Source: a virus
Lineage: Duplodnaviria > Heunggongvirae > Uroviricota > Caudoviricetes
Length of the DNA: 64,000 bases
Reading direction: 5' to 3' (one strand)
Virus record (IMG/VR): IMGVR_UViG_2799112923_000001
Made by a program: the position numbers and the translations under genes. The notes beneath the pieces were generated by a model. It was not told the DNA's origin, did not search any database, and saw nothing but the letters and a program-made list of their open reading frames with translations. Shown one piece after another: positions 1-64,000 of this stretch (positions are counted from its first letter, which is position 1; each line of letters begins with the position of its first letter).

Positions 1-31
1 AATATCTACATCTTTGAATATCTAATGTGGC

Positions 32-39
32 TATAAATA
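32..39 (+). promoter_or_regulatory. T4-type late promoter motif TATAAATA
   Basis: Exact TATAAATA 7 nt before the ATG of the structural gene block. Confidence 0.5.
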
Positions 40-46
40 TATTACT

Positions 47-2245
47 ATGGCTGAAACCCGAACAAAGATTTATAGCATTGAATCAGACGAAAATGGTAAA
101 TTATGGGACTTGCGTACAACAATGACCTACACAGTCCCACTTCGTCTACGCACGAAAGCTGGGAATGATTTATCACAGGATGTTTATAAATGTAATAGAT
201 TTCCATTCGTTTATGATTTGACTACTAACACTACTGTTGGTAGTGAATCAATAGAAAAGTTTAGTACAAACGATGGTATTTTACAAGACGAAACAGGTCA
301 TTTCTTATTCAGTAGAAAATTATTAGTAGAACACGGGATTGGTTTTATCCTAGCCAGTTGGTTATCTTTAAAAGATGATAAAATTGTAGTCAAGTTCAAA
401 GAAACATATCTTAAAAATTGGTATTCATCCCCTTCTTCTACTGAAATAACCGACGATGAAATTTATTCTTGGGATTCTTTTATTAACAAACCTTATCGTT
501 ATACAGAATCTTCAGGAAATATGGTTCCTGAATATGCTTTTCCTTGGTTAAGATTTAATAGTTTTGAAACATTCGCAACTAATTATCCAATAGCTGATGA
601 AAAATTGATATTTGATAAATTAGCGAATGGTTGGAGTAATTGTACTTATAGAAACAACTGTGACACAACAAAGATTGATGATACAGAATGGGCTACTTTG
701 TTTTTAAGTAGACGATTCCCAGGTGTTGGATTAAAAACATTTAATTCAACAACATTAGATGTTCCAACTGATTTAAAAGACATCAAAATTGGTAGTGGAG
801 AATTCATTTATCCATACACTAGCAATTACAATAGTGATTATCATTATTGTTTCATTAGAAGTCCATTACCATCCGACCTTCATATTACAGATTTGAATCC
901 TGCTAAATTTGGTATTTTAGCCGAGTTCATTGGTAATGGTGATAAAACATTAGTTTATAACCACTCAGGTGAAGATATTACACCTAATGAATATGATAGT
1001 TCTACAACTTCATATAAAGATAAAAATTCTTTGATTGTTTCTACTGATAACAATGGTGCTACTGATATTGACATTGTAGAAAAATATACCTTGGTTACAA
1101 CTTATATGGATGATGTTAATCCATACGAAGCAATTCCAGGTATTACCAAATACACTTATAAGAATGTAAAAAGAAACAATGGTAAAACTTACCAATACTC
1201 GGAAGTTGGTAAAACATATACTGCCGACCCACCAGCAGAAACTATCCTAGATGAAATGTTAAATGACCCTGAAACGAAATGGCAAACACCAACTGAATAC
1301 TATTCAAGTAAGGGAACAACAGCATCACAAGCAAACATTGAAGACCCCTTTAATGCTATTAGTGAATCACAGTCATGGTTCTGGGTTGAAACTATCAAGA
1401 ACTGGTGTGTTTATGTTGAACGAAACAACATATTGTATCTAATGTGCTGGAACGGTAGAGATGGTTGGGATTTGTTGGAAGCAATTATGAATTTGAAGAA
1501 TACAGGTTATATACAAAGTTTAGCAAGATTGTATTTGTATTCTCATTTGTTCTTTGCCGAAGGTCCAGCCGTAGAATGGAATATATGTAATCCAATTCGT
1601 ATGCCAGATGGTAACATTAACCAGTATTATTACAGAACATTGTATTTAACAAGAGATACAATTAGCAACAACTATAATACAAAGTTCCAAAGTTTACACG
1701 ATACAAAGATTTACCAAACTGGTGAAAGATATTTATTTTCTAATGTGGGTATTGGTTTAGACCCAGACACTACAGGTAATAAAAAGACATATTCATATAA
1801 AGACATTTATGTAGATAAAACAAGACCTGCTTGCCACGGTGTTCAAAACCAGTATTGCCCAGTGGTCGCAAAGTTGGCTAATGGTAATTTTGGATTATAC
1901 TTTGTTTATCATGTGAATGGTAATGGTTATGGTATTCCAAACGAGAACAACCCAAGTATGATTATTTCTGCTGATGATGCTAATGCTAGATGTAGAGATA
2001 TATTTGGTGCTGGTGACGATAAAACCATTATGGGAGATTGGAAACGATTTAACGGAACTAACACAGATGAAGAAAAACCAACTTCAATTCGTTCCAACAC
2101 AGACGAAACCATTTATGGTGCCGCTAATTTAACACAAAATAAAGCAGATACCAAACTAAATACTATTAGTATATTAGCAAACAGACCAAACCCAACAACT
2201 AACAATAGTGATATTCAAGATTATCTTGAAAGATGGGATAGATAA
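47..2245 (+). CDS. Large hypothetical protein, probably virion structural
   Basis: 732 aa, N/T/Y-rich, follows late-promoter motif, overlaps next structural gene (TAATG). Confidence 0.5.
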   Translation: MAETRTKIYSIESDENGKLWDLRTTMTYTVPLRLRTKAGNDLSQDVYKCNRFPFVYDLTTNTTVGSESIEKFSTNDGILQDETGHFLFSRKLLVEHGIGFILASWLSLKDDKIVVKFKETYLKNWYSSPSSTEITDDEIYSWDSFINKPYRYTESSGNMVPEYAFPWLRFNSFETFATNYPIADEKLIFDKLANGWSNCTYRNNCDTTKIDDTEWATLFLSRRFPGVGLKTFNSTTLDVPTDLKDIKIGSGEFIYPYTSNYNSDYHYCFIRSPLPSDLHITDLNPAKFGILAEFIGNGDKTLVYNHSGEDITPNEYDSSTTSYKDKNSLIVSTDNNGATDIDIVEKYTLVTTYMDDVNPYEAIPGITKYTYKNVKRNNGKTYQYSEVGKTYTADPPAETILDEMLNDPETKWQTPTEYYSSKGTTASQANIEDPFNAISESQSWFWVETIKNWCVYVERNNILYLMCWNGRDGWDLLEAIMNLKNTGYIQSLARLYLYSHLFFAEGPAVEWNICNPIRMPDGNINQYYYRTLYLTRDTISNNYNTKFQSLHDTKIYQTGERYLFSNVGIGLDPDTTGNKKTYSYKDIYVDKTRPACHGVQNQYCPVVAKLANGNFGLYFVYHVNGNGYGIPNENNPSMIISADDANARCRDIFGAGDDKTIMGDWKRFNGTNTDEEKPTSIRSNTDETIYGAANLTQNKADTKLNTISILANRPNPTTNNSDIQDYLERWDR

Positions 2246-5200
2246 TGAGTTCATTTGTATTTAACGATTTTAAGAAAAGATATTTAGAAGGTAATGTTCC
2301 ATCGGCTGATACCTGGACATTCATTCCAGTTGCAGACTCATTTAAACAGACCTTTGAATTTGATGATATTCGTTTAGACCATTATAGAACCATAATGGAT
2401 TTCAAGAATGTTGCTGATAAAAGGAATCCTGATAGTTTTGATATTGTTGGAAACTATATTAACCCACATCAGTTTGGTAAAGAAGAATATATTAGAATTG
2501 ATGATGCTACTAGAATAAAGGGTGCTACTTTAGTTGATGGTGTTCCATTAACATTCACTTGGACTAAGGTTTTAGACGATGACGAACTCAATAACAAACC
2601 AATGTATGTAACAAAGGATAACTTTAACCATTTTAAAAATTACTATTCCGCTACAGTAGCAAATAACCCATATATTGACCAGTATCTAAATAGTGGTTTC
2701 TATTTTATTCGTTCCAAGGATGAATTGGAATGGTTCGCAGAACGTGTAAACAGAAACGATAAAATTATTGGTGTTATTGGTGATAACTTTGAAGGTGTAA
2801 TTTCTAAACCTATTGGTTATGACGAAAAACACCCTTTCAATGGTATCTTGGATGGTAACTATTTCACATTTGATATTACAGTTAAAGCACAATACGCTGA
2901 TAATGGTGTAATTGGTGTTTTGGGTTCACAAGGTATTGTTAGAAACTTCGTTTTGAAACATAGTGATTTCAATAGAATTTCTATTGATTGTGAAAAGCCA
3001 ATTAACTTGACCCACATTAAGAATGATGGTAGAGATATTAACTGTGGTTTGTTGGTTGGTAGAAACTATGGTAAGATTGAAAACATTGATGCGAAGAAAC
3101 TTGGTTCATTCAAGATTTATGGTTGTGTACCAAGTGTTTATTCTGTAACAAATAAGTCCGACAGTTATAAATGGAATGAAACCGAAAAGATTGTAAGAAA
3201 GAAATTTGATACAAACAACGAAAACTTTATGTATCTAAACTCTTTCTGTATTAACTCTCCAGGTAACATTTGCCCTTATGTAGGTTATTTCAATGAGGGA
3301 AAATTTGCTGATGATAGATTGGGTTTATGTGTTGACACTAACCTAACAGCTTTTGATTTCGCAGTAACTGGACAGAGTTTCTATGCTAAATTCTTTGCTA
3401 ATGGTTATGCTGGCTGGAAAACCCAATACAATGAAAATAACATTGACTGGTCTATTAGATGTGGTAGTCCAAACAGTTTAGACCTATATCAGTTAGGTTC
3501 AATGAAACAATATGCTAATTCGTATGTTGGTGTTAATACAAATAGAAACATCGCTTCAAATACTTACACATACGATTTGGATAATAACTACGAAGCTGCC
3601 GCTATCATTAGAAACCCATTATATTATGGTGTAGATAATTATGGTTATTTCACTGTTCGTGCTGTTGGTAAATTAGATGACCCACAAACCTGGGTAGAAA
3701 ATTTCAATAGTAATTTGTGCCAAAAGGTACTTGGTAATAGTGGTTATAGAGATTGTACCGCATTGGAACCTGAATATGAAATGACCCGTGTTTCTATGCG
3801 ACCCCAACCAAATGCTAGAGCTGCATATAATGTTGGTACTATCATTGGTGCTAACTACGGTACAGCTCTTAACATTCAAGTAAGTGCTATTGTTCAAAAC
3901 ACATCCAACTTCGTAGGATTTATTGGTGGTCTTGCTGGTAAGCAGGCTAATGGTTATATTGACCAGGTATCTGTTTATATGGATAACCAGTTAATGTATG
4001 ATTTGGGTAGTAAGCCTGAAAATGGTGATGTTGTTTATTATAAACAAACTCCTGTATTCTCCGAACCAGTAAAACAATATATCCAAGGTGCTTTGGCTAG
4101 TTATAGTGATAATGATACTGGTAAGAAGAATTTATTGAGTATGTACTGTGAAGCCTGGTATGATGAAACTCGTACTGATGCTGCTTCATTAGAATACACA
4201 GTTAACACCGCTACTACAGTCACTAACGATGTAATTTCATATAAATTAAGACCTATCTTCGTTGTTGGTGGTATGTTTGGTAGATACATTCCTACTTATG
4301 GTGTTAATGAATACTATCAAAATATGGTATGTGTAGTAAACAATAGTACCGTTCTTTATAAAGACAACTACGATTCAACAGAAAACTTTAAGCGACCTGA
4401 AAACGCATTTGGTGCTTTGATTGGTAAGGTGGATTATGCCACAACTAACAACAGTATCTATTTCTTTAACTCATTAGCATTTAATAATTGCCAAATTTCG
4501 GCTTTATCAAATGTTGGTGAACCATTTAGATATTTCGCTAACCATTTTGATGAAAACGAAGGTTGGGTTCCTGATGTTATTGACTTGAAAGATACTGGTG
4601 ATTATAGATCTGCGTTCTCTGCTTTGAACTCTGGTACATGTACAAAGAAATATGTTGGTATTTACGAAATCAAGAACAATGTAATTGAAGGTGTATCATA
4701 TACAGTTAACAGTGCTGCCACAGCATTGTATGATGGTGCTACAAATAAGAGTAAACAATCATTAAGTAATTTGGGAATCTATTGGGGAACAGATTATCCT
4801 ATTGAATTATCTGCTCACAATGGAGGTATTACACAATCCCACGAAATGTACCAGTTTATTCCTGACCTACTATCTAACAACGATTATAGATGGTCTAATG
4901 CAGGTGGTTATTGGGGTCCTTATGATATTCTTCACCAGGCTTTCTATTATCCAAACTACGATGTTGCTAATAGATTTGGTGGTTATAACAAACGCAATAT
5001 GGCTTCTAAACTTATTGTAATGAATGGTTGTTATTCTAATGTGGATAACTGGATAGAATTGTATGACGATTACATTAACCAGTGGCACTATATGCAATTA
5101 CCACCTAAATCTACTGATTTATCACCAGATCATTTATCTGGCAACTATTTCAATGCGAAAGAATTGTATTTGATTAAGAAGTATTGGAATCGTGTTGGTA

Positions 5201-6063
5201 CACATTACGGTTATACAAGTAATACACAAGTTTCTTCTTATTTGAAATGGGATACTGCATCTGCCGATTTGTATTCTGCTAACAGTGGTCTTTATCTTGA
5301 AGGTCTAGTACAAGATCAGGTAGATAGATTTATAGCAAACGGAACACAGAATACTTACGATGGTTATACTACTGTTATCAATGTTCCTGATGGTTGGTAT
5401 AATGGTAGTCAAAGTTATGATGATGCACCAAATAATGCTAATACAACTCAATTTGAATATAGTCAATTAAACTGTTATGATATTACTACTAGACAATATA
5501 ACACACCAAAGAGATTTGTAAAGAACATTATGAAACACTATAACCCAACTTGGGTAGTTAATAACAATGCTACTATTCAATGGACTGATAAAGTAACATT
5601 CAAAGCAAGAAATGCTACCGATAGTTATTTCTACTACACATACACAGCAACTTCAGGTAGATTTAATCAGGTTCATACAACATATAACACACTTGAAAAC
5701 GCATTTGCTTTCAAACTACCTGTAACATTCACTGCAAATAATTCTATGATGGGTTATGGTACTGACTTAACATTAACTGAACAATTAGACCAAAGTAGAC
5801 CAAGTACAATTTCATTGGGTGAATATCTATCACCAGCAGCCATTAGAGAAAACATTAACAAGTATGGAACATTCAATACAACCAGTGTTTCTTCTAAAAT
5901 GAATTTGGGTGGTTTGTTGGTAGTAGATAGTGTTGGTAGAAATGTTATGTTCTTGGATAATGACCAGAACGCACCTATTACCGGTAATGCTATTTCGTTC
6001 CCAGCACTAGATTTAAGAATAAATACAAAGAAAGCTAAAAAGATTATTTTGGAAGTTGAATAA
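2245..6063 (+). CDS. Putative tail fibre/adhesin-like virion protein
   Basis: 1272 aa; FNGILDGNYFT and GGLAG/GLLVG/GGMFG motifs resemble GLUG-type beta-helix passenger domains. Confidence 0.55.
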   Translation: MSSFVFNDFKKRYLEGNVPSADTWTFIPVADSFKQTFEFDDIRLDHYRTIMDFKNVADKRNPDSFDIVGNYINPHQFGKEEYIRIDDATRIKGATLVDGVPLTFTWTKVLDDDELNNKPMYVTKDNFNHFKNYYSATVANNPYIDQYLNSGFYFIRSKDELEWFAERVNRNDKIIGVIGDNFEGVISKPIGYDEKHPFNGILDGNYFTFDITVKAQYADNGVIGVLGSQGIVRNFVLKHSDFNRISIDCEKPINLTHIKNDGRDINCGLLVGRNYGKIENIDAKKLGSFKIYGCVPSVYSVTNKSDSYKWNETEKIVRKKFDTNNENFMYLNSFCINSPGNICPYVGYFNEGKFADDRLGLCVDTNLTAFDFAVTGQSFYAKFFANGYAGWKTQYNENNIDWSIRCGSPNSLDLYQLGSMKQYANSYVGVNTNRNIASNTYTYDLDNNYEAAAIIRNPLYYGVDNYGYFTVRAVGKLDDPQTWVENFNSNLCQKVLGNSGYRDCTALEPEYEMTRVSMRPQPNARAAYNVGTIIGANYGTALNIQVSAIVQNTSNFVGFIGGLAGKQANGYIDQVSVYMDNQLMYDLGSKPENGDVVYYKQTPVFSEPVKQYIQGALASYSDNDTGKKNLLSMYCEAWYDETRTDAASLEYTVNTATTVTNDVISYKLRPIFVVGGMFGRYIPTYGVNEYYQNMVCVVNNSTVLYKDNYDSTENFKRPENAFGALIGKVDYATTNNSIYFFNSLAFNNCQISALSNVGEPFRYFANHFDENEGWVPDVIDLKDTGDYRSAFSALNSGTCTKKYVGIYEIKNNVIEGVSYTVNSAATALYDGATNKSKQSLSNLGIYWGTDYPIELSAHNGGITQSHEMYQFIPDLLSNNDYRWSNAGGYWGPYDILHQAFYYPNYDVANRFGGYNKRNMASKLIVMNGCYSNVDNWIELYDDYINQWHYMQLPPKSTDLSPDHLSGNYFNAKELYLIKKYWNRVGTHYGYTSNTQVSSYLKWDTASADLYSANSGLYLEGLVQDQVDRFIANGTQNTYDGYTTVINVPDGWYNGSQSYDDAPNNANTTQFEYSQLNCYDITTRQYNTPKRFVKNIMKHYNPTWVVNNNATIQWTDKVTFKARNATDSYFYYTYTATSGRFNQVHTTYNTLENAFAFKLPVTFTANNSMMGYGTDLTLTEQLDQSRPSTISLGEYLSPAAIRENINKYGTFNTTSVSSKMNLGGLLVVDSVGRNVMFLDNDQNAPITGNAISFPALDLRINTKKAKKIILEVE

Positions 6064-6881
6064 TGGCTTGGTCTGCGTCAAATAAATGTGTAACAAATTC
6101 CTATAAATTTGCCTTGGGAACAGGGCAAATTAAAGGCATAAACTATGGGAATTTGAAAGTAAACATTACTGATTCCAATTTCTTTAAGACCAATTATTAT
6201 AGATTAAAAGGTCTTACTGATTCTAAAGCAGTAGATAAAGAAAAATTAGTTGACTATAATCAATTGAGATTGGGTGACCTTCAAGAACCTTATATGTGGA
6301 ATGTAAAAGATACCGCTGGTAAATTGATAGGTACAAAAGGATTATCTTCACAAATAATTTCTACTGATTTGACATTACAGAATATCGTAGTTAATTCATT
6401 TAATAATGATACTGGTGAAAGTTCCGAGCAGTCTTATGAAAAGATGATTAACTATCCTGTATCGTCAAGAATTTTCTCAAACAATCACGATGGAAGTTGG
6501 ATTACTAATGATTTGGATTGGAGTGTAACTGCCACAGCTAATTCTTCTACTATGCAGTATTTCAAGAATGAATACAATTTCAAAGATGAATATAACAAAA
6601 CCGAATATCAGTCATTTGGTGTAAACGAAAACAAATTAGAAGAAAATGTTTGTAGATTATCCGCAACTTCATTCATAATGGATAATAACACACCTGCCAA
6701 TAAAGATTCAATGGATTATGGTGCTGCCGGTATTTTATTGACCTATGTGGATGAAAATAAGGGATTTAAAGGTAAGAATGAATTACCAGTAGCATATTTT
6801 GAATTTGGTAAAACATTACATTCTAACTATAATTTCTTACAAATTGACTGGCATGAAGATGGTGTAATTAAGGTAGTATAA
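6063..6881 (+). CDS. Putative virion structural protein
   Basis: N-terminal NSYKFALGTGQI and C-terminal LPVAYFEFG..LQIDW..GVI resemble a small phage tail-associated family. Confidence 0.45.
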   Translation: MAWSASNKCVTNSYKFALGTGQIKGINYGNLKVNITDSNFFKTNYYRLKGLTDSKAVDKEKLVDYNQLRLGDLQEPYMWNVKDTAGKLIGTKGLSSQIISTDLTLQNIVVNSFNNDTGESSEQSYEKMINYPVSSRIFSNNHDGSWITNDLDWSVTATANSSTMQYFKNEYNFKDEYNKTEYQSFGVNENKLEENVCRLSATSFIMDNNTPANKDSMDYGAAGILLTYVDENKGFKGKNELPVAYFEFGKTLHSNYNFLQIDWHEDGVIKVV

Positions 6882-7675
6882 TGGCTGGAAAAGTAGATAC
6901 AAATATAAATTCATATCCTTGGTTATGTTCAACAATGCCAAAAGTAAATGATTGGGATTGTTATAATACAGATACCGGTAATATGGTGACTGATGACGAA
7001 GGTAAACAAGCAGAAGCATATACAACTGATGCGTATGGCACATTTGGTCTCCAGGTAGTTTATTATAAAGTTTCCGAGAATTTGGTAAGAGATAAAATCT
7101 ATGGAGAAGACCAATTACAGGTTGTTCAAAGAGCATTTAACATTGTAATGTATACTGAACAATTACCACCAAATGTTAGAACATACCAATTACAAGGAAT
7201 TTGGGGTGAAGATGTTATCACCTGTTATGTTGGTGTAACAGCATTCAAATACTGGAGCACTTATGGTGGAAAAGACAGAAACACACCAAAAGTTTATGAC
7301 GATTTTGTGCCTAGAATTGGTGATGTAGTTTATTTGCCACAAAACGAAACATTCTACGAAATTAGAGATGTAAAGTATTATCAGGAAGCATTTGGATTAC
7401 AGTCCCACACATATACATTAACATTGAAAGTTTACAAAGATACTAAACTAACTATTGACAATAAAAATGAAACAATCAGTGATAAAGATGACCCAATCTG
7501 GGATGTTGCTACAAAAGATTTCCCAGAGCAGTATAACATAAATGACCCATTAAAGAAGAATGATATTTTGGAAGATAAAGAGTTAGAGCAGTCTAAAAAT
7601 GTTAATCACATGGACGTCATTTACCACGATAAAGACGAAGGCCGACCAAGAATTGACCCATTTGACGGTTGGTAA
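6881..7675 (+). CDS. Neck/head-completion protein, T4 gp14-like
   Basis: YGED, PRIGDVVYLP, FYEIRDV and terminal DPFDGW motifs typical of gp14-like proteins. Confidence 0.6.
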   Translation: MAGKVDTNINSYPWLCSTMPKVNDWDCYNTDTGNMVTDDEGKQAEAYTTDAYGTFGLQVVYYKVSENLVRDKIYGEDQLQVVQRAFNIVMYTEQLPPNVRTYQLQGIWGEDVITCYVGVTAFKYWSTYGGKDRNTPKVYDDFVPRIGDVVYLPQNETFYEIRDVKYYQEAFGLQSHTYTLTLKVYKDTKLTIDNKNETISDKDDPIWDVATKDFPEQYNINDPLKKNDILEDKELEQSKNVNHMDVIYHDKDEGRPRIDPFDGW

Positions 7676-7692
7676 ACTTTTATTTACATAAT

Positions 7693-7758
7693 TGTAAACA
7701 TTATTTTACAAAAATAAGCAGTTTGTTTCTTGACAAACTGCATTTTTATTTCTATATT
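7693..7758 (+). promoter_or_regulatory. Cassette: TGTAAA-N6-TTTACA, then TTGACA-N17-TATATT
   Basis: Palindrome 7693-7710, -35 at 7730, -10 at 7753, hairpin 7718-7741. Confidence 0.85.
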
Positions 7759-7788
7759 AATATCAAACAATAACAAAAGAGGTAACAA

Positions 7789-7950
7789 ATGCTTTCACCT
7801 GAATACGCAAAAATCGTTGATGAAATGTTTAACATTTGGCTCGTTGCCATGTTCTGTTTGCTTTGTGCCGGTTCTATACTCGGTCTAATCAAAGCATTTT
7901 GGATGATGGCATTTGATATGAACAAGAAAAGTAATAGGAGGATTTTCTAA
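7789..7950 (+). CDS. Small membrane protein (53 aa, not in ORF track)
   Basis: GAGGT RBS, MLSPEYAKIV...RRIF with one hydrophobic segment. Confidence 0.6.
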   Translation: MLSPEYAKIVDEMFNIWLVAMFCLLCAGSILGLIKAFWMMAFDMNKKSNRRIF

Positions 7951-8689
7951 TGAAGTCTAATCTCACTATTGAACAGGTTGAAAAGATTCTTTCCCAGTAC
8001 GGAATTGAAAAGAAGAAGTTGGATTCTGTTTGTACAGAATATCGTTTGAAGAATTACAAGGTTCAATCTCCGGTTGTTCAGTATTTCCATCTCTCAAATG
8101 GTGAAACGGCATTTGCTTTCAAGGGCCTTCTTCACAAGTATCCCTGTTGCCAATTTCTCGCCAAATTGGTAAAGAACAATCAGTCCGAAAAGTTCTATTG
8201 GGGTCTGGCTGAAGGAACTAATGCCATTGGATTGAAGCCTGACACTATTTTCGCAAATGAAACTAATCTCAATGCTGCTATGTTGGTGTTGATTGGTGAG
8301 CTGGAAAAGAACGAACTCAGACGATAAGGAGAAAACTATGCTCTATGTGGATTTAATGGATATTATCTTAAATGCGAATTTTATTTTGCTTGCAGTTGCG
8401 GCTTGTATTATGGTGTTTAAGGTAAAAGCCTGGAAGATTTATGTTCCAATGATTATTGTGTTTATCATTGTGTTCATTGGATTTTTTAGGGTAGATTTTC
8501 GTCTTTGGTGTGTTGACCAGGACATTAATAAAACCAAACAGGACATTGAACACGCAAATGAATACTGTATTCATTCGTTATCGGATGAAGATGTATTACA
8601 GTGTAGAATTATGTTGAAGAAATATGGAAACCAGCAAATGATGTTGGAAAGACGAAAGCAGTGGTATCTAGTTCAAAAGTTTAACTAAT

Positions 8690-9163
8690 ATGAAATGGAA
8701 TAAACGATTAGAAAAGAAGATTGTAAAACTGTGCGATAGTTTGGGAATTGAAACCAACATTGACTGGGATGTTGGTCACTGCGATTTCATCTACCACAAT
8801 GAACACCAATACAGACCATTGGGAGCTGTGCGTTGGTATGGCTATATGATGGATTGTAATCCGACCATTGGAAACAAAATCTATGTAGCCACTTGTTGGA
8901 CTAAAATCGTTTTTACCGACTATGTATCTAGTAAACCGACTAAAATTGACATTTGGGATGTGAACTATGATGATAAAAAAGAACATACTCATTTTCGTAG
9001 TGATATAAGCGAACACAAGACCCAAACAATTCCTGACGATTATACTGAACAACAGTTGTTAGCATTTTTGGAAGAAAATTTAACAAGAGTGTTAAAAGCA
9101 TCTCGTTTGGATAAAATGTATAAGTCATTGGATAAAATTCAAGAGGACTTTAATGACGAATGA
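8690..9163 (+). CDS. DF-tail family protein
   Basis: Ends KIQEDFNDE. Confidence 0.7.
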   Translation: MKWNKRLEKKIVKLCDSLGIETNIDWDVGHCDFIYHNEHQYRPLGAVRWYGYMMDCNPTIGNKIYVATCWTKIVFTDYVSSKPTKIDIWDVNYDDKKEHTHFRSDISEHKTQTIPDDYTEQQLLAFLEENLTRVLKASRLDKMYKSLDKIQEDFNDE

Positions 9164-9491
9164 TGAATATAATAAGTATGCTGAAACATTTAGTGAATTA
9201 GGATTTACAAGTGAACGGTACTACAGTTCGGATTTTATTCTAATTTATTTTGAATGTTCTCGGGTTGGTGAATTTGATACAAAAAAATTAATGTTTGAAA
9301 TATGTACAGAAGCATGTGTTCATTTTACATATTGTGTGGGAACTGAAGAAACTATTATAAACTTCTCATTTAACAAAAATGTAATGTGTGATTATGCTGC
9401 TGGAATAACTTATCTTAAAAAATTAAACTACGAAATTTCAAAAGGGAAAGAACTAATAGAAAAACTTAAAATGGTAAAGGATTTCGCATGA
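9153..9491 (+). CDS. DF-tail family protein
   Basis: Ends KMVKDFA. Confidence 0.7.
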   Translation: MTNDEYNKYAETFSELGFTSERYYSSDFILIYFECSRVGEFDTKKLMFEICTEACVHFTYCVGTEETIINFSFNKNVMCDYAAGITYLKKLNYEISKGKELIEKLKMVKDFA

Positions 9492-9916
9492 TATTTTTAA
9501 TTATAAGTGTAATTTGTTTTGGTCTTATATTATTTCTTGATAGTTTAGTACCAGACGAAAAAGAAAGAACTGACGATGTGTTCGCAAACAATAATGACCC
9601 TGCCGTTGATTGCCATAGAAAATTCTGTTTGTTATCTGATGATTTGTTCAAACAACTATGTGCGATAGATGGTAGTGCTACCCAGGATTCAATGGGTAAT
9701 CTTTATTGTTGGGATTTTTGCGACCATAAAATTCAAATTACTGCAATTCTTAAACATGGAACACCACCAAAAACATATATCTTGTATGATAACAAAATAA
9801 CTCAACAAAAGAAGAAATTTTACAAATACGAAAAATTCGTTGAATTTTTTGAACAACATAACTTAGAACTTAAACAACAAATCTTACAATATAACCTTAG
9901 CAAGGACTTCACATGA
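9488..9916 (+). CDS. DF-tail family protein with N-terminal TM helix
   Basis: Hydrophobic N-terminus; ends NLSKDFT. Confidence 0.7.
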   Translation: MIFLIISVICFGLILFLDSLVPDEKERTDDVFANNNDPAVDCHRKFCLLSDDLFKQLCAIDGSATQDSMGNLYCWDFCDHKIQITAILKHGTPPKTYILYDNKITQQKKKFYKYEKFVEFFEQHNLELKQQILQYNLSKDFT

Positions 9917-10413
9917 ATCTAATTTACTTTATCTTCTTCGTTATCTTTATCGCAATCGCTGCTATTGTGATTAAGACTGACAAATTCGTGGAACCTAAGA
10001 AAGAACCCAAGGTTCCAACACCTGTGGCTAAAAAGCCACTACCAAAGAAATCACCATCTCCAAAGCCACCTTCTCGTAGGCCTGCTCCACCAAGCCCAAA
10101 TGCGATGGTTATGGGTTTGCGTGAATGGGAACAGTGGGGTTTTGAGAATATGGTTGAACTCAAGGCTTGCGGTGCCAATGTTTCCAGTTATGGTAGAAAT
10201 ATGAAGAATGGCTATTCTATTTTGAATGGAACTGTAAAATTTGAATATGACCCAGATCCTACTGATGGTAAGCATTACTGCTACTACAATACAGAAAAAC
10301 ATATCTGTGTTGGGTTTGAAAAATTGAAGGATTTTATTACATTTTACAATGACCAGCTGAAAGACCTAAAAGAACAAATTTTCCTACATAGTTTACAAGA
10401 GGATTTTAACTAA
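9913..10413 (+). CDS. DF-tail family protein with N-terminal TM helix and Pro-rich linker
   Basis: TM segment, PKKSPSPKPP linker; ends SLQEDFN. Confidence 0.7.
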   Translation: MNLIYFIFFVIFIAIAAIVIKTDKFVEPKKEPKVPTPVAKKPLPKKSPSPKPPSRRPAPPSPNAMVMGLREWEQWGFENMVELKACGANVSSYGRNMKNGYSILNGTVKFEYDPDPTDGKHYCYYNTEKHICVGFEKLKDFITFYNDQLKDLKEQIFLHSLQEDFN

Positions 10414-10768
10414 TGAAAGTATCCGATTTAAAGAAACAGTTTGAACAAGAAGGGTTTGAATGTTTTTACCAAGCTCGGGTAAAGAAAAATTTTAACATTT
10501 TTCTTCCTTTACCAGGTGGTCGCATTAGTATCGGTGAATATCGTAGTGAGGTAAATCATTTTAAGATTTGTAATTGTTCACAGTTATACATTACAGAAAC
10601 AAACGAATTTCTTACGAATGAAAAGAATTTGAATTTTGATGTTTGTTTCTATAATGAAGTTATGTTTGATAAAATTGAACCTGCTTTGGAATTAGCCAAG
10701 AAAATCGCAGTTGAATATAAGAGATTACAGGAAAGAATTAAATTAATAAAAATTGCTATGGATAGTCT

Positions 10769-11134
10769 ATGACAGAACAAGAATTTACATCTCTAATAGA
10801 AACATACGGCTTTGAATTGGATATTCAGGAAAATTATATTTTCGCAAGAATTCCAAATAGATACAACAAGCCAATGCAGTATATTGAATTTTATAGAAAA
10901 GAAAGATGGGGTGTTCTCCCAGGCACTGTATTGGTATATCCTATTAGTCCTGTAATGAGTGTTGATGGTTATGTTTTGGATTATGAAATAGCTGGTTGGG
11001 GTGGAGATAAGAAGTTTTCAAAACCACATAAACTCAAAAGGTTTTTGGATGAACAAATGGAACTATTGAAAGAGTTGAGAACAAAGATTTTGGAAACTGA
11101 ACTCAGTTGGGATTTCTGTAATGATGAAGATTAA
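10769..11134 (+). CDS. DF-tail family protein
   Basis: Starts MTEQEFTSLIETYGF; ends ELSWDFCNDED. Confidence 0.65.
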   Translation: MTEQEFTSLIETYGFELDIQENYIFARIPNRYNKPMQYIEFYRKERWGVLPGTVLVYPISPVMSVDGYVLDYEIAGWGGDKKFSKPHKLKRFLDEQMELLKELRTKILETELSWDFCNDED

Positions 11135-11468
11135 GAATGAAATTTGGCATAAACTGCTTGACGAATTTGGTTTGAAAGTTCGTGTTTATGATGAAGGATA
11201 TAAAATCTATTCTGCGAGATATGAATATAACCCTGGTGATAGTGTAGAAATGCTTCGCATTTGTGAAAATGGGTGTTTTTCTAGTTTTTATGTATCATCC
11301 ATATTAACTGATTATTCCAGCATTAACATCGGTGTAAATGTTGTGGCAGGTTGTTTGGTAGATGTAAAGAGTTATGAACAAGCACGAAATCATATTGGAA
11401 AGATAATAAACCAAATACAGAAATGTAGAGAAAAATTGGAACTGAAAAAGATAAAGAAGGATTTTTAA
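11121..11468 (+). CDS. DF-tail family protein
   Basis: Ends KIKKDF. Confidence 0.7.
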   Translation: MMKIKNEIWHKLLDEFGLKVRVYDEGYKIYSARYEYNPGDSVEMLRICENGCFSSFYVSSILTDYSSINIGVNVVAGCLVDVKSYEQARNHIGKIINQIQKCREKLELKKIKKDF

Positions 11469-11840
11469 ATGAAATCAGCACACGCAGCACAGATTGTAAA
11501 TAGCACGAAATTATTTAAGAAAGATTCGGGCTCTTTTTTTGGGATTTATTTTGATGCTAAGGGTACTATTGAAGAATTACCCGGTTTTACTTATTCTTAT
11601 TATGTTGTTGTTAATGAAGATGAAGTAAGTGGTAAATGGTCTATTTGGTACCCTGATACAAAAGCAGACAAATATAGTGATGGTGAAACTGTATTCAGTT
11701 TTAAATTGGATAAATTAAAAGAATCTGTTTTAAGAAAACATTTGGCTACATTTGCGGCTCAAAAGAGTATAATAACAATTAAAGAAAAAGAACTGTTGAA
11801 TAGTATTGAATTAGAATTGGTGAACAAGGATTTTGAATGA
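11469..11840 (+). CDS. DF-tail family protein
   Basis: Ends LVNKDFE. Confidence 0.7.
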   Translation: MKSAHAAQIVNSTKLFKKDSGSFFGIYFDAKGTIEELPGFTYSYYVVVNEDEVSGKWSIWYPDTKADKYSDGETVFSFKLDKLKESVLRKHLATFAAQKSIITIKEKELLNSIELELVNKDFE

Positions 11841-12199
11841 CAGTAGAAGAAATTAGAAAATTGGTATTAAACTCCAAGTTGTTTAATTGTACAATTAACC
11901 CATATTTTCCAATGTGGGAATTAAAGTTGGAAGACGCAGAGTTTCCGATTAAGCATTCAGTTTATCTTTATGTAACCCACTCAGATACTAATTTGACAGG
12001 TGGTTATATGAGTGTGGATTTAGCAACAAATAAAAACATAACAGAAGTACAGTTGTTTAATTATCCCATTAGTGAATTAAACAAAGTTCGTTTATTGGAA
12101 TGTATAGATTTGCTTACACAAGCACAATACGAAATGTTAAAGAAAGAAAAAGATTATAATGTAAACCAAAATTTACAGAAAATCCAAGAAGATTTCTAG
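11837..12199 (+). CDS. DF-tail family protein
   Basis: Ends KIQEDF. Confidence 0.7.
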   Translation: MTVEEIRKLVLNSKLFNCTINPYFPMWELKLEDAEFPIKHSVYLYVTHSDTNLTGGYMSVDLATNKNITEVQLFNYPISELNKVRLLECIDLLTQAQYEMLKKEKDYNVNQNLQKIQEDF

Positions 12200-12202
12200 T
12201 TT

Positions 12203-12268
12203 TGTAAACATTATTTTACAATAAAACCCCAGATTGTTATTGACAGTTTGGGTGTTTTTTGCTATATT
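12203..12268 (+). promoter_or_regulatory. Palindrome + sigma70-type promoter cassette
   Basis: TGTAAA-cattat-TTTACA 12203-12220; TTGACA 12240; TATATT 12263; next gene likely starts at ATG 12296. Confidence 0.85.
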
Positions 12269-12888
12269 ATAGTCATCAAACAAAGGAGATATACAATGAA
12301 AGACTTTTGGAAAGACTGCGCTTTTACTTTTGGCATTGTGCTGATTGCCCTTATTATGGGTGGTTGTCTGGCTATAACTCTAGTCCAGCATGGTTACATT
12401 CCGGTAGAAATCCCCAATAGTTCAAATGTACCAGACGAATAATTTCTTGTTACAGAAAACGATGTGGATTCCAGTGATTTTTTCGTAACTGTTTACACAT
12501 GTGAAGATGTTGAAAAGTTCAAGATAAACTATACTCAGGCAGAATGGCAGAAGCCAAAGCACAAAATTTATGTTAAAGAAGCAAACACATACAAAGAATT
12601 TGTATTCAACAGTAATGAATACAAAGTAGTATTGCCAACGGGACAGATTTTTGGTTGCGATATGAATGTTCTTACAGAAAATGACATTGAGAAAATCCGA
12701 TATGAAGGTAAGAAACAAGCTGAAGAATTGGTTGAAAGAATGGAATCCAATCTAAAGAAGGAAAATGCTATTCTAGCAATCGCTGAAGAAAAAGTAAAAG
12801 CAGGTATTCCACTCAATCCTGAAGAGCGAGATGCGTATGTGAAAAAGATACATTTGGAAGAATTTCACAAGATAATGGAAAAACATTA

Positions 12889-13188
12889 ATGCTTTCGCCA
12901 AAGATACAAAATCTTTTAACACATACCCTATTAAAAATGGGGTTTGAACCTGATAAAGATGCAACCTATAACAGTTTGATTTGTAAATCACCATACATTG
13001 AAATTTGTATTTATAATGATGGTGGCTATGTTTACGATGAAAACGGAAATTCATTTGATTATTACTATCCTGAAGATACACTTTATTTAACCCACGATGG
13101 AAAATATGACGAAGAATTTTTCATTAGAATGGTTAAAAAATCAAAAGAACTTTTACTCCAGCGTGAAATAAAGAAAGATTTTGAATGA
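12889..13188 (+). CDS. DF-tail family protein
   Basis: Ends EIKKDFE. Confidence 0.7.
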   Translation: MLSPKIQNLLTHTLLKMGFEPDKDATYNSLICKSPYIEICIYNDGGYVYDENGNSFDYYYPEDTLYLTHDGKYDEEFFIRMVKKSKELLLQREIKKDFE

Positions 13189-13410
13189 CTATACAAGAAA
13201 TAAAACAACAAATTAGACGCGGTAATGGAAATTATATAAGTGGGTTTGTATCGTGGCAATCTATTATAAAGACTAGACGAGAAACCATTGGCGACAGTCA
13301 TGTAATAGAAACCCAAAAACTAGAAGTTGCTCAGGAATGGCATAGATTAAATGAGTTGGGTAAAAAATCTATAAGAATGCAAAAAGAAGAACTGAAGATA
13401 CAAGAGGAAT

Positions 13411-13674
13411 TTGATGAGTAGATTAGAAAAATTATGTAAGTTAAATATGAAATTGAAACTGTTGAATCGTATCATTGAACAGGCTAACAAAGATTTACAT
13501 TATGTGTTTGACGCAGACATTTTTGAACTTACTAATTGGGAAAAAGAATTTTTAGACGAAATAAATGTTTCTTATAAAGAAGGTAATGCAGTTGTAATCA
13601 GTTGGGAAGAATCACAAGTTCTAAAATTAAAAGAAGAATTTGAAAAATTGAAGATGCAGAAGGATTTTATCTAA
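13411..13674 (+). CDS. DF-tail family protein
   Basis: Ends KMQKDFI. Confidence 0.65.
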   Translation: MMSRLEKLCKLNMKLKLLNRIIEQANKDLHYVFDADIFELTNWEKEFLDEINVSYKEGNAVVISWEESQVLKLKEEFEKLKMQKDFI

Positions 13675-14252
13675 TGAAGTTATTTCAAATAATCAAATAC
13701 AGTTTCAAATATAGAAAGCGAATCAAAACGCACATTAAGCGAGTTCAGCATTTCTATTTTGAACTTCTTCATTATGGAAAGATTTCTCCACAGTTTATTG
13801 ACATTGACAGAATTATGAACCACGATAAAGACAAACTAAAATTGAAAAATTTGGTTCGTCAAGCATTGAGATATATTCCAGGTCCACTCACAGAAAAAGA
13901 CAAATTGAAAATTCACTATGTAGTAATGGAGCATATCAGAACCAATAAACACCACTGTGAATACTGGGGTGAAAGTAGTTATGTTTCTATGGGTGTGAAT
14001 TGTACACAAATGAAAGAAACCTATTTGTACGAAATGTGTGCCGATTGGGCTGCTACATCCGAAGAAATGGGAACTGACTTAATGGCTTGGTATAATAAAG
14101 TAGTGAACACGAAATTTATTTTTACAGATAAACAAATCCAAATCATTAAACCAATTTGTGAATTTCTATCTGAGAGATTGGATAAAAATTACATTAGAAA
14201 AGACGATATGAAATCTGTTAAACTTTCCACTTTGGGAGTAGTAAATGATTAG
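13674..14252 (+). CDS. HD-superfamily phosphohydrolase-like protein (DUF5662-like)
   Basis: H..RV, HDKDK, HIRTNKHHCEYW, EMCADW metal-binding pattern. Confidence 0.6.
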   Translation: MKLFQIIKYSFKYRKRIKTHIKRVQHFYFELLHYGKISPQFIDIDRIMNHDKDKLKLKNLVRQALRYIPGPLTEKDKLKIHYVVMEHIRTNKHHCEYWGESSYVSMGVNCTQMKETYLYEMCADWAATSEEMGTDLMAWYNKVVNTKFIFTDKQIQIIKPICEFLSERLDKNYIRKDDMKSVKLSTLGVVND

Positions 14253-14685
14253 AATGATAGACCAAAAATTCATTGACAAAATGAACGAACTGTGTGTTAA
14301 ATATAATTTTATAAAAGATTATGATAACAATAAACGAACAGATTATCATTTGTGGATGTATGGTGGAAAAACTACATACGAATTACCTGGTGTTCTTCAG
14401 GGATATTCTTATAGAATTTCTCCAATGGTAAGCATATCATTTCAATACTGGGAGAACAGATACTATATCTGTTATAGTGAACTTGTACCAACCAAATCAA
14501 AAACTGGGAATATCTTATATCCAAATAAAGACCGAAAGAATGTTTTGAAAGTGGAAAAGTTTGACTGGGTTAAGTTTGAAAATTGGCTAATTAACCAAAA
14601 TAATATAATTCCGCAATCTATAAAAGAAGCAAAAAATAGGATTGTTAAAAATAAACTAAACAAAGCAGAAAAGGATTTTAAATAA
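14245..14685 (+). CDS. DF-tail family protein
   Basis: Ends KAEKDFK. Confidence 0.7.
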   Translation: MIRMIDQKFIDKMNELCVKYNFIKDYDNNKRTDYHLWMYGGKTTYELPGVLQGYSYRISPMVSISFQYWENRYYICYSELVPTKSKTGNILYPNKDRKNVLKVEKFDWVKFENWLINQNNIIPQSIKEAKNRIVKNKLNKAEKDFK

Positions 14686-15008
14686 TGACTATTGACGAAT
14701 TAAAAGAAATTTTATTACCAAAAGGTTTTGAATGTGTATTACATGGATGGGTAGGTGACCCTGAACCAACCTGTTATCTTTTCAAAATGCCAAATTCACC
14801 AATTTTGGAAAACTTCATTATTTACGAGTTTGTTGGTAGAAACCGAATGATTGCTTATGATTCATACTGGGGTCAGAGCAAAATGTTTATTACAAATATA
14901 AATGAACCACTAAACTACGATTTAAATGCGGTAGCAGAATCGTATATAAAAAGTTACAAAGAACATGAAGTAGAAAAGAATTTGAAAGAATTAGAAGAAG
15001 ATTTCTAA
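14685..15008 (+). CDS. DF-tail family protein
   Basis: Starts MTIDELKEILLPKGF; ends ELEEDF. Confidence 0.7.
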   Translation: MTIDELKEILLPKGFECVLHGWVGDPEPTCYLFKMPNSPILENFIIYEFVGRNRMIAYDSYWGQSKMFITNINEPLNYDLNAVAESYIKSYKEHEVEKNLKELEEDF

Positions 15009-15009
15009 T

Positions 15010-15075
15010 TGTAAACTATTTTTTACATTATTACACGAAAATTGGGTTGACAAATGACCCAATTTTTTCTATATT
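15010..15075 (+). promoter_or_regulatory. Palindrome + promoter cassette upstream of ligase N-half
   Basis: Palindrome 15010-15027; TTGACA 15047 inside hairpin AAAATTGGGT/ACCCAATTTT; TATATT 15070. Confidence 0.85.
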
Positions 15076-15104
15076 ATAACTAGAAATAAAAGAGAGGTCA
15101 AAAT

Positions 15105-16220
15105 ATGGCAAATCGCATTAAAGAATTGGAAAACGAAATCAAGAAAAACCAGGAACTGTACTATAACGGAAACGAGGTAATTTCCGATGGGGAGTTTGAT
15201 GCTCTGGTTGATGAACTCCAATCCCTTGACCCGGAAAATCCCCTTTTGACTACTCTCATTGGTGCTGACCATACCGAAGGTTTCGCAACTGTTGAACACC
15301 GCATTTTGATGGGTTCTCAGTCAAAAGCAAATACAGAAACTGAAATGAATGATTGGATTTCCACCATTAACCCAAAGAAGGTTCTCGGTGGATTTAAGAT
15401 GGATGGTTCTTCCCTGGAAATTTGGTATGACGATGGTGTTTACACGAAAGCTGTGACCCGTGGTGATGGAATTACTGGTGATGATGTTACAGAAAATGTA
15501 CGCAAAATGAACTATGTTCCGAAGAAGCTCAAAGAAAAGTATACTGGCGTTGTTCGTGGAGAAGTTCTTCTTCCTCGTAAGAATTTTGAAAAGTATTTTA
15601 AGGGAAAATACAAGAATTGCCGTAATACCGCTACGGGTGTTATGAAGCGAATTGACGGTAGTGATTGCGACAAGTTGGATGTGGTTGTTTACGATGCTCA
15701 GTATCTTGACAACAACAAAGAATTTGGCACTCAGGAAAAACTCGTTAATTTCTTTGAAAAGAATGGTTTCAAGGTTGCGGAATACAAGTTCTTTGATAAT
15801 CTCACGGGCAAGAAGGCTATGGATTATCTCAAAGAAATTTTTGATAAGTTTGATGATTTGGAATATGACATTGACGGTATCGTTTGGAAGCAGAACGAAA
15901 TTGATATGAACGATATGCGTACAAATGCTCGCCCAAAGACGAATATCGCACTGAAGCCCGCCAAGGTTTACAAACAAACGAAACTCGTAAACATTGAATG
16001 GCAAATGAAGAATGGTACATTGACCCCTGTTGCTATTCTTGAACCTGTTGATTTACAGGGTGCCACGATTAAGAGGGCTTCTCTCTGTAATGTTGCTTGT
16101 TTGGAAGAAATGGGAATTGAAATCGGACACACCGTGACGATTTGCCGCTGTGGTATGATTATTCCGAAGATTGTGAAGGATAACACTACCGGCAAATATG
16201 CTAGTGGTTATGAATTTTAA
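15105..16220 (+). CDS. ligA: NAD-dependent DNA ligase, N-terminal part (Ia, adenylation and OB domains)
   Basis: YY..ISD.EFD, KMDG, TRGDG..G.DVT, VRGE, RN.A.G, DGIV.K, G.LTPVA.LEPV, IIPKI; no Zn finger/HhH/BRCT. Confidence 0.9.
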   Translation: MANRIKELENEIKKNQELYYNGNEVISDGEFDALVDELQSLDPENPLLTTLIGADHTEGFATVEHRILMGSQSKANTETEMNDWISTINPKKVLGGFKMDGSSLEIWYDDGVYTKAVTRGDGITGDDVTENVRKMNYVPKKLKEKYTGVVRGEVLLPRKNFEKYFKGKYKNCRNTATGVMKRIDGSDCDKLDVVVYDAQYLDNNKEFGTQEKLVNFFEKNGFKVAEYKFFDNLTGKKAMDYLKEIFDKFDDLEYDIDGIVWKQNEIDMNDMRTNARPKTNIALKPAKVYKQTKLVNIEWQMKNGTLTPVAILEPVDLQGATIKRASLCNVACLEEMGIEIGHTVTICRCGMIIPKIVKDNTTGKYASGYEF

Positions 16221-16442
16221 TTAGGAGTGAATTATGAATTTGAGAACTTGGCTTGATAATGTTTGGAATAGATTTGTAATCATTAACAATGGTACAGTTG
16301 ACCCAAGCGAGAAAACAAGTTGGTATGGCACAAATTACGATTCCGATTATTGTGCTGTGCTAGAAGAAATGTATAACAAGGGTTGTACACCTGATGCTGC
16401 TGCTGAAGCATTAATTTATATTGAGTTCTAACAGGAGTTTAT

Positions 16443-16973
16443 ATGAAAGCAGTTTACGCAGGTTCTTTTGACCCAATCCACGCAGGCCACATAGACATTA
16501 TAAGGAGAGCAGTTCGCTCATTTGGTGGCATTACACTATTGTTAGCAGATAACCCCAGCAAGACGTATCTAAGGGGCAGGAATGAGCGGGTAAAATGGGT
16601 TCGTGAAATTCTTGACCAGGCCGGTGTGAATGGTGTAACCATTGACATTCTTCCAGCAAACGAATTTCTTGCCGACTACTGCTCAAAGAATGGAATTACC
16701 CATATCGTCAAGGGCCTTCGTAATGGTACAGACCTAGAAAGCGAAATGACCCAGGAATGGTACACAAAGAAGATGAATGAAAATGTTGAAACGATTTATT
16801 TTTCAACAAATGAAAAGTACAAGTATCTTTCTTCTTCCAGTATCAAGGCTCTTACTAAAATGAATAAGCAGGATTTCATTAACTATATGAAGAAAATCGC
16901 ATACATTGATGGTATGAGCGAAGAACGAATGGATGATTATCTGTGGACTATCCACACTGTTTATGGAGGCTAA
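16443..16973 (+). CDS. coaD: Phosphopantetheine adenylyltransferase
   Basis: AVYAGSFDPIHAGHIDII, NPSK, VKGLRN..D..E, ETIY, LSSS motifs. Confidence 0.85.
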   Translation: MKAVYAGSFDPIHAGHIDIIRRAVRSFGGITLLLADNPSKTYLRGRNERVKWVREILDQAGVNGVTIDILPANEFLADYCSKNGITHIVKGLRNGTDLESEMTQEWYTKKMNENVETIYFSTNEKYKYLSSSSIKALTKMNKQDFINYMKKIAYIDGMSEERMDDYLWTIHTVYGG

Positions 16974-17408
16974 ATGAACTGTTGGTATGATGACCCAAAA
17001 TACACTGAAGACAAAGTAAAAGAAATGCTTCAGCCGTTTGCTGATCGTATTGAAACTGAATGTGGTGTAAAAACTTCATTTAATAGTGTTGCGAGCTGGA
17101 TGAAACCCTGTTCAAGTAGTATTGGTTTTGAATTTATGGGTTATCCAGTTGGATTTGTTGCTTTATATTTGAATTATCCGACTGAAGCAGTTTTACTAAG
17201 TCTTTATTCAAAGGTCACATTTACAGATAAATCATCATTCACAAAGACATCAATGCAGCACAAGATTAAAATTCAAGTGACTTGCAGGCGTGATTTACAT
17301 GAATCGGATATTGAAAAATATATTAAATGGTTGAATGTTATTTGTAAACAAATTAAGACTGCCGAAGCCAAAAAGAAACGCTTGGAAATGGATACTGATT
17401 TTGAATGA
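16974..17408 (+). CDS. DF-tail family protein
   Basis: Ends EMDTDFE. Confidence 0.7.
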   Translation: MNCWYDDPKYTEDKVKEMLQPFADRIETECGVKTSFNSVASWMKPCSSSIGFEFMGYPVGFVALYLNYPTEAVLLSLYSKVTFTDKSSFTKTSMQHKIKIQVTCRRDLHESDIEKYIKWLNVICKQIKTAEAKKKRLEMDTDFE

Positions 17409-17725
17409 ACATTGAACGAGTTAAAAATATGTGGGATTCTCTAACGAGAATAGATGAAATCATGGAAGAAAATGGTTTCACTAAGGAGAGGATTTACCAA
17501 AACAGTGATACTTTCTTTTCAAATGATTCATTTAAAATACGTGCACAACTATTAACTGAAGATTTAAACTTTTATCATTTGTATGGAACAAAGATAATTT
17601 TTTCATACAAGTTCAATGATTTTTTAAGTGAAGATTTGGCATTGAATGAAAAAAAATTTATAGAAATGGTTAAATCAGTTAAAGAAAAATTCTTGTTAAA
17701 AAGTGTTAGCGAGGATTTTGAATAA
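17405..17725 (+). CDS. DF-tail family protein
   Basis: Ends SVSEDFE. Confidence 0.7.
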   Translation: MNIERVKNMWDSLTRIDEIMEENGFTKERIYQNSDTFFSNDSFKIRAQLLTEDLNFYHLYGTKIIFSYKFNDFLSEDLALNEKKFIEMVKSVKEKFLLKSVSEDFE

Positions 17726-17997
17726 GGAGAACTATGAATAAATTACTAAAGATTTATAAAGACGCATTTGAAACCACATTTGGACTATTCAAAACTGATG
17801 GGTTCAAATTTTTTGCTTCAATTATTGCGTTGATTTTTATTGGTTTTACAAGTTTGTTTGTTAGTGATTGGCTATCACACGGTAGCGGTTGGTATTTTTT
17901 GCTAATTCTGTTGGGTGAAACATTGTTATTGCTACCAGTTTATGTAAAATTGTGCAGGATTATTGACTATTATTAATGTAAAAAATTCTTTTCATAG

Positions 17998-18026
17998 TTG
18001 ACAAATATAAATAGTTTTACTATATT
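17998..18026 (+). promoter_or_regulatory. TTGACA-N17-TATATT promoter with nested TATAAATA
   Basis: -35 at 17998, -10 at 18021, TATAAATA at 18006-18013. Confidence 0.7.
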
Positions 18027-18036
18027 TGCTACCGCT

Positions 18037-18609
18037 ATGAAAAAGATAATCATTTTAATAACAATACTCATTTCTCTCAGTTTTGGTTCTCATGACTTCA
18101 CCAATTTGTATATGATTTCAAAAGGTGCGGAAATAGTCCAAACTGTAAACAAAAACATAACAACCCAAGACGCATTCAAGATTAGCGAAATTGCTTATCA
18201 AGAATCTGACAAATATGACTTGGATTTCCATTTCACATTAGGAATCATGACAACAGAGAGCAGGTTCAATGTAAATGCCAAGTCATATTGCGGCGCCATT
18301 GGTCTAATGCAGTTAATGCCAAAAACTGCCAAATATATTGCGAACAAATACGATATTGAATATAAGAATTTGTACGATATTGAGAGTAATATCCAAATCG
18401 GTACTGCGTATTTGTATCATTTGAAAAAGAAATTTGGTAGTTATGAGTTAGCAGCAGCTGGATATAATGGTGGTAATGTTGGGGCAAGAAAATATAGGGA
18501 CTATTTGATTGGAAAAATCAAGGGAACGGAAGTTCACCAACAAACATTTAAATATGTTCCTAAAGTTATGAATTATGTTTATGATTACAGAAAACTGACG
18601 AAAATGTAA
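18037..18609 (+). CDS. Soluble lytic transglycosylase (SLT) with signal peptide
   Basis: ESRFN..A.S..GAIGLMQLMP.TA, NI.IG..YL, AGYNGG; start moved to MKKIIIL. Confidence 0.9.
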   Translation: MKKIIILITILISLSFGSHDFTNLYMISKGAEIVQTVNKNITTQDAFKISEIAYQESDKYDLDFHFTLGIMTTESRFNVNAKSYCGAIGLMQLMPKTAKYIANKYDIEYKNLYDIESNIQIGTAYLYHLKKKFGSYELAAAGYNGGNVGARKYRDYLIGKIKGTEVHQQTFKYVPKVMNYVYDYRKLTKM

Positions 18610-18661
18610 ATTATTATTTACAAGCAGAGTGGTTGACACTCTGCTTTCTTTTTTCTATATT
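18605..18661 (+). promoter_or_regulatory. Palindrome + promoter cassette (10 nt gap variant) with terminator-like hairpin
   Basis: Palindrome 18605-18622; AAGCAGAGTG/CACTCTGCTT stem around TTGACA 18633, then T-run; TATATT 18656. Confidence 0.85.
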
Positions 18662-18704
18662 AGAATTGAAACAAAAAATATAACCATTAACAAGGAGTAA
18701 AATT

Positions 18705-19073
18705 ATGGCACGATACACCCACGAAGATAAGATGGAATTTCTGTTTGAGTTCGCAAAGAATTACGAATCATACGTCCCTGATAGCAAGGACAATATGCGT
18801 GCCGAGACCTGTACTACAAAGCCAAATCCAGTTCGTGCTGCTCAGGCTCAGTTGAAACGAATTGAATATCGTGATAAGTTCTATCGTAGATTGAAGGCAT
18901 TTCTCCAGCACGGTATCAAGATTAACTCATTTGATGGTACAATGTGGTCGGAATTGGAAAGCGATGAACTGCGCCAGTGGCTCAATATGGCTATTGATGT
19001 GTATGCCGGGGATTCTCCACGAAATGTAAAAGATAAGGAAATTACAAAGCTCGCCGAAGCAATTACAATGTAA
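18705..19073 (+). CDS. Hypothetical protein
   Basis: AAGGAG RBS, first gene after cassette. Confidence 0.7.
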   Translation: MARYTHEDKMEFLFEFAKNYESYVPDSKDNMRAETCTTKPNPVRAAQAQLKRIEYRDKFYRRLKAFLQHGIKINSFDGTMWSELESDELRQWLNMAIDVYAGDSPRNVKDKEITKLAEAITM

Positions 19074-19076
19074 ATT

Positions 19077-19706
19077 ATGGAAACAAATGTACAACAATTA
19101 GTAAACAAATTTAGGGGTGAACTTGAGTTCCCCCAATTTGTTGTTAAGTCATTTCCAGTCAAAGAAGGAACCATTTATAAGATGGTTTTTGATTTGGCTC
19201 ATTTGCCCCAGCCCAAATATGAAAAAGCAACATTATTTGTAAAACCTGAAGAATATCTTATTGGTATTGAGTTTGTTGTTCCAAGGCCATATATGGATTT
19301 AATGGATTTTAACCAAATTGAAGTTAGAATCTGTTATAGAGTGTATAAACTGAAAAATCTGTTGAATGATTGGACTCTAAAACGAATGAAAAAACTTTTA
19401 GAGAATAACTCATTTGAAGATTTCAAGAAAGAATACATTGAAAGAAATGAAATGGAAAACAAAGAACTAGATGTTAAGTTTGGTGATTTGGTTAAGGTTA
19501 TGGGAAAGATTTTGAATGAACAATCCAAAAATTTTGAACATACGATTGAATTAGTGAATGACCCAACTGTAAATTCTTTGTTAGACGATATTAAAAAAAT
19601 CAAAGAAGAAATTGATTTGAAGCATAACCAAATTTACGGAATTGAAAGTAAAATCCACTCAATTATCTCATTAAACATTGGAGCATTGGAAGATTTTGAA
19701 GGTTGA
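19077..19706 (+). CDS. DF-tail family protein, long coiled-coil type
   Basis: C-terminal heptad helix; ends ALEDFEG. Confidence 0.65.
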   Translation: METNVQQLVNKFRGELEFPQFVVKSFPVKEGTIYKMVFDLAHLPQPKYEKATLFVKPEEYLIGIEFVVPRPYMDLMDFNQIEVRICYRVYKLKNLLNDWTLKRMKKLLENNSFEDFKKEYIERNEMENKELDVKFGDLVKVMGKILNEQSKNFEHTIELVNDPTVNSLLDDIKKIKEEIDLKHNQIYGIESKIHSIISLNIGALEDFEG

Positions 19707-20055
19707 AGATAGATTAACTGGAAAAGATATAGCCAGTATTAATGATGCCATTAAAAGGATTTTTGGGTTTAAAGATTTGGATAAAGTTTTGGTATTTGAT
19801 TATAGCAGGGCTATACTAATATACAAATTATCCGAAAATCTTAAACTGAAAGTCGGTCGTTTTGTGAATTATTCCGATACAACTGGCTTAAAAGATTATA
19901 CTGGTATTGTTTACTCAATATGGGCCTTTGGCAGGCCTTATCAGTCCTTGACGGCTCTGAGCCAGTTGGCTATGATTAGATACCAACTACCACAAATGGA
20001 AAAAAGAGCCAGAGAGAGCCAGTGCTTGGCAAAAATCAAACAAGATTTTGAGTAA
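19678..20055 (+). CDS. DF-tail family protein
   Basis: Ends KIKQDFE; start uncertain. Confidence 0.65.
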   Translation: MEHWKILKVEDRLTGKDIASINDAIKRIFGFKDLDKVLVFDYSRAILIYKLSENLKLKVGRFVNYSDTTGLKDYTGIVYSIWAFGRPYQSLTALSQLAMIRYQLPQMEKRARESQCLAKIKQDFE

Positions 20056-20121
20056 TGTAAAGAAAAATTTACCAAGTTTAGCCAAAAATCCATTGACAAT
20101 AGTCGGTGGATTTTCTATATT
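20056..20121 (+). promoter_or_regulatory. Palindrome + promoter cassette upstream of ligase C-half
   Basis: TGTAAA-N6-TTTACC 20056-20073; TTGACA 20093; TATATT 20116. Confidence 0.85.
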
Positions 20122-20145
20122 TGTAAAAAACAAATGAGGTATTTA

Positions 20146-20982
20146 ATGAACGAATTAGCAACTATCGCAAAATCCCACAAATGGAATCTCCCCACTGTAT
20201 GCCCGGTTTGTGGTGGCGAACTGGTTTTGAGTGATAATCACTGCCAGCTCAAATGCTCTAACGATTTCTGTAAATCCAAGTATGCGGGTCGCATTAACAA
20301 ATGGACTAATACGATGGATATTAAAGAATTTGGCGGTTCTACCATTGACAAACTTATTGAAAACAATGTGATTGACTCCATTTCTTCGCTCTACACTATG
20401 GATTTGGAAAAGATTGCTACTATTCCTGGTTTTGGTGTTCGTTCTGCCGAAAAGATGAAGAAAGAACTGGATGCCCATAAGACTATGACCTTGGCAAAGT
20501 TTATCGCTGGCTACAACATTGATAGCATTGGCGAAAAGGTCATTGAGAACATTATTAAATTCTATGGATTTAAGAAGTTTGAAGATTTCTTTGGTTCTAA
20601 TTCTTCTCAGCGATTTGTGTGTGATGGTGTAGCTGCTATCACATCCAAGAAACTCCACGAGGGTTTGAAAATGCTGAAGAAAGATATGGAAAAGACCCTA
20701 AAGCATGTAACGATTAAGGCTGCCACTCCCAAGAAAATTGCTGTGGGTGGTTCGCTGGGTGGTAAATCTTTCTGTTTCACCGGTGCTGCTAGTATGCCTC
20801 GTAAGGAGCTGTGGGCATTGGTTGAAAAGAATGGTGGTGTTATCCACGAATCTATGAAGAAAGATACTGATTATCTTGTTCTCGCCGATGTAAATTCTAC
20901 TTCTAGCAAGGCCGTTAAGGCTCGTAAGCAGGGAACTACTCTTTTGAGTGAAGATGATTTCGTAAAAATGTGTGGTAAGTAA
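20146..20982 (+). CDS. ligA: NAD-dependent DNA ligase, C-terminal part (Zn finger, HhH, BRCT)
   Basis: P..CPVCG..L...C.N..C, MDIKEFG, IPGFG.RSA, IDSIG, GKSFCFTG..KKDTDYL..SSK..KA..G; GAGGT RBS before ATG 20146. Confidence 0.9.
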   Translation: MNELATIAKSHKWNLPTVCPVCGGELVLSDNHCQLKCSNDFCKSKYAGRINKWTNTMDIKEFGGSTIDKLIENNVIDSISSLYTMDLEKIATIPGFGVRSAEKMKKELDAHKTMTLAKFIAGYNIDSIGEKVIENIIKFYGFKKFEDFFGSNSSQRFVCDGVAAITSKKLHEGLKMLKKDMEKTLKHVTIKAATPKKIAVGGSLGGKSFCFTGAASMPRKELWALVEKNGGVIHESMKKDTDYLVLADVNSTSSKAVKARKQGTTLLSEDDFVKMCGK

Positions 20983-21402
20983 AAAGGAGAAAACTATGTT
21001 TGGATTTATTTGTGGTGTAATCGTTTGTGTTGGTGCGTATTTTATGTACAAAATGGCAACTGTTGGTAGTGAAGAACAACCAATTTCCAGGGAAGAATCA
21101 CATTCAAAGTATGATGAATGGATGAAACATCGTGAACAGTTGGTTAAGAAACACGGACCCATTACAGACAGAGTAAAGACAGACCCAGTATACGCAGCTG
21201 AACAGTTCCATTATTTGATTGATGGAATGACTACAGGTGGTGTTCAGGACCGAGTTTGTTTTCTGTTGAATGTAGTGGAAAAGATGGAATGTATGAACCC
21301 AGATTTGATTGACTATATGAAGAGTGCAGTTTCAAGTACAGAAGTCAATGATTACGAATGTATCAAACAGAATTTGTATGATATTTGGCATGGAAAGAAT
21401 TA

Positions 21403-22005
21403 ATGAATAAAGTAAATTATGAAAAAATGTTGGATGTGATATTTGATGGGGTCACAGAAAAATCTTTCAAACAAAGATATTATGGGCGCAGTTTTAATAA
21501 CGAATATGTTCGTAGGGGCAACATTATAAATGGTTTCACTTGTGTGAATGTTCCAAACAAAATGTATATGGATATTTCCATATACCGATGTACTGTAGTA
21601 AATGATGACCCAAATGATACTACACCAATGACTGTGAACATCAATTTTTACAAACAAACTATCAACCAGCAACATGTTCTTAACCAGCTTTATCATACAG
21701 ATTTCTCAGTAAGTGATTTTATTAAAGAGGCATATACTACAACCAAACGAACATACAAATACACAGTCAATGACGAAAAAGATGCTCTAAAAGTTCGCAA
21801 GGCTATTGAAAATCATATTGAATGGATGAATAATCAAATTGAAACCATTTGTAATATCATTAACAATCTAGACCTCAAAAAAATGGCTGCTAAAATCCAA
21901 GAACTAGAAAATACGATTTCCGAAGCCGAAAAGGTTAGAGATGACTATGTAAACAAATGTGTTCAAACATGTAAGAATGTTCTTCAGCTCGCAAAGGATA
22001 TGTAA
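21403..22005 (+). CDS. DF-tail-like protein (variant), long coiled-coil type
   Basis: Ends QLAKDM after long helix. Confidence 0.55.
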   Translation: MNKVNYEKMLDVIFDGVTEKSFKQRYYGRSFNNEYVRRGNIINGFTCVNVPNKMYMDISIYRCTVVNDDPNDTTPMTVNINFYKQTINQQHVLNQLYHTDFSVSDFIKEAYTTTKRTYKYTVNDEKDALKVRKAIENHIEWMNNQIETICNIINNLDLKKMAAKIQELENTISEAEKVRDDYVNKCVQTCKNVLQLAKDM

Positions 22006-22679
22006 TGTTTTTTAATAAAATAGAATTGGTAAATGTTGATTTGAGAGATACTATACCTGAATCTTCTGTGTGCCATCCTAAATGGTGGGAAGGTAAGAAG
22101 TTCACACCAGTACCATTTCTTGATACAGTTATCAAGACTATTCCAGGTGTAATTGATACAACTGGTTATAGAATTACAGATAGCATATTTAGATATGAAA
22201 TTAAAGTTTGTTGTGGTGAATGGGGTGATTACACCAATTACAGTTCCATAGAATATGATTGTAATATGCTTGATGATTATTTCATAATCTACAATGAATT
22301 GTATTATGATTTTGAAATAACTGATGATTTTATGCCTGAAGTTGTTAGAGCTTCTTTACGAAAGAATGATAAACCTTATGGTTTTGGTGCTTGCGAAAAT
22401 TATATGACTCAAGGCAACCAACTGAAATATGACATTTATTCGTTGGAAGATTTGGATGATTTCAAACAACATGTGATTGGAACTATTAACACATTACAGA
22501 AACAAATTAAAGACAACATAAAGATACATGAGATTTTACATACTGGTGATTTTAAAACCAATATGACTAAATTAAATGAACAACAAAAAGAACTTACTCT
22601 AGCAAAGAAAAATCTTGTAACCAAGACTGCCAAGAGTGTAATGAACCTTATTAAATTGGGAGATGACTTCAATGGCTAA
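22005..22679 (+). CDS. DF-tail family protein, long type
   Basis: Ends KLGDDFNG. Confidence 0.65.
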   Translation: MFFNKIELVNVDLRDTIPESSVCHPKWWEGKKFTPVPFLDTVIKTIPGVIDTTGYRITDSIFRYEIKVCCGEWGDYTNYSSIEYDCNMLDDYFIIYNELYYDFEITDDFMPEVVRASLRKNDKPYGFGACENYMTQGNQLKYDIYSLEDLDDFKQHVIGTINTLQKQIKDNIKIHEILHTGDFKTNMTKLNEQQKELTLAKKNLVTKTAKSVMNLIKLGDDFNG

Positions 22680-23337
22680 AATAGATTGTTGGGATGCAGA
22701 AGCACAACGGGCTCAAACCTTAGATTTGGTACGCCAGTTTTCAAAAGATGTAAAAGAAAAGACTAAGCTCAAGAAAATTCACCCGGTGGATGGTAACACT
22801 ATCATTATTCGTTATTGCGATATTGATTCACCAACCCTTGACCGCTGCCGAGAATTTGTTCAAACTGACAAGCCAATTATTAAACTCAAGTATTACAACA
22901 AATTAGGTAAGTTGTATTTCGCAAAAGTCATTGTTTATCATATCTTGAAGGAAGAAGAAAACATTGATACCTTCCGTTTCTTTATTGATAAACGAATGAG
23001 GGGTAAAAACGATGATGGTAAGTTCTATGATACATCAATGTATCTTTTCACTACCAAGTCTTATAAGACCGAACAGTGCCGATACAACAACGAATCTGAC
23101 GATATTTTTGTAACTCTCAATAAGGTTATCGGCCGAGTGGAACATTCATTCAGTATGTTTGACAACATTCTAAATGATAGTGATGTAACCAACTACACTT
23201 CACAGATGACCGATTTGGATAAAGAAATTGCTGCATTGAATGAAAAGCTGAGCGAATTACATTATCGTAAAAGTGAAGTTAACGGCAAAATGCAACAGGC
23301 TATTAAACTCAAAATTGATGTAATGAAGGATTTCTAA
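22672..23337 (+). CDS. DF-tail family protein, long type
   Basis: Ends DVMKDF. Confidence 0.7.
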   Translation: MAKIDCWDAEAQRAQTLDLVRQFSKDVKEKTKLKKIHPVDGNTIIIRYCDIDSPTLDRCREFVQTDKPIIKLKYYNKLGKLYFAKVIVYHILKEEENIDTFRFFIDKRMRGKNDDGKFYDTSMYLFTTKSYKTEQCRYNNESDDIFVTLNKVIGRVEHSFSMFDNILNDSDVTNYTSQMTDLDKEIAALNEKLSELHYRKSEVNGKMQQAIKLKIDVMKDF

Positions 23338-23951
23338 TGGGAACTGCTAGTAAGATTGTAACATTTGTAAACAAAGTTCTAAACCCATACGGACTAGGAT
23401 TTAAAGAAGCACAATTTAATACAATGTATAACAATAATGAATCAAATGTGTTCATTACTTTTAAAGACATTAAAAATCGCATTCCCATTAGGTTCTTCAA
23501 CATTGACGATGATGCAAGGGTATTCAGTTTCTTTATTACATTGACAAATCATAGATTTAAGAGATTCAATATCACAGCTTATGATTTTTTGCCCCAGTTG
23601 AACATTAACGCAATTAAATCTTATGTAACTAAAATGAAAACAGAAGATGGACCTTCGTCAACCGGGTTTTATAGTCAAAAACTCTTTATGGATAATGTTA
23701 AAGTTGAGATAGATAACGATGCCCAAATTGTTGAGACTTTGACTAAACATATTGGCGAACAAATTGAAGCATACAAGCAACGAATTGCTGACATTGAAGA
23801 TTTTCTTGAAGAACAAGATTTACAGACTTTCGCAAATGAAATCAAAAAGCGAGAAGAAGAAATTTTGGAGAAATCCACATCATTGAGAGATTACAAAGAA
23901 AAGTATTACAAGAATTTGAAACTAATCATTGAAGCCAAGAAGGATTTTTAA
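23337..23951 (+). CDS. DF-tail family protein, long type
   Basis: Ends EAKKDF. Confidence 0.7.
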   Translation: MGTASKIVTFVNKVLNPYGLGFKEAQFNTMYNNNESNVFITFKDIKNRIPIRFFNIDDDARVFSFFITLTNHRFKRFNITAYDFLPQLNINAIKSYVTKMKTEDGPSSTGFYSQKLFMDNVKVEIDNDAQIVETLTKHIGEQIEAYKQRIADIEDFLEEQDLQTFANEIKKREEEILEKSTSLRDYKEKYYKNLKLIIEAKKDF

Positions 23952-24292
23952 TGAAACATATCCATCAAGATTTGATTGATTGGTTGAGAAGTCAACACTT
24001 TCAAGTCAATATAGAAACCAAAAAACCAAATAGTGATTTTTGGGCATCCAAGTATGGTGAAACTTTGCTTTCTTATATTGATGGTGTGTTTTCTTATAGT
24101 GATTATCAACCATCCATTGATGCTATAACTGATTTTCAATATGATTATAATGAACTTGACGATTATAATATAGAGGAAGTTCATAATGTAATAAAAGGAG
24201 CTGTATCACGATTTGATGAATGGCTATTTTTTAAAACAGATTTAGGTAGAAAAGTAAGAAAAAGTTTAGACGAAATAAAGAAGGATTTTTAA
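23951..24292 (+). CDS. DF-tail family protein
   Basis: Ends EIKKDF. Confidence 0.7.
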   Translation: MKHIHQDLIDWLRSQHFQVNIETKKPNSDFWASKYGETLLSYIDGVFSYSDYQPSIDAITDFQYDYNELDDYNIEEVHNVIKGAVSRFDEWLFFKTDLGRKVRKSLDEIKKDF

Positions 24293-24293
24293 T

Positions 24294-24998
24294 ATGAAAC
24301 TAAATGATTTGATAGACCCTTCCAATACAAAACAACGAATAGCAAGATATAGAGAAAAAATGAATGACGAGATTTATTCATTTTTAGATTCGTTTAAGTG
24401 TAATGGTGAAGAACTTGTAGTGAACCAGTTGTATGATGGTGGTTCTGATAAGAAAAAAATTTATATTGATAAAATGTGTTATAGAATAAATTTTGCTGAT
24501 AACCCAGGATTTCAAAAGATTGCTGAAAAATTGCGAGGCGAAATTCGTGTATCTGTTGGTTATGATATAGAAGTTAGGGTTAAAGTTCCTTCAATGAATA
24601 TGTTAAGCAATTACAACAATTATATTAATGATGTTGTAACGTCTAAACTGAATAATACAGAAATTCATACTTGGGGTACTACTGATTTTTGGATAGAACC
24701 ACAGGTCATTACAAAACGAGTAATGACAGTTCCCACAGCAACAAAGTATATTCAAAAATTCTTTGATTTCTCAGTTGATACAATTCAAAAGGGATTGACA
24801 TGGAGCCAGTCAAAAGAAATTCAAGATGTGATTGAATTTACATATCAAAAGAAATTAGTAATAAAAGATTACGATAACCAGATAGGAAAATTGTGTACTG
24901 AACGAAACAAAATAGAGCGAGAACTGGACACATATAACGGAAAGTTGATTGAAAATTTCAAAAAAGAACGAGAAATGATGAAAGATTTCCAAATGTAA
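24294..24998 (+). CDS. DF-tail family protein, long type
   Basis: Ends EMMKDFQM. Confidence 0.7.
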   Translation: MKLNDLIDPSNTKQRIARYREKMNDEIYSFLDSFKCNGEELVVNQLYDGGSDKKKIYIDKMCYRINFADNPGFQKIAEKLRGEIRVSVGYDIEVRVKVPSMNMLSNYNNYINDVVTSKLNNTEIHTWGTTDFWIEPQVITKRVMTVPTATKYIQKFFDFSVDTIQKGLTWSQSKEIQDVIEFTYQKKLVIKDYDNQIGKLCTERNKIERELDTYNGKLIENFKKEREMMKDFQM

Positions 24999-25059
24999 AG
25001 AAATTTTTACACAATTTTACATTATTTCTATTGACAATGGACTAACAATTTACTATATT
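24994..25059 (+). promoter_or_regulatory. Palindrome + promoter cassette upstream of pncB
   Basis: Palindrome 24994-25011; TTGACA 25031; TATATT 25054. Confidence 0.85.
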
Positions 25060-25089
25060 ATACTCAAACTTTAACAAAAGAGGTAAACT

Positions 25090-26499
25090 ATGGCAATTAC
25101 AAAGGCAAAGCAGATTAAGAAGAATGACATTAAGAAGCAGAAGCAGGTAAAGAAGGTAGCCACCACCACGAAGAAGCCCACGAAGCTCAAGGTCCATGAT
25201 GGTGCGGATTTTTATGCTCACAAGCATATCATAAACTATCTTACAGAAACTGATCTTTACAAGTTCACCCAGCAGCAATTTTATGTTCACCGTCGCCCAA
25301 ACGATAGAGCGAAGTGGGAATTTAAGTGCCGAACCAAGGGTGTGAATCTCGCTCCACTCTGTAAGCGAATTAATGAAGAATTGGATTGGCTTTGTTCTTT
25401 GAAGTTCCAGTCTTGGGAATTGGATTGGTTTAAGAAGCAGGATTATTTCTCTCACGATTATGTGGAATTTCTTGAAGATTTCCAGTTGAAGCGCCGTCAT
25501 ATCAAGTGTTTCACTGACAAGAAGAATACCACTCTCTTTGTAGAGGCAGAAGGTTCTCAAAAGAATGTTTCTCCGTTTGAGATTTATGTTCTCCATATTG
25601 TTCAGGCTCTTTGGATGGCCGATGAAGAACTTGATTGGGAAAAAGCAAAAACAAATCTTGACAACGAAATTATGAAGGTCAATGCTGCTACCCGAGCTGG
25701 CATTATTTTCACGATTTCCGATTTCTCTGTTCGCCGCACTATTTCTTCCGACTGGGAAGATTATATGGTTGGTCGCATGTTGGCTATGTGCCCGGCATTT
25801 GTTGGAACTAGCAACGTCTATCTCGCCATTAAGCATAACTGCAAGGCGATTGGCACCTTCGCTCACGAATTGGATGCTACCTACCAGGGATTGGATAGTG
25901 TGCCGGTAGCAAATGCCCAGAAGCAGAAGCTCACAGATTGGGCAGACGAATACGATGGCAAGTTGGGTATCGCACTCAGCGATAACTATGGTTTCAAGAG
26001 TTTCTTGGAAGATTTCGGTCTCAAGTTCGCAAAACTCTTTGATGGTTGCAGGCACGATAGCGGTGACCCAATTCGCTGGGGTGAGATGTTGATTGCCCAT
26101 TACAAGAAGTTGGGCATTGACCCTCGTTCCAAGGTGGCATGTTGGAGTGATAGTCTTGACATTGACAAGGCTCTCGCCATCGCAAAGCACTTCAATGGTC
26201 GCATCAAGATTGCTTTCGGTATCGGAACATATCTCGGTGCCACTGTATGTGGAACAAAGAAGAAGCCATTGAGCATGGTTATGAAGGTTGTGGAAGTTAA
26301 TGGTAAGCCAGTTGTGAAGCTCTCGGATAGCACTGGTAAGACTATGTGCCACGATGAAGGCTACATCAACTATGTTAAGGCAGTCTACAACTATAAGAGC
26401 ATTGACGATATGACTACTGAAGAAATTCGTGCTATGCTCCCTGCTTTCGTAGATGTTTGGCTCAAGGACATCTACACTCCAGTTGGTGAAGCAGCCTAA
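25090..26499 (+). CDS. pncB: Nicotinate phosphoribosyltransferase
   Basis: TDLYKFT, DFS.RR, GTSNV, GTFAHE, IALSD, G.RHDSGDP, SDSL, FGIGT, K.VEVNG.PV.KLSD..GK; K-rich N-terminal extension. Confidence 0.92.
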   Translation: MAITKAKQIKKNDIKKQKQVKKVATTTKKPTKLKVHDGADFYAHKHIINYLTETDLYKFTQQQFYVHRRPNDRAKWEFKCRTKGVNLAPLCKRINEELDWLCSLKFQSWELDWFKKQDYFSHDYVEFLEDFQLKRRHIKCFTDKKNTTLFVEAEGSQKNVSPFEIYVLHIVQALWMADEELDWEKAKTNLDNEIMKVNAATRAGIIFTISDFSVRRTISSDWEDYMVGRMLAMCPAFVGTSNVYLAIKHNCKAIGTFAHELDATYQGLDSVPVANAQKQKLTDWADEYDGKLGIALSDNYGFKSFLEDFGLKFAKLFDGCRHDSGDPIRWGEMLIAHYKKLGIDPRSKVACWSDSLDIDKALAIAKHFNGRIKIAFGIGTYLGATVCGTKKKPLSMVMKVVEVNGKPVVKLSDSTGKTMCHDEGYINYVKAVYNYKSIDDMTTEEIRAMLPAFVDVWLKDIYTPVGEAA

Positions 26500-26831
26500 T
26501 GGATGTAACAGAATATAAAAAATTGAGTGAGATTAGATTCCATATACAACATAATGGAGTCTACTTACTCAAATTTTATAATCTGTATAATACCCATAAT
26601 GATAAACTTTTAAAGGCTTTTATTGAAGAATTTGATTACGAAGGTTTCTGTTCAGTTGAAGGACAAAAGTTAGATTTGGATTATGTTTTAGAAATAGTCA
26701 AGTCTAAAACAGAAAATGTTGTAACAAACAAAGTAATTGAATTGATTAAGAAAGATGTGAATACAGACCTTTTAGTAAAAGAAATAAAAGCATTTGTAAA
26801 TGAACTAGCCATAAAGAAAGACTTTGATTGA
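26499..26831 (+). CDS. DF-tail family protein
   Basis: Ends AIKKDFD. Confidence 0.7.
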   Translation: MDVTEYKKLSEIRFHIQHNGVYLLKFYNLYNTHNDKLLKAFIEEFDYEGFCSVEGQKLDLDYVLEIVKSKTENVVTNKVIELIKKDVNTDLLVKEIKAFVNELAIKKDFD

Positions 26832-27150
26832 GAGGTACACAATGTTTTGGAAAAAGAAAACTCCCCAAATTGTTGAACCAGTATATTTGAAGAATGACAA
26901 GGGTGCACTCGTTGGTGTTCGTATGGGAGAGAAGGAATTTCGTCTCGCAGCATACGATTTAATGATGTGTAATAACCCAGGTCAAAAGATTATCTACATG
27001 TATGACAAGTTGGGAAACAAAGTTGCCTGGGATATCAGATCTTTTGAAGAACTAGACAATATGTTGCGAACAAGTTTCCAGCCACAATAAAATTCACCTT
27101 TGGTTTATTCATTGGTTTTGTGGCTAATAAATAGATTAAAGGAAAATTTT

Positions 27151-27600
27151 ATGAAAGAATTAAGTTGTGGTTTTATTATTGTGAATAAAAAGAATCCAAA
27201 ACAGATTTTGGCTTGCCAGCCAAATGGAAGAAAGGCCAACTGTTTTGGTAATTATGATATTCCAAAAGGACATATTGAAAAGGGCGAAACCACCTTGAAT
27301 GCCGCAGTTCGTGAATTACAAGAAGAAACCGGCTATAAAATCAAGAATGAACAAATTTATGATTGTGGTCTTTTTCAGTATATAAAGAATAAAGATTTGT
27401 ATGTTTATTTGATGTTCTCAGATCTTGACATTGGGTCATTACATTGTGATAGTACATTTGAATTACACGGTAGAATGGTCCCGGAAGTAGTCAATTACAA
27501 GTGGACTGACGATGTTCGTTTATTCTATAAATCTTTACAACCAATTATTGAAGAATGTTTAGACCACTTTGAAGAAGGATATTATGAAGAAGTTAGTTAA
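27151..27600 (+). CDS. Nudix hydrolase
   Basis: SCGFII and Nudix box PKGHIEKGETTLNAAVRELQEETG. Confidence 0.9.
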   Translation: MKELSCGFIIVNKKNPKQILACQPNGRKANCFGNYDIPKGHIEKGETTLNAAVRELQEETGYKIKNEQIYDCGLFQYIKNKDLYVYLMFSDLDIGSLHCDSTFELHGRMVPEVVNYKWTDDVRLFYKSLQPIIEECLDHFEEGYYEEVS

Positions 27601-27714
27601 AGTTTTATTTGGTGTTTTGGGTGTAACTGCTACAGTTTACTTTTTCAAGCAGGAAAAGAGAACTATCAAGAATTTACGCCGAAACATTGATGAACTAATC
27701 AAAAAGAAAATGGT

Positions 27715-28329
27715 ATGATTACTATAACAAATGATGTTCCATATTGCAACGAAGAAATAGATTTATCTGTTATCGCAGATATTTTCCATAAACTATTTCC
27801 TAGTTATAATCTAACAAACAAATTATCTTTGACTCATTATAAAGACAAAGATTATTTCTCATTAACCGGTTGGTGTGGTGATTTGAAACCTTCAATTCGT
27901 AAGATAATTGAACAAACACCACTAATTGAAGACTGGGAAAATGCTGAATGTTTGCGTTTTAGATTTTGTTATGAAACAAATAATAATAAATGGTGTGCCG
28001 ATACATGGAACACAGTTTGTAAGTATTTTATCTTTAACATGGATGGCAAATATAATTTAGTTCAGCAGAACGATTATCACCGAATGTTGCCAGTTTATGA
28101 GAATCACTTTTCAGGATTTTCTACAGCAAGAAAATATCTTACAGATAGTGAAGAAAAAATGAAAAAAGGGTTTAACTGTGTTAAACATTTGTGTAAAATG
28201 CTTAAAGATGGTGGAATTATGGCTAATCTTGAAAAATTAACAGAAATGCGAGATTCCATTAAAGAACTTGAAGAAAAAACACTACAAATGATTGACACTT
28301 ACGATAAAATTAACTCAGATTTCAATTAA
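27715..28329 (+). CDS. DF-tail family protein, long type
   Basis: Ends KINSDFN. Confidence 0.65.
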   Translation: MITITNDVPYCNEEIDLSVIADIFHKLFPSYNLTNKLSLTHYKDKDYFSLTGWCGDLKPSIRKIIEQTPLIEDWENAECLRFRFCYETNNNKWCADTWNTVCKYFIFNMDGKYNLVQQNDYHRMLPVYENHFSGFSTARKYLTDSEEKMKKGFNCVKHLCKMLKDGGIMANLEKLTEMRDSIKELEEKTLQMIDTYDKINSDFN

Positions 28330-28395
28330 TGTAAACAATTATTTACACAATTTATACATTGGGCTATTGACAAATAGTCCAATTTTTTCTATATT
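28330..28395 (+). promoter_or_regulatory. Palindrome + promoter cassette upstream of nadD-Nudix
   Basis: Palindrome 28330-28347; TTGACA 28367 in hairpin; TATATT 28390. Confidence 0.85.
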
Positions 28396-28429
28396 TAACT
28401 TAGATAACAACAAACCAAGAGGATTAACT

Positions 28430-29515
28430 ATGATTTATTACTATGGACTTTCTGCCGACCCAATTACTATTGCCCACATTGACATTCTTAAATCCATTTA
28501 CAAGCGCCTGGGTGAGAACGATAAACTCATGATTGGTGTTGTAAACAATGACGAAAAGAATTACAAAGCTCTCGGCTCCGACCGAATGGCTATGGTGTTT
28601 GAAATGCTCCATGCCAAGTTTGATATGGAAAAGGGCAACATTGAAGTTAAGAACCAAAACGATAGAACATACAAGTTCTTGTGTGATTATATCGCAGCTA
28701 ATGATTTGACCATGAAGGACATTACTATTGTTGTTGGTCAGGACGAATGGAACTCTCTTTGTTCCGGTAAGTGGGTTAATTGGGACCTGCTTTTGAAGCA
28801 TTTTGAATTTCTTGCTTTTTGGCGAGAAGGAATGGATGACACGATTGTTATGCCTAAGTTTGGTGTGAATGTTGAATTTACATCTTTCAACATTACCCAT
28901 TCTGTTAGTTCGTCTAAGGTTCGTGATATTCTCTCCCGAAACCCCGATTGCCACTATGAAGATGTGAAGGATTATATCACTCACCAGGCGTTCCGTTATA
29001 TCAAGGAACACAAACTCTACAACCAAAATTCGTTTGACTATGATAAGGAAGAAGCAAAATTTCTCCAGGATTACGCAGTAGCCAAGCAGAAGAATGGTTG
29101 GGGTGAACCATCGGTCACCACAGATACGATTGCTTACAATGGCGAACAGATTTTGCTAATTCGTAGAAAGAAACCTCCATTCCAAAACTTTTGGGCCCTA
29201 CCTGGTGGTTTCTTTGAAAAGACCGACGAAGATTTGAATTATGGTGCTGCCCGAGAACTTCGTGAAGAAACATCTCTTGATATGGACCCGGAACAGTTCG
29301 TACAAATTAAGACCTATGGACACAATTTTGACCCGCGTATGAAGATTGTTGATACTGCGTTTAGTGTTCGTATTCCAAAGAAGATGATGGACAAGGCAAA
29401 AGCTGATGACGATGCTGCTGAACATCGTTGGTTCAACATTAACGATTTGCCGAAGCTTGCTTTCCACCACGAAATGATTATCAAGGATTGGCTTCGCAAG
29501 AAGGAGAACTCCTAA
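28430..29515 (+). CDS. nadD: NadD-type nicotinate-nucleotide adenylyltransferase fused to ADP-ribose-type Nudix hydrolase
   Basis: GLSADPITIAH, VVGQD..W..W, SSSKVR, YIKEHKLY; then PSVTTD, LLIRR..PF..WALPGGF, ARELREET, DPR, DDA, LAFHH. Confidence 0.85.
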   Translation: MIYYYGLSADPITIAHIDILKSIYKRLGENDKLMIGVVNNDEKNYKALGSDRMAMVFEMLHAKFDMEKGNIEVKNQNDRTYKFLCDYIAANDLTMKDITIVVGQDEWNSLCSGKWVNWDLLLKHFEFLAFWREGMDDTIVMPKFGVNVEFTSFNITHSVSSSKVRDILSRNPDCHYEDVKDYITHQAFRYIKEHKLYNQNSFDYDKEEAKFLQDYAVAKQKNGWGEPSVTTDTIAYNGEQILLIRRKKPPFQNFWALPGGFFEKTDEDLNYGAARELREETSLDMDPEQFVQIKTYGHNFDPRMKIVDTAFSVRIPKKMMDKAKADDDAAEHRWFNINDLPKLAFHHEMIIKDWLRKKENS

Positions 29516-29736
29516 TGGAATTGATTTCACTGTTAATGATTGCTAACATTGTAGTTCATCTCGGGCCGTTCCTGGGGCTATTCCTGCGAAGCACGAATAT
29601 GCTAAAGTTCATGCTCATTACAGATGTAATCATTACATTAGCCAACATTTTCTGTTGCCCAATTTCCGCTATCATTTGGGGATTTATGACCTATGTAGAC
29701 TGGAAAGAACATGGCTACATTTTCAGGGGGTAATGT

Positions 29737-30156
29737 ATGTTTCGTTATGACAAAGTAGAAAAAGTATGTAATAAATACGGCTATTTGATTGAATTGTGTA
29801 CATACAATTACTCAAAGAGGTTCGTAATTCTTACATACGATACACGATGCAAACAGGGCAAAGTTCCAGTTGGCTATATTGAATTTGAAGATATTATTAC
29901 AAGAGATGGTGTTCAGTATGTAAAGAAAATTCATTTGTATAGTGAATTAACAATGAATGTTGAAAGCAACAGTATCAAACCTGAAGATTGGCATGCGAGT
30001 GAACACGAATTTTATTTGTTCTTGGTGAAATGGCGACTGAAGAAATTCCGTAAACAAATTGACGATTTTGATTCCCATATCACTTTTTTAGAAACACATA
30101 ACAAGAAACAAAAAGCAAACAAACTAGAAATGGATGCTGACAAAGATTTCAAATAA
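29737..30156 (+). CDS. DF-tail family protein
   Basis: Ends DADKDFK. Confidence 0.7.
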   Translation: MFRYDKVEKVCNKYGYLIELCTYNYSKRFVILTYDTRCKQGKVPVGYIEFEDIITRDGVQYVKKIHLYSELTMNVESNSIKPEDWHASEHEFYLFLVKWRLKKFRKQIDDFDSHITFLETHNKKQKANKLEMDADKDFK

Positions 30157-30711
30157 GGAGAAATAACTATGAAGTTTAAGACTGTAATCTATGTAACGAA
30201 AGATAACTCCCCAGGCATTGATTCATGGGCCGAAAAGAAGTACGATGAACAGTTTAATCGTATTGATGGAACGGTAGAAAATGAAGAAGAATGGAATAAA
30301 TTTTGGACTGATGTAAAGACCAATTTGGTAGATAACATTGATACTTCGCCATATTTTATTGCTATGGTTTTCAATGAACTCGGCGATAACATTATCAATT
30401 TCTCTGCTGAAGATTTATCAGATGACCCAGATGCTATGGGCTATGGTTCTTCTTATGGTAAGGATTGGAGTTGGGTATCTACCAAGGAGCCATTACAGAC
30501 AAAAGAAGAATATGAAGAATGGCAGGAGAATTTCTTTTAATGGTTTCCAAGTACATTCACTATTTCAAATTTACAGATGGTCATAACGATTACGAAGCCA
30601 AAATTGAAAACGATGACGATGCTGAAACATTCAAGAATTGTGTAAATCGTTGCCGGGAAAAGGTTTTCGGACCTGCTGGTATTTCTGTAACGGAAATTAG
30701 AACGGAGTTGC

Positions 30712-31092
30712 GTGATGATTAAACTTAGAAGAATTAGCGAAACTGAGTTTATTAATGCTCTTGAAAAGACTGCTCGGGAACTGGGTTATACAGTAGAACG
30801 AAAAGACTATACTGATTTCAAGGAAACATACACATTCCAGGTGTTTCATACTATGAAACTTCCAACACATAAAAACGAAATTTTGGGTATCATTAAAACT
30901 TTTACGGATGGTGATACTGAATGTTGGAGATTCCAATTCAATAAAGATGACCATCCTGATTGGGCTATGTGTGGTATAAGATTCAATTATAAGTATTTGG
31001 AAATTTTCAAGAAGTATCTAATTGAGTTTTCAAAGAACTATAAGCAGTATTTGGAATGGCAAAATCTCAAGGACTTAAAGGAAGATTTTTAA
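30712..31092 (+). CDS. DF-tail family protein
   Basis: Ends DLKEDF. Confidence 0.7.
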   Translation: MMIKLRRISETEFINALEKTARELGYTVERKDYTDFKETYTFQVFHTMKLPTHKNEILGIIKTFTDGDTECWRFQFNKDDHPDWAMCGIRFNYKYLEIFKKYLIEFSKNYKQYLEWQNLKDLKEDF

Positions 31093-31469
31093 TGAAGAAA
31101 GAAATTTCTTTTAAAGATTATCGTCAGTTTATGCTAGACCAAGGACTATCTTATGAAAGTTCTATTGATTATGATGAAGATGCACAGCTTAATGGTTGGG
31201 TATTTAAACATGGTCAGTATACATTCTATTTGGTTGATTTGACTGAACCAATGCGACCAAATGACATAGAACCTTCAATCTATGAATTTGCTGAAGGGTT
31301 TAACCATGAAACTATGGAAATTAACCAGCTCATTACAGATGACGATGAATATGCTGCTAAACACCCAAAGACTTTTAAAGAATTTAAAAAGATGTTAACT
31401 GAGAGCATTAAAGATTTGAAATCCTATGTAAATCAGATTGACATTGATAAAATCAAGGAAGATTTCTAA
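31092..31469 (+). CDS. DF-tail family protein
   Basis: Ends KIKEDF. Confidence 0.7.
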   Translation: MKKEISFKDYRQFMLDQGLSYESSIDYDEDAQLNGWVFKHGQYTFYLVDLTEPMRPNDIEPSIYEFAEGFNHETMEINQLITDDDEYAAKHPKTFKEFKKMLTESIKDLKSYVNQIDIDKIKEDF

Positions 31470-32857
31470 TGGATATTATTAAAGAAATAGTTATGATATT
31501 ATTGTTGGTTGGTGTTTTAGGCACACTATTTAATTTGTTTGCCGGCGCCGAGTTGGAAGGATATTTCAGCGAAAAAGTTGTTTTTGTAATAATTGGTATT
31601 TTGTATGTGTTGGAAATCGTCGGTTGCCATTATATGTTTAAATGGGACCGAGAGTCAGCAGAAGAAAGACGAAGAACTGCTTATGTTATTCACATTGAAC
31701 CAGATGGCGAAACATGTGAAGGACGATATTATTCGGGTAAGAATAGCCCTATAACAGTTAAATGTTTAGATGGCAGAACATATATAGCACAATCTATACA
31801 AGTTATTAAAGAAATTAAACTCAAACATCCAGTAAAATAAGGAGATAAAATTATGATGATGATGGAAGATAAGTATTTTCGTCACTATCCCGATTCGGAC
31901 AGTTATAACCCAAAGGATGTTAAGAATCCTGAAGCCATTGGCGAATGGTTGTTAGCATATAATAAGATTTATGAATTGTGTGAAAAGTATGGTTGTAAAG
32001 CCTGGGGTAATACTGACCTCGGTGGAAAACTCAACCCAATTCTCACACCTGATGAAATGCGAACAAAGTTATACAAACAGTTTGATAATGGTGAAGATTT
32101 TTGTGAATTTATCGGACCCACCATTGATAATTTTAACTATTTTGACCCAACACTAACAAAGTATGCTTCTAATGGTCCTTGTTTGAAGATTTGGGTTGGT
32201 ACACGAAACAAGAACCAGATCAGATTAAAGAAACCAATTATCGTTACTAAATTTGAAATGCCAGGTTATACAATCCCCGATTTTTCTGTAAACATTGATA
32301 AAGAATGCGGTGATGAAGCCATTGATGGCATTATGGTTCCAGTCGCAACATGCCCAACTAACTATCACTATTGGGAAAACAAGGAATGGAATTTTGACGA
32401 ATTCAGTTCCGAAATTGATAAGTTTGATGCGTTTATGGAATTGAACAAGAAAGAATATGAACCAGTTCTGTTGGAATTGAGAAAGAAGATTTTAGCAGGT
32501 GGTGATATTGAAGTTCTTTGTAAAGAAGTAAATGACAAATACAATCTAGGATGGCAAATTGGTAGCATGTTCTAATATCTTTAACCAGGTCGCACAAGAT
32601 TTTGGTTTAACTATAACTGTTCACGAGGACAGTAGTGTAGGGAAGTTTCAAAATTTTCCTGGGTTCGTAATTGCTAGTAATTTCAAAGACGGAAGTATCT
32701 TATCTGCGATGGCATTCAATGAGAAAGAAAAATGTTTTTGGGGAGCCGAAGCATATTACGATGAAACTAAACTTCGTGAACATGTAGCCAAACTAATTCA
32801 ACTGGCAAAGAACTCAATTATTGAGCATAAACTGGATAATATAAAAGAGGATTTCAA

Positions 32858-33271
32858 ATGTTTGGCTTCTTTAAAAAACGAAACCCAAAACCAAAACTAA
32901 CACCTGAAATAGTAAAGAATTTTAAAGAACAACTTTCTAAGTTGGATGGTGTATATTTAGGAACAGACTATGACCCTGACGATTATAATATATGCGAAGG
33001 GTTATTGTTCTTTTCTTTATACGAAAAATTTTATATAGATGTAGAACCTGTATCTAATTATTCCGACATTTCAGGTATTAAAGATTATAATGGGTGGGTT
33101 TTTAAATTGTGTAAAGGTGCTTATGTTTACAGAATTTATACGAATATATCTGATGTGATTAGAGAATATGATACATTCCATGACATAACTGCGATTGACC
33201 CATACGATTTAGAGATAAAACAACACAAATTGGAAGATAAACTGAACCAAATCCAACAAGATTTTGAGTAA
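32858..33271 (+). CDS. DF-tail family protein
   Basis: Ends QIQQDFE. Confidence 0.7.
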   Translation: MFGFFKKRNPKPKLTPEIVKNFKEQLSKLDGVYLGTDYDPDDYNICEGLLFFSLYEKFYIDVEPVSNYSDISGIKDYNGWVFKLCKGAYVYRIYTNISDVIREYDTFHDITAIDPYDLEIKQHKLEDKLNQIQQDFE

Positions 33272-33337
33272 TGTAAACATAATTTTACATAAAAACCCAT
33301 AAAATCCATTGACAAACACATTAAAAATTACTATATT
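33272..33337 (+). promoter_or_regulatory. Palindrome + promoter cassette upstream of pncA/nadE
   Basis: Palindrome 33272-33289; TTGACA 33309; TATATT 33332. Confidence 0.85.
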
Positions 33338-33377
33338 AACAATACAAAAAGAAAAACAATTTAACAAGGAGTTAAAA

Positions 33378-33917
33378 ATGGCCCGACAGATTATTGGTGT
33401 TGACAATCAAATTGATTTTGAAACTGGAGCACTTCCTAACCCTAAGTTTGTAGAAACTTTGGAGTATCGTGTAAATCTCTGTAAGAACGCAGAACGCCCG
33501 GTGGTTCTCACTGCCGACACTCACACAGAAGAATATATGGAAACTCTTGAAGGTAAGAAGCTCCCGGTTCCCCATTGTATCAAGGGAACAGAAGGTTGGA
33601 AGCAGACCCAGGCAATTCTCAACGCATGTAAGAATCCAATTATTGTAGAAAAGACTACATTTGGTTATGACAAGTGGAAGGAAATTTTTGGTCTAGCTGA
33701 AGACATTGACGAATTTTACATTTTCGGTACTGTAATGCCAATTTGCCCATTTGCTCAGGCTATCGGATTGCGTATGGCATATCCAAATAAGCGAATCATC
33801 GTGGATTTCGCTGGTTGCGGTTTTATGGGAAACACTCCCGAAGAAATTGAGTTCTGTAAGAAGGCAACCAAGTATGTTCTTACTATGCAGCAGATTGATG
33901 TAATCAACGCGGACTAA
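33378..33917 (+). CDS. pncA: Nicotinamidase (isochorismatase family)
   Basis: VD.Q.DF..G.L, DTH, PHCI.GT.GW, K.TFG, G....IC catalytic pattern; AAGGAG RBS. Confidence 0.8.
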   Translation: MARQIIGVDNQIDFETGALPNPKFVETLEYRVNLCKNAERPVVLTADTHTEEYMETLEGKKLPVPHCIKGTEGWKQTQAILNACKNPIIVEKTTFGYDKWKEIFGLAEDIDEFYIFGTVMPICPFAQAIGLRMAYPNKRIIVDFAGCGFMGNTPEEIEFCKKATKYVLTMQQIDVINAD

Positions 33918-34237
33918 AAGAATGTACGAAAAGATTAATGTAAATGCGATTTATCCCCAGTATTCCGAACTGACCTCTTGGAATGGCGAAAAGCGAAAGA
34001 TGTTAGTTTGGGATAACATGGGTGGTGAACCCAAGGTAGCATTTGTAACAAATTATGTTGCTGGCATTTGGGTAACCAAGGAACAAGTGGGATATTTCCA
34101 CGCCGCAGAAATTCCACAGGGATAGAATGAAAATAATCATTGGAATTATTTTATTACTAATCGTTTGTTTTCTAACCGCTATTAAGAACGCAGACGATAA
34201 CGCAAACAACCACAAAGAATAAAAAGGAAAAACAACT

Positions 34238-35002
34238 ATGAACAAAATCACTACTGATGCAATTGAATGGATTAAGAACTACTTCAAGACTACCAATGGT
34301 CGCAAGGCCGTAATTGGTATCTCGGGTGGTAAGGACTCTACCGTGGTAGCAGCTCTTTGTGCCAAGGCACTCGGAGCGGAAAATGTTGTTGGTGTTCTCA
34401 TGCCAAATGGTGTTCAGTCCGATATTGCTGATTCCGAATTGGTTGTAAAGACCCTCGGAATTGAGAGTTTGGTTGTAAACATTCAGTATGCTTACATGAA
34501 CCTGGTAAACCAGATCAACGAAAAGCATATTTCTAGCCAGGCCCAAATCAATATGCCTCCCCGTCTCCGTATGACAGTTCTCTATGGTGTGGCACAGAAC
34601 ATTGGCGGTCGTGTTGCTAACACTTGCAATCTCTCCGAAGATACTGTGGGTTACGCAACTCTCTATGGTGATAGCGCTGGTGACTTCTCTCCACTCGCTC
34701 GTTTGACTACTGAAGAAATCGTTGCCATTGGTGATGACCTTGGTTTGCCATACGAACTTGTTCATAAGACTCCGAGTGATGGTCTTTGTGGTAAGACCGA
34801 TGAAGATAATCTCGGCTGCACCTACCACGAAATCAATGAACTTATCCGTAAGGGAGTCAAGGGTCCGAACTACGATTTGATTATCAAGAAGTACAAGGCA
34901 AACAAGTTCAAGACGGACATCATTCGTATTCCAGCATTTGAACCAACGAATCCTCTTCTTCCCAACTACATTCACGAAATGGATAACGCAGGAGCCCTCT
35001 AA
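34238..35002 (+). CDS. nadE: NH3-dependent NAD+ synthetase
   Basis: GISGGKDS, GVLMP, N..PRLRM..LY, T.N.SE..GY.TLYGD, K.PSDGL..KTDE..LG. Confidence 0.93.
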   Translation: MNKITTDAIEWIKNYFKTTNGRKAVIGISGGKDSTVVAALCAKALGAENVVGVLMPNGVQSDIADSELVVKTLGIESLVVNIQYAYMNLVNQINEKHISSQAQINMPPRLRMTVLYGVAQNIGGRVANTCNLSEDTVGYATLYGDSAGDFSPLARLTTEEIVAIGDDLGLPYELVHKTPSDGLCGKTDEDNLGCTYHEINELIRKGVKGPNYDLIIKKYKANKFKTDIIRIPAFEPTNPLLPNYIHEMDNAGAL

Positions 35003-36565
35003 TGAATACAAATGAACTAATTGCTATGGCATCAAAGTACAAGAACTTCAACGATTTTGTTCGGGCTTATGCCGAATCAAAGAAGGGGTAAACTATGTTT
35101 CTCATTAAACTTGCATTCTTAATTAACCAAGCTGGTTTCGCAGCTTTCATGTTCTTGTTTGGAATTGCCCTCTATGTAGGAAAATTTCTGTACAAGACTG
35201 TACTAACACCTGTTCTTTGGGTATTGTGGCAGGGTGCTAAACTAATGCCAGAAGAAAAGGCCGACCCAAATCCACATGCTCTTGAAAAGATGGGAAATGC
35301 TTTTGCCAAGGGTGTATGTGGTGTAATGGATGGTGTAATCTTTAAGACAAAAGAACTGGAATGTGAAAAGTGGCTTAAAGAACACCCGGAGTTTAAGTAA
35401 TGGCATTAAAAGTATCACCAAAGGACACAATAAGTCCCAGATGGAAAGCCAATGAAATTTTCCATTGGTTTCGCCCAAACGAAATTGAATTATATTTCGT
35501 TTGTGGTAAATGTGGTACTACAACTAAAGTAATTTTCAACAAAAACATTCTACCGAATATCAATGGTAATTGTTTGAAATTTGCTTGTGAATCGTGCCGA
35601 GAATCAAACGCAGTAAACATTTGTTTATTAGAGGAGTAAAACTATGGAAGAAGTAATTGGATCTGGATATGAACAGGAATCAATTTCCGAACAGGTAAAG
35701 AATAAGGTCAAAGAAATCAAGAACTCAAAGGTCTATAAGGACATTTTCTCTCACCCAATTACGGGTTGTTATGAACACCAGGACGAAAACGGAAATTGGG
35801 TAGAAGGTCCGGCACTCGGTCACAGCTATCATGGTGGCTATGACGAATATCACGAACAACATAAATCCAAGCTTGAAAAGTGGCTTGAAGAAAAGGGGGT
35901 TCTCTAATGAATTGGTTAGTTAAGAGAATTCTGTTTATTCTTGTAATGTGTATTGGTGGTATTTCACTAGCCAACTGGCTTTATGGTCCTGTATCAAATG
36001 GATTCGCATTTGTTTATGGAATGATAGTCGGTGTTGCCGGTGCTATTCTATTCCCAAGAGAAGAAGAGGCGGATGAATAAATGGCGAAGGATAAGTACGA
36101 TAAGAAAGAAATTATCAAGCAGTTAAGAAATCTCGTTGCCAGCGACTCAGTCAAGTATGATGCTACTAGATTGGCTAAGGTAGAAAACGAAATTAACCAA
36201 ATGAACGATGACCAGATTAATCGTGCGTTGTTGTTAGCTGAGTTTCAATCTGCCCTAGTCCGAGAAAATTATTTTGACTGGACACCGGAAGAACTTAATG
36301 TAATCCAAGCTGCCATTGAATCATGTGGCATTAAGATTAACGAAGTCAAGAAAATGGACAAAGAAGATGGCCGAGACGATTATGCGTTTGTTCTTGATGA
36401 CGATTTGAAAGTTGTATGGGTGAACAAAATGAACCCATTCATCAAATCTGGTATATATAATCTATTGGGTGTTGGGTTGAATTTCCCTTGTAATAACTAC
36501 CAAACAGTAGAAGAACTTGGGTCAGCCGTAGTTGAAACAATTAAAAAAGTAAGAGAGTACATGTA

Positions 36566-36802
36566 ATGAAAAAGTTATTTTTTGTATTAGCAGTTTTAGT
36601 TTCATTTTCATTTGGTGGAGAAAAAACAATCTTTGAAGTTTGTAATGACAAATTCTGTTATGAACAAATTTTAGAGAATGTGAAAAACTATGAGTGGAAG
36701 ACTGATTATACAGGAAAGAAATTTCTTCGTGTGTATTTCTATGACAAACGATTGCTTGACATTAAGGGCGAAAACTTAACAATCAAGAAGAAAAAGAAAT
36801 AA
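36566..36802 (+). CDS. Small secreted protein
   Basis: Signal peptide MKKLFFVLAVLVSFSFG. Confidence 0.6.
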   Translation: MKKLFFVLAVLVSFSFGGEKTIFEVCNDKFCYEQILENVKNYEWKTDYTGKKFLRVYFYDKRLLDIKGENLTIKKKKK

Positions 36803-36817
36803 AAAAGGAACTGAACT

Positions 36818-37198
36818 ATGAATAGATTACTTGAATTATTTGAATCAAGACCAAATATGTTTAGACGATTGGCAAAGGGAACTGACCTATCAATCACCAA
36901 TTATACTTCAGCTTCTTATGCTAATGCGTTTCACAAAGATAGAGCAACTGCAATTATCCAAATGAAATCTAAACCATTTTTCTTTGGTATGTTTACAGAA
37001 TACACAGTTCAAATGCCTAAACATTTGAAATTGTGCCAGTTTAAAGATAGCAAAGAATGGTACATTGGATATGATAATGATATGAAAAACATTATTACAT
37101 ATTCCGAGGGAAAAGAACATTTGCGTAAATTGATTGCTGAATACAAAAATCTTAAACACGAACTGAGTGCCAAAGATTTTGAATCCGATTTTATTTAA
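36818..37198 (+). CDS. DF-tail family protein
   Basis: Ends KDFESDFI. Confidence 0.7.
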   Translation: MNRLLELFESRPNMFRRLAKGTDLSITNYTSASYANAFHKDRATAIIQMKSKPFFFGMFTEYTVQMPKHLKLCQFKDSKEWYIGYDNDMKNIITYSEGKEHLRKLIAEYKNLKHELSAKDFESDFI

Positions 37199-37200
37199 GA

Positions 37201-37257
37201 TGTAAATTTTTATTTACATCTTTTTTAATTGCCAAGTTTCTGTTAGTTTATTATATT
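37201..37257 (+). promoter_or_regulatory. Palindrome + promoter cassette (10 nt gap variant)
   Basis: Palindrome 37201-37218; TTGCCA 37229; TATATT 37252. Confidence 0.7.
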
Positions 37258-37805
37258 TGGTTGGTAAACAATGGAGGCAACTATGGATGGAATTTTTGAA
37301 TATCTTGACGAACTAATTAAACAAACACAGTCGCAGGAATTTGTTAGAAAACACCATTTTTATCTTGATGGTGAAAATGACAGTTATGATGGATATAATT
37401 ATGGTGTAACGGCAGTTCACCAAGTTGGTAATGGTAAAAGAATTAAATATCCAATTTTCATTTGCTACACAGACTGCTATGATATTGACGATAAATTTGA
37501 ATTAAATCAGTATGAATATATTAACGATTTAAATTTATTCGTAAATAAGGGAACATTAGAATTTGAAAATGGAATTGGTGAACAGGAAATGACATTCCAA
37601 AAAGCAAAGAAATTTATTGATGCTCAGGTCCAACAGTTCTATTTGATTTCCAAATATCAAAAGATGAATGGTGAAATTGACAAGATTAACCAAGAATTTA
37701 GGGATTAACATAAGTTCTAAAACAAACTTTTTCAATGAAATATGGGTTGCTTTTGCGACCATATTTCTTATATTATAACAAAACAAAAAACTAAGGAGAA
37801 TACTA

Positions 37806-39140
37806 ATGGATAAGAAAACTTTCGGTTCAAATTATATTAACTACATTTCCGCAAATAAGACTGAACGAGAATGTGTTAGTGACGCAGTTGTTAAGGCTCG
37901 TTTTAATGGTTTCTTGACTATGAAGGAAATCAAGGCACATCATAACGATTTGCGTGTTGGTGATAAAGTTTATTTTGTAAACAAAGACAAGAATTTCGCG
38001 GCTTTTATTATTGGTAAGGGATTTGGCACCAGTGGTATTAATTTGCTCGGCGCCCATGTAGATAGCCCAAGATTGGATTTAAAGACCCAGCCACTCTATG
38101 AAGATGGTGATGTGGCTTATTTTGATACTCAGTATTATGGTGGAATTAAGAAGTATCAGTGGGTAACTCGCCCATTGGCAATTCATGGTAAGGTTTGTTT
38201 TACCGACGGTTCTAGTTTGAATGTAGTAATTGGCGAAGACCAAGCTGACCCAATTTTCTGTATTAGTGATTTGCTTCCACATCTTGACAAGAAACTTGCT
38301 GAAAAGAAGGCTAGTGATTTTATCTCTGGTGAAAAGTTGGATTTGATTGCAGCAACAGAAGCATTGGATACTGAAGACGAAAAGGAAAAGGTTAAGAAGA
38401 ATGTAATCGCATTACTCAAACAGAAATACGATGATAGATTTGAAGAAACTGATTTTCTTTCTGCTGAATTGGAAGTAGTTCCAGCCGGTCCTGCTCGTTG
38501 GTGTGGTTTGGATAAATCTTTGATTGCTGGCTATGGTCAGGATGACAGAGTTTGTGCCTATACTTCTCTTATGGCTCTAATGGATATGAAAGAAGTTCCC
38601 GAAAGAACTTGTGGTTGTGTTCTCGTAGATAAGGAAGAAGTTGGTTCTATTTGTGCTACTGGTTCCGAATCTCGTTGGTTGGAAGATGTTTTGTACTGCG
38701 TAAGTGGTGCTACAAACAGAATGAGTTTTGCTACTATGTTGTACGAAACTGACATGCTTTCTAGTGATGTAACTGCCGCTTATGACCCACAGTTTGGTGA
38801 TGTTTCTAACAAGGGTATGAGTGCTAAACTCAATGGTGGTTTCGTTCTTTCCAAGTACAATGGTGGTCGCGGTAAGGGTGGTGGAGCAGATGCTAACCCA
38901 GAGTTCATCGCAAAGGTTCGTAACATTCTCAACACCGCAAATGTTAAGTATCAATTTGATACTATGGGCAAGGTAGATGTTGGTGGTGGTGGAACTATTG
39001 CCTCTATCGTTTGCCGTTTGAACATTAATGTAATGGATGCTGGTGTTCCAGTTCTCAACATGCACAGTCCAATGGAACTCACTGCCGTTGAAGATGTTTA
39101 TGACGCATATCTCGGCTATTGTGCTTTCTTGAGGCACTAG
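37806..39140 (+). CDS. M18 family aminopeptidase
   Basis: KTERE, GAHVDSPRLDLK, YYGGIKKYQW, GQDDRVC, DKEEVGS, SSDV, MHSP.E. Confidence 0.92.
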   Translation: MDKKTFGSNYINYISANKTERECVSDAVVKARFNGFLTMKEIKAHHNDLRVGDKVYFVNKDKNFAAFIIGKGFGTSGINLLGAHVDSPRLDLKTQPLYEDGDVAYFDTQYYGGIKKYQWVTRPLAIHGKVCFTDGSSLNVVIGEDQADPIFCISDLLPHLDKKLAEKKASDFISGEKLDLIAATEALDTEDEKEKVKKNVIALLKQKYDDRFEETDFLSAELEVVPAGPARWCGLDKSLIAGYGQDDRVCAYTSLMALMDMKEVPERTCGCVLVDKEEVGSICATGSESRWLEDVLYCVSGATNRMSFATMLYETDMLSSDVTAAYDPQFGDVSNKGMSAKLNGGFVLSKYNGGRGKGGGADANPEFIAKVRNILNTANVKYQFDTMGKVDVGGGGTIASIVCRLNINVMDAGVPVLNMHSPMELTAVEDVYDAYLGYCAFLRH

Positions 39141-39651
39141 GAGTGAATATGAAAGAATTCACAGGACATGATTTAACAGAAGAAGATTACATTTCTTTGT
39201 ATGGAATGACAAGAAAAGAACTGTATGAAGAATTGTACTGGAATCAAGAACACCATAAATCTCAAATGGAAAAAGTTGAAAAGCAAAAATCTGCTTGGGA
39301 TGAATTATATGGTGGCGACCATGTAATGTGTGGTAATAGTTGGGACCCGTGGAATCGTATGGGTATTTCCTGGAAACTCTATAACCAGTATAAGACTGAA
39401 CGTGGCTATTCTGATGAATTTATTGAAGAAACGATAAAATCATCAAGTTATGAACCACTAAAAACTTTGGCTGAAAGAGTTGAAAAATGGAGGAATCTCT
39501 AATTTTCACCCGAATTTAATGGTTATACATACTAAACAATGGTAATAAAGAAGTTCTAAAAAACAAAATTTTTATTACTATGATTGTTTTATTTGCTATA
39601 TTAGCATATACATAAAACAAATAAATGTAAACCATTAAATGAGGTGAAAAT

Positions 39652-39868
39652 ATGAATGATTACGAAGTAATTGAAGGCGAAGACATCCTTTCCAATTCAT
39701 TGAGAGCAATTAAGCAGTACATTCCACGCAAGTTGGACGAAGCTACAAAGCATGCCCCAACACGGAGATAAGTCTACTCCACAGTATCAGTTGAATGCTG
39801 CATATAACGAAGGTTATAAGAAGGCTCTTGAAGATTTGGCAACATTCATCAAGGCTATGGGTGTTTAA
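39652..39868 (+). pseudogene. Small gene interrupted by a +1 frameshift
   Basis: GAGGTG RBS; frame 0 stops at 39771; +1 frame continues HGDKSTPQYQLNAAYNEGYKKALEDLATFIKAMGV. Confidence 0.55.
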
Positions 39869-39872
39869 GATT

Positions 39873-39961
39873 TGTTTGGCTCAGCCCACAGTCAAACAGG
39901 ATATAATACACGAACGTGGTTATATCTAAACAATGTGGGCATTGTGTTACGAAAGAACACA
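39873..39961 (+). ncRNA. Candidate structured leader RNA upstream of hsp20
   Basis: Three hairpins and a GCCCAC/GTGGGC long-range pairing. Confidence 0.4.
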
Positions 39962-39973
39962 GAGGTTAAATAA

Positions 39974-40456
39974 ATGATTAATACAGGTAATATGTTTGGT
40001 AATGATTTCCAGGCTCTTGAACAGCTAGCAAACGCAGCTTCTCAGGCTTTCGGACAACCATTTCCCGCTACAACTAAACTAATTGAAAAGGCTGCTGCAA
40101 AAGTAGATTTTCCATTGGATGAATACATTGACAAGGACGGCAACTATGTAGCTGAATTAGCAGTAGTTGGTGTAGATGCCAATGACATTAAGGTTACTGT
40201 TAAGACCGAAGGTGGTAAAAAGACATTGACCATCAAGATTGATGCTCCTGAAACCACAGACGAACAGAAGGCCGAAATTGAATCCCGTGATTGGATGAAC
40301 AGAAAGATTAAGAGATTTACTAAACTTGAATTGACACGTTCTCTTGCTAATAATTTGGATGTTGCTAAAACAACAAAGACTATTGACAAGGGATTGTTGA
40401 AGGTCTTTATTCCTATCAAGGAAGAAGAAAAACCCATTGAAATTGAAGTTAAGTAA
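39974..40456 (+). CDS. Small heat-shock protein (Hsp20/alpha-crystallin)
   Basis: FP.D.Y, ELAVVG....I.V, R.I.RF, DKGLLKV.IP. Confidence 0.8.
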   Translation: MINTGNMFGNDFQALEQLANAASQAFGQPFPATTKLIEKAAAKVDFPLDEYIDKDGNYVAELAVVGVDANDIKVTVKTEGGKKTLTIKIDAPETTDEQKAEIESRDWMNRKIKRFTKLELTRSLANNLDVAKTTKTIDKGLLKVFIPIKEEEKPIEIEVK

Positions 40457-40469
40457 ACGATAACAGTAA

Positions 40470-42140
<1,671 letters not shown>

Positions 42141-42168
42141 TTCTCCAGTATTACATTACACAAAAATT

Positions 42169-42209
42169 AAATCCAATGGGTGAACAACTCATTGGATTTT
42201 TTCTATATT
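42169..42209 (+). terminator. Terminator-like hairpin after groEL overlapping a TATATT -10 box
   Basis: AAATCCAATGGGT/ACTCATTGGATTT stem plus T-run; TATATT 42204. Confidence 0.6.
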
Positions 42210-42596
42210 ATGACTATGAATTTGACTAAACAAGACATAGAAACTATTAAAACCCATATTGCTAATGTATTTCCTAAACTGGAATCTCACAAATCAAAAG
42301 GATTTGGTTATGATTATCCATTCAATATGAGTCATACAATTTGGGAATTAGATTTACCTGAACTAAATGATGCTTGGGAACTAATTAGAATTTATGAAGA
42401 TAATACAGTTTGTTTAGATAGAACATTATATCACGGTAAAAAATTCCAATGTGCTAGTTCATGGTCGGATGTTCCATTATATAAAAATCAAGAAGATAAA
42501 CAAACTATTTTAGATTCAATTACACAGTTATCAAAAGATTATAAAAGATTTCAGCTTGAACATAAATTGAAGGAAATCAGACATGACTTTCGCTGA
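42210..42596 (+). CDS. DF-tail family protein
   Basis: Ends EIRHDFR. Confidence 0.7.
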   Translation: MTMNLTKQDIETIKTHIANVFPKLESHKSKGFGYDYPFNMSHTIWELDLPELNDAWELIRIYEDNTVCLDRTLYHGKKFQCASSWSDVPLYKNQEDKQTILDSITQLSKDYKRFQLEHKLKEIRHDFR

Positions 42597-42972
42597 ATTA
42601 CAGAACATTGTTGAACCATACGGGTTTGTAATTCGCAAGAATTTCTCCAGTTCTAAAACTAACAAACATGCTGAACCACAAGCATATATGGCTAGTGTAT
42701 CACTGGAGAAAAGTGAATTTCCGACCTGGATAGATGGCATTAGCATGTCAGTAGAATTTGTTAAAGATGAAATGATTTGTTTTACAGTATACACAAAAGT
42801 ATATAAGAACGAAAGTAATGAATTTTATTTTGATGGTCACGGTAAAATGATTACAGATACTTCAAAAATTAACAAAGAATTTATTGAAGAATGTATGCTT
42901 AAAACATTGGAAAGTTATAATTCATTGAGACTGAATATTAAACTAAAAGAGATTGAATATGATTTCATTTAG
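42583..42972 (+). CDS. DF-tail family protein
   Basis: Starts MTFAELQNIVEPYGF; ends EIEYDFI. Confidence 0.7.
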   Translation: MTFAELQNIVEPYGFVIRKNFSSSKTNKHAEPQAYMASVSLEKSEFPTWIDGISMSVEFVKDEMICFTVYTKVYKNESNEFYFDGHGKMITDTSKINKEFIEECMLKTLESYNSLRLNIKLKEIEYDFI

Positions 42973-43351
42973 TGAATTTAAAGAAATAGCAGATACATTG
43001 GGATTAGAAATAGCTGAAGACGAAAATAATAAAGAATGGAATATGTACATTGATAGTCCATTGTTTGTAGATAGTCATAATCGTGCTATTGATGGTGCTG
43101 TATTAGCATTGAGTTTTAGCAATCAATCTGTATGGCTTTATAATCGTGTTGAAATTGTAGAATATCCTTGGGATAATACACCACATTGGCATTTAGCAGC
43201 AGAAATTGATGATGAAAATTTAAATGGTAAGAAATATGTGAATAAAGAAAAATCTTATTTCATTGAAGAAATAAGAAAGATTATGGTGGATGTAAAAAAC
43301 AAACAAGAAGAAGTTGAACTTGAAAAAATAAAAGGAGATTTCCAATGTTAA
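42959..43351 (+). CDS. DF-tail family protein
   Basis: Starts MISFSEFKEIADTLGL; ends KIKGDFQC. Confidence 0.7.
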   Translation: MISFSEFKEIADTLGLEIAEDENNKEWNMYIDSPLFVDSHNRAIDGAVLALSFSNQSVWLYNRVEIVEYPWDNTPHWHLAAEIDDENLNGKKYVNKEKSYFIEEIRKIMVDVKNKQEEVELEKIKGDFQC

Positions 43352-44301
43352 AATCCCATTATTGCCATACAAGGGAAGAAGTTGTAAGATATTGCAACGA
43401 ACAAAAAATCAAAAAAGAAAACATCGTTTCAATAAATTGGATGGATGCCCAAAAGGGTTTCGCAGTATTTTATTGGGAAGATGCTCAATTATTACAGGAG
43501 TAAACTATGTTTAATTTTAGAAAAAGAGCAAGAAATTATAAAGTCTTTGACGATTTACAGTTGAGATTTTGCCGAGCAACATTCTCAAATGGTAAACCAT
43601 TCACTGACCAATTCAAATTGAAACTTATTGATAACGATAAAGATGCCGACAATATGGAAATCGTTGTTTCAATTACAGGTCAGTTAAAGAATGATTTAAC
43701 TCTAATGGAATTGTTAGTTGATGAATGGTATGATGGTAAGACAAGACCAAAACGATTTGACGAAACAACATACAGCCGAAAGTTAATGTATTATTATGGC
43801 ACCGACAAAGAAATGGCTGATCATTTTTGGTCTGGTATTAAAGAATGGTGTAATAAGGTCGGTAACTTGATTTATACTTACCGAAATCGTTTAGACGAAA
43901 TTGAAGTTCTTAAAAAGAATCGTGTTGAAATTGAATGGAATGAAGAAACTGCTAAATTTATTGTAGCATTAGCACCGATTGATTTTGCTAATTACATTGA
44001 CACCTGTAAGAACACATATAAAGATTTTCTTTATGGTGATGACTACAAAGATTACATTGTAACCAAATTTGCTGAAACAAGAAAAGATATATGCTACGAA
44101 GCAGGTTGTTTGAAATCTTACCCATGCGGTGGATTTAAAGAAATCCATAGTAATGAACCAACAATTTATGTTTACCCATATAATCAGTGGTTGAATGACA
44201 TTTATCTTCCTGACCTAAAACAGAAAGAAAATGACGAAAAGATTAAAGAACTGTTGGATTTGGTGGCAGAAAAGAGAAAAAATATGCCAGAAACAATCTA
44301 A

Positions 44302-44367
44302 TGTAAACATATTTTTACAATAATTTACTAAACATCTATTGACGAAATAGATGTTTTTTTCTATATT
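44302..44367 (+). promoter_or_regulatory. Palindrome + promoter cassette
   Basis: Palindrome 44302-44319; TTGACG 44339 in hairpin AAACATCTATT/AATAGATGTTT; TATATT 44362. Confidence 0.85.
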
Positions 44368-44401
44368 ACTATATGTAAACAACAAAACAAGAGGTAACAA
44401 T

Positions 44402-44923
44402 ATGAATCCATTTTATGTAACTCGCTGCTGGAATAGTGAACTCAAGAAATGTGTGTATAAGGTGGAGGAACGTCGTTGGTTCCAGCTCGCTCGTTATCTC
44501 GTTGGGATTGGTTCTTTAACTGACCAAGCAGCTGAAGAATATGAGAACAATGGTTACAAATTGGAACGTCTTCCGAAGGAAGAACGAATTGTAAAATCCA
44601 AGCGTGAAGCTATGATGAACAACGCATTTAATTTGGGCTACGCAGATGGTTATCTCTCAAAGACCTGGGCTATGTTCCTACACGATGGATTTATCCAGCC
44701 CCGCGACGGATGGCAACGTACTTATTGTTATCGTTGGGGTGGTGGTAAGACCTACTATGACCGAGCACTGGGTCAGCATGGCTATTTACTGAAGAAGTAC
44801 GGCATACGCAAGTATATGGATGCTATCAAAAATCTTTCGGAATACAGAAAGCAGGCCGAAATTCGTTGTGCTAAAAAGAATGGTGTTGAATACAAGGAAC
44901 ATTCCATTTTTGAAGAATGTTAA
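44402..44923 (+). CDS. Hypothetical protein
   Basis: GAGGT RBS before ATG 44402. Confidence 0.7.
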   Translation: MNPFYVTRCWNSELKKCVYKVEERRWFQLARYLVGIGSLTDQAAEEYENNGYKLERLPKEERIVKSKREAMMNNAFNLGYADGYLSKTWAMFLHDGFIQPRDGWQRTYCYRWGGGKTYYDRALGQHGYLLKKYGIRKYMDAIKNLSEYRKQAEIRCAKKNGVEYKEHSIFEEC

Positions 44924-44983
44924 TAAAAATTTACACAATTTTACAATTTTTCCATTGACAAACTGAAGAAATATATCTATATT
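44918..44983 (+). promoter_or_regulatory. Palindrome + promoter cassette
   Basis: TGTTAA-N6-TTTACA 44918-44935; TTGACA 44955; TATATT 44978. Confidence 0.8.
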
Positions 44984-45016
44984 TTCTTTAGAAACAAACA
45001 ACAAAAGAGGTAAACA

Positions 45017-45748
45017 ATGGTTGATAATTTTGAACTCATTAAAGAATATATGGCAAAGCAGCAGCTGGATTGGGAAGAAGGGGATTGCTATTATGTTCAG
45101 TTGCTCCGTAGGCAGGCGGATGACCCACTGAAGAATGGTGTAAAAGACCCAAAGTATCACGGGAACATGCACTCTCGTTCTATCAAGGATTATCTCATTA
45201 GAAACATTGAACATCTTGATAAGGTCAAAGACGATATTAAGATGCTCTGCGACATGTTCAATGTTCGTGCGTATATCCGACTGAATAAGAGGAACTACAA
45301 GAATATCGCACTGGAAATGATGATGCATATTGCCGAACAGTGTAAATCTGGTGAAACCTTCTCGTCACCATTCCATCTTGTAACATCCGCATGTGGCACT
45401 GTTTGCCAAGCTGGTAAAGACAAGACCTGGATTGTTGATATGGACAAGGAATATCTCCCATACGAAAACGATGTTATGGAAATGATTCTTGATTGCCAGC
45501 CGTATGACAAGAAAATCCAGGCCTACTGTGACCTTGGTTTGAGTGTAGAAGACGCACGAAATGCGGTTAAGAGCAAATTTTTCGTTGTTCCGACCAAGAG
45601 CGGTAAGCATTTTGTGGTTAGTCCATTTAACAAACAAATGTTTGGTGTTCTTTGGGAAAAGTTCACGAAGGAAAAGAATCTTGACCTGAAGCAAATGGAC
45701 ATCCACAAGGATAATCCAACTATCCTTTATGTGCCAGATCCGCAGTAA
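45017..45748 (+). CDS. Phage protein with possible AEP (primase-polymerase)-like motifs
   Basis: WIVDMD and PTKSGKHFV resemble AEP motifs I and II. Confidence 0.4.
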   Translation: MVDNFELIKEYMAKQQLDWEEGDCYYVQLLRRQADDPLKNGVKDPKYHGNMHSRSIKDYLIRNIEHLDKVKDDIKMLCDMFNVRAYIRLNKRNYKNIALEMMMHIAEQCKSGETFSSPFHLVTSACGTVCQAGKDKTWIVDMDKEYLPYENDVMEMILDCQPYDKKIQAYCDLGLSVEDARNAVKSKFFVVPTKSGKHFVVSPFNKQMFGVLWEKFTKEKNLDLKQMDIHKDNPTILYVPDPQ

Positions 45749-45761
45749 TGTTAAACGAATG

Positions 45762-45797
45762 ACCCACAGAAATGTGGGTTATTTCTCCATATAAATA
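45762..45797 (+). terminator. Hairpin terminator followed by TATAAATA
   Basis: ACCCACA-gaaa-TGTGGGT, then T-rich; TATAAATA 45790-45797. Confidence 0.55.
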
Positions 45798-47980
45798 GAA
45801 GGAATTATGACAACAGACCAATTTATGTTATGGCGATTTAGGATGATTGAAGGCATTCTAGATAATATCAAGTCCTGGAATTTAAATGAATGTTTGTTCA
45901 ATGATGGCAGTAAGATTACTTACGATACAAAGAACGAACTAATCACCATTGAAACTCCAACTAACCGTGACATTATGTTGTTCTCACAGCTCACAAAAGA
46001 AAAACTATTCTCTATGGGTTTCAAAGAAAGAACTGTGAATAGACATAATGCCTCTTATGATGTAGGCAACTACACTTTCCAATACAGGTAAACTATGAGA
46101 TTAGGAATTGTACTTTGGTCATTAGTTTGTTCCTGGACTATGATTCATGCGATTGGCTTTTACCAATCGGGTGAATCAGACTATTCTATTTTGTTTGGAA
46201 CAGCATTTATGATTGCGTTGTATCTTTTTATTTCCTACACAGTGAAATATATCAAAGAAGATTATCCATTACAGATTAGAGTAGTTCAAAAAGAGCCTGA
46301 AAAGAAGGAAGAAAATGACACAGAAGAATAACTCATTTACAAATACTATCGTTTTGTATAAGAATAAAGATGTTCTCCATAAGAGCATTGAATCCCTTAT
46401 TCCTGAAATGATTGGTGCGGAACTTCGTGCGTTAATTCAAAACTGGCGTAAGGCTAATGGATTTGCTATTGACCAGCATGTTCCAGTATTGAAGTTTTGG
46501 TTTGCTAATCCAATTTTTAAGACAGTATTTGTTGAAGGTCTTTCAGGTGTTGGTGAGAACAAACATTTTCTTGATTTGTGTTTGGTAGATAGTGCTGAAT
46601 ATGAAATGCCAAAAGCTGATGTTATGAGTTTGACTTCAAAATACGATATTGTGTTTTGGAGCCCGATGGGTGGAACAGTTGGTTATGGTTCACCATTACA
46701 CGGGAACTCACCCAACATTCAAAAAGAACTAGACATTGTATTAAACGAAAAACTTTACAACAGGTATTACGAATGAATGAAAAACTTTTAAAATATCGTG
46801 AATCACTAAAATGTGTAGATGAAATGGAAGATGAACTGTATAATATGGTGGCATTTCTGTTTAAGGGTGTTAAAACAACTAGACAGTTCTATTTTGATAG
46901 ACTTGTTTACAATGCTCCAGGTGAAACGAGTGAGCTTCGTTTGAGTTATTGGATTTGTGGTGATGAAGATTACATCACATACAGTGTTCCCAATACCATT
47001 CTTGACGATTATTTTGATGGTAATAAAGACAAGGCGAAGAAAGATTTTGAGCAGTTCCTAATTGACGAAGAAAAACGCAGGGAAGAACAAATGCGTAAAG
47101 AAAAAGAAGAAAGGGAACGCAAACAGAAAGAAGCAGAAGAACAAGCCAAAATACAGAAAGAAATTGATGAACGAAATCTTTACGAAAAACTAAAACAAAA
47201 ATATGGAGAAAACTAATATGGAACTTGTAATGAACTTTATTACAAATAACCCAGGTTGGACTCTTTTGTTCATAATCTTCGGGTCAATGGGAATAGCAAA
47301 CATTATTAGGGCTATTCGTGGTGTACCAGCAGAAACATTGGAGGATAAAGACGATGATGGAAATGATTGAGGGACTCTGGGCACTAATTAAAGACCACGA
47401 AGATGATAAAGATGGATCTGGTGCTGCAGTAATTGGTGTTTTACATCTCATATTAGGCATTATTGCTACTATATTGACTGGTGTTTTTACACCACTTGGA
47501 CTTTGGGTAATTGCTACCTTTGTTCTAGCACTAATTCTTTTCGTTATTTGGATTGCATCACCAAAGGGAAGTTTGGCAGTTGGGTATTTCTTCGCCATGA
47601 CATTCTTCAGTTTTGCGTGGGTAATTTATTTGCCAATTTTAACATTAATTTGTTTGCTATGTTTGCCGATTATTATTAACGAATACAAACATAAAGACGA
47701 ATTGAAAAAGAACAAAAGATGATAGATAAAGAATTTAATGAATTTCTAAAACGGAAGATAGACGAAATTATGGGTGAATATAAAAATTCAAAAGAAACCG
47801 ATTTGACCAGATATAATTTGGTTGCTATCGTTAATGGTGAAACACTTAGATTTAAACGATATGGTAAAGAAACTGAAACAGTGAAGAGAGAACTAATTGT
47901 TTTTATTCACGAACACTACGGAGTCTTTACAGATAAGGTAACTATTGAAGAAGATAAAACACATCCAGTGAAGGTATAAA

Positions 47981-48766
47981 ATGAGAGATGTTTATTTCAT
48001 ATCAGGACTAATGGGTAGTGGCAAATCTACTGTTGCCGACTACATCAGATATAAAAATCACGAAGTCATTAAGATGGATGATTTTGCTAAGTCTTTTATG
48101 GAAGAAAACGCAGAATGTAAAATTGAATTGGTTCGTGCCTTTGGTAAAAAAGTACTTGACGATATGGGTCAAATTGACAAAGCATATATCCGAGAAGTAT
48201 ATTTCAAACCTGAATTGGCAACTACCAGAGAAATGTTTGAAGCTCAGTTGGATAACATGCTTTATCGTAAACTCGTACAAAAGATAAACGATAAAAATTT
48301 CGGTCGTACACCTTTATTTTTGGAGATACCTGCTTTTGATAAAGATAGATATATGCGTTTCGCCAGTTTGTTTTATGATATACTTAGACATATTTTTTGG
48401 GTCTTTTGTAATGAAGACTTGCGTAGGGAAAGACTAATCAAAAGAGGCATGAGTGTTGAGCAGATTGAATTAAGAGATTCAATTCAGTCCCACGAAATTC
48501 CAGTATTGGAAGCATTTCAAAATAAGGTCATTACAATTTCTAATAATGGAACTGAAGAAGATTTATTCAATGCTACGAATAAGGCTTTGAGTTCATATCT
48601 TACATTTGAAACTGCGCCACATGGAACAAAGAAAGATTATGCTATGATTATGATTCGTGATATGAGCCACTCAGTTTTAGATAAATTCTTCTGTAATGGA
48701 ATTAAAACCACTTTTGGTTGTGCAGCTTGCCCATATCCTTGTGAAAATTACACAGATCAAAAGTAA
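47981..48766 (+). CDS. coaE: Dephospho-CoA kinase with Cys-rich C-terminal extension
   Basis: ISGLMGSGKSTV P-loop, D..AK, ELVRAFG..VL...GQID, LEIP, R.ERL.KRG, I.NNG. Confidence 0.8.
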   Translation: MRDVYFISGLMGSGKSTVADYIRYKNHEVIKMDDFAKSFMEENAECKIELVRAFGKKVLDDMGQIDKAYIREVYFKPELATTREMFEAQLDNMLYRKLVQKINDKNFGRTPLFLEIPAFDKDRYMRFASLFYDILRHIFWVFCNEDLRRERLIKRGMSVEQIELRDSIQSHEIPVLEAFQNKVITISNNGTEEDLFNATNKALSSYLTFETAPHGTKKDYAMIMIRDMSHSVLDKFFCNGIKTTFGCAACPYPCENYTDQK

Positions 48767-48822
48767 ACATTTTGTATCTAAGTATGTTGTTTCCAAACTA
48801 AAAAATTACTATATTATAATGT

Positions 48823-49206
48823 ATGGAAGATGTAATACAAAATAAAAACATTTGTTTTTCGTGTGCTAACGAAGTCTCAGATAAAGAAAGACAGAAGAAG
48901 TATAAAGAACAACGAATGACCCGTGGGTTTGATGATACTGAATGTTGGAATTTGGATATTACATTTAGTTTATTCATTATTCCAAGATTGAAAGTATTCA
49001 AAGAACTAAACGATGGTTATCCAGCTCGTTATCATTCAATAGAAGAATGGAATAAAATTCTTGATGAAATGATTGAAGGATTTGAACTCCATTCAAATAA
49101 ATTTAACTGGGACACAGCGGATGCTAACGAAGAAAATGGAAATATGGCAAAAGCCAAAAAAGCCATTAGATTATTCCAAGAAAACTTTTTTGACCTATGG
49201 TGGTAA
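48823..49206 (+). CDS. Conserved-looking phage hypothetical protein
   Basis: WNLD.T..I.PRL..FK...GYP...W..ILDEMI.GF...LWW pattern. Confidence 0.5.
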   Translation: MEDVIQNKNICFSCANEVSDKERQKKYKEQRMTRGFDDTECWNLDITFSLFIIPRLKVFKELNDGYPARYHSIEEWNKILDEMIEGFELHSNKFNWDTADANEENGNMAKAKKAIRLFQENFFDLWW

Positions 49207-50519
49207 ACAAACATAAATAAGGAGAAATACTATGATGAATCAAGATGATTTGGAAATGATGCTCGGCAAGGAAGAAAAGGTTGCTGAAGAAATGAAGGAT
49301 TTCCTTCGTTCACATATCAAAGACCTTTTGAAGCAAATGCCAAACATGACCAAAGCAGAACTGGATGCATACATTGAAAGATTGATGGTGGTTTAATATG
49401 AATATAGATAAAGTATCAAGATTTATAAGTGATTATCTCACTTGTGCCTTGAGTTTAACTATATTCAATTTTTTATTTGAACTAAATTTGGACTGGTTAA
49501 ACTTCATTGTTTATTCAGTCTGTTTATTTGGTGCGATTGAGGTATTAAAAAGATTATGAAATACACAGTTGTTTTTCAATTTCCAAATGGACCCGCATAT
49601 CCATTAGTGGGTGGTGGTTTTACTGGTGAATTTGGTAAGAATGTACGAACTTGGGAATCTAATGAAATCGCAACCATATTCGCTAATGAAATGTGTGGCA
49701 AATATGGTTATGTAGTAATTGAGGTTCTTAATGCTGGTGCTTGAAATTAAATTTGTTAGTAATGATAAATTGAATGTTCAAATGAATACAGATGTTCTTG
49801 CTATTGGTAAAGACCAAGATAGTGATGAAGATAGAGCATTGTTTGAACGAGAAATTATCCCTGAATCGTATGCTATAATTGATGTTACATACAAAGACAA
49901 AACACTTTCACAAAACCCTAACTTATGTGTGGATATGATGAATGTGATTGTTCGTTATGCCAAAAACAAAAATTATAGATTGGAAAGATTGGGTCAAAAT
50001 CCAAAATTTCCTGATGTTTATCAATTAAAATTTGTGAGAGAAACCGATGAACGATTTATGGGAAGCAATAAAGGTATATGCGAGTCAATATAGGGACAAC
50101 GATGCGTATTTAGCATACGATGTTAATGCGAAAGAAGTTTCTGTATGGAAAGAAGGCTATGACGAAATTTGTTATTATAAAACGAATTTAGAACAACTAC
50201 TTGATTTGGGTTATGATAACGAAGTTTTAGCAAAAATGGTGTTTATGAACTTTATGAATGCAAAGGAACTATTTGATGAGGGTGGAAACAATTAATTTTG
50301 TAAATCGTATTAAGAATTATGAACTAAAACGAAACTACGATGAAGATGAATTTACATTCCAAAAACGATATTACAAAAGCCGATTAAATTCTTGTTATGG
50401 TTATTTGAAACTACTCAGTTCTAATATGAATGGGTCAGGTAAACTCAATGATGATTATAATGAAGTAATGAAACTCTCAAAAGAATGTGAAAAGGAATAT
50501 CTCCGATGGAAGGAAAAAT

Positions 50520-50858
50520 ATGAAAATACTTGACTTTTTTAAGAATTTGTTTGTAAAGAAACCGGAGTTTGATAGAAATTATCATCATTATGTAATGACT
50601 GACCATTGTAGAACCCGAATGAAAGAAAGACGAATTTTGTATAAGGATATTAATCTTTGTATGAAATATGGGGTTTTGATTGGTAATCAAATCGTATTAG
50701 ATGAAACTGATATTCCTAAAACTCATTGGGAAAGTTTGAATCCATCACAAACCAAGCATGTAAAGAATCATTTACCATTGGTTGTTACGATTAAAGAAGG
50801 AACCAAAATTATTACCACGGTTTATAAGGGCAATAATAGCATTAAGAAAAAGAGATAA
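50520..50858 (+). CDS. DUF4258/BrnT-RelE-like protein
   Basis: T.HC..RM.ER.I...DI.....G and IITTVY. Confidence 0.45.
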   Translation: MKILDFFKNLFVKKPEFDRNYHHYVMTDHCRTRMKERRILYKDINLCMKYGVLIGNQIVLDETDIPKTHWESLNPSQTKHVKNHLPLVVTIKEGTKIITTVYKGNNSIKKKR

Positions 50859-51027
50859 TGATATGGCAGGAATCGTCAGTAAATGGCTCATACTGGGCAG
50901 TATATTTTTCTTGATTGGTTGTAATGATAGCAACTCAACTGGACCAGAGTGTTCAAGCACTGGTACTTATACGATTATTTCTAGTGATGGTGAATACAAT
51001 ACTGACTATTGTATAAAGTGAGGGCCT

Positions 51028-51498
51028 ATGAAAATGATTCATGTGCTTCCAAAATTAAAGTTTGATAAACTAATGGAGAAAGAAGGTTGGAATGATAACA
51101 ACATCCCAACCGATAAAGCATTCATTTCTATCTGTTGTTTACCAAACATTAAAAAGAACTACCTGGAAGATTACAAACATATTATTGACGAACACTGGTT
51201 TAAAGAAAACCACCCAAATGTTTTGAACATAGATTTTGACGATATTACTGAAGATGAGCGAGAAACCCGATATGGCATGTCCTATGGAATGACCGATAAA
51301 GACGCCGATATGATTGTAGAATTTGCCAAAAAGAATGCTGATAAAAAAGATTTTTATATTCATTGTATGGCTGGCAAAAGCAGAAGTATTGGTGTTGGTT
51401 GTGCGTTAAGAGAATTTTTTAACTGTAAAATGAGTTGCTTTTTTGGTATAAATGGAAGAAACGATTTTGTTTACAATAAACTAAAGGAAAGACTATGA
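51028..51498 (+). CDS. Tyrosine/dual-specificity phosphatase-like protein
   Basis: FDD loop and CX5R motif HCMAGKSRS. Confidence 0.8.
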   Translation: MKMIHVLPKLKFDKLMEKEGWNDNNIPTDKAFISICCLPNIKKNYLEDYKHIIDEHWFKENHPNVLNIDFDDITEDERETRYGMSYGMTDKDADMIVEFAKKNADKKDFYIHCMAGKSRSIGVGCALREFFNCKMSCFFGINGRNDFVYNKLKERL

Positions 51499-51672
51499 TT
51501 TGTATAGAAGAACTTGGATATGAAATTAAGAGATTGGAAGTGTTATTCAATAACACAGATAATCCTGAAGAAAAACTAGCAACACAAATGGTTTTAAACA
51601 ATTTGAATAATTTGGTTGCTCAGTTATCACAACTCATTACAACTCCTGATTTTAAAGAAATGGCAAAAGAAT

Positions 51673-52035
51673 ATGAACCAAAAGAAAATTGAAGAATCTA
51701 TTAAATTCTTTTGTGAGTATATTCAGCCCCCATTTACAATAGACCATAATAATTCTTGTTTTAATGTAAGTTTAAATGAATGGGGTATTTTTAGAGTGGA
51801 TTATTGGAAAAATACCATTTATTATCCTGATGTAATTCGTTATATAAATGGCGAACCAAGAACATTTTGCTTTGAATGGAGTAAGATAAAACCAACTTCA
51901 ACATTTGACGTATTAAATAAAAAAACATTTACCACTGATGACGAAATTATAGTATTGTTAGAAGATTTATACGAAAAAGCCAAAAAAGCAAAAGAAATAG
52001 AATTGGAACATCAAGTTAGGAGGGATTTCAAATAA
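51673..52035 (+). CDS. DF-tail family protein
   Basis: Ends QVRRDFK. Confidence 0.7.
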   Translation: MNQKKIEESIKFFCEYIQPPFTIDHNNSCFNVSLNEWGIFRVDYWKNTIYYPDVIRYINGEPRTFCFEWSKIKPTSTFDVLNKKTFTTDDEIIVLLEDLYEKAKKAKEIELEHQVRRDFK

Positions 52036-52490
52036 TGTTCAATTTGAAAAATCGTTATCTTGTGTGGAGATTTCCATACCTGAGACCAAGAAAATATGAT
52101 GGAACAATAATTCCAGATTACAATTACAAGTTTACCGACTTGGATTGTTATCCTGATGGTTGGCGAAAGTTAATCATTGGTTATTGTAAACGATTGAACA
52201 AAATCCTTAAAAGATATGGCGAACTTCACAATTTCTATATTACTGACGCAAAAGAGAAATGGGGAACCGCTCGTTTGTATTACAGTGGTGTGAGTAATGG
52301 TGATTGCCGCCGACAGATTGATGAATTGCTATTTAGACTAGAAACTGAAAGCTGGCATGTATGTTCTATTTGTGGTAAGAAAGCAACTTATGCTTCTCAG
52401 GGCTATGTAATGCCATATTGCTACGAATGTACAAAGAACCCAAAGATTTTTACATGCTACGAACCTATTGAAGAAACAAAAGATGAATGA
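52035..52490 (+). CDS. Phage hypothetical protein with C-terminal Zn-binding motif
   Basis: GW..LI, KEKWG..RLY, CSICG..CYEC. Confidence 0.5.
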   Translation: MFNLKNRYLVWRFPYLRPRKYDGTIIPDYNYKFTDLDCYPDGWRKLIIGYCKRLNKILKRYGELHNFYITDAKEKWGTARLYYSGVSNGDCRRQIDELLFRLETESWHVCSICGKKATYASQGYVMPYCYECTKNPKIFTCYEPIEETKDE

Positions 52491-53352
52491 AGAATTAAAA
52501 GAAAAGATTAATAATCTTACTGACGAAACCGAATTAAAAGAAATCAGTCTTTGGGCTGATGCTCGTAGGCAGCAACTAAAAGACGAAAAGGCTATGGCTA
52601 ACAAAACAGAATTGGAAGCCAAATATAAGGGTAAGTATCTAATTAAATATGGCCGACAAATGATGGCTATGGCAGTCAAATTTAACCGAGATAATCTTGA
52701 CGATATATCCATTATTCATGTGCTGGATATTGATTTTAAGGGTAGAGGGTTTTTTAGATGCCATGCCAAAGTAATCCATATTCAGTATGACCCTGAAACT
52801 TCTTTGGTTGGGCATTTGACCTCTAGTGGATTTAATGAAGTAAAAATCCAATGTTTTGAAGATTCACAGTATGATATAAATGAAACTGATATTGCCCAAA
52901 TCGTTGACCAGAACACTGCTAATGGTATTATTAACGAAGCCAAGAAATATCAAGTTGAAATTATGAATAATTGGGATTTATGATTATTACACAAGTAGAA
53001 CATCCTGATATGTTTGACAAGTTAAAAGAAATTGTTGAACAACAGAAAACATTTGAAGAAGAAGATTTACAATACAATTACAAAGGTGAAGATAAAGAAG
53101 ATATCTGGCACTGTATGGAATTCTTTTATCAAAACATTTGGGTAAAGAATTTTAGACCATTTGTTTATAGTGATAAAGATGACTGGGAAAACTATCATTT
53201 CCAATTAGAATATAATGGAAAGTTTTCCGAAGTAGAAATTGTTTATGGTATTGGAGCATTTTGTGTAATTCACCCAATGAATCATAAACCAACGAATGCT
53301 TCTAAAGTATTGGATTTGAACAAGATAACAGTTAGTGGTGAAGAAGTTCATT

Positions 53353-53652
53353 ATGATGAATAAATTATTGAATTTTATTTACAAACATACACACAGAATT
53401 GCCAAGAAAAGAGTTACCACACCACAGTTAGATGTTGGTGAGCGCTGGTGCCCTCAATGGTGGTTTATTTGGTGGCACTATTACTGGCGAGAAATTGGTT
53501 ATCAGTTTATGACACCAATTTCTTACGAAACATTGGAAGAAGCAGAATTTATGACTAACAAAGAGATTTCGTTTGAAGAAAAACATAAGTATTGGTTAAG
53601 ACATATTAAAGAAAAAATGAAAATGACAGATATTGAACAAGATTTTAAGTAA
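53353..53652 (+). CDS. DF-tail family protein
   Basis: Ends DIEQDFK. Confidence 0.7.
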   Translation: MMNKLLNFIYKHTHRIAKKRVTTPQLDVGERWCPQWWFIWWHYYWREIGYQFMTPISYETLEEAEFMTNKEISFEEKHKYWLRHIKEKMKMTDIEQDFK

Positions 53653-53653
53653 G

Positions 53654-53719
53654 TGTAAATAAAATTTTACAAAAATTAAACTGTAAACCATTGACAAAGT
53701 CAGTGGTTTTTTGTATATT
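53654..53719 (+). promoter_or_regulatory. Palindrome + promoter cassette
   Basis: Palindrome 53654-53671; TTGACA 53691 in hairpin; TATATT 53714. Confidence 0.85.
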
Positions 53720-54622
53720 ATAATTAGATTACATAGGGAGACGAACTATGAACGATGAAGAAAAGAAAGAAAAAAGAATCCCATTTAGTAAACTTAAAGA
53801 TTATTTAATCAGTTTAGGATATAAAATAGAAAATTATAGTGATTTTGCCTATGCGGCGAATATGGAACAGTATAAAGCAAATGAAAAAGAATTAAAAGAA
53901 AGAAAAAAGAACGAACAACAGGAGAAAGAAAATGAAGTGTTGTAAATGCGGAAAAGATATTACATTGTTAGACCCGTCTAACACATCTGTTAAATTGACT
54001 GATGGATATTCATTGAACCGAGTTTTTACACTTTGTTGTAGGTGTGGAACTAAACTGTTGAATGAATTTATCAAAAACGAAAAGAAACTCAAAGAAAATA
54101 TGGAGACTGACTAATGCTTTGGACTTTAATTTTATCATTCACAGTTGCCGGTTATACCGGTGCACATGTTCCATCATCTCATAGTGTAATTGTTCCAAAT
54201 CTTCCATCCAAGGAAATTTGTGAAAAGACTGGTGCGGAACATATCAAGAAATTTAATTCTAACAGATATGGTTATTATGTTGGTGTTTACACCTGCGTAG
54301 AACAAGGTAAAAACTAAATAAGGTAAAACTATGGAATTATTCAAAAAGAAACCAAAGCAGTACAGATTGAAAGAATTTTATTGTGCGGAATATGACAGCA
54401 CAATGTATCTCATTGAAGAAAAGTGGTTGTGGTTTTGGGTCAGAGTAGATAGCGATTTTTACTATGATGTTCATAGCCATAAGAAACACGAACTATGGGG
54501 CATGAGCATTATTTACTATAATAAAGAAGATGCCCTTGACATTATCAAATTGAACCGAAAATTAAACGAAAGAAAACAGAAAGAAACTTCGTGTAATATA
54601 ATCCCAGTTAAAGAGGAATAAA

Positions 54623-55153
54623 ATGCAAATCTTTATTGACATTGAAAATACAGTTATTGACGATTTATGTACTTGTAATCTAATGACTGACCAATGTGAA
54701 CGAATTAAAAATTTCGTTCATTCGGCTAATCCTGATAAGGTGAATATCTTTACCTGGGGTTGGAAAGAACATAAAGAAATTAGAAAGTACATTGTGGATT
54801 GGATTTTCAATGCCCTTGAAATCCCAGCAGATCAGCGTGGTGTTGTGTGGACTAAGGACGATTCCATTCAATGTGCGTTTAATCATAAATGGGTAAATAC
54901 TACTGACGAAGTGGAACTAGAAGATTTACATCTTCCTGGTGCTATGACACGATTTGGAATGGAAAAGCCCACATGTTTCATTCAGCAGTGTAAAGATTTG
55001 GCTGAATATGACACAAAACCATTAGTGAGTGAACATTTTATATTGATTGACGATTTGAATAAAGAAGGTGAATTTGAAACACGAAACTTTATGAATATGA
55101 AAAACGCCAGTTCAATAGATGTTCAGTTAATAAATCCAAAGGATTTGCCATAA
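54623..55153 (+). CDS. HAD-like hydrolase
   Basis: IFIDIENTV motif I-like, FTW motif II-like, LIDD motif IV. Confidence 0.45.
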   Translation: MQIFIDIENTVIDDLCTCNLMTDQCERIKNFVHSANPDKVNIFTWGWKEHKEIRKYIVDWIFNALEIPADQRGVVWTKDDSIQCAFNHKWVNTTDEVELEDLHLPGAMTRFGMEKPTCFIQQCKDLAEYDTKPLVSEHFILIDDLNKEGEFETRNFMNMKNASSIDVQLINPKDLP

Positions 55154-55480
55154 TGGTTACTGTAGATGACATAATAAACGAAATGGTAAGTGTAGGCTAT
55201 TGTAGCCGAATGCCAGTAGGAGTAGCCAGTAATTTTCTACTAGAAACAAAAGCAAAACTATTGAAAATGAATGGTGAAATTGCAGTGATTGGTGTTCCAA
55301 AATATCGTAAAAATCATTTTAGTGGTTGGGTTGGTTGGAAACCTTACATTAAATATAAAATACGATTGGAGAATATGGATAAACCAATGCTGCGAAGAAT
55401 TTTAAAATCACAGTTTTATATTTTACAATATCATCCACGAAGTCAAATATCAGCAATGTTGAAGGAGATAACAGAAAATT

Positions 55481-55861
55481 ATGAGAATGGTGTTAGATAA
55501 TGATTACTCACCCTTTCTTTTGAAACAAATTAAGAAAGAAGATTACTCACTCACTTATGATATGTGTAGTAAGAACGATTACACAGGTTGTAGGGTTCGT
55601 ATGCTCGTTTCACAAGAAGTGTGGCATCCGTTGTCAGTAATTATCTATAAAGAAACTGGTGATAAAGAAATTACCATTTACTCATTTGAAGTTCATCCTG
55701 AATACAGAAATACAAATATCGGCAGAAGAATGTTGACAAAATTCAAAGAAAATGCTAATATGATTACGCTGTGTTCACTTGTGGATGCTAAAATCTTTTA
55801 TGAAAAACTTGGGTTTCAAGAACAAGAAGAATCCCGAATGATATGGAGAAGAAAACTATGA
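55481..55861 (+). CDS. GNAT acetyltransferase
   Basis: FEVHPEYRNTNIGRRML and A..FYEKLGF. Confidence 0.85.
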   Translation: MRMVLDNDYSPFLLKQIKKEDYSLTYDMCSKNDYTGCRVRMLVSQEVWHPLSVIIYKETGDKEITIYSFEVHPEYRNTNIGRRMLTKFKENANMITLCSLVDAKIFYEKLGFQEQEESRMIWRRKL

Positions 55862-56098
55862 CAACTGCAACTATATTTTGGATTATTGTAGGCATAATTA
55901 GTTTGGTTGCTATTATTTGTGCTACAATTATCAAACTCACCAGATTGAGTAGAGAATGTAAACACGAATGGAAAACTGTAAAAGAAATAGATTTAGTGAA
56001 CGATGATGATGAAAAGATCGGTAAACGATATATTCAGCAGTGTGTTCATTGTGGGGATGTTAGACATATAGATTGTTGTTAAATTAAAGGAGAAAAGA

Positions 56099-56368
56099 AT
56101 GAAGAAAACTCTATTAATCGTACTGGCTTTTGCGATGGTCGCATTTGCTGATGTTAAACTTGACTTCCTGGTTTCTGCCCGCCGATTGGGTTGTGAAACA
56201 GTTCAGTGGGTTGAGAATGACTATGTTTCAGGAGTGAAATGGAAGCATTATGCTAAGGTCGCATGTAAAGAAAACCAACGCATGCCAGTTAGAATGGTTG
56301 GCTTGAAGTTTCTTGATGTAGCCACCAATTTAAAGGGCGAATACATATTTACATACGGTGAAGAATAA
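56099..56368 (+). CDS. Small secreted protein
   Basis: Signal peptide MKKTLLIVLAFAMVAFA. Confidence 0.6.
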   Translation: MKKTLLIVLAFAMVAFADVKLDFLVSARRLGCETVQWVENDYVSGVKWKHYAKVACKENQRMPVRMVGLKFLDVATNLKGEYIFTYGEE

Positions 56369-57304
56369 TGGATGATTATATTTCTCAGGTAATTTTTGAA
56401 TTGAATAAATGTGAACAGTTCGCACATTGGAAATACGATGATGTGTTCGCATATATCAAGGAAGAAAATCTACTTGAGAATTTAGAAGAATTTTACAGAA
56501 AGGGATTTAGTGTTCAAGACGCAGTTGAACGATTGGATGCTATCACCTGGTGTTTCATGTGAATTTCAAAGAACGATTAGAACAATGCCGAACATTTTGT
56601 ATGGTGCCTGGTTGGTGGGACCCGGACACACCGGCTATAAATGAGTTAATGTTTCAAAGAACTGAAGCACTCATTCCATATATTCCAACAAATTACAATT
56701 TGTGCCCTTGCCCAGATGGTTCTTTTCAGTGGGAATGGGAAGAAAAACGAAAAAATAATATATGGATTGTAATTGAAGTTTATGAAACATTTTATAGACT
56801 GACTAGAGAAGATGGCATTGAACACGAAGAAACAGATTTGAATAAATTTATTCAAGTTCTAAAAACATATTTGCCACATAAGTTTCCAAATGAAAAATAG
56901 TAATAAAGACAGATACGAACATAAGTTAAGAGAATTCAATAAACGATTAAATGCTCTCTCAAAAGGCATTTCTTTTGATGAATGGTTAAAAGCAAAAGAT
57001 AAACTATCAAAAGAATATGGATTTACCGATGAAGACTGGTGCCATTTGTTGAAACTGTTGGGTCAGTCCAAGAATGGAAGAAAGAAACATAACACCAAAG
57101 CAATCGGTTGGAAACGAGAAATCAAAGATAGAAAAGAAAACGAAGAAATTAAATCTGCGTTATTTGAAATTAGTCCTGAACAGGAAAGGTTAAATGAAAC
57201 TGGAGATTTTGAAATCCGCAGTGATGATTATTGGTTAGACGAATGGTCAGGTGATAATTACTCAGATTATCTTGATTATGTTGAAGAAAATTTACATAAC
57301 TCTG

Positions 57305-57333
57305 TTGACAAGGACGAATAATTTTACTATATT
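57305..57333 (+). promoter_or_regulatory. TTGACA-N17-TATATT promoter overlapping the end of 56890..57321
   Basis: -35 at 57305, -10 at 57328; precedes unannotated ORF 57367..57540. Confidence 0.7.
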
Positions 57334-57366
57334 ATAGTTATCAACCACTATATAAAGGAGATAACT

Positions 57367-57540
57367 ATGGAAATTTATATCATTCTCGCAATCGTAGCAG
57401 TTGTTTATGTTGCTAATCGTTATCGTAAGGCAAAGAAGCATCATGACCGAATGAAGCAGAAAATTCAAGAAATGCGAGATAAGAACATACCAGGAGCAGA
57501 ACAAATGTGGAAGTCATTTGGTTTTGATAAAGAGGAATAA
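57367..57540 (+). CDS. Small membrane protein (57 aa, not in ORF track)
   Basis: AAGGAG RBS; MEIYIILAIVAVVYVANRYRK. Confidence 0.65.
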   Translation: MEIYIILAIVAVVYVANRYRKAKKHHDRMKQKIQEMRDKNIPGAEQMWKSFGFDKEE

Positions 57541-59328
57541 TGAACAAAGTAGAAATAGAATCACAAAGTATTGAATTTGTATTTGAAAATTGTGAAGCCA
57601 TTCATATAGATGTTTGGGCTATTGAAAATCTATATTTTGATACCTGTGGAGAAAAATTTACATTTGACTCCCACAGAAAGGACTTATTAAAATCTATCAA
57701 CATGACTGATTTTTATATCAAATTGGATTTAACAAACCCAAAACATTTCTACCATACGAACCGATTGAAAGAAGATAATCTTACAACCGAACAAGATGGA
57801 GAACAATGTATAAATCGTTTGATACATTGTGATGATATTTGCCACTGTTATATTAACGATGTTTGTTATCATGTTCCATTTGTTGAAGATTACAACCATT
57901 GTAAAATTTGTGGGTCGGAAGAAACATACCCCATTTTGAAAAACAAAATCCAAACAAACGAACTCAAAACTTCCAAAGATGGTAAACAAATTCTAATTAT
58001 CAAAATGAAGAAGGATAACTCATGTTCACAAACAGAATCATCAAACTCAGATTAGCCATTGACAGTATTAGACAAAAAATTGAATCGTTAGATTTGCCAT
58101 ACAAAGAAATTGGTTATGAGAATTGGGATTACGGAACCGATAAACCAACTCCAATTCCAAAGTGTTTTACATTCCGTTTTAATTCTTGTTATTATGTTCA
58201 TATTGACATTGAACAAGAAAAATATGGATATGAAGACCCCGATAATTTTGGCACAGACGAGTATTTGACTTGGACTGATGATATTGGCGAAATCAAATTC
58301 AAGATTGACACTGTAGCAAAGGAATACTATGGATATACAGAATCAGACGAAAATTGAATACCCAGTTCACCACGAAGATATTGAAATTCATCCACGCGGT
58401 GCAAACATTAAGAAATGTGAACTGTGTGAAGAACACAAACATATTACACAGAAAGATGGAAATACTGAACAAACTTTTTGGATAGAAATTATTGAAAATT
58501 CCAGTCATTTAGTTTGTGTAAAAATACCCGGTGACCCAAGAGCCGCGATTACTTCAATCAAAATCACTAATTGCCCTTGTTGTGGGAGGAAACTATGATT
58601 AATTTGTTAAAGAAACTTTGTTGGTCTGCCCTTGCTTTGGTAGCCATTGTAGCTGTAATCAAACTTATCAGTGATGTTCAAGATATGACAGAAACTGAAG
58701 AAAGAGTAAAACCAAAAGAATTAGCGGTCATTACTCACGATACCATTGAAGTAACAAAATATGTTCACGATACAGTGTATAGGAGTTTGGATGGAACAGG
58801 TGTAGTAGTTCCAAAAGATACACTATTGTACACGATTAACACACCAGATGAATTTAAAGACAAGAAGTTGTTGGTTGGTTTTCCAAAGATGGAATCAAAG
58901 AACAATGGAATGGTAATTCTACACGGGCACGGTCCAACATTTGAAGATGTTGAGTATTTCACAGTTGGTTGTGAAGGAAAGATTTATACTGTAGACTCAA
59001 AGCCAGGATTACAATGGTGTACTGGGCATTGGGTTGTTCGTATAAAAGAAACTGCGCCAGCACCATCATTGAAACCAGTACAGACAGAAGAAAAAGTCAG
59101 TATCTCAAAAACATTATTTGATGGTGTAATCTAACCATTTTTGTAAATTTTTGTTATATTCTTTGGTATGATATTAAAAGATAACGAAAATAAGGACAAA
59201 ACAGAACTCTCTTTTAGACCAATCGCAGATCCAAGAGAGGGTATCTATACCAACATGGATAAAAAGGATATTGTAATCACAATAGCCCTTTATGTTATTT
59301 TATTTGCTATTCTAGGATATAATTTGTT

Positions 59329-59718
59329 ATGAATTTAGAAGAACAACTAGAACAGTGGAAAAGAGAATATGGTGACTTTCTTGCAAAACTCGGTGAATCA
59401 AAGCGTGAACCCGTCATGACTGAAGCATGGCGAGATTGGTGTATTAAAAATAACGCAACATATTATGATGCCGCTTATGCTAAAATACCAGTTGAAGGTT
59501 ATGAATATGACATAAACTATCGTAATGGTATTTTTTCTGTAAGAAAACTCAGTGCCCGAATTGATGAAAATTATAATGTTAGTATAGATTTATATGCTTC
59601 AAAAACTTACGAATATACAACATATCAAGACCTTGATAATGTATTGAACGAAGAAAAGATTTTCATTAAACGAATGAATGAACTAAAAAATTTGCTACAC
59701 TTACAAGGAGACTTCTAA
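59329..59718 (+). CDS. DF-tail family protein
   Basis: Ends HLQGDF. Confidence 0.7.
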   Translation: MNLEEQLEQWKREYGDFLAKLGESKREPVMTEAWRDWCIKNNATYYDAAYAKIPVEGYEYDINYRNGIFSVRKLSARIDENYNVSIDLYASKTYEYTTYQDLDNVLNEEKIFIKRMNELKNLLHLQGDF

Positions 59719-59901
59719 TGACAACTAATGATGCTATAAATGAATTACTAAAACAACTTGCCATTAATAGTGGTATTGGCGGTGGTTTTTATGGTACAAT
59801 ATTTGGTGACGATAAAGATACTGAAAAAATGAAAACTGTATGTACTGAAGAAGAATGGACTAATTTCTGTGAAGAAATGGGTCTGGAAGAAGGAGATGCT
59901 A

Positions 59902-60252
59902 ATGAATAAGAACAAACTAAATTATTATAATTTCCAACAGGCTCTAGGGAAGAATGGTATTAACTTCTTTGATTTAGACGATGAAATGTGGAATCAAAAG
60001 AACGGTCATATTATGCACTTTTCTTTGGGTAATTTAAAAGTCCAAGTAGAAAATATAGAAAATCGTTATTTTAGAATGTACGATGTTCAGTTCACATTTG
60101 ATAGTGAAGGTCATTTAAATGTTTCCTGGAATGGAGAACAGCAATACGATACACTAGACGATTTGAAGAATGGCATTAAAAATCTAAGGGCTTTGTACAA
60201 GAAAATGCTTGCTTTTAGTAAGAACATTCAAGCTGATAGAGATTTCGTATGA
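59902..60252 (+). CDS. DF-tail family protein
   Basis: Ends QADRDFV. Confidence 0.7.
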   Translation: MNKNKLNYYNFQQALGKNGINFFDLDDEMWNQKNGHIMHFSLGNLKVQVENIENRYFRMYDVQFTFDSEGHLNVSWNGEQQYDTLDDLKNGIKNLRALYKKMLAFSKNIQADRDFV

Positions 60253-60668
60253 GATGGAATGACGTAGAACTTGAAAAAGTAAAAGAAGAACTTGAAAAGA
60301 AATTTGAAGATTTAATCAAAACCAAGTATGGTATTGATGTAACAAAACGCAACACTGACAATGACATTTGTACAGACGAAGAATTTATAGCCTGGTGTAA
60401 GAAAAATGGTTGTAGAGGTTGTTCAGCATATTCAGGTACAATAGAAATTGGTGGTGTTTCAGTTTTAATTCGTAATGAAAAGACTATTTTTGAATGTGAA
60501 GATTTTGAATATACCTTGACAAGAGAAGGTTTCTCTCCAAAAAAGACATTATCAAAGTATTTCCATTCATTTGAATCATTAGAAAAACATTTGAACGATT
60601 TGAAGTTATTTGCTAAACGAGTAGCAGAAATGAAAAGTGTGTATAAAACACAAGAGGATTTTGTATGA
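60249..60668 (+). CDS. DF-tail family protein
   Basis: Ends KTQEDFV. Confidence 0.7.
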   Translation: MRWNDVELEKVKEELEKKFEDLIKTKYGIDVTKRNTDNDICTDEEFIAWCKKNGCRGCSAYSGTIEIGGVSVLIRNEKTIFECEDFEYTLTREGFSPKKTLSKYFHSFESLEKHLNDLKLFAKRVAEMKSVYKTQEDFV

Positions 60669-61165
60669 AAAAGAAATTGTTTATTTCTCAACCAATGAGT
60701 AACATTCCTGAAGATAAAATCTTGAAACAAAGAAAAGAAGCTAAGGAATACATTGAAACTATTTACCCAGATTACACGATTGAAGTAATTGATTCTTTCA
60801 AACAGACTGGCAATACAAATTATAATGCTGCTAGTGCTGTGAATATGTTGGGTAGTGCTATTTCTAAAATGGCAGACGCAGATATTATCTATTTTGCACC
60901 TGGTTGGAAGGAATCCAAGGGGTGTCAGGTAGAAAATGAAATAGCCCGCAGATGGTTAGAAGATACTGGGGTAGAACTCATTGAAGATGGTATGGAAAAA
61001 GTAGAATTATCTTTGACCCAAGCCGAATGGGATATGTTGAAAGAAAAAGCAAATGAAGAAGGAGTTTCTATTCACAAATATATAAATATGAAACTTTCAC
61101 AAGCAGTTGAAAATGGAACATTAGAAGAAATTTTGAAAAATGGAATTAACGATAATTCAAAATAA
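60665..61165 (+). CDS. DUF4406/nucleoside deoxyribosyltransferase-like domain with RHH-like C-terminus
   Basis: LFISQPMS, ADIIYF.PGW.ESKGC.VE..IA; then VELSLT..EW..LKEKA.EEG.SI..YI. Confidence 0.6.
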   Translation: MKKKLFISQPMSNIPEDKILKQRKEAKEYIETIYPDYTIEVIDSFKQTGNTNYNAASAVNMLGSAISKMADADIIYFAPGWKESKGCQVENEIARRWLEDTGVELIEDGMEKVELSLTQAEWDMLKEKANEEGVSIHKYINMKLSQAVENGTLEEILKNGINDNSK

Positions 61166-61532
61166 AGAATTCATTTGCCATTGGCCTGGTTGTTCTGTAA
61201 AGACTACTGACCGAAACCAAATTGAATTTCACCATATCGTACCTAGAGAATTATGGCCGAGATTGAATCAACATGTTACTTTGAGTTTTTGCCCAACACA
61301 CCATAGAATGATATGGCACCCGGAATGTAAGAATGGACCGCATAGCCGAAATAGTCCAAACAAACTACAAATCTTAAATATATACCCTGTAGCACCTGAA
61401 GGCTATGCAGTAGAGTATAAAGATTTTAATGATAAAACATTTTTAGAATGTTTTGAAGGAACATACGCAAATCATATAGACGAGGACGAAGATGAACGAT
61501 ACAACAACAGATTTGGCTACACAAACAGATAA
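61140..61532 (+). CDS. HNH-like nuclease domain protein
   Basis: C...GC, EFHHIVP, N....FCPTHH..I.H. Confidence 0.65.
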   Translation: MELTIIQNKEFICHWPGCSVKTTDRNQIEFHHIVPRELWPRLNQHVTLSFCPTHHRMIWHPECKNGPHSRNSPNKLQILNIYPVAPEGYAVEYKDFNDKTFLECFEGTYANHIDEDEDERYNNRFGYTNR

Positions 61533-61835
61533 TTATTTTGTAGATAACAGCATCAGTACTAACAGTACTAGCCGGTATTGTAGTAACAACTACAACATCA
61601 CCATTAGTTCATAGAACCTGTGGTTATTTGCTAGGTGGTTTAGTTCAAGATAACCAAGAAGAAAAAGAACCATTGTGTACTCAGGAAGAATGGGATGAAT
61701 TTGTTCAAGAAATGGGTTTGGAAAAAGAAGAACCTATGCGTTATTACGATGTAAACAATACAACTGAGTATTCATTGACAGCTACCAATAGCATAACTGT
61801 ATCAGGGAATAACATAACTGTATCATGGTAATAAT

Positions 61836-62243
61836 ATGACTACAAGTGGAAACGCAAGTTTAAATTCAAATTTAACAAGTGGAAGCAGTTTAACAAATTA
61901 TAATGGATATGTTAGTGTTAGTGGAACATTAGGAACTATAACTCCTTCAACGGCAAGTATTTGGACTACTAATTTCTATGCCCACGATACATATAAAATA
62001 CAGATTGGTGATTACAAAATGAGTATTACCAATTATCAAAACAAAACACTAATAGCAGATAGTGTTTCATTTAATTTCAAGACTACTGCTACTGGTGTGA
62101 AATTAGTTGTGTCTGGAAACTACGAAACTATGGCTTTCAATTCTTTACAAGAACTGAAAGAATATATTGTTAGAGTTAAAGCCACATACTTGAAAGCAAA
62201 AGAAATGGAAAAGCAGCTTAATATAATGGGAGATTTTACATAA
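61836..62243 (+). CDS. DF-tail family protein with S/T-rich N-terminus
   Basis: Ends NIMGDFT. Confidence 0.65.
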   Translation: MTTSGNASLNSNLTSGSSLTNYNGYVSVSGTLGTITPSTASIWTTNFYAHDTYKIQIGDYKMSITNYQNKTLIADSVSFNFKTTATGVKLVVSGNYETMAFNSLQELKEYIVRVKATYLKAKEMEKQLNIMGDFT

Positions 62244-62477
62244 ATGGTAGCATTTTGTATTGGATTAATTATAGTCAGTTTATTGCTACTATATCCATTA
62301 CTGAAAGATGGTACTTTTGATTCGCTCAGTTGTTTGGGTGTAGCTGGTGTTATTGCGACTGTATTTTTTGCGATACTAACAATAATTACGAAGTTTAGCA
62401 ATTAACAAAATAATTAAATGGGTAGTTTACTAACTGCCCATTTTTGATTATATTTTGGCAAAACTAAAGGAGATTTT

Positions 62478-62624
62478 ATGGATGATTATAGACCAATTAT
62501 CACCCAGGAAGAATGGGAACAGTTTGTTCAAGAATTTGGATTGGAATTAGCAGTCACCAAAACTGATGACGTTGACGATTTTTTCCAAAGATTAGAAAAT
62601 GACTTTGACGGGAGCCCGTGGTAA
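62478..62624 (+). CDS. 48-aa acidic protein (not in ORF track)
   Basis: AAGGAG RBS; MDDYRPIITQEEWEQFVQEFGLE... Confidence 0.65.
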   Translation: MDDYRPIITQEEWEQFVQEFGLELAVTKTDDVDDFFQRLENDFDGSPW

Positions 62625-62905
62625 TGATTAGACGAACAGAAAACGCATTTTATAAACTGGATAAAGATTTAAGCATTTCAGTTAAATACTTTGATAATAA
62701 AATTCTAATCTTTCCATTAGAATTGAATTTCAAACCTGCCAACAAAAGAAATACTCATTTGGATGCAAGTATTTACCATTCGTATGAACCAGTTGAGTTT
62801 GACCAGTTGGATGATGCTCGTAAATACCTGAAGAGTTTAATCAAAACATATAAGCAGTATAAAGAAATTATCAAATTCCAAAAAGCATCCGAAGATTTTA
62901 AATAA
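62624..62905 (+). CDS. DF-tail family protein
   Basis: Ends KASEDFK. Confidence 0.7.
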   Translation: MIRRTENAFYKLDKDLSISVKYFDNKILIFPLELNFKPANKRNTHLDASIYHSYEPVEFDQLDDARKYLKSLIKTYKQYKEIIKFQKASEDFK

Positions 62906-63486
62906 GGAGAATAAATGTTTTACTTTTTATTACCATTGTTTTTAGTCGGTGTAGCAGTTGTTTTAGCAACTACTATTCATAGTGAAAACAAATTAGCAGA
63001 AAACCCATTTCGTGTAGCACAGCTCGGAAATGGTGATTGGGTTGTTCAGCAATGGTCAGTAGTTCATTCTTCATATTACGATGATGGAACTACCCGAAAT
63101 CAATATGATTGGGTGACAATCTATACTGGAACTGACAAAGATGACGCTGTTCTTCAGTACAAAATCTATTTGAAAGAAAAGAGAAAGGCTACTGCCGAAC
63201 AGTTGGAAAAAGAAAGACAAGAAGAACAAACAAAGAAAGAAATTGAAGAATCACAGAAAGTGGTTAAGGTATTAAAAATAAAGGAGTAAACTATGAAATT
63301 TCTCAAACTATTTCTAATAGAAATCGGAATTTTCTTATGGTTCATTGGCTGGTATCAGTTCGGTTGTTCCATTGAGAGTTTTTGGTTAAGACTAATCCCC
63401 AATTACATAGCCATTTTGCCTGTTCATATCTTCCTTTATGACGGTTTGTATAATAAAATTTACAAAGAAAAGCAAAAGTAGCCATT

Positions 63487-63552
63487 TGTAAACATTATTT
63501 TACACAGTTTTATAAGAAATCCATTGACAACAATGGATTTTTTTGCTATATT
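63487..63552 (+). promoter_or_regulatory. Palindrome + promoter cassette
   Basis: Palindrome 63487-63504; TTGACA 63524 in perfect hairpin AAATCCATTG/CAATGGATTT; TATATT 63547. Confidence 0.85.
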
Positions 63553-63921
63553 ACTATATGTAAACAAGAAACAACGAGGTAACAATGGCTGTTAGAACAT
63601 ACACGATTGACAAACTCAATGCTAACATTTCTGCCGCTAAATGTGAATATGAAGATTACATTTTCAATCTCGGCGTGGATGGAAGAATTATCAAGGTGAA
63701 TGTTCACAACAAGAATAACCATTGTGAAAAAGTTGCGACATTTAAGTTTGAACTCGCAATTTGCGTAAATACTATGATGCGTGATTGTGATATGGTTGGA
63801 ACACATTTGTTCTATGATGGTGTTATTTTTGAAAACGAAAAGAACACTGAAGAAGAAAAAGAATCTGTAAAACAGATTAACGAAATCTTTACTAACTACT
63901 AATCAAAGGAGATAACTAAAT

Positions 63922-64000
63922 ATGAAGAAAATCATTCTACTCGCAGTATTCGCTATCGCTCTCACCATGACTGGTTGTAATGGTTGTACGATGATGGCAA
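63922..64000 (+). CDS. Lipoprotein (partial, runs off window)
   Basis: MKKIILLAVFAIALTMTGC lipobox. Confidence 0.55.
   Translation, partial: MKKIILLAVFAIALTMTGCNGCTMMA

What the first reader, a model, noticed from the sequence alone, without database searches (positions are those of the whole stretch)
8690..62905. About 38 divergent proteins share a C-terminal helix ending hydrophobic-x-x-D-F: candidate common targeting or docking tag
Seen: by my count 38 ORFs have DF within the last 2-7 residues (IQEDF, IKKDF, LEEDF, MDTDFE, LQGDF, ASEDFK etc.). Five more are variants (MDSL, EEFDE, KDM, QEFRD, and EDF plus an extension at 32559). The motif follows a K/E-rich amphipathic helix, while the rest of the proteins barely align. 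None of the recognisable enzymes carry it. It could partly be an RBS by-product, since AAGGAT/GAGGAT often precedes an overlapping ATG and GAGGATTTT occurs out of frame near 7940. However, it persists at operon ends (12199, 15008, 20055, 28329, 33271, 37198, 53652) and where the next gene has its own RBS (17725, 30156, 62905), and it uses GAT/GAC and TTT/TTC. That indicates protein-level selection. Inference: a modular system of variable heads docking on one partner, such as a capsid-packaging or injection route, a protease/chaperone or a hub protein. It may be an anti-defence or host-takeover arsenal.
Basis: partly seen in the sequence, partly recalled or inferred. Interest (0 to 1): 0.85.

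Follow-up and report, generated by a model that had tools for sequence, protein, structure and literature searches.

The report
Giant phage family sharing DF helix
About a third of the genes of this uncultured giant rumen phage are small, very fast-evolving early proteins that share almost nothing except one C-terminal helix ending in Asp-Phe, which is selected at the protein level and most likely plugs them all into one still unknown partner.

Summary
39 of 136 + strand ORFs have D-F in their last 7 residues, against 2.9 expected (maximum 10 in 2000 shuffles).

The shared element is longer than D-F. It is a helix of about 30 residues with one conserved face: K-14, K/R-11, E-10, L-6, I/L-3, D0, F+1.

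Selection acts on the protein. Synonymous divergence is the same in tail and head, while dN/dS is 0.30 against 0.44. D-F is kept at 8 operon ends that have no Shine-Dalgarno. A ribosome-site overlay exists only in the codon before D.

The genes sit behind consensus sigma-70-type promoters, so they are early genes and capsid packaging is unlikely.

No Pfam or PHROG family matches. A profile search of 1.84 billion proteins finds only this phage clade. In a 210-kb relative, 133 of 412 ORFs (27% of the DNA) carry the tail.

The tail is not the phage's own sliding-clamp motif: the relative's polymerase and a methylase end S-G-L-[DN]-D-F-F. A more distant relative, 411 kb long, has no DF tails but has a smaller L-P-tailed set.

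The partner and the function remain unknown.

This scan has already reported the same family in neighbouring windows of this genome and in another rumen phage of about 400 kb.

The parts
8690..9163 (+). DF-tail gene, 157 aa
   Evidence: Ends D-F plus 3 residues. Tail HMM 18.3 bits, a self-score because the gene is in the training set. Orthologs P0001-P0008 keep D-F while the residues after it vary.
9153..9491 (+). DF-tail gene, 112 aa
   Evidence: D-F plus 1 residue; 20.4 bits.
9488..9916 (+). DF-tail gene, 142 aa, with an N-terminal hydrophobic segment
   Evidence: D-F plus 1 residue; 15.7 bits. The gene is absent from relative L002.
9913..10413 (+). DF-tail gene, 166 aa, with an N-terminal membrane helix and a Pro/Lys-rich linker
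   Evidence: D-F plus 1 residue; 20.6 bits.
10413..10772 (+). Variant member, 119 aa, with F replaced (ends D-S-L)
   Evidence: Not in the HMM training set, yet scores 10.5 bits. K-14, E-10, L-6 and I-3 are all in place.
10769..11134 (+). DF-tail gene, 121 aa; the member that was modelled
   Evidence: D-F plus 5 residues. AlphaFold2 pLDDT 91: helix 3-11, seven strands, helix 86-120.
11121..11468 (+). DF-tail gene, 115 aa
   Evidence: Ends exactly on D-F; 24.1 bits.
11469..11840 (+). DF-tail gene, 123 aa
   Evidence: D-F plus 1 residue; 12.6 bits.
11837..12199 (+). DF-tail gene, 120 aa, at an operon end
   Evidence: Ends on D-F. The codon before D is GAA, so there is no AGGA. A promoter cassette follows.
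12889..13188 (+). DF-tail gene, 99 aa
   Evidence: D-F plus 1 residue; 20.4 bits.
13185..13421 (+). Variant member, 78 aa, with E-F in place of D-F
   Evidence: K-14 and I-3 are kept. The HMM score is weak at 4.8 bits.
13411..13674 (+). DF-tail gene, 87 aa (TTG start uncertain)
   Evidence: D-F plus 1 residue; 18.8 bits. Its L002 ortholog has E-F.
14245..14685 (+). DF-tail gene, 146 aa
   Evidence: D-F plus 1 residue; 19.3 bits. In the natural chimera P0039 its head is joined to the tail of the next gene.
14685..15008 (+). DF-tail gene, 107 aa, at an operon end
   Evidence: Ends on D-F. The codon before D is GAA. 24.5 bits.
16974..17408 (+). DF-tail gene, 144 aa
   Evidence: D-F plus 1 residue; 21.7 bits.
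17405..17725 (+). DF-tail gene, 106 aa
   Evidence: D-F plus 1 residue; 21.9 bits. The next gene has its own GGAG site.
19077..19706 (+). DF-tail gene, 209 aa (long form)
   Evidence: D-F plus 2 residues; 10.8 bits.
19678..20055 (+). DF-tail gene, 125 aa (TTG start uncertain), at an operon end
   Evidence: D-F plus 1 residue. The codon before D is CAA. 22.8 bits.
21385..22005 (+). Variant member, 206 aa, ending D-M
   Evidence: K-14 and L-3 are kept. The HMM score is weak. It is the first of five tandem genes of 204-234 aa.
22005..22679 (+). DF-tail gene, 224 aa (long form)
   Evidence: D-F plus 2 residues; 13.5 bits.
22663..23337 (+). DF-tail gene, 224 aa (long form)
   Evidence: Ends on D-F; 17.4 bits.
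23337..23951 (+). DF-tail gene, 204 aa (long form)
   Evidence: Ends on D-F; 15.5 bits. It also has an internal D-F-like helix end further upstream.
23951..24292 (+). DF-tail gene, 113 aa
   Evidence: Ends on D-F; 16.4 bits.
24294..24998 (+). DF-tail gene, 234 aa, at an operon end
   Evidence: D-F plus 2 residues. The codon before D is AAA. 13.0 bits.
26499..26831 (+). DF-tail gene, 110 aa
   Evidence: D-F plus 1 residue; 15.4 bits.
27715..28329 (+). DF-tail gene, 204 aa, at an operon end
   Evidence: D-F plus 1 residue. The codon before D is TCA. The tail is nearly invariant in 9 orthologs of 81-97% identity. The AlphaFold2 model is unusable at pLDDT 46.
29737..30156 (+). DF-tail gene, 139 aa
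   Evidence: D-F plus 1 residue; 21.8 bits. The next gene has its own GGAG site.
30712..31092 (+). DF-tail gene, 126 aa (GTG start uncertain)
   Evidence: Ends on D-F; 22.3 bits.
31056..31469 (+). DF-tail gene, 137 aa (the true start is probably downstream; orthologs are 123-125 aa)
   Evidence: Ends on D-F; 17.3 bits. Orthologs are P0017 and P0021-P0025.
32559..32900 (+). Variant member, 113 aa, with the tail followed by a 14-residue extension
   Evidence: Not in the training set, yet scores 17.0 bits at residues 74-102 of the open frame.
32858..33271 (+). DF-tail gene, 137 aa, at an operon end
   Evidence: D-F plus 1 residue. The codon before D is CAA. 22.8 bits. Its head is related to that of 19678 (E = 1e-6).
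36818..37198 (+). DF-tail gene, 126 aa, at an operon end
   Evidence: D-F plus 1 residue. The codon before D is TCC. 22.0 bits.
37271..37708 (+). Variant member, 145 aa, with E-F plus 2 residues
   Evidence: K-14 and I-3 are kept. There is no HMM hit.
42180..42596 (+). DF-tail gene, 138 aa (GTG start uncertain), directly after groEL
   Evidence: D-F plus 1 residue; 20.8 bits.
42583..42972 (+). DF-tail gene, 129 aa
   Evidence: D-F plus 1 residue; 16.8 bits.
42953..43351 (+). DF-tail gene, 132 aa
   Evidence: D-F plus 2 residues; 19.4 bits.
51616..52035 (+). DF-tail gene, 139 aa (TTG start uncertain)
   Evidence: D-F plus 1 residue; 15.4 bits.
53335..53652 (+). DF-tail gene, 105 aa, at an operon end
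   Evidence: D-F plus 1 residue. The codon before D is CAA. 20.5 bits.
59329..59718 (+). DF-tail gene, 129 aa
   Evidence: Ends on D-F; 20.3 bits.
59869..60252 (+). DF-tail gene, 127 aa (GTG start uncertain)
   Evidence: D-F plus 1 residue; 17.0 bits.
60249..60668 (+). DF-tail gene, 139 aa
   Evidence: D-F plus 1 residue; 21.6 bits.
61836..62243 (+). DF-tail gene, 135 aa, with a Ser/Thr/Asn-rich N-terminus and no N-terminal helix motif
   Evidence: D-F plus 1 residue; 21.4 bits.
62618..62905 (+). DF-tail gene, 95 aa (GTG start uncertain)
   Evidence: D-F plus 1 residue; 26.2 bits. The next gene has its own GGAG site.

Best explanation
These genes are a clade-specific, hugely expanded set of small early phage proteins. 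Each has a variable alpha/beta head. The one confident model shows a short N-terminal helix, a seven-strand sheet and a 35-residue C-terminal helix. The last four turns of that helix stick out beyond the globular part (inferred from which residues align to known folds).

The protruding turns carry one conserved face: Lys at -14, Lys/Arg at -11, Glu at -10, Leu at -6, Ile/Leu at -3, then Asp-Phe within 0-3 residues of the end.

Shown here:
- the tail is real;
- it is helical;
- it is under purifying selection as protein;
- it is kept while the heads diverge almost beyond recognition;
- it can be swapped between heads in nature;
- the genes are early, read by host RNA polymerase.

Inferred, not shown: the tail is a common handle that docks every head onto one shared cytoplasmic partner (a hub), so that different heads bring different targets or activities to it. 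The hub is unidentified. It is probably not reached through the phage's canonical sliding-clamp motif.
For: Enrichment and extended motif: 39 observed against 2.9 expected. K-14 occurs in 30 of 40 terminal D-F sites against 3 of 66 internal ones.

Protein-level selection:
- Against three relatives, dS is 0.25 in the tail and 0.26 in the head, while dN/dS is 0.30 against 0.44.
- D and F codons change synonymously between orthologs.
- D-F is kept at 8 operon ends with A-ending or other codons before D.
- 43 translationally coupled genes without the tail encode their Shine-Dalgarno through many other endings.

Helix: AlphaFold2 gives helix 86-120 at pLDDT 78-97. Opposite charges sit preferentially at i/i+3 and i/i+4.

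Protrusion: fold matches align only model residues 1 to about 105.

Rapid head evolution with a constant tail: against the relative G001, whose GroEL is 88% identical, only 12 of 38 proteins still have a detectable counterpart, at 23-34% identity. D-F is kept in 9 of 9 pairs. Tail identity is 44% against 30% for the head (p = 0.004).

Scale: 133 of 412 ORFs and 27% of the DNA in G001, with K-14 in 113 of 133.

Swap: P0039 is the head of 14245 joined to the tail of 14685.

Clade-specific ending: the distant relative G002 has no DF tails, but about 24 small proteins ending in L-P-(G) after a similar helix. This is what a co-evolving partner would produce.

Early timing: 15 TTGACA-N16-18-TATATT sites on the + strand and none on the - strand.

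Cytoplasmic side: the member at 9913 has an N-terminal membrane helix followed by a Lys/Pro-rich linker. By the positive-inside rule (my knowledge), its tail lies in the cytoplasm.
Against: - No partner was identified and no co-folding could be run.
- The conserved helix could be kept for folding or self-association and not for a hub.
- Only one head has a confident model. The second model failed (pLDDT 46), so 'many folds, one tail' is not shown in this window.
- About half the members share an N-terminal helix followed by G-[FYL]. The set may therefore be one old paralog family whose best-conserved part happens to be C-terminal.
- The protrusion of the last four turns is inferred from alignment ranges.
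Confidence: 0.47

Rival explanations
1. The tail is a self-association helix. Family members form homo-oligomers or mixed oligomers through their C-terminal helices (coiled coil or helical bundle), so variable heads sit on a common stalk and there is no separate hub.
For: The last 16 residues are amphipathic, with a hydrophobic stripe at -10, -6, -3 and +1 flanked by charges. The weak top Foldseek matches are OB-fold proteins that join through a C-terminal helix, such as RPA14/32 and Stn1-Ten1. Long forms carry a second D-F-like helix end upstream of the terminal one.
Against: Covariation among 66 tails shows only within-helix i/i+3 and i/i+4 pairs. There is no complementary pattern of the kind an antiparallel pair would give. 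Simple oligomerisation does not need an invariant Asp-Phe and Lys-14 across more than 130 paralogs.
Confidence: 0.2
2. Ordinary paralog family. One ancestral small alpha/beta protein was amplified, and the C-terminal helix is simply the structural core that tolerates least change. There is no shared partner.
For: About half of the members show the same N-terminal helix followed by G-[FYL], and the same order of elements. The model is a compact two-helix-on-sheet sandwich. Tandem arrays with gene gain and loss between close relatives are typical of amplification.
Against: The best-conserved residues are two charged ones (K-14 and D0) plus a terminal Phe, lying beyond the part that aligns to any globular fold. 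Core positions further up the helix are less conserved, at 0.4-1.0 bits against 2.3-4.3 bits. Head-only profiles cannot recognise left-out members: 2-10 bits, against 8-15 bits for unrelated proteins. The best hhalign probability between heads is 23%.
Confidence: 0.15
3. The tail is a non-canonical ligand of the phage sliding clamp (gp45 homolog), like the C-termini of T4 gp43, gp33 and gp55.
For: The clade has a gp45-type clamp: phrog_223 at E = 2e-12 in G001. T4 gp43 and gp55 end in S-L-D-F-L-[FY] (PMC2988020), which shares D-F near the C-terminus. The spacing from the hydrophobic residue at -3 to F+1 equals the spacing from L to the second F in the clade's own motif.
Against: The clade's real clamp motif can be read directly. 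In G001, PolB and an N6_N4 DNA methylase end S-G-L-[DN]-D-F-F-x after a Ser/Gly linker. In G002, gp55 has G-L-D-F-Y. None of the 38 tails has Leu before the D or an aromatic residue after the F. The tail is a rigid helix, not a linker-borne peptide. The tail HMM gives no hit on the polymerase C-termini. In G002 the family ending is L-P while its clamp motif stays aromatic.
Confidence: 0.08
4. The tail is a degradation or timing tag. A protease or unfoldase recognises it and clears all early proteins together at the switch to later phases.
For: All carriers are early genes. A single shared tag on more than 130 proteins would give co-ordinated turnover. The window also encodes a chaperonin, Hsp20 and an M18 aminopeptidase.
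Against: Known C-terminal degrons such as ssrA need the free C-terminus (my knowledge). Here 0-5 variable residues, and once 14, follow the F. A 16-30-residue conserved helix is far more than a degron needs. No ATP-dependent protease was seen in the window.
Confidence: 0.07
5. The motif is a nucleotide-level by-product of Shine-Dalgarno sites and translational coupling, or a capsid-packaging or injection signal.
For: In coupled genes the codon before D ends in G in 13 of 20 cases, giving AGGA 6-8 nt before the next start. The figure is 0 of 6 at operon ends (p = 0.015). GAG makes up only 9% of Glu codons in the window.
Against: This overlay touches one codon only. K-14 lies 42 nt upstream. dS is not reduced in the tail. 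D-F survives where there is no downstream gene. Tails follow gene orientation on both strands. Packaging is unlikely for genes driven by early sigma-70-type promoters.
Confidence: 0.03

Closest known systems
T4-family sliding-clamp-binding motif at the C-termini of gp43, gp33 and gp55 (PMC2988020, PMC7892883)
   Same: Both are short acidic-hydrophobic elements containing D-F at the extreme C-terminus of several otherwise unrelated proteins of one phage, and both plug those proteins into one hub. The T4 motifs are interchangeable between proteins, and here a natural tail swap exists.
   Different: The T4 motif is a peptide of about 7 residues on a flexible linker, with the core L-D-F-[LF]-[FY]. 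This clade has its own version, S-G-L-[DN]-D-F-F, on PolB and a DNA methylase. The DF tail is the end of a rigid 30-residue helix with conserved positions back to -14. It has no Leu before D and no second aromatic residue, and it is carried by more than 130 proteins, not about four.
Viral multigene families with a variable head and a constant docking end, such as poxvirus ankyrin/PRANC (F-box-like) proteins
   Same: Both are large lineage-specific expansions of fast-evolving proteins in a big virus genome, with variable target-binding parts joined to one short conserved C-terminal element that engages a single host machine.
   Different: There is no sequence or fold relation. The host here is bacterial. 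The hub is unknown and docking has not been demonstrated.
Lineage-specific expansion of about 35 zinc-ribbon proteins in Bacillus phage G (PMC7824862)
   Same: Both are expansions of one small-protein family in a jumbo phage. The review called the phage G case 'unprecedented'.
   Different: Here the copy number is several-fold higher (133 in 210 kb of a relative). The shared part is a C-terminal helix and not a recognisable domain. No DNA-binding signature is present.
Frataxin/CyaY-like and toxin-immunity-like two-helix-on-sheet sandwiches (4hs5_A, 7zhm_D, and type III chaperones 1s28_A and 3kxy_A)
   Same: The order of elements in the one confident model is the same: an N-terminal helix, an antiparallel sheet, and a C-terminal helix packed on the same side.
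   Different: [quoted passage not shown] There is no sequence relation. The C-terminal helix here is about 16 residues longer.

Membership tests
T4-type sliding-clamp-binding motif (SCBM) | Located at the extreme C-terminus of the carrier | tested here: met
   F is followed by 0 residues (9 genes), 1 (23), 2 (4), 3 (1) or 5 (1).
T4-type sliding-clamp-binding motif (SCBM) | Core L-D-F-[LFY]-[FY]. In this clade it is S-G-L-[DN]-D-F-F on PolB and a methylase. | tested here: not met
   None of 38 tails has Leu directly before D, and none has an aromatic residue after F. The T4 and clade motifs were read. The tail HMM does not hit the polymerase C-termini.
T4-type sliding-clamp-binding motif (SCBM) | Attached through a flexible, poorly conserved linker | tested here: not met
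   The tail is a continuous predicted helix, residues 86-120, with i/i+3 and i/i+4 charge pairing and conserved positions back to -14.
T4-type sliding-clamp-binding motif (SCBM) | Binds the gp45 clamp | not testable with these tools
   A clamp homolog exists in relatives. No co-folding or binding assay was available.
Any described protein family (Pfam-A, PHROGs) | Significant profile match | tested here: not met
   None of 43 members matches Pfam at E <= 0.001. In the 10 tested against PHROGs, the best hit is E = 7e-4 to a family of unknown function. A profile search of 1.84 billion representatives returned 17 proteins, all from this clade.
Single paralog family (common origin of the heads) | Heads recognisably homologous without the tail | tested here: inconclusive
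   Only a few head pairs are related (E = 1e-6 for 19678 and 32858). Leave-one-out head profiles score left-out members no better than unrelated proteins. The best hhalign probability is 23%. An N-terminal helix followed by G-[FYL] recurs, but a loose pattern for it is also common in non-members: 49% against 35%.
Frataxin/CyaY-like fold | Alpha-beta sandwich with N- and C-terminal helices on one face of an antiparallel sheet, matched at a convincing score | tested here: inconclusive
   The topology fits, but Z is 5.0 at rmsd 2.8 over 76 residues, within the noise range stated by the tool.
C-terminal degron of the ssrA type | Recognition of the last residues together with the free carboxylate | tested here: not met
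   The residues after F vary in number and kind, even between orthologs. One member has a 14-residue extension.
Membrane-targeting amphipathic helix (MinD/FtsA type) | Cationic amphipathic C-terminal helix without conserved acidic residues | tested here: not met
   The mean net charge of the last 16 residues is +0.6, ranging from -4 to +4. There is an invariant Asp and a frequent Glu at -10.

The most novel reading that the evidence does not exclude
The phage carries an adaptor library. Each of more than 130 early proteins uses its fast-evolving head to capture a different host or defence protein, and its constant helix to deliver that protein to a single hub, such as a protease, a chaperonin, RNA polymerase or the ribosome. 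This would be a bacterial-virus counterpart of the F-box/PRANC substrate-receptor families of large eukaryotic viruses. The hub would co-evolve with the tail, which ends in D-F in this clade and in L-P in a sister clade.
Probability: 0.25. Interest if true: 0.9.

Novelty: new variant of a known kind. Interest (0 to 1): 0.68.

Why it matters
If the tail is a docking handle, one short peptide gives experimental access to the partner around which a quarter of a 400-kb phage genome is organised, and to more than a hundred candidate host-takeover or counter-defence proteins at once.

Even without a mechanism, three points stand out:
- It is among the largest single-family expansions reported for a phage. 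A 2021 survey called a 35-copy family in phage G 'unprecedented'.
- It shows how giant phages can fill their genomes by amplifying one module.
- Sister clades keep different strict endings on an analogous set of small proteins, which gives a natural handle for finding the partner by co-variation.

Tried and rejected
- Head homology by sequence gave nothing usable. I tried pairwise phmmer, leave-one-out head-only HMMs and hhalign of 15 ortholog groups.
- Fold of a second, larger member: the AlphaFold2 model of 27715, built with nine orthologs, reached only pLDDT 46, so no fold search was run on it.
- ESM Atlas holds the 61836 protein but no model of it, and the best feature score was 0.77.
- Fold searches of the good model found no convincing relative. 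Foldseek against the PDB gave E >= 0.07, VIA wide gave Z <= 5.9, and BFVD gave E >= 0.012 with several Bacillus phage G proteins on top.
- Antiparallel self-pairing tested by covariation of 66 tails: only within-helix pairs appeared.
- I walked 86 kb upstream on a 409-kb ENA contig of a close relative to reach the clamp, polymerase and gp55. I found uvsW, uvsY, gp46, gp47 and RtcB but not those genes. ENA contigs cannot be searched whole. The IMG/VR relatives G001 and G002 answered the question instead.
- Pfam clamp models PF09116, PF02916 and PF00712 found nothing in the relatives. PHROG 223 did.
- The 732-aa and 1272-aa proteins at the window start, which I considered as possible hubs, have no Pfam, PDB or phage-collection match.

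Full report
**Setting.** The window has 33% G+C, and essentially all its genes lie on the + strand. It encodes:
- a chaperonin;
- an M18 aminopeptidase, CoaE and DUF5662;
- NAD-salvage genes and a split NAD ligase, according to earlier notes.

No whole genome is held for the window. Notes from this scan place it in a jumbo phage of about 400 kb from the cattle rumen.

The relatives I could read were:
- two IMG/VR fragments and two ENA contigs of 407 and 409 kb, at about 93% nucleotide identity;
- an IMG/VR contig of 210 kb, G001, with GroEL 88% identical and about 74% nucleotide identity over the third of the window that still aligns;
- a 107-kb fragment, G003;
- a 98%-complete genome of 411 kb, G002, with GroEL 65% identical.

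- A greedy non-overlapping set of 136 + strand ORFs contains 39 with D-F in the last seven residues. Composition predicts 2.8, and 2000 shuffles give a mean of 2.9 and a maximum of 10. No other dipeptide comes close.
- When the tails are anchored on D-F, the shared element turns out to be much longer. Lys sits at -14 in 29 of 38 tails, Lys/Arg at -11, Glu at -10, Leu at -6 and Ile/Leu/Val/Met/Ala at -3. About 30 residues before the end there is a helix-start pattern, [ST]-[FY]-x-[DE]-L.
- Internal D-F sites in the same proteins lack these features: K-14 occurs in 3 of 66, p = 1e-14.
- An HMM of the tail hits only C-termini of + strand frames. It also hits two sequences that were not used to build it: the extended form at 32559 and the D-S-L variant at 10413.
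I therefore count 43 members in the window.

**Protein or nucleotide?** Protein, with a small nucleotide overlay.
- I compared 35 ortholog pairs from three close relatives. Synonymous divergence is the same in tail and head (0.25 against 0.26). Non-synonymous divergence is lower in the tail, with dN/dS of 0.30 against 0.44. GAT/GAC and TTT/TTC interchange between orthologs.
- Eight members end operons. In all eight, D-F is kept while the codon before D is GAA, CAA, AAA, TCA or TCC, so there is no AGGA.
- In translationally coupled members, the codon before D ends in G in 13 of 20 cases, against 0 of 6 at operon ends (p = 0.015). GAG makes up only 9% of Glu codons overall. One codon is therefore tuned to serve as the next gene's ribosome site.
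- That cannot explain Phe, K-14 (which lies 42 nt upstream) or the hydrophobic stripe.
- The 43 coupled genes without the tail encode their ribosome sites through many different endings.
- In the upstream region of a relative, tails also occur on minus-strand operons and follow gene orientation.

**Expression class.** Operon boundaries carry a cassette with three parts:
- a TGTAAA-N6-TTTACA palindrome, present in 12 copies against 0.01 expected;
- a hairpin plus T-run whose loop contains TTGACA;
- TATATT about 17 nt further on.

There are 15 such promoter-like sites on the + strand and none on the - strand. These are near-consensus sigma-70-type promoters. The DF genes are therefore most likely early genes read by unmodified host polymerase. 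That argues against a virion-packaging signal.

**What are the proteins?**
- None of the 43 matches Pfam, and PHROGs gives nothing meaningful.
- A profile of 37 full-length members, searched against 1.84 billion representative proteins, returned 17 hits. All are orthologs of window genes or one further member from the same clade. A word-seeded search of 5.8 billion proteins gave the same picture.
- The member at 10769, modelled with orthologs and paralogs as its alignment, gives a confident structure (pLDDT 91). It has a short N-terminal helix, seven strands and one 35-residue C-terminal helix.
- Its best structural neighbours are weak: Z <= 5.9 for a Mediator Med17 domain, a toxin-immunity protein, frataxin and type III chaperones.
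- Those neighbours align only to residues 1 to about 105. I infer that the last 16 residues or so, from K-14 onwards, project beyond the globular part.
- Charge pairs at i/i+3 and i/i+4 across 66 tails support a helix independently of the model.
- The conserved positions fall on one side of a helical wheel.

**One family or many heads?** This remains unresolved.
- The heads are not demonstrably homologous by pairwise search, by leave-one-out profiles or by profile-profile comparison.
- Many members share an N-terminal helix ending in G-[FYL]. That pattern is loose, however: 49% of members have it, against 35% of non-members.
- Some members add an N-terminal membrane helix (9488, 9913), long helical inserts (21385 to 24998) or a Ser/Thr/Asn-rich start (61836).
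- My second model, of 27715, failed.
- My cautious reading is a largely single but extremely diverged family with accretions, whose tail behaves as a module.
- Modularity has direct support. The database protein P0039 is the head of 14245 fused in frame to the tail of the neighbouring 14685. Close relatives also differ by whole-gene insertions and deletions inside the arrays.

**Scale and tempo.**
- In G001, 133 of 412 ORFs end in D-F, against 9 expected. K-14 is present in 113 of them. Their median length is 123 aa, and they cover 27% of the DNA.
- GroEL is 88% identical between G001 and the window. Yet only 12 of the 38 window members still have a detectable counterpart there, at 23-34% identity.
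- In all nine full-length pairs D-F is kept. The last 16 residues are better conserved than the heads, at 44% against 30% (p = 0.004).

**Testing the clamp idea.** Earlier reports of this scan named the T4 clamp-binding motif as the closest known thing, so I tested that idea.
- T4 gp43 and gp55 end in S-L-D-F-L-[FY] (PMC2988020). The motif sits on a flexible linker (PMC7892883).
- The clade has a gp45-type clamp.
- Its own motif can be read directly. In G001, the family-B polymerase and an N6_N4 DNA methylase end S-G-L-[DN]-D-F-F-x. In G002, gp55 carries G-L-D-F-Y.
- The DF tails have neither the Leu before Asp nor the second aromatic residue. They are helical, not linker-borne, and the tail HMM ignores the polymerase ends.
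- The DF tail is therefore not this phage's clamp motif. A non-canonical interaction cannot be excluded.

**A sister clade with another ending.** G002 shows no D-F enrichment and no tail-HMM hit. About 24 of its small proteins end in a similar long helix that finishes h-x-x-[AI]-I-[ED]-x-L-P-(G). The hydrophobic residue has the same -3 spacing, and a similar Y-x-D-h helix start lies about 29 residues before the end. Each clade thus keeps its own strict ending across its paralogs, while the clamp motif stays aromatic in both. This is what co-evolution with a clade-specific partner would produce. Expansion from different founder genes would look the same.

**Best reading.** The tail is a shared interaction helix on a very large, rapidly evolving set of early cytoplasmic proteins. 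It most likely docks them on one partner (about 0.45-0.5). The rivals are:
- tail-tail oligomers (0.2);
- plain structural conservation in a paralog family (0.15);
- a non-canonical clamp ligand (0.08);
- a turnover tag (0.07);
- a nucleotide by-product or a packaging signal (0.03).

Function is unknown. The early timing, the arms-race tempo and the interleaving with NAD-salvage genes fit a role in host takeover or counter-defence, but nothing here tests that.

**Prior knowledge.** I found no paper describing this family. A comparative survey of jumbo phages described a zinc-ribbon expansion of about 35 copies in phage G as unprecedented (PMC7824862). The same DF-tail family has already been reported by this scan in neighbouring windows of this genome and in another rumen phage genome. 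What this report adds:
- the gene count and DNA share in a 210-kb relative;
- the selection statistics;
- the natural chimera;
- the reading of the clade's true clamp motif;
- my own check of the L-P-tailed sister clade.

Noticed in passing
window 7693-7760, 12203-12270, 15010-15075, 18605-18660, 20056-20125, 24994-25060, 28330-28395, 33272-33340, 44302-44370, 53654-53720, 63487-63555: A recurrent terminator-promoter cassette. It has a TGTAAA-N6-TTTACA palindrome (12 copies against 0.01 expected), then a hairpin whose loop holds TTGACA, a T-run, and TATATT 17 nt on. There are 15 promoter-like sites on the + strand and none on the - strand. The palindrome may be an operator or an UP-like element for the early promoters.
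   Followed up: partly
relative G001 (IMG/VR, 210 kb): 35731-38490 (-), 35049-35747 (-), 9839-10567 (-): The family-B DNA polymerase and an adjacent N6_N4 DNA methylase both end S-G-L-[DN]-D-F-F-x, a T4-like clamp-binding motif. A gp45-type clamp (PHROG 223) is present, although the Pfam clamp models miss it. A clamp-tethered DNA methylase would be of interest in its own right.
   Followed up: partly
relative G002 (IMG/VR, 411 kb, 98% complete), e.g. 18859-24155 (-), 40188-41562 (+), 401806-405143: About 24 small proteins end in a long helix finishing I-[ED]-x-L-P-(G). This is an analogous set with a different strict ending. The genome has no DF tails.
   Followed up: partly
P0039 and P0013 (database proteins from relatives): P0039 is an in-frame chimera of the head of gene 14245 and the tail of gene 14685. 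P0013 is the ortholog of 10769 read through into a further 37 residues.
   Followed up: partly
L002 16293-16658 and 19858-20202, against window 8688/8689 and about 12300; window 9488-9916 is absent from L002: Close relatives (about 93% nucleotide identity) differ by whole-gene insertions and deletions inside the arrays, which points to rapid gene turnover.
   Followed up: partly
L012 (Bacillus phage G, JN638751, 354661-371001): About 27 tandem paralogs of roughly 200 aa (gp447-gp474) share a conserved C-terminal helix of the form Y-W-K-E-x-x-x-Y-L-x-K-x-L. Several small phage G proteins (gp200, gp475, gp484-486) are the top, weak BFVD fold matches of the 10769 model. Large tail-sharing arrays may be a general trait of giant phages, and phage G can be cultured.
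   Followed up: partly
window 39974-43351: hsp20 and groEL are followed directly by three DF-tail genes, with no promoter cassette between them. A link between the phage chaperonin and this fast-evolving family is conceivable but untested.
   Followed up: no
window 45749-45806: TATAAATA, a T4-type late-promoter box, lies just upstream of the non-family gene at 45807. Late promoters therefore exist in the window but do not head the DF operons.
   Followed up: no
window 62478-62624: A 48-aa ORF with a family-like N-terminal helix followed by G-L, and D-F seven residues from its end. It is probably a remnant, and is related to the small ORFs at 59718 and 61628.
   Followed up: no
window 47-6063: Two large conserved proteins of 732 and 1272 aa have no Pfam, PDB or cultured-phage match. 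They lie just upstream of the first DF array.
   Followed up: partly
window 25090-35002: NAD-salvage genes are interleaved with DF operons. A paper on NAD synthesis in gastrointestinal jumbo phages exists (PMC11662467) and should be consulted before calling this pathway new.
   Followed up: no

Follow-up and report, generated by a model that had tools for sequence, protein, structure and literature searches.

A jumbo phage of the ruminant gut (cattle and sheep) carries five NAD-related genes, all on the plus strand, within positions 25090–35002 of a 64,000-nucleotide stretch of its DNA (the window), and the question that this locus raises is whether they amount to a pathway by which the phage itself rebuilds NAD+. 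The set consists of PncB, a free-standing Nudix hydrolase, a NadD-Nudix fusion, a PncA-like protein and NadE. The four enzymes and two Nudix domains that an original prediction, made from the sequence alone, had placed here are all recovered by profiles, motifs and structure models, and the gene set is coherent and complete for the deamidating route from nicotinamide to NAD+ which that prediction proposed. With a probability of roughly 0.7, we read the region as a self-sufficient NAD+ salvage module of the deamidating (Preiss-Handler) type, encoded by the phage. Its coding features are:

25090..26499, plus strand: PncB, nicotinate phosphoribosyltransferase, 469 aa (NCBIfam profiles, 1YIR match)
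26842..27090, plus strand: small conserved ORF between pncB and the Nudix gene, 82 aa (conservation)
27151..27600, plus strand: free-standing Nudix hydrolase, 149 aa (Pfam NUDIX, Nudix box, PHROG 1185)
28430..29515, plus strand: NadD-Nudix fusion, 361 aa (Pfam, TIGR00482, AF2 model)
33378..33917, plus strand: PncA-like nicotinamidase, 179 aa, cysteine-hydrolase fold (invariant residues, profile, AF2)
34238..35002, plus strand: NadE, NH3-dependent NAD+ synthetase, 254 aa (TIGR00552, Pfam NAD_synthase, 2E18)

The enzyme at 25090 is of the nicotinate (PncB) type and not Nampt, as had been predicted, scoring 426 bits against NF003704 (cut-off 379) and 349 bits against TIGR01514 (cut-off 269.6). 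Among solved structures its closest relative is P. aeruginosa PncB2 (1YIR, E = 1.4e-73), comparison with which aligns GTFAHE with GTMAHE at the phospho-histidine motif GTxAHE; at the N terminus the protein is extended by some 45 Lys-rich residues, and it is 77–92% identical to its relatives. NadE is one single 254-aa domain with an SGGKDS P-loop, matched by TIGR00552 (162 bits, cut-off 63.7), Pfam NAD_synthase (1e-50) and 2E18 (E = 2e-35), and in the PDB it matches NH3-dependent NAD synthetases best. As a single sequence, the PncA-like protein matches the Pfam isochorismatase family weakly (E = 0.0019, under the gathering score); a profile built from 24 homologues places nicotinamidases first in the PDB (1ILW, E = 2.4e-17), followed by B. 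subtilis PncA (5ZN8/6A8L, 1e-14) and yeast Pnc1 (1.4e-14). The D-K-C triad (D9, K92, C123) and the DxH...H metal site (D47, H49, H66) are intact and invariant among homologues. In the AF2 model (pLDDT 95.9) the top structural matches are mostly nicotinamidases, the single best being labelled a carbamoylsarcosine amidase. The free-standing Nudix protein matches Pfam NUDIX (E = 6e-13) and PHROG 1185 (E = 7e-26), has the canonical box GHIEKGETTLNAAVRELQEETGY and is syntenic in relatives at 56–77% identity; its PDB matches are weak, the best of them MutT/NUDT15-like, and do not allow a substrate to be assigned. The 26842 ORF, which has no family match in Pfam or PHROG, is 66–69% identical in L003, L007/L016 and L008/L015 and 56% in L023. 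Across the 10-kb NAD stretch, 13 of the 18 listed plus-strand ORFs are without a family.

Adenylylation would fall to the fusion, in which a NadD-type nucleotide adenylyltransferase (approximately residues 1–200) precedes an ADP-ribose-type Nudix domain (approximately 228–361); Pfam detects CTP_transf_like and NUDIX, and both domains are present in 120 of the 120 listed homologues, out of 1,686 at E ≤ 1e-5. The NadD assignment is upheld by alignment to positions 2–194 of the 194 in TIGR00482, at 66 bits and under the 112 cut-off, by the NCBIfam ranking, in which NadD models come first over the full length and NadM-Nudix models cover the Nudix part alone, and by the AF2 model of the N-domain, whose nearest structures are the NadD NaMNATs 3E27 and 5LLT (TMt 0.75–0.76). 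Across 20 homologues SxxxxR is invariant, as is TxAH, which stands where NadD has HxGH. Given the score of 66 against 112 bits and the substituted motif, we infer rather than assign NaMN as the substrate. Since PncB, and not Nampt, makes NaMN and NadE takes NaAD only, the adenylyltransferase between them must accept NaMN; the encoded enzyme is closest to NadD NaMNATs in both sequence and structure, so the route closes logically. The C-domain model lies nearest to NadM-Nudix and NrtR-ADPR, that is, in the ADP-ribose-binding NadM-Nudix/NrtR clade, in keeping with the ADP-ribose recycling originally proposed for it.

Five related jumbo-phage contigs from the ruminant gut (L001, L003, L015/L008, L016/L007 and L017/L009) share the five genes and their order, with 54–92% amino acid identity, while the small ORFs that separate the genes turn over. 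Since almost none of these intervening ORFs is common to the five contigs, the sequence comparison indicates that the grouping is not due to chance. The set also recurs, in a different order, in G004, a complete 415,750-bp relative with direct terminal repeats, and in a cultured phage of Sinorhizobium, Phosso (NadE-PncB-Nudix-NMNAT-PncA-like, the last with an hhalign probability of 97.9%), and most of it in Atu_ph07. This recurrence, in one order among related contigs and in another in G004 and Phosso, identifies the five genes as a selected functional module leading from Nam through NA, NaMN and NaAD to NAD+. The stretch is present in runs of 13 studies and is covered by contigs from RNA libraries, such cover not being proof of transcription.

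The module is accompanied by regulatory elements and by a consumer of its product:

15105..16220, plus strand: NAD-dependent DNA ligase, N-terminal half (PHROG 3869, E = 3e-92, profile 7–383 of 656)
20134..20982, plus strand: NAD-dependent DNA ligase, C-terminal half (PHROG 3869, E = 8e-52, profile 384–653 of 656)
24994..25059, plus strand: promoter cassette before pncB (palindrome and promoter pattern)
28330..28395, plus strand: promoter cassette before the NadD-Nudix gene (palindrome/promoter pattern)
33272..33337, plus strand: promoter cassette before pncA (contains the -35 hexamer at 33309)

The NAD genes form three transcription units, with a sigma-70-like promoter immediately before each of pncB, nadD-nudix and pncA. 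Before pncB, the palindrome TGTAAA-N6-TTTACA (24994–25011) is followed by TTGACA-N17-TATATT (25031–25059), with a start-to-start spacing that is usually 37 nt; the window holds 18 palindromes (1.1 expected) and 16 promoter patterns (1.5 expected), and the same cassette type precedes the N-terminal ligase half (15010/15047). Because it is used throughout the window, the cassette does not show NAD-specific regulation. That the promoters are canonical (TTGACA/TATATT) and the Shine-Dalgarno sites strong presumably points rather to a Firmicutes-like host. TTG 33309, which is the -35 hexamer, and TTG 28292, in or upstream of the promoter, were rejected as starts of pncA and the fusion gene in favour of ATG 33378 and ATG 28430, each with a Shine-Dalgarno site; the Nudix gene start was corrected to 27151.

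The ligase that the pathway had been expected to feed is thus encoded nearby, 4–10 kb upstream of pncB. No PRPP synthetase is found among the window ORFs scanned, as first noted, nor in G004, and the route therefore depends on host PRPP. The NMN makers Nampt and NadV are absent, as are Prs-like Adps and Namat; neither PnuC nor NadR is among the window ORFs scanned, and one complete relative has a PnuC-like gene. Each relative has a single NAPRTase-family gene, the window copy being PncB-type. The same genome region also encodes CoaD, a CoaE-like protein, GroEL, HSP20 and an M18 peptidase.

In the proposed scheme, PncA would deamidate nicotinamide to nicotinate, PncB would join nicotinate to host-made PRPP to give NaMN, the NadD-type domain of the fusion would adenylylate NaMN to NaAD, and NadE would amidate NaAD with ammonia to NAD+. 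Flux through this route would cost about three ATP per NAD+. The fused Nudix domain would most likely split ADP-ribose into AMP and ribose-5-phosphate, clearing the other NADase product and returning carbon towards PRPP. The likely purpose is upkeep of the NAD+ pool in the infected cell, which would supply the phage ligase and buffer NAD+ loss, including that caused by SIR2/TIR-type defences. A counter-defence role against NADases is plausible and directly testable, if unproven; our literature search returned no test of a deamidating route against such defences. The original suggestion that deamidated intermediates may escape NADases finds no support in these data, and NAD+ as the end product remains an NADase substrate in either case.

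The set might instead serve housekeeping alone, providing NAD+ for a long, DNA-heavy infection (for example, to the ligase after host shut-off) with no measurable protection against NADase defences, a possibility that we entertain tentatively. The general promoter cassette serves not just the NAD genes but also the ligase halves and many genes unrelated to them, the nearby CoaD, CoaE-like, chaperone and peptidase genes suggest a broad 'cellular' metabolic repertoire, four steps and three ATP make a slow reply to a fast NADase, and Li et al. see in such clusters chiefly a means of metabolic independence and of complementing the host (PMC11662467). However, with entry through PncA and an ADP-ribose-type Nudix the set would handle both cleavage products of NAD+, NADase defences are overcome by NARP2, an analogous two-step pathway that starts from nicotinamide, and the two roles are not exclusive.

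Less probable still is a non-autonomous route, in which the fusion would be an NMN adenylyltransferase/ADP-ribose pyrophosphatase (as KVP40 NatV or NadM-Nudix) or act on another nucleotide, leaving PncA, PncB and NadE to feed, or to rely on, a host NadD. The best whole-chain structural matches are indeed NadM-Nudix bifunctional enzymes (2QJT, 2QJO, 2R5W), the NadD score is under its cut-off, and TxAH also recalls the TxGH of PPAT. Yet these matches arise because both domains align, and the superposition is poor (TM about 0.35–0.4, rmsd about 16 Å), whereas for the N-domain by itself the best superposition is on NadD-type NaMNATs (TMt 0.70–0.76); the NCBIfam ranking, the absence of Nampt/NadV to supply NMN and the lone, PncB-type NAPRTase-family gene argue in the same direction. 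That the grouping is meaningless, a product of unrelated acquisitions, mis-assembled bacterial DNA or decaying remnants, is very improbable: the prevalence of family-less ORFs and the spread of the NAD genes across three transcription units would fit it, but synteny and conservation contradict it: in contigs from different samples the genes are intact and keep one order, they are also present in a complete virus record, the stretch occurs in runs of many studies, and the catalytic residues are invariant.

Read as a self-sufficient deamidating module, the locus bears likeness to several known systems. Its description as a 'third type' of phage NAD+ reconstitution does not hold, that place being taken by NARP3 (PnuC + NadR; PMC13464706). 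Nor is the gene set as such new, since Li et al. (2024, Microbiome; PMC11662467) described 'NAD-jumbo phages' of the gut, including the rumen, with clustered pncB-nadD-nadE (Preiss-Handler) as in the window, many of them with an NAD-dependent ligase, and mentioned phage pncA genes; hosts of an example clade, Kuafu, were assigned to Bacteroidota. That work is a KEGG-level catalogue without tests, whose main text makes no mention of Nudix domains; it does not separate NadD-type from NadM-type enzymes and does not describe PncA as the nicotinamide entry point. NARP2 (Nampt + Nmnat; KVP40 NadV/NatV), by which phage NAD+ resynthesis from nicotinamide can defeat NADase defences, likewise uses phage-encoded enzymes, nicotinamide and PRPP, and has an adenylyltransferase fused to an ADP-ribose-type Nudix. 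It is, however, a two-step amidated route via NMN, whereas the window has four steps via NA, NaMN and NaAD, with PncB in place of Nampt, a NadD-type in place of a NadM-type enzyme, and an additional need for NadE. NARP1 (Adps + Namat) and NARP3 are likewise phage pathways that restore NAD+, as the window's route is proposed to do; NARP1 needs ADP-ribose as substrate, whereas this route needs nicotinamide and PRPP alone.

The cultured jumbo phages Phosso and Agrobacterium phage Atu_ph07 encode PncB, a Nudix protein, an NMNAT-family enzyme and a PncA-like hydrolase within a few kb, and Phosso, like the window, also NadE. Their proteins are about 28–32% identical to those of the window, the adenylyltransferase and Nudix are separate genes, the set is ordered differently, both phages infect soil alphaproteobacteria, and the PncA-like genes are annotated just as 'hydrolase' or 'hypothetical'. 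Bacterial PncA-PncB-NadD-NadE salvage (for example, the P. aeruginosa pncA-pncB1-nadE operon) comprises the same four reactions and enzyme families; the window differs in that the set is encoded by a virus, its NadD has both a Nudix fusion partner and an invariant TxAH motif, and small phage ORFs that evolve fast lie among the NAD genes.

Pfam and NCBIfam searches recovered five NAD-related genes within positions 25090-35002 of the window, and the four-enzyme set with two Nudix domains that the original prediction had described is thereby confirmed, with three corrected starts:

25090-26499, + strand: PncB, nicotinate phosphoribosyltransferase, passing two curated NCBIfam models
27151-27600 (corrected start), + strand: free-standing Nudix hydrolase with a canonical Nudix box
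start ATG 28430 (listed 28292), + strand: NadD-Nudix fusion, 361 aa, with a promoter and Shine-Dalgarno sequence upstream
start ATG 33378 (replacing listed start 33309), + strand: PncA-like protein
34238-35002, + strand: NadE, NH3-dependent NAD+ synthetase, identified by TIGR00552, its P-loop and PDB matches

PncB scores above the curated cut-offs of the NF003704 and TIGR01514 models (426 bits vs 379 and 349 vs 269.6, respectively). Its full-length alignment to P. aeruginosa PncB2 (1YIR, E 1.4e-73) keeps the phospho-histidine motif GTxAHE, as GTFAHE opposite GTMAHE of 1YIR. All six of its PDB matches are NAPRTases, and the PHROG label "nicotinamide phosphoribosyl transferase" stems from a partial match (E 5e-19). 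Homology favours nicotinate over nicotinamide as the probable substrate; the possibility raised with the original prediction, that the 25090 enzyme is a Nampt, is not borne out, so far as homology tells, by the curated PncB models and NAPRTase structures. The protein also carries a Lys-rich, low-complexity N-terminal extension of ~45 residues (window 25090-25224) that is absent in bacterial PncB, the 1YIR alignment beginning at residue 45; among the relatives PncB measures 431-475 aa. NadE, at 162 bits against the TIGR00552 cut-off of 63.7, contains an SGGxDS P-loop (SGGKDS) and consists of a single 254-aa domain with no glutaminase domain, its top PDB matches being NH3-dependent enzymes.

The PncA-like protein misses the gathering score of the Pfam isochorismatase family PF00857 (18.8 bits vs 27), and as a single sequence it matches P. 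horikoshii PncA weakly. A database search with it returned 354 homologues, most of them with PF00857, down to 36% identity, and a profile of 24 of them compared with solved structures gave 1ILW as the best match (2.4e-17), followed by B. subtilis PncA and yeast Pnc1 and then by the S. mutans, M. tuberculosis and S. pneumoniae nicotinamidases. In an alignment of 24 homologues, the catalytic triad D9, K92 and C123, which aligns to the 1ILW active site, is invariant, as are the metal ligands D47, H49 and H66, which match the DWH...H of P. horikoshii PncA. An Asp-x-His...His metal site of this kind distinguishes nicotinamidases from other cysteine hydrolases. The AlphaFold model (pLDDT 95.9) has among its top 12 structural matches the nicotinamidases of B. 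subtilis, P. horikoshii, yeast, A. baumannii and S. pneumoniae, with TM scores of 0.73-0.79; since other amidases of the PncA fold give similar structural scores, it is the metal site that bears the nicotinamidase argument. We accept the 33378 protein as a predicted PncA-type nicotinamidase.

The fusion protein joins a cytidylyltransferase-like domain to a Nudix domain. Its alignment to the NadD model TIGR00482 runs end to end (positions 2-194 of 194), yet at 66 bits it misses the curated cut-off of 112, and NadM-Nudix models match its Nudix part only. The nucleotidyltransferase signature is present as TIAH (TxAH, with Ala for the Gly of (H/T)xGH), invariant in 20 homologues, and the SxxxxR motif is kept as SSSKVR. 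In the structure model (pLDDT 78), the best single-domain matches of the N-terminal domain are all NaMNATs (3E27, 5LLT, 5DEO, 1YUL, 1KAQ and 2H29; TMt 0.65-0.76), so that the modelled fold is of NadD rather than NadM type. For the C-terminal domain the structural counterparts are the Nudix domains in NadM-Nudix and in ADP-ribose-bound NrtR (2QJO, 2QJT and 3GZ8 among the matches). This domain has a Nudix box with the catalytic REx2EE (RELREETS) and matches PRK05379 and NtrR in NCBIfam; it is a predicted ADP-ribose pyrophosphatase-type Nudix of the NadM-Nudix/NrtR clade. A NaMNAT-like N-terminal domain together with an ADP-ribose-type Nudix C-terminal domain makes this a NadD-type-Nudix fusion, an architecture parallel but not identical to the NadM-Nudix of KVP40 (NatV). 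At E<=1e-5 the family counts 1,686 homologues; among the matches listed, all 120 have both domains, and many of them lie on contigs of 100-370 kb. The free Nudix protein has at best weak PDB matches, to proteins of MutT/NUDT15 type (E 4.5e-5).

From these families, motifs and folds we infer the following substrates and flux as the most likely. PncA would convert nicotinamide to nicotinate, PncB would use host PRPP to form NaMN, the NadD domain of the fusion would adenylylate NaMN to NaAD, and NadE would complete NAD+ with NH3, while the fused Nudix domain would split ADP-ribose into AMP and ribose-5-phosphate. Such a route may provide NAD+ for the ligase of the phage and throughout a long infection, or it may act as a buffer against NAD+-depleting defences, and the two roles are compatible with each other.

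The grouping of the five genes is meaningful. Searches with PncA, PncB and NadD-Nudix led to five related contigs, in which the genes PncB, Nudix, NadD-Nudix, PncA and NadE occur in identical order with 54-92% identity, whereas hardly any of the small ORFs that separate them are common to the window and these relatives. The relatives are virus contigs from IMG/VR. A set of 50,697 phage records contains relatives at the protein level only, the 10-kb stretch having no megablast match in it. Related contigs reach 375,820, 415,750 and 416,825 bp, and the joint presence of pncB, nadD and nadE is as in the jumbo-phage Preiss-Handler cluster (PMC11662467), jumbo size being known from the relatives. 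A more distant relative, G004, complete at 415,750 bp with direct terminal repeats, has the set in another order within ~26 kb. The NAPRTase family is represented in it by a single gene, alongside NadE, two Nudix genes and one gene that is PnuC-like; PRPP synthetase is absent from this complete genome. Among cultured jumbo phages, Sinorhizobium phage Phosso has within 6 kb the genes for NadE, PncB, Nudix, NMNAT and a "hydrolase", the last being PncA-like by profile comparison (97.9%), and Agrobacterium phage Atu_ph07 encodes PncB, a PncA-like gene, a cytidyltransferase and an ADP-ribose pyrophosphatase. That unrelated jumbo phages have these genes together, in differing orders, speaks for selection acting on them as a set.

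The intervening ORFs at 26499, 26842, 27715, 29515, 29737, 30169, 30715, 31056, 31469, 31853 and 33922 have no match in Pfam, PHROGs or the ESM Atlas, nor do those at 32559 and 32858 in the part of these resources with which they were searched. Contigs of four independent RNA-library runs join 32859 straight to 33268 (gap 32860-33267, 408 bp), which shows circulating strains without the 137-aa ORF 32858-33271 that lies directly upstream of the pncA promoter; its loss is an example of rapid small-ORF turnover between the NAD genes. One relative (L001 and L002, 8954-9490) has a histidine phosphatase (His_Phos_1, 178 aa) in the NAD cluster directly upstream of pncA, to which the window has no counterpart.

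Upstream of pncB, nadD-nudix and pncA lies a composite cassette, in which an 18-nt palindrome, TGTAAA-N6-TTTACA, is followed by a promoter, TTGACA-N17-TATATT, usually 37 nt downstream from start to start and 21-28 nt at three sites. The TTG at 33309 that opens the listed pncA ORF is part of this promoter, belonging to its -35 hexamer. The window has 16 copies of the promoter pattern, where 1.5 are expected, and 18 of the palindrome, where the expectation is 1.1; with an N8 spacer the palindrome count in the window is at chance level. Examples of cassette sites (palindrome/promoter, window positions) are:

7693/7730, 12203/12240, 15010/15047
24994/25031, 28330/28367, 33272/33309
44302/44339, 53654/53691, 63487/63524

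The palindrome looks like a putative binding site of a dimeric regulator, and the cassette class fits transcription by host RNA polymerase. The cassette is not particular to the NAD genes: the two ligase halves and some nine further units have it too, ~14 units across the window. NAD-specific co-regulation was therefore rejected, and the NAD genes are read as three transcription units of the standard sigma-70-like class of the phage. The stretch is present in bovine and sheep gut sequencing runs from 13 studies, and contigs of four metatranscriptome libraries align at 90-99% identity to the greater part of 24500-35500; this is compatible with expression of the module but no proof of it, since DNA carry-over is possible and the contigs show neither strand nor transcript ends.

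The window as a whole has the character of a large phage, with practically every plausible gene on the + strand, a G+C content of ~33%, no tRNA genes and a majority of small ORFs without a known family; ten further large ORFs have no Pfam match. Genes for an M18 aminopeptidase, HSP20 and GroEL (37806-42140) lie downstream of the NAD module, in an order kept in relatives L001 and L003 at 39-85% identity. The NAD-dependent DNA ligase of the phage is split into two genes, 15105-16220 (PHROG 3869 positions 7-383) and 20134-20982 (positions 384-653), 3.9 kb apart; small ORFs lie between the halves, together with genes for CoaD and an SLT lytic transglycosylase, and the split is common to relatives L003, L017 and L023. 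The gene at 16443-16973, considered as a second NMNAT, was rejected as such and is CoaD (TIGR01510, 124.6 bits vs the 103.3 cut-off). A CoaE-like dephospho-CoA kinase is found at 47981-48766, at 54.6 bits under its cut-off of 65.6; with CoaD it would account for the final two reactions on the way to coenzyme A, giving the phage another cofactor pathway in addition to the one for NAD+.

NARP1 and NARP2 (Osterman et al.) and NARP3 (PMC13464706) are experimentally tested pathways of NAD+ reconstitution. The interpretation given in the original prediction is supported in part. Its PncB-type, NadD-type, NadE and PncA identities stand, but its designation of the module as a candidate "third type" does not, the label being already taken by the tested NARP3 (PnuC and NadR). 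The module has neither the Prs-like Adps and Namat of NARP1 nor the Nampt and Nmnat of NARP2, its sole NAPRTase-family gene being of PncB type. The window being part of a genome, exclusivity with NARP1, NARP2 and NARP3 was checked in the relatives, where Pribosyltran_N has no match, one complete genome included. G004 also carries, distant from its Preiss-Handler genes, a gene for a PnuC-like nicotinamide riboside/NMN transporter (locus L027, 405146-405673), and may thus combine two NAD+ routes. In two human-gut phages, Phage Phass-1 (L005, OQ749652.1, 96860-101298) and MT835544.1 (L030, 12498-15481), a PncA-like nicotinamidase and a NadE-like gene adjoin a Nampt/Namat-like gene. An annotated Prs-like gene in the Phass-1 locus makes that layout NARP1-like, and Pribosyltran_N has no match in either record; such an arrangement could represent a deamidated NARP1 variant (NA + ADPR-PP -> NaAD -> NAD+).

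A more far-reaching reading, to which we give a probability of about 0.3, would add a true fourth type to the pathways by which phages reconstitute NAD+: the five genes would form a deamidating route, entered from nicotinamide via PncA and not requiring intact ADP-ribose, which could rescue phages from SIR2/TIR/DSR NADases and from ADP-ribose-spoiling, NARP1-defeating defences such as aRES, with the NadD-Nudix fusion coupling ADP-ribose clearance to adenylylation. Defences of the aRES type alter the ADP-ribose moiety and so defeat NARP1; a route that requires only nicotinamide and PRPP might, speculatively, be indifferent to them in principle. The proposal that deamidated intermediates escape NADases finds no support here, and a counter-defence role of the module is put forward as a clear and testable hypothesis. 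The literature search found no paper testing a deamidating route as counter-defence, and none of the three experimentally supported phage pathways that it did find proceeds via deamidated intermediates. A 2022 survey of viral NAD+/ADPr enzymes (PMC9503650) names NadV, NadM and NadR as the sole phage enzymes of NAD+ synthesis. Li et al. 2024 (PMC11662467), who drew on rumen data from cattle and sheep, reported 174 "NAD-jumbo phages" of the gut in which a salvage or Preiss-Handler pathway is complete, clustered pncB-nadD-nadE included, and mentioned phage pncA, so that the gene set is already catalogued and the cluster, as a catalogue entry, belongs to the literature. NAD+ is central to the conflict between phages and bacteria, and the module offers concrete, well-conserved sequences with which to ask if the four-step Preiss-Handler route also serves counter-defence, in a lineage widespread in ruminants and with independent analogues in cultured rhizobial jumbo phages. 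The details worth recording beside the known systems are the PncA entry step and the NadD-type-Nudix fusion, a large family that parallels the known fusion of NadM with Nudix.
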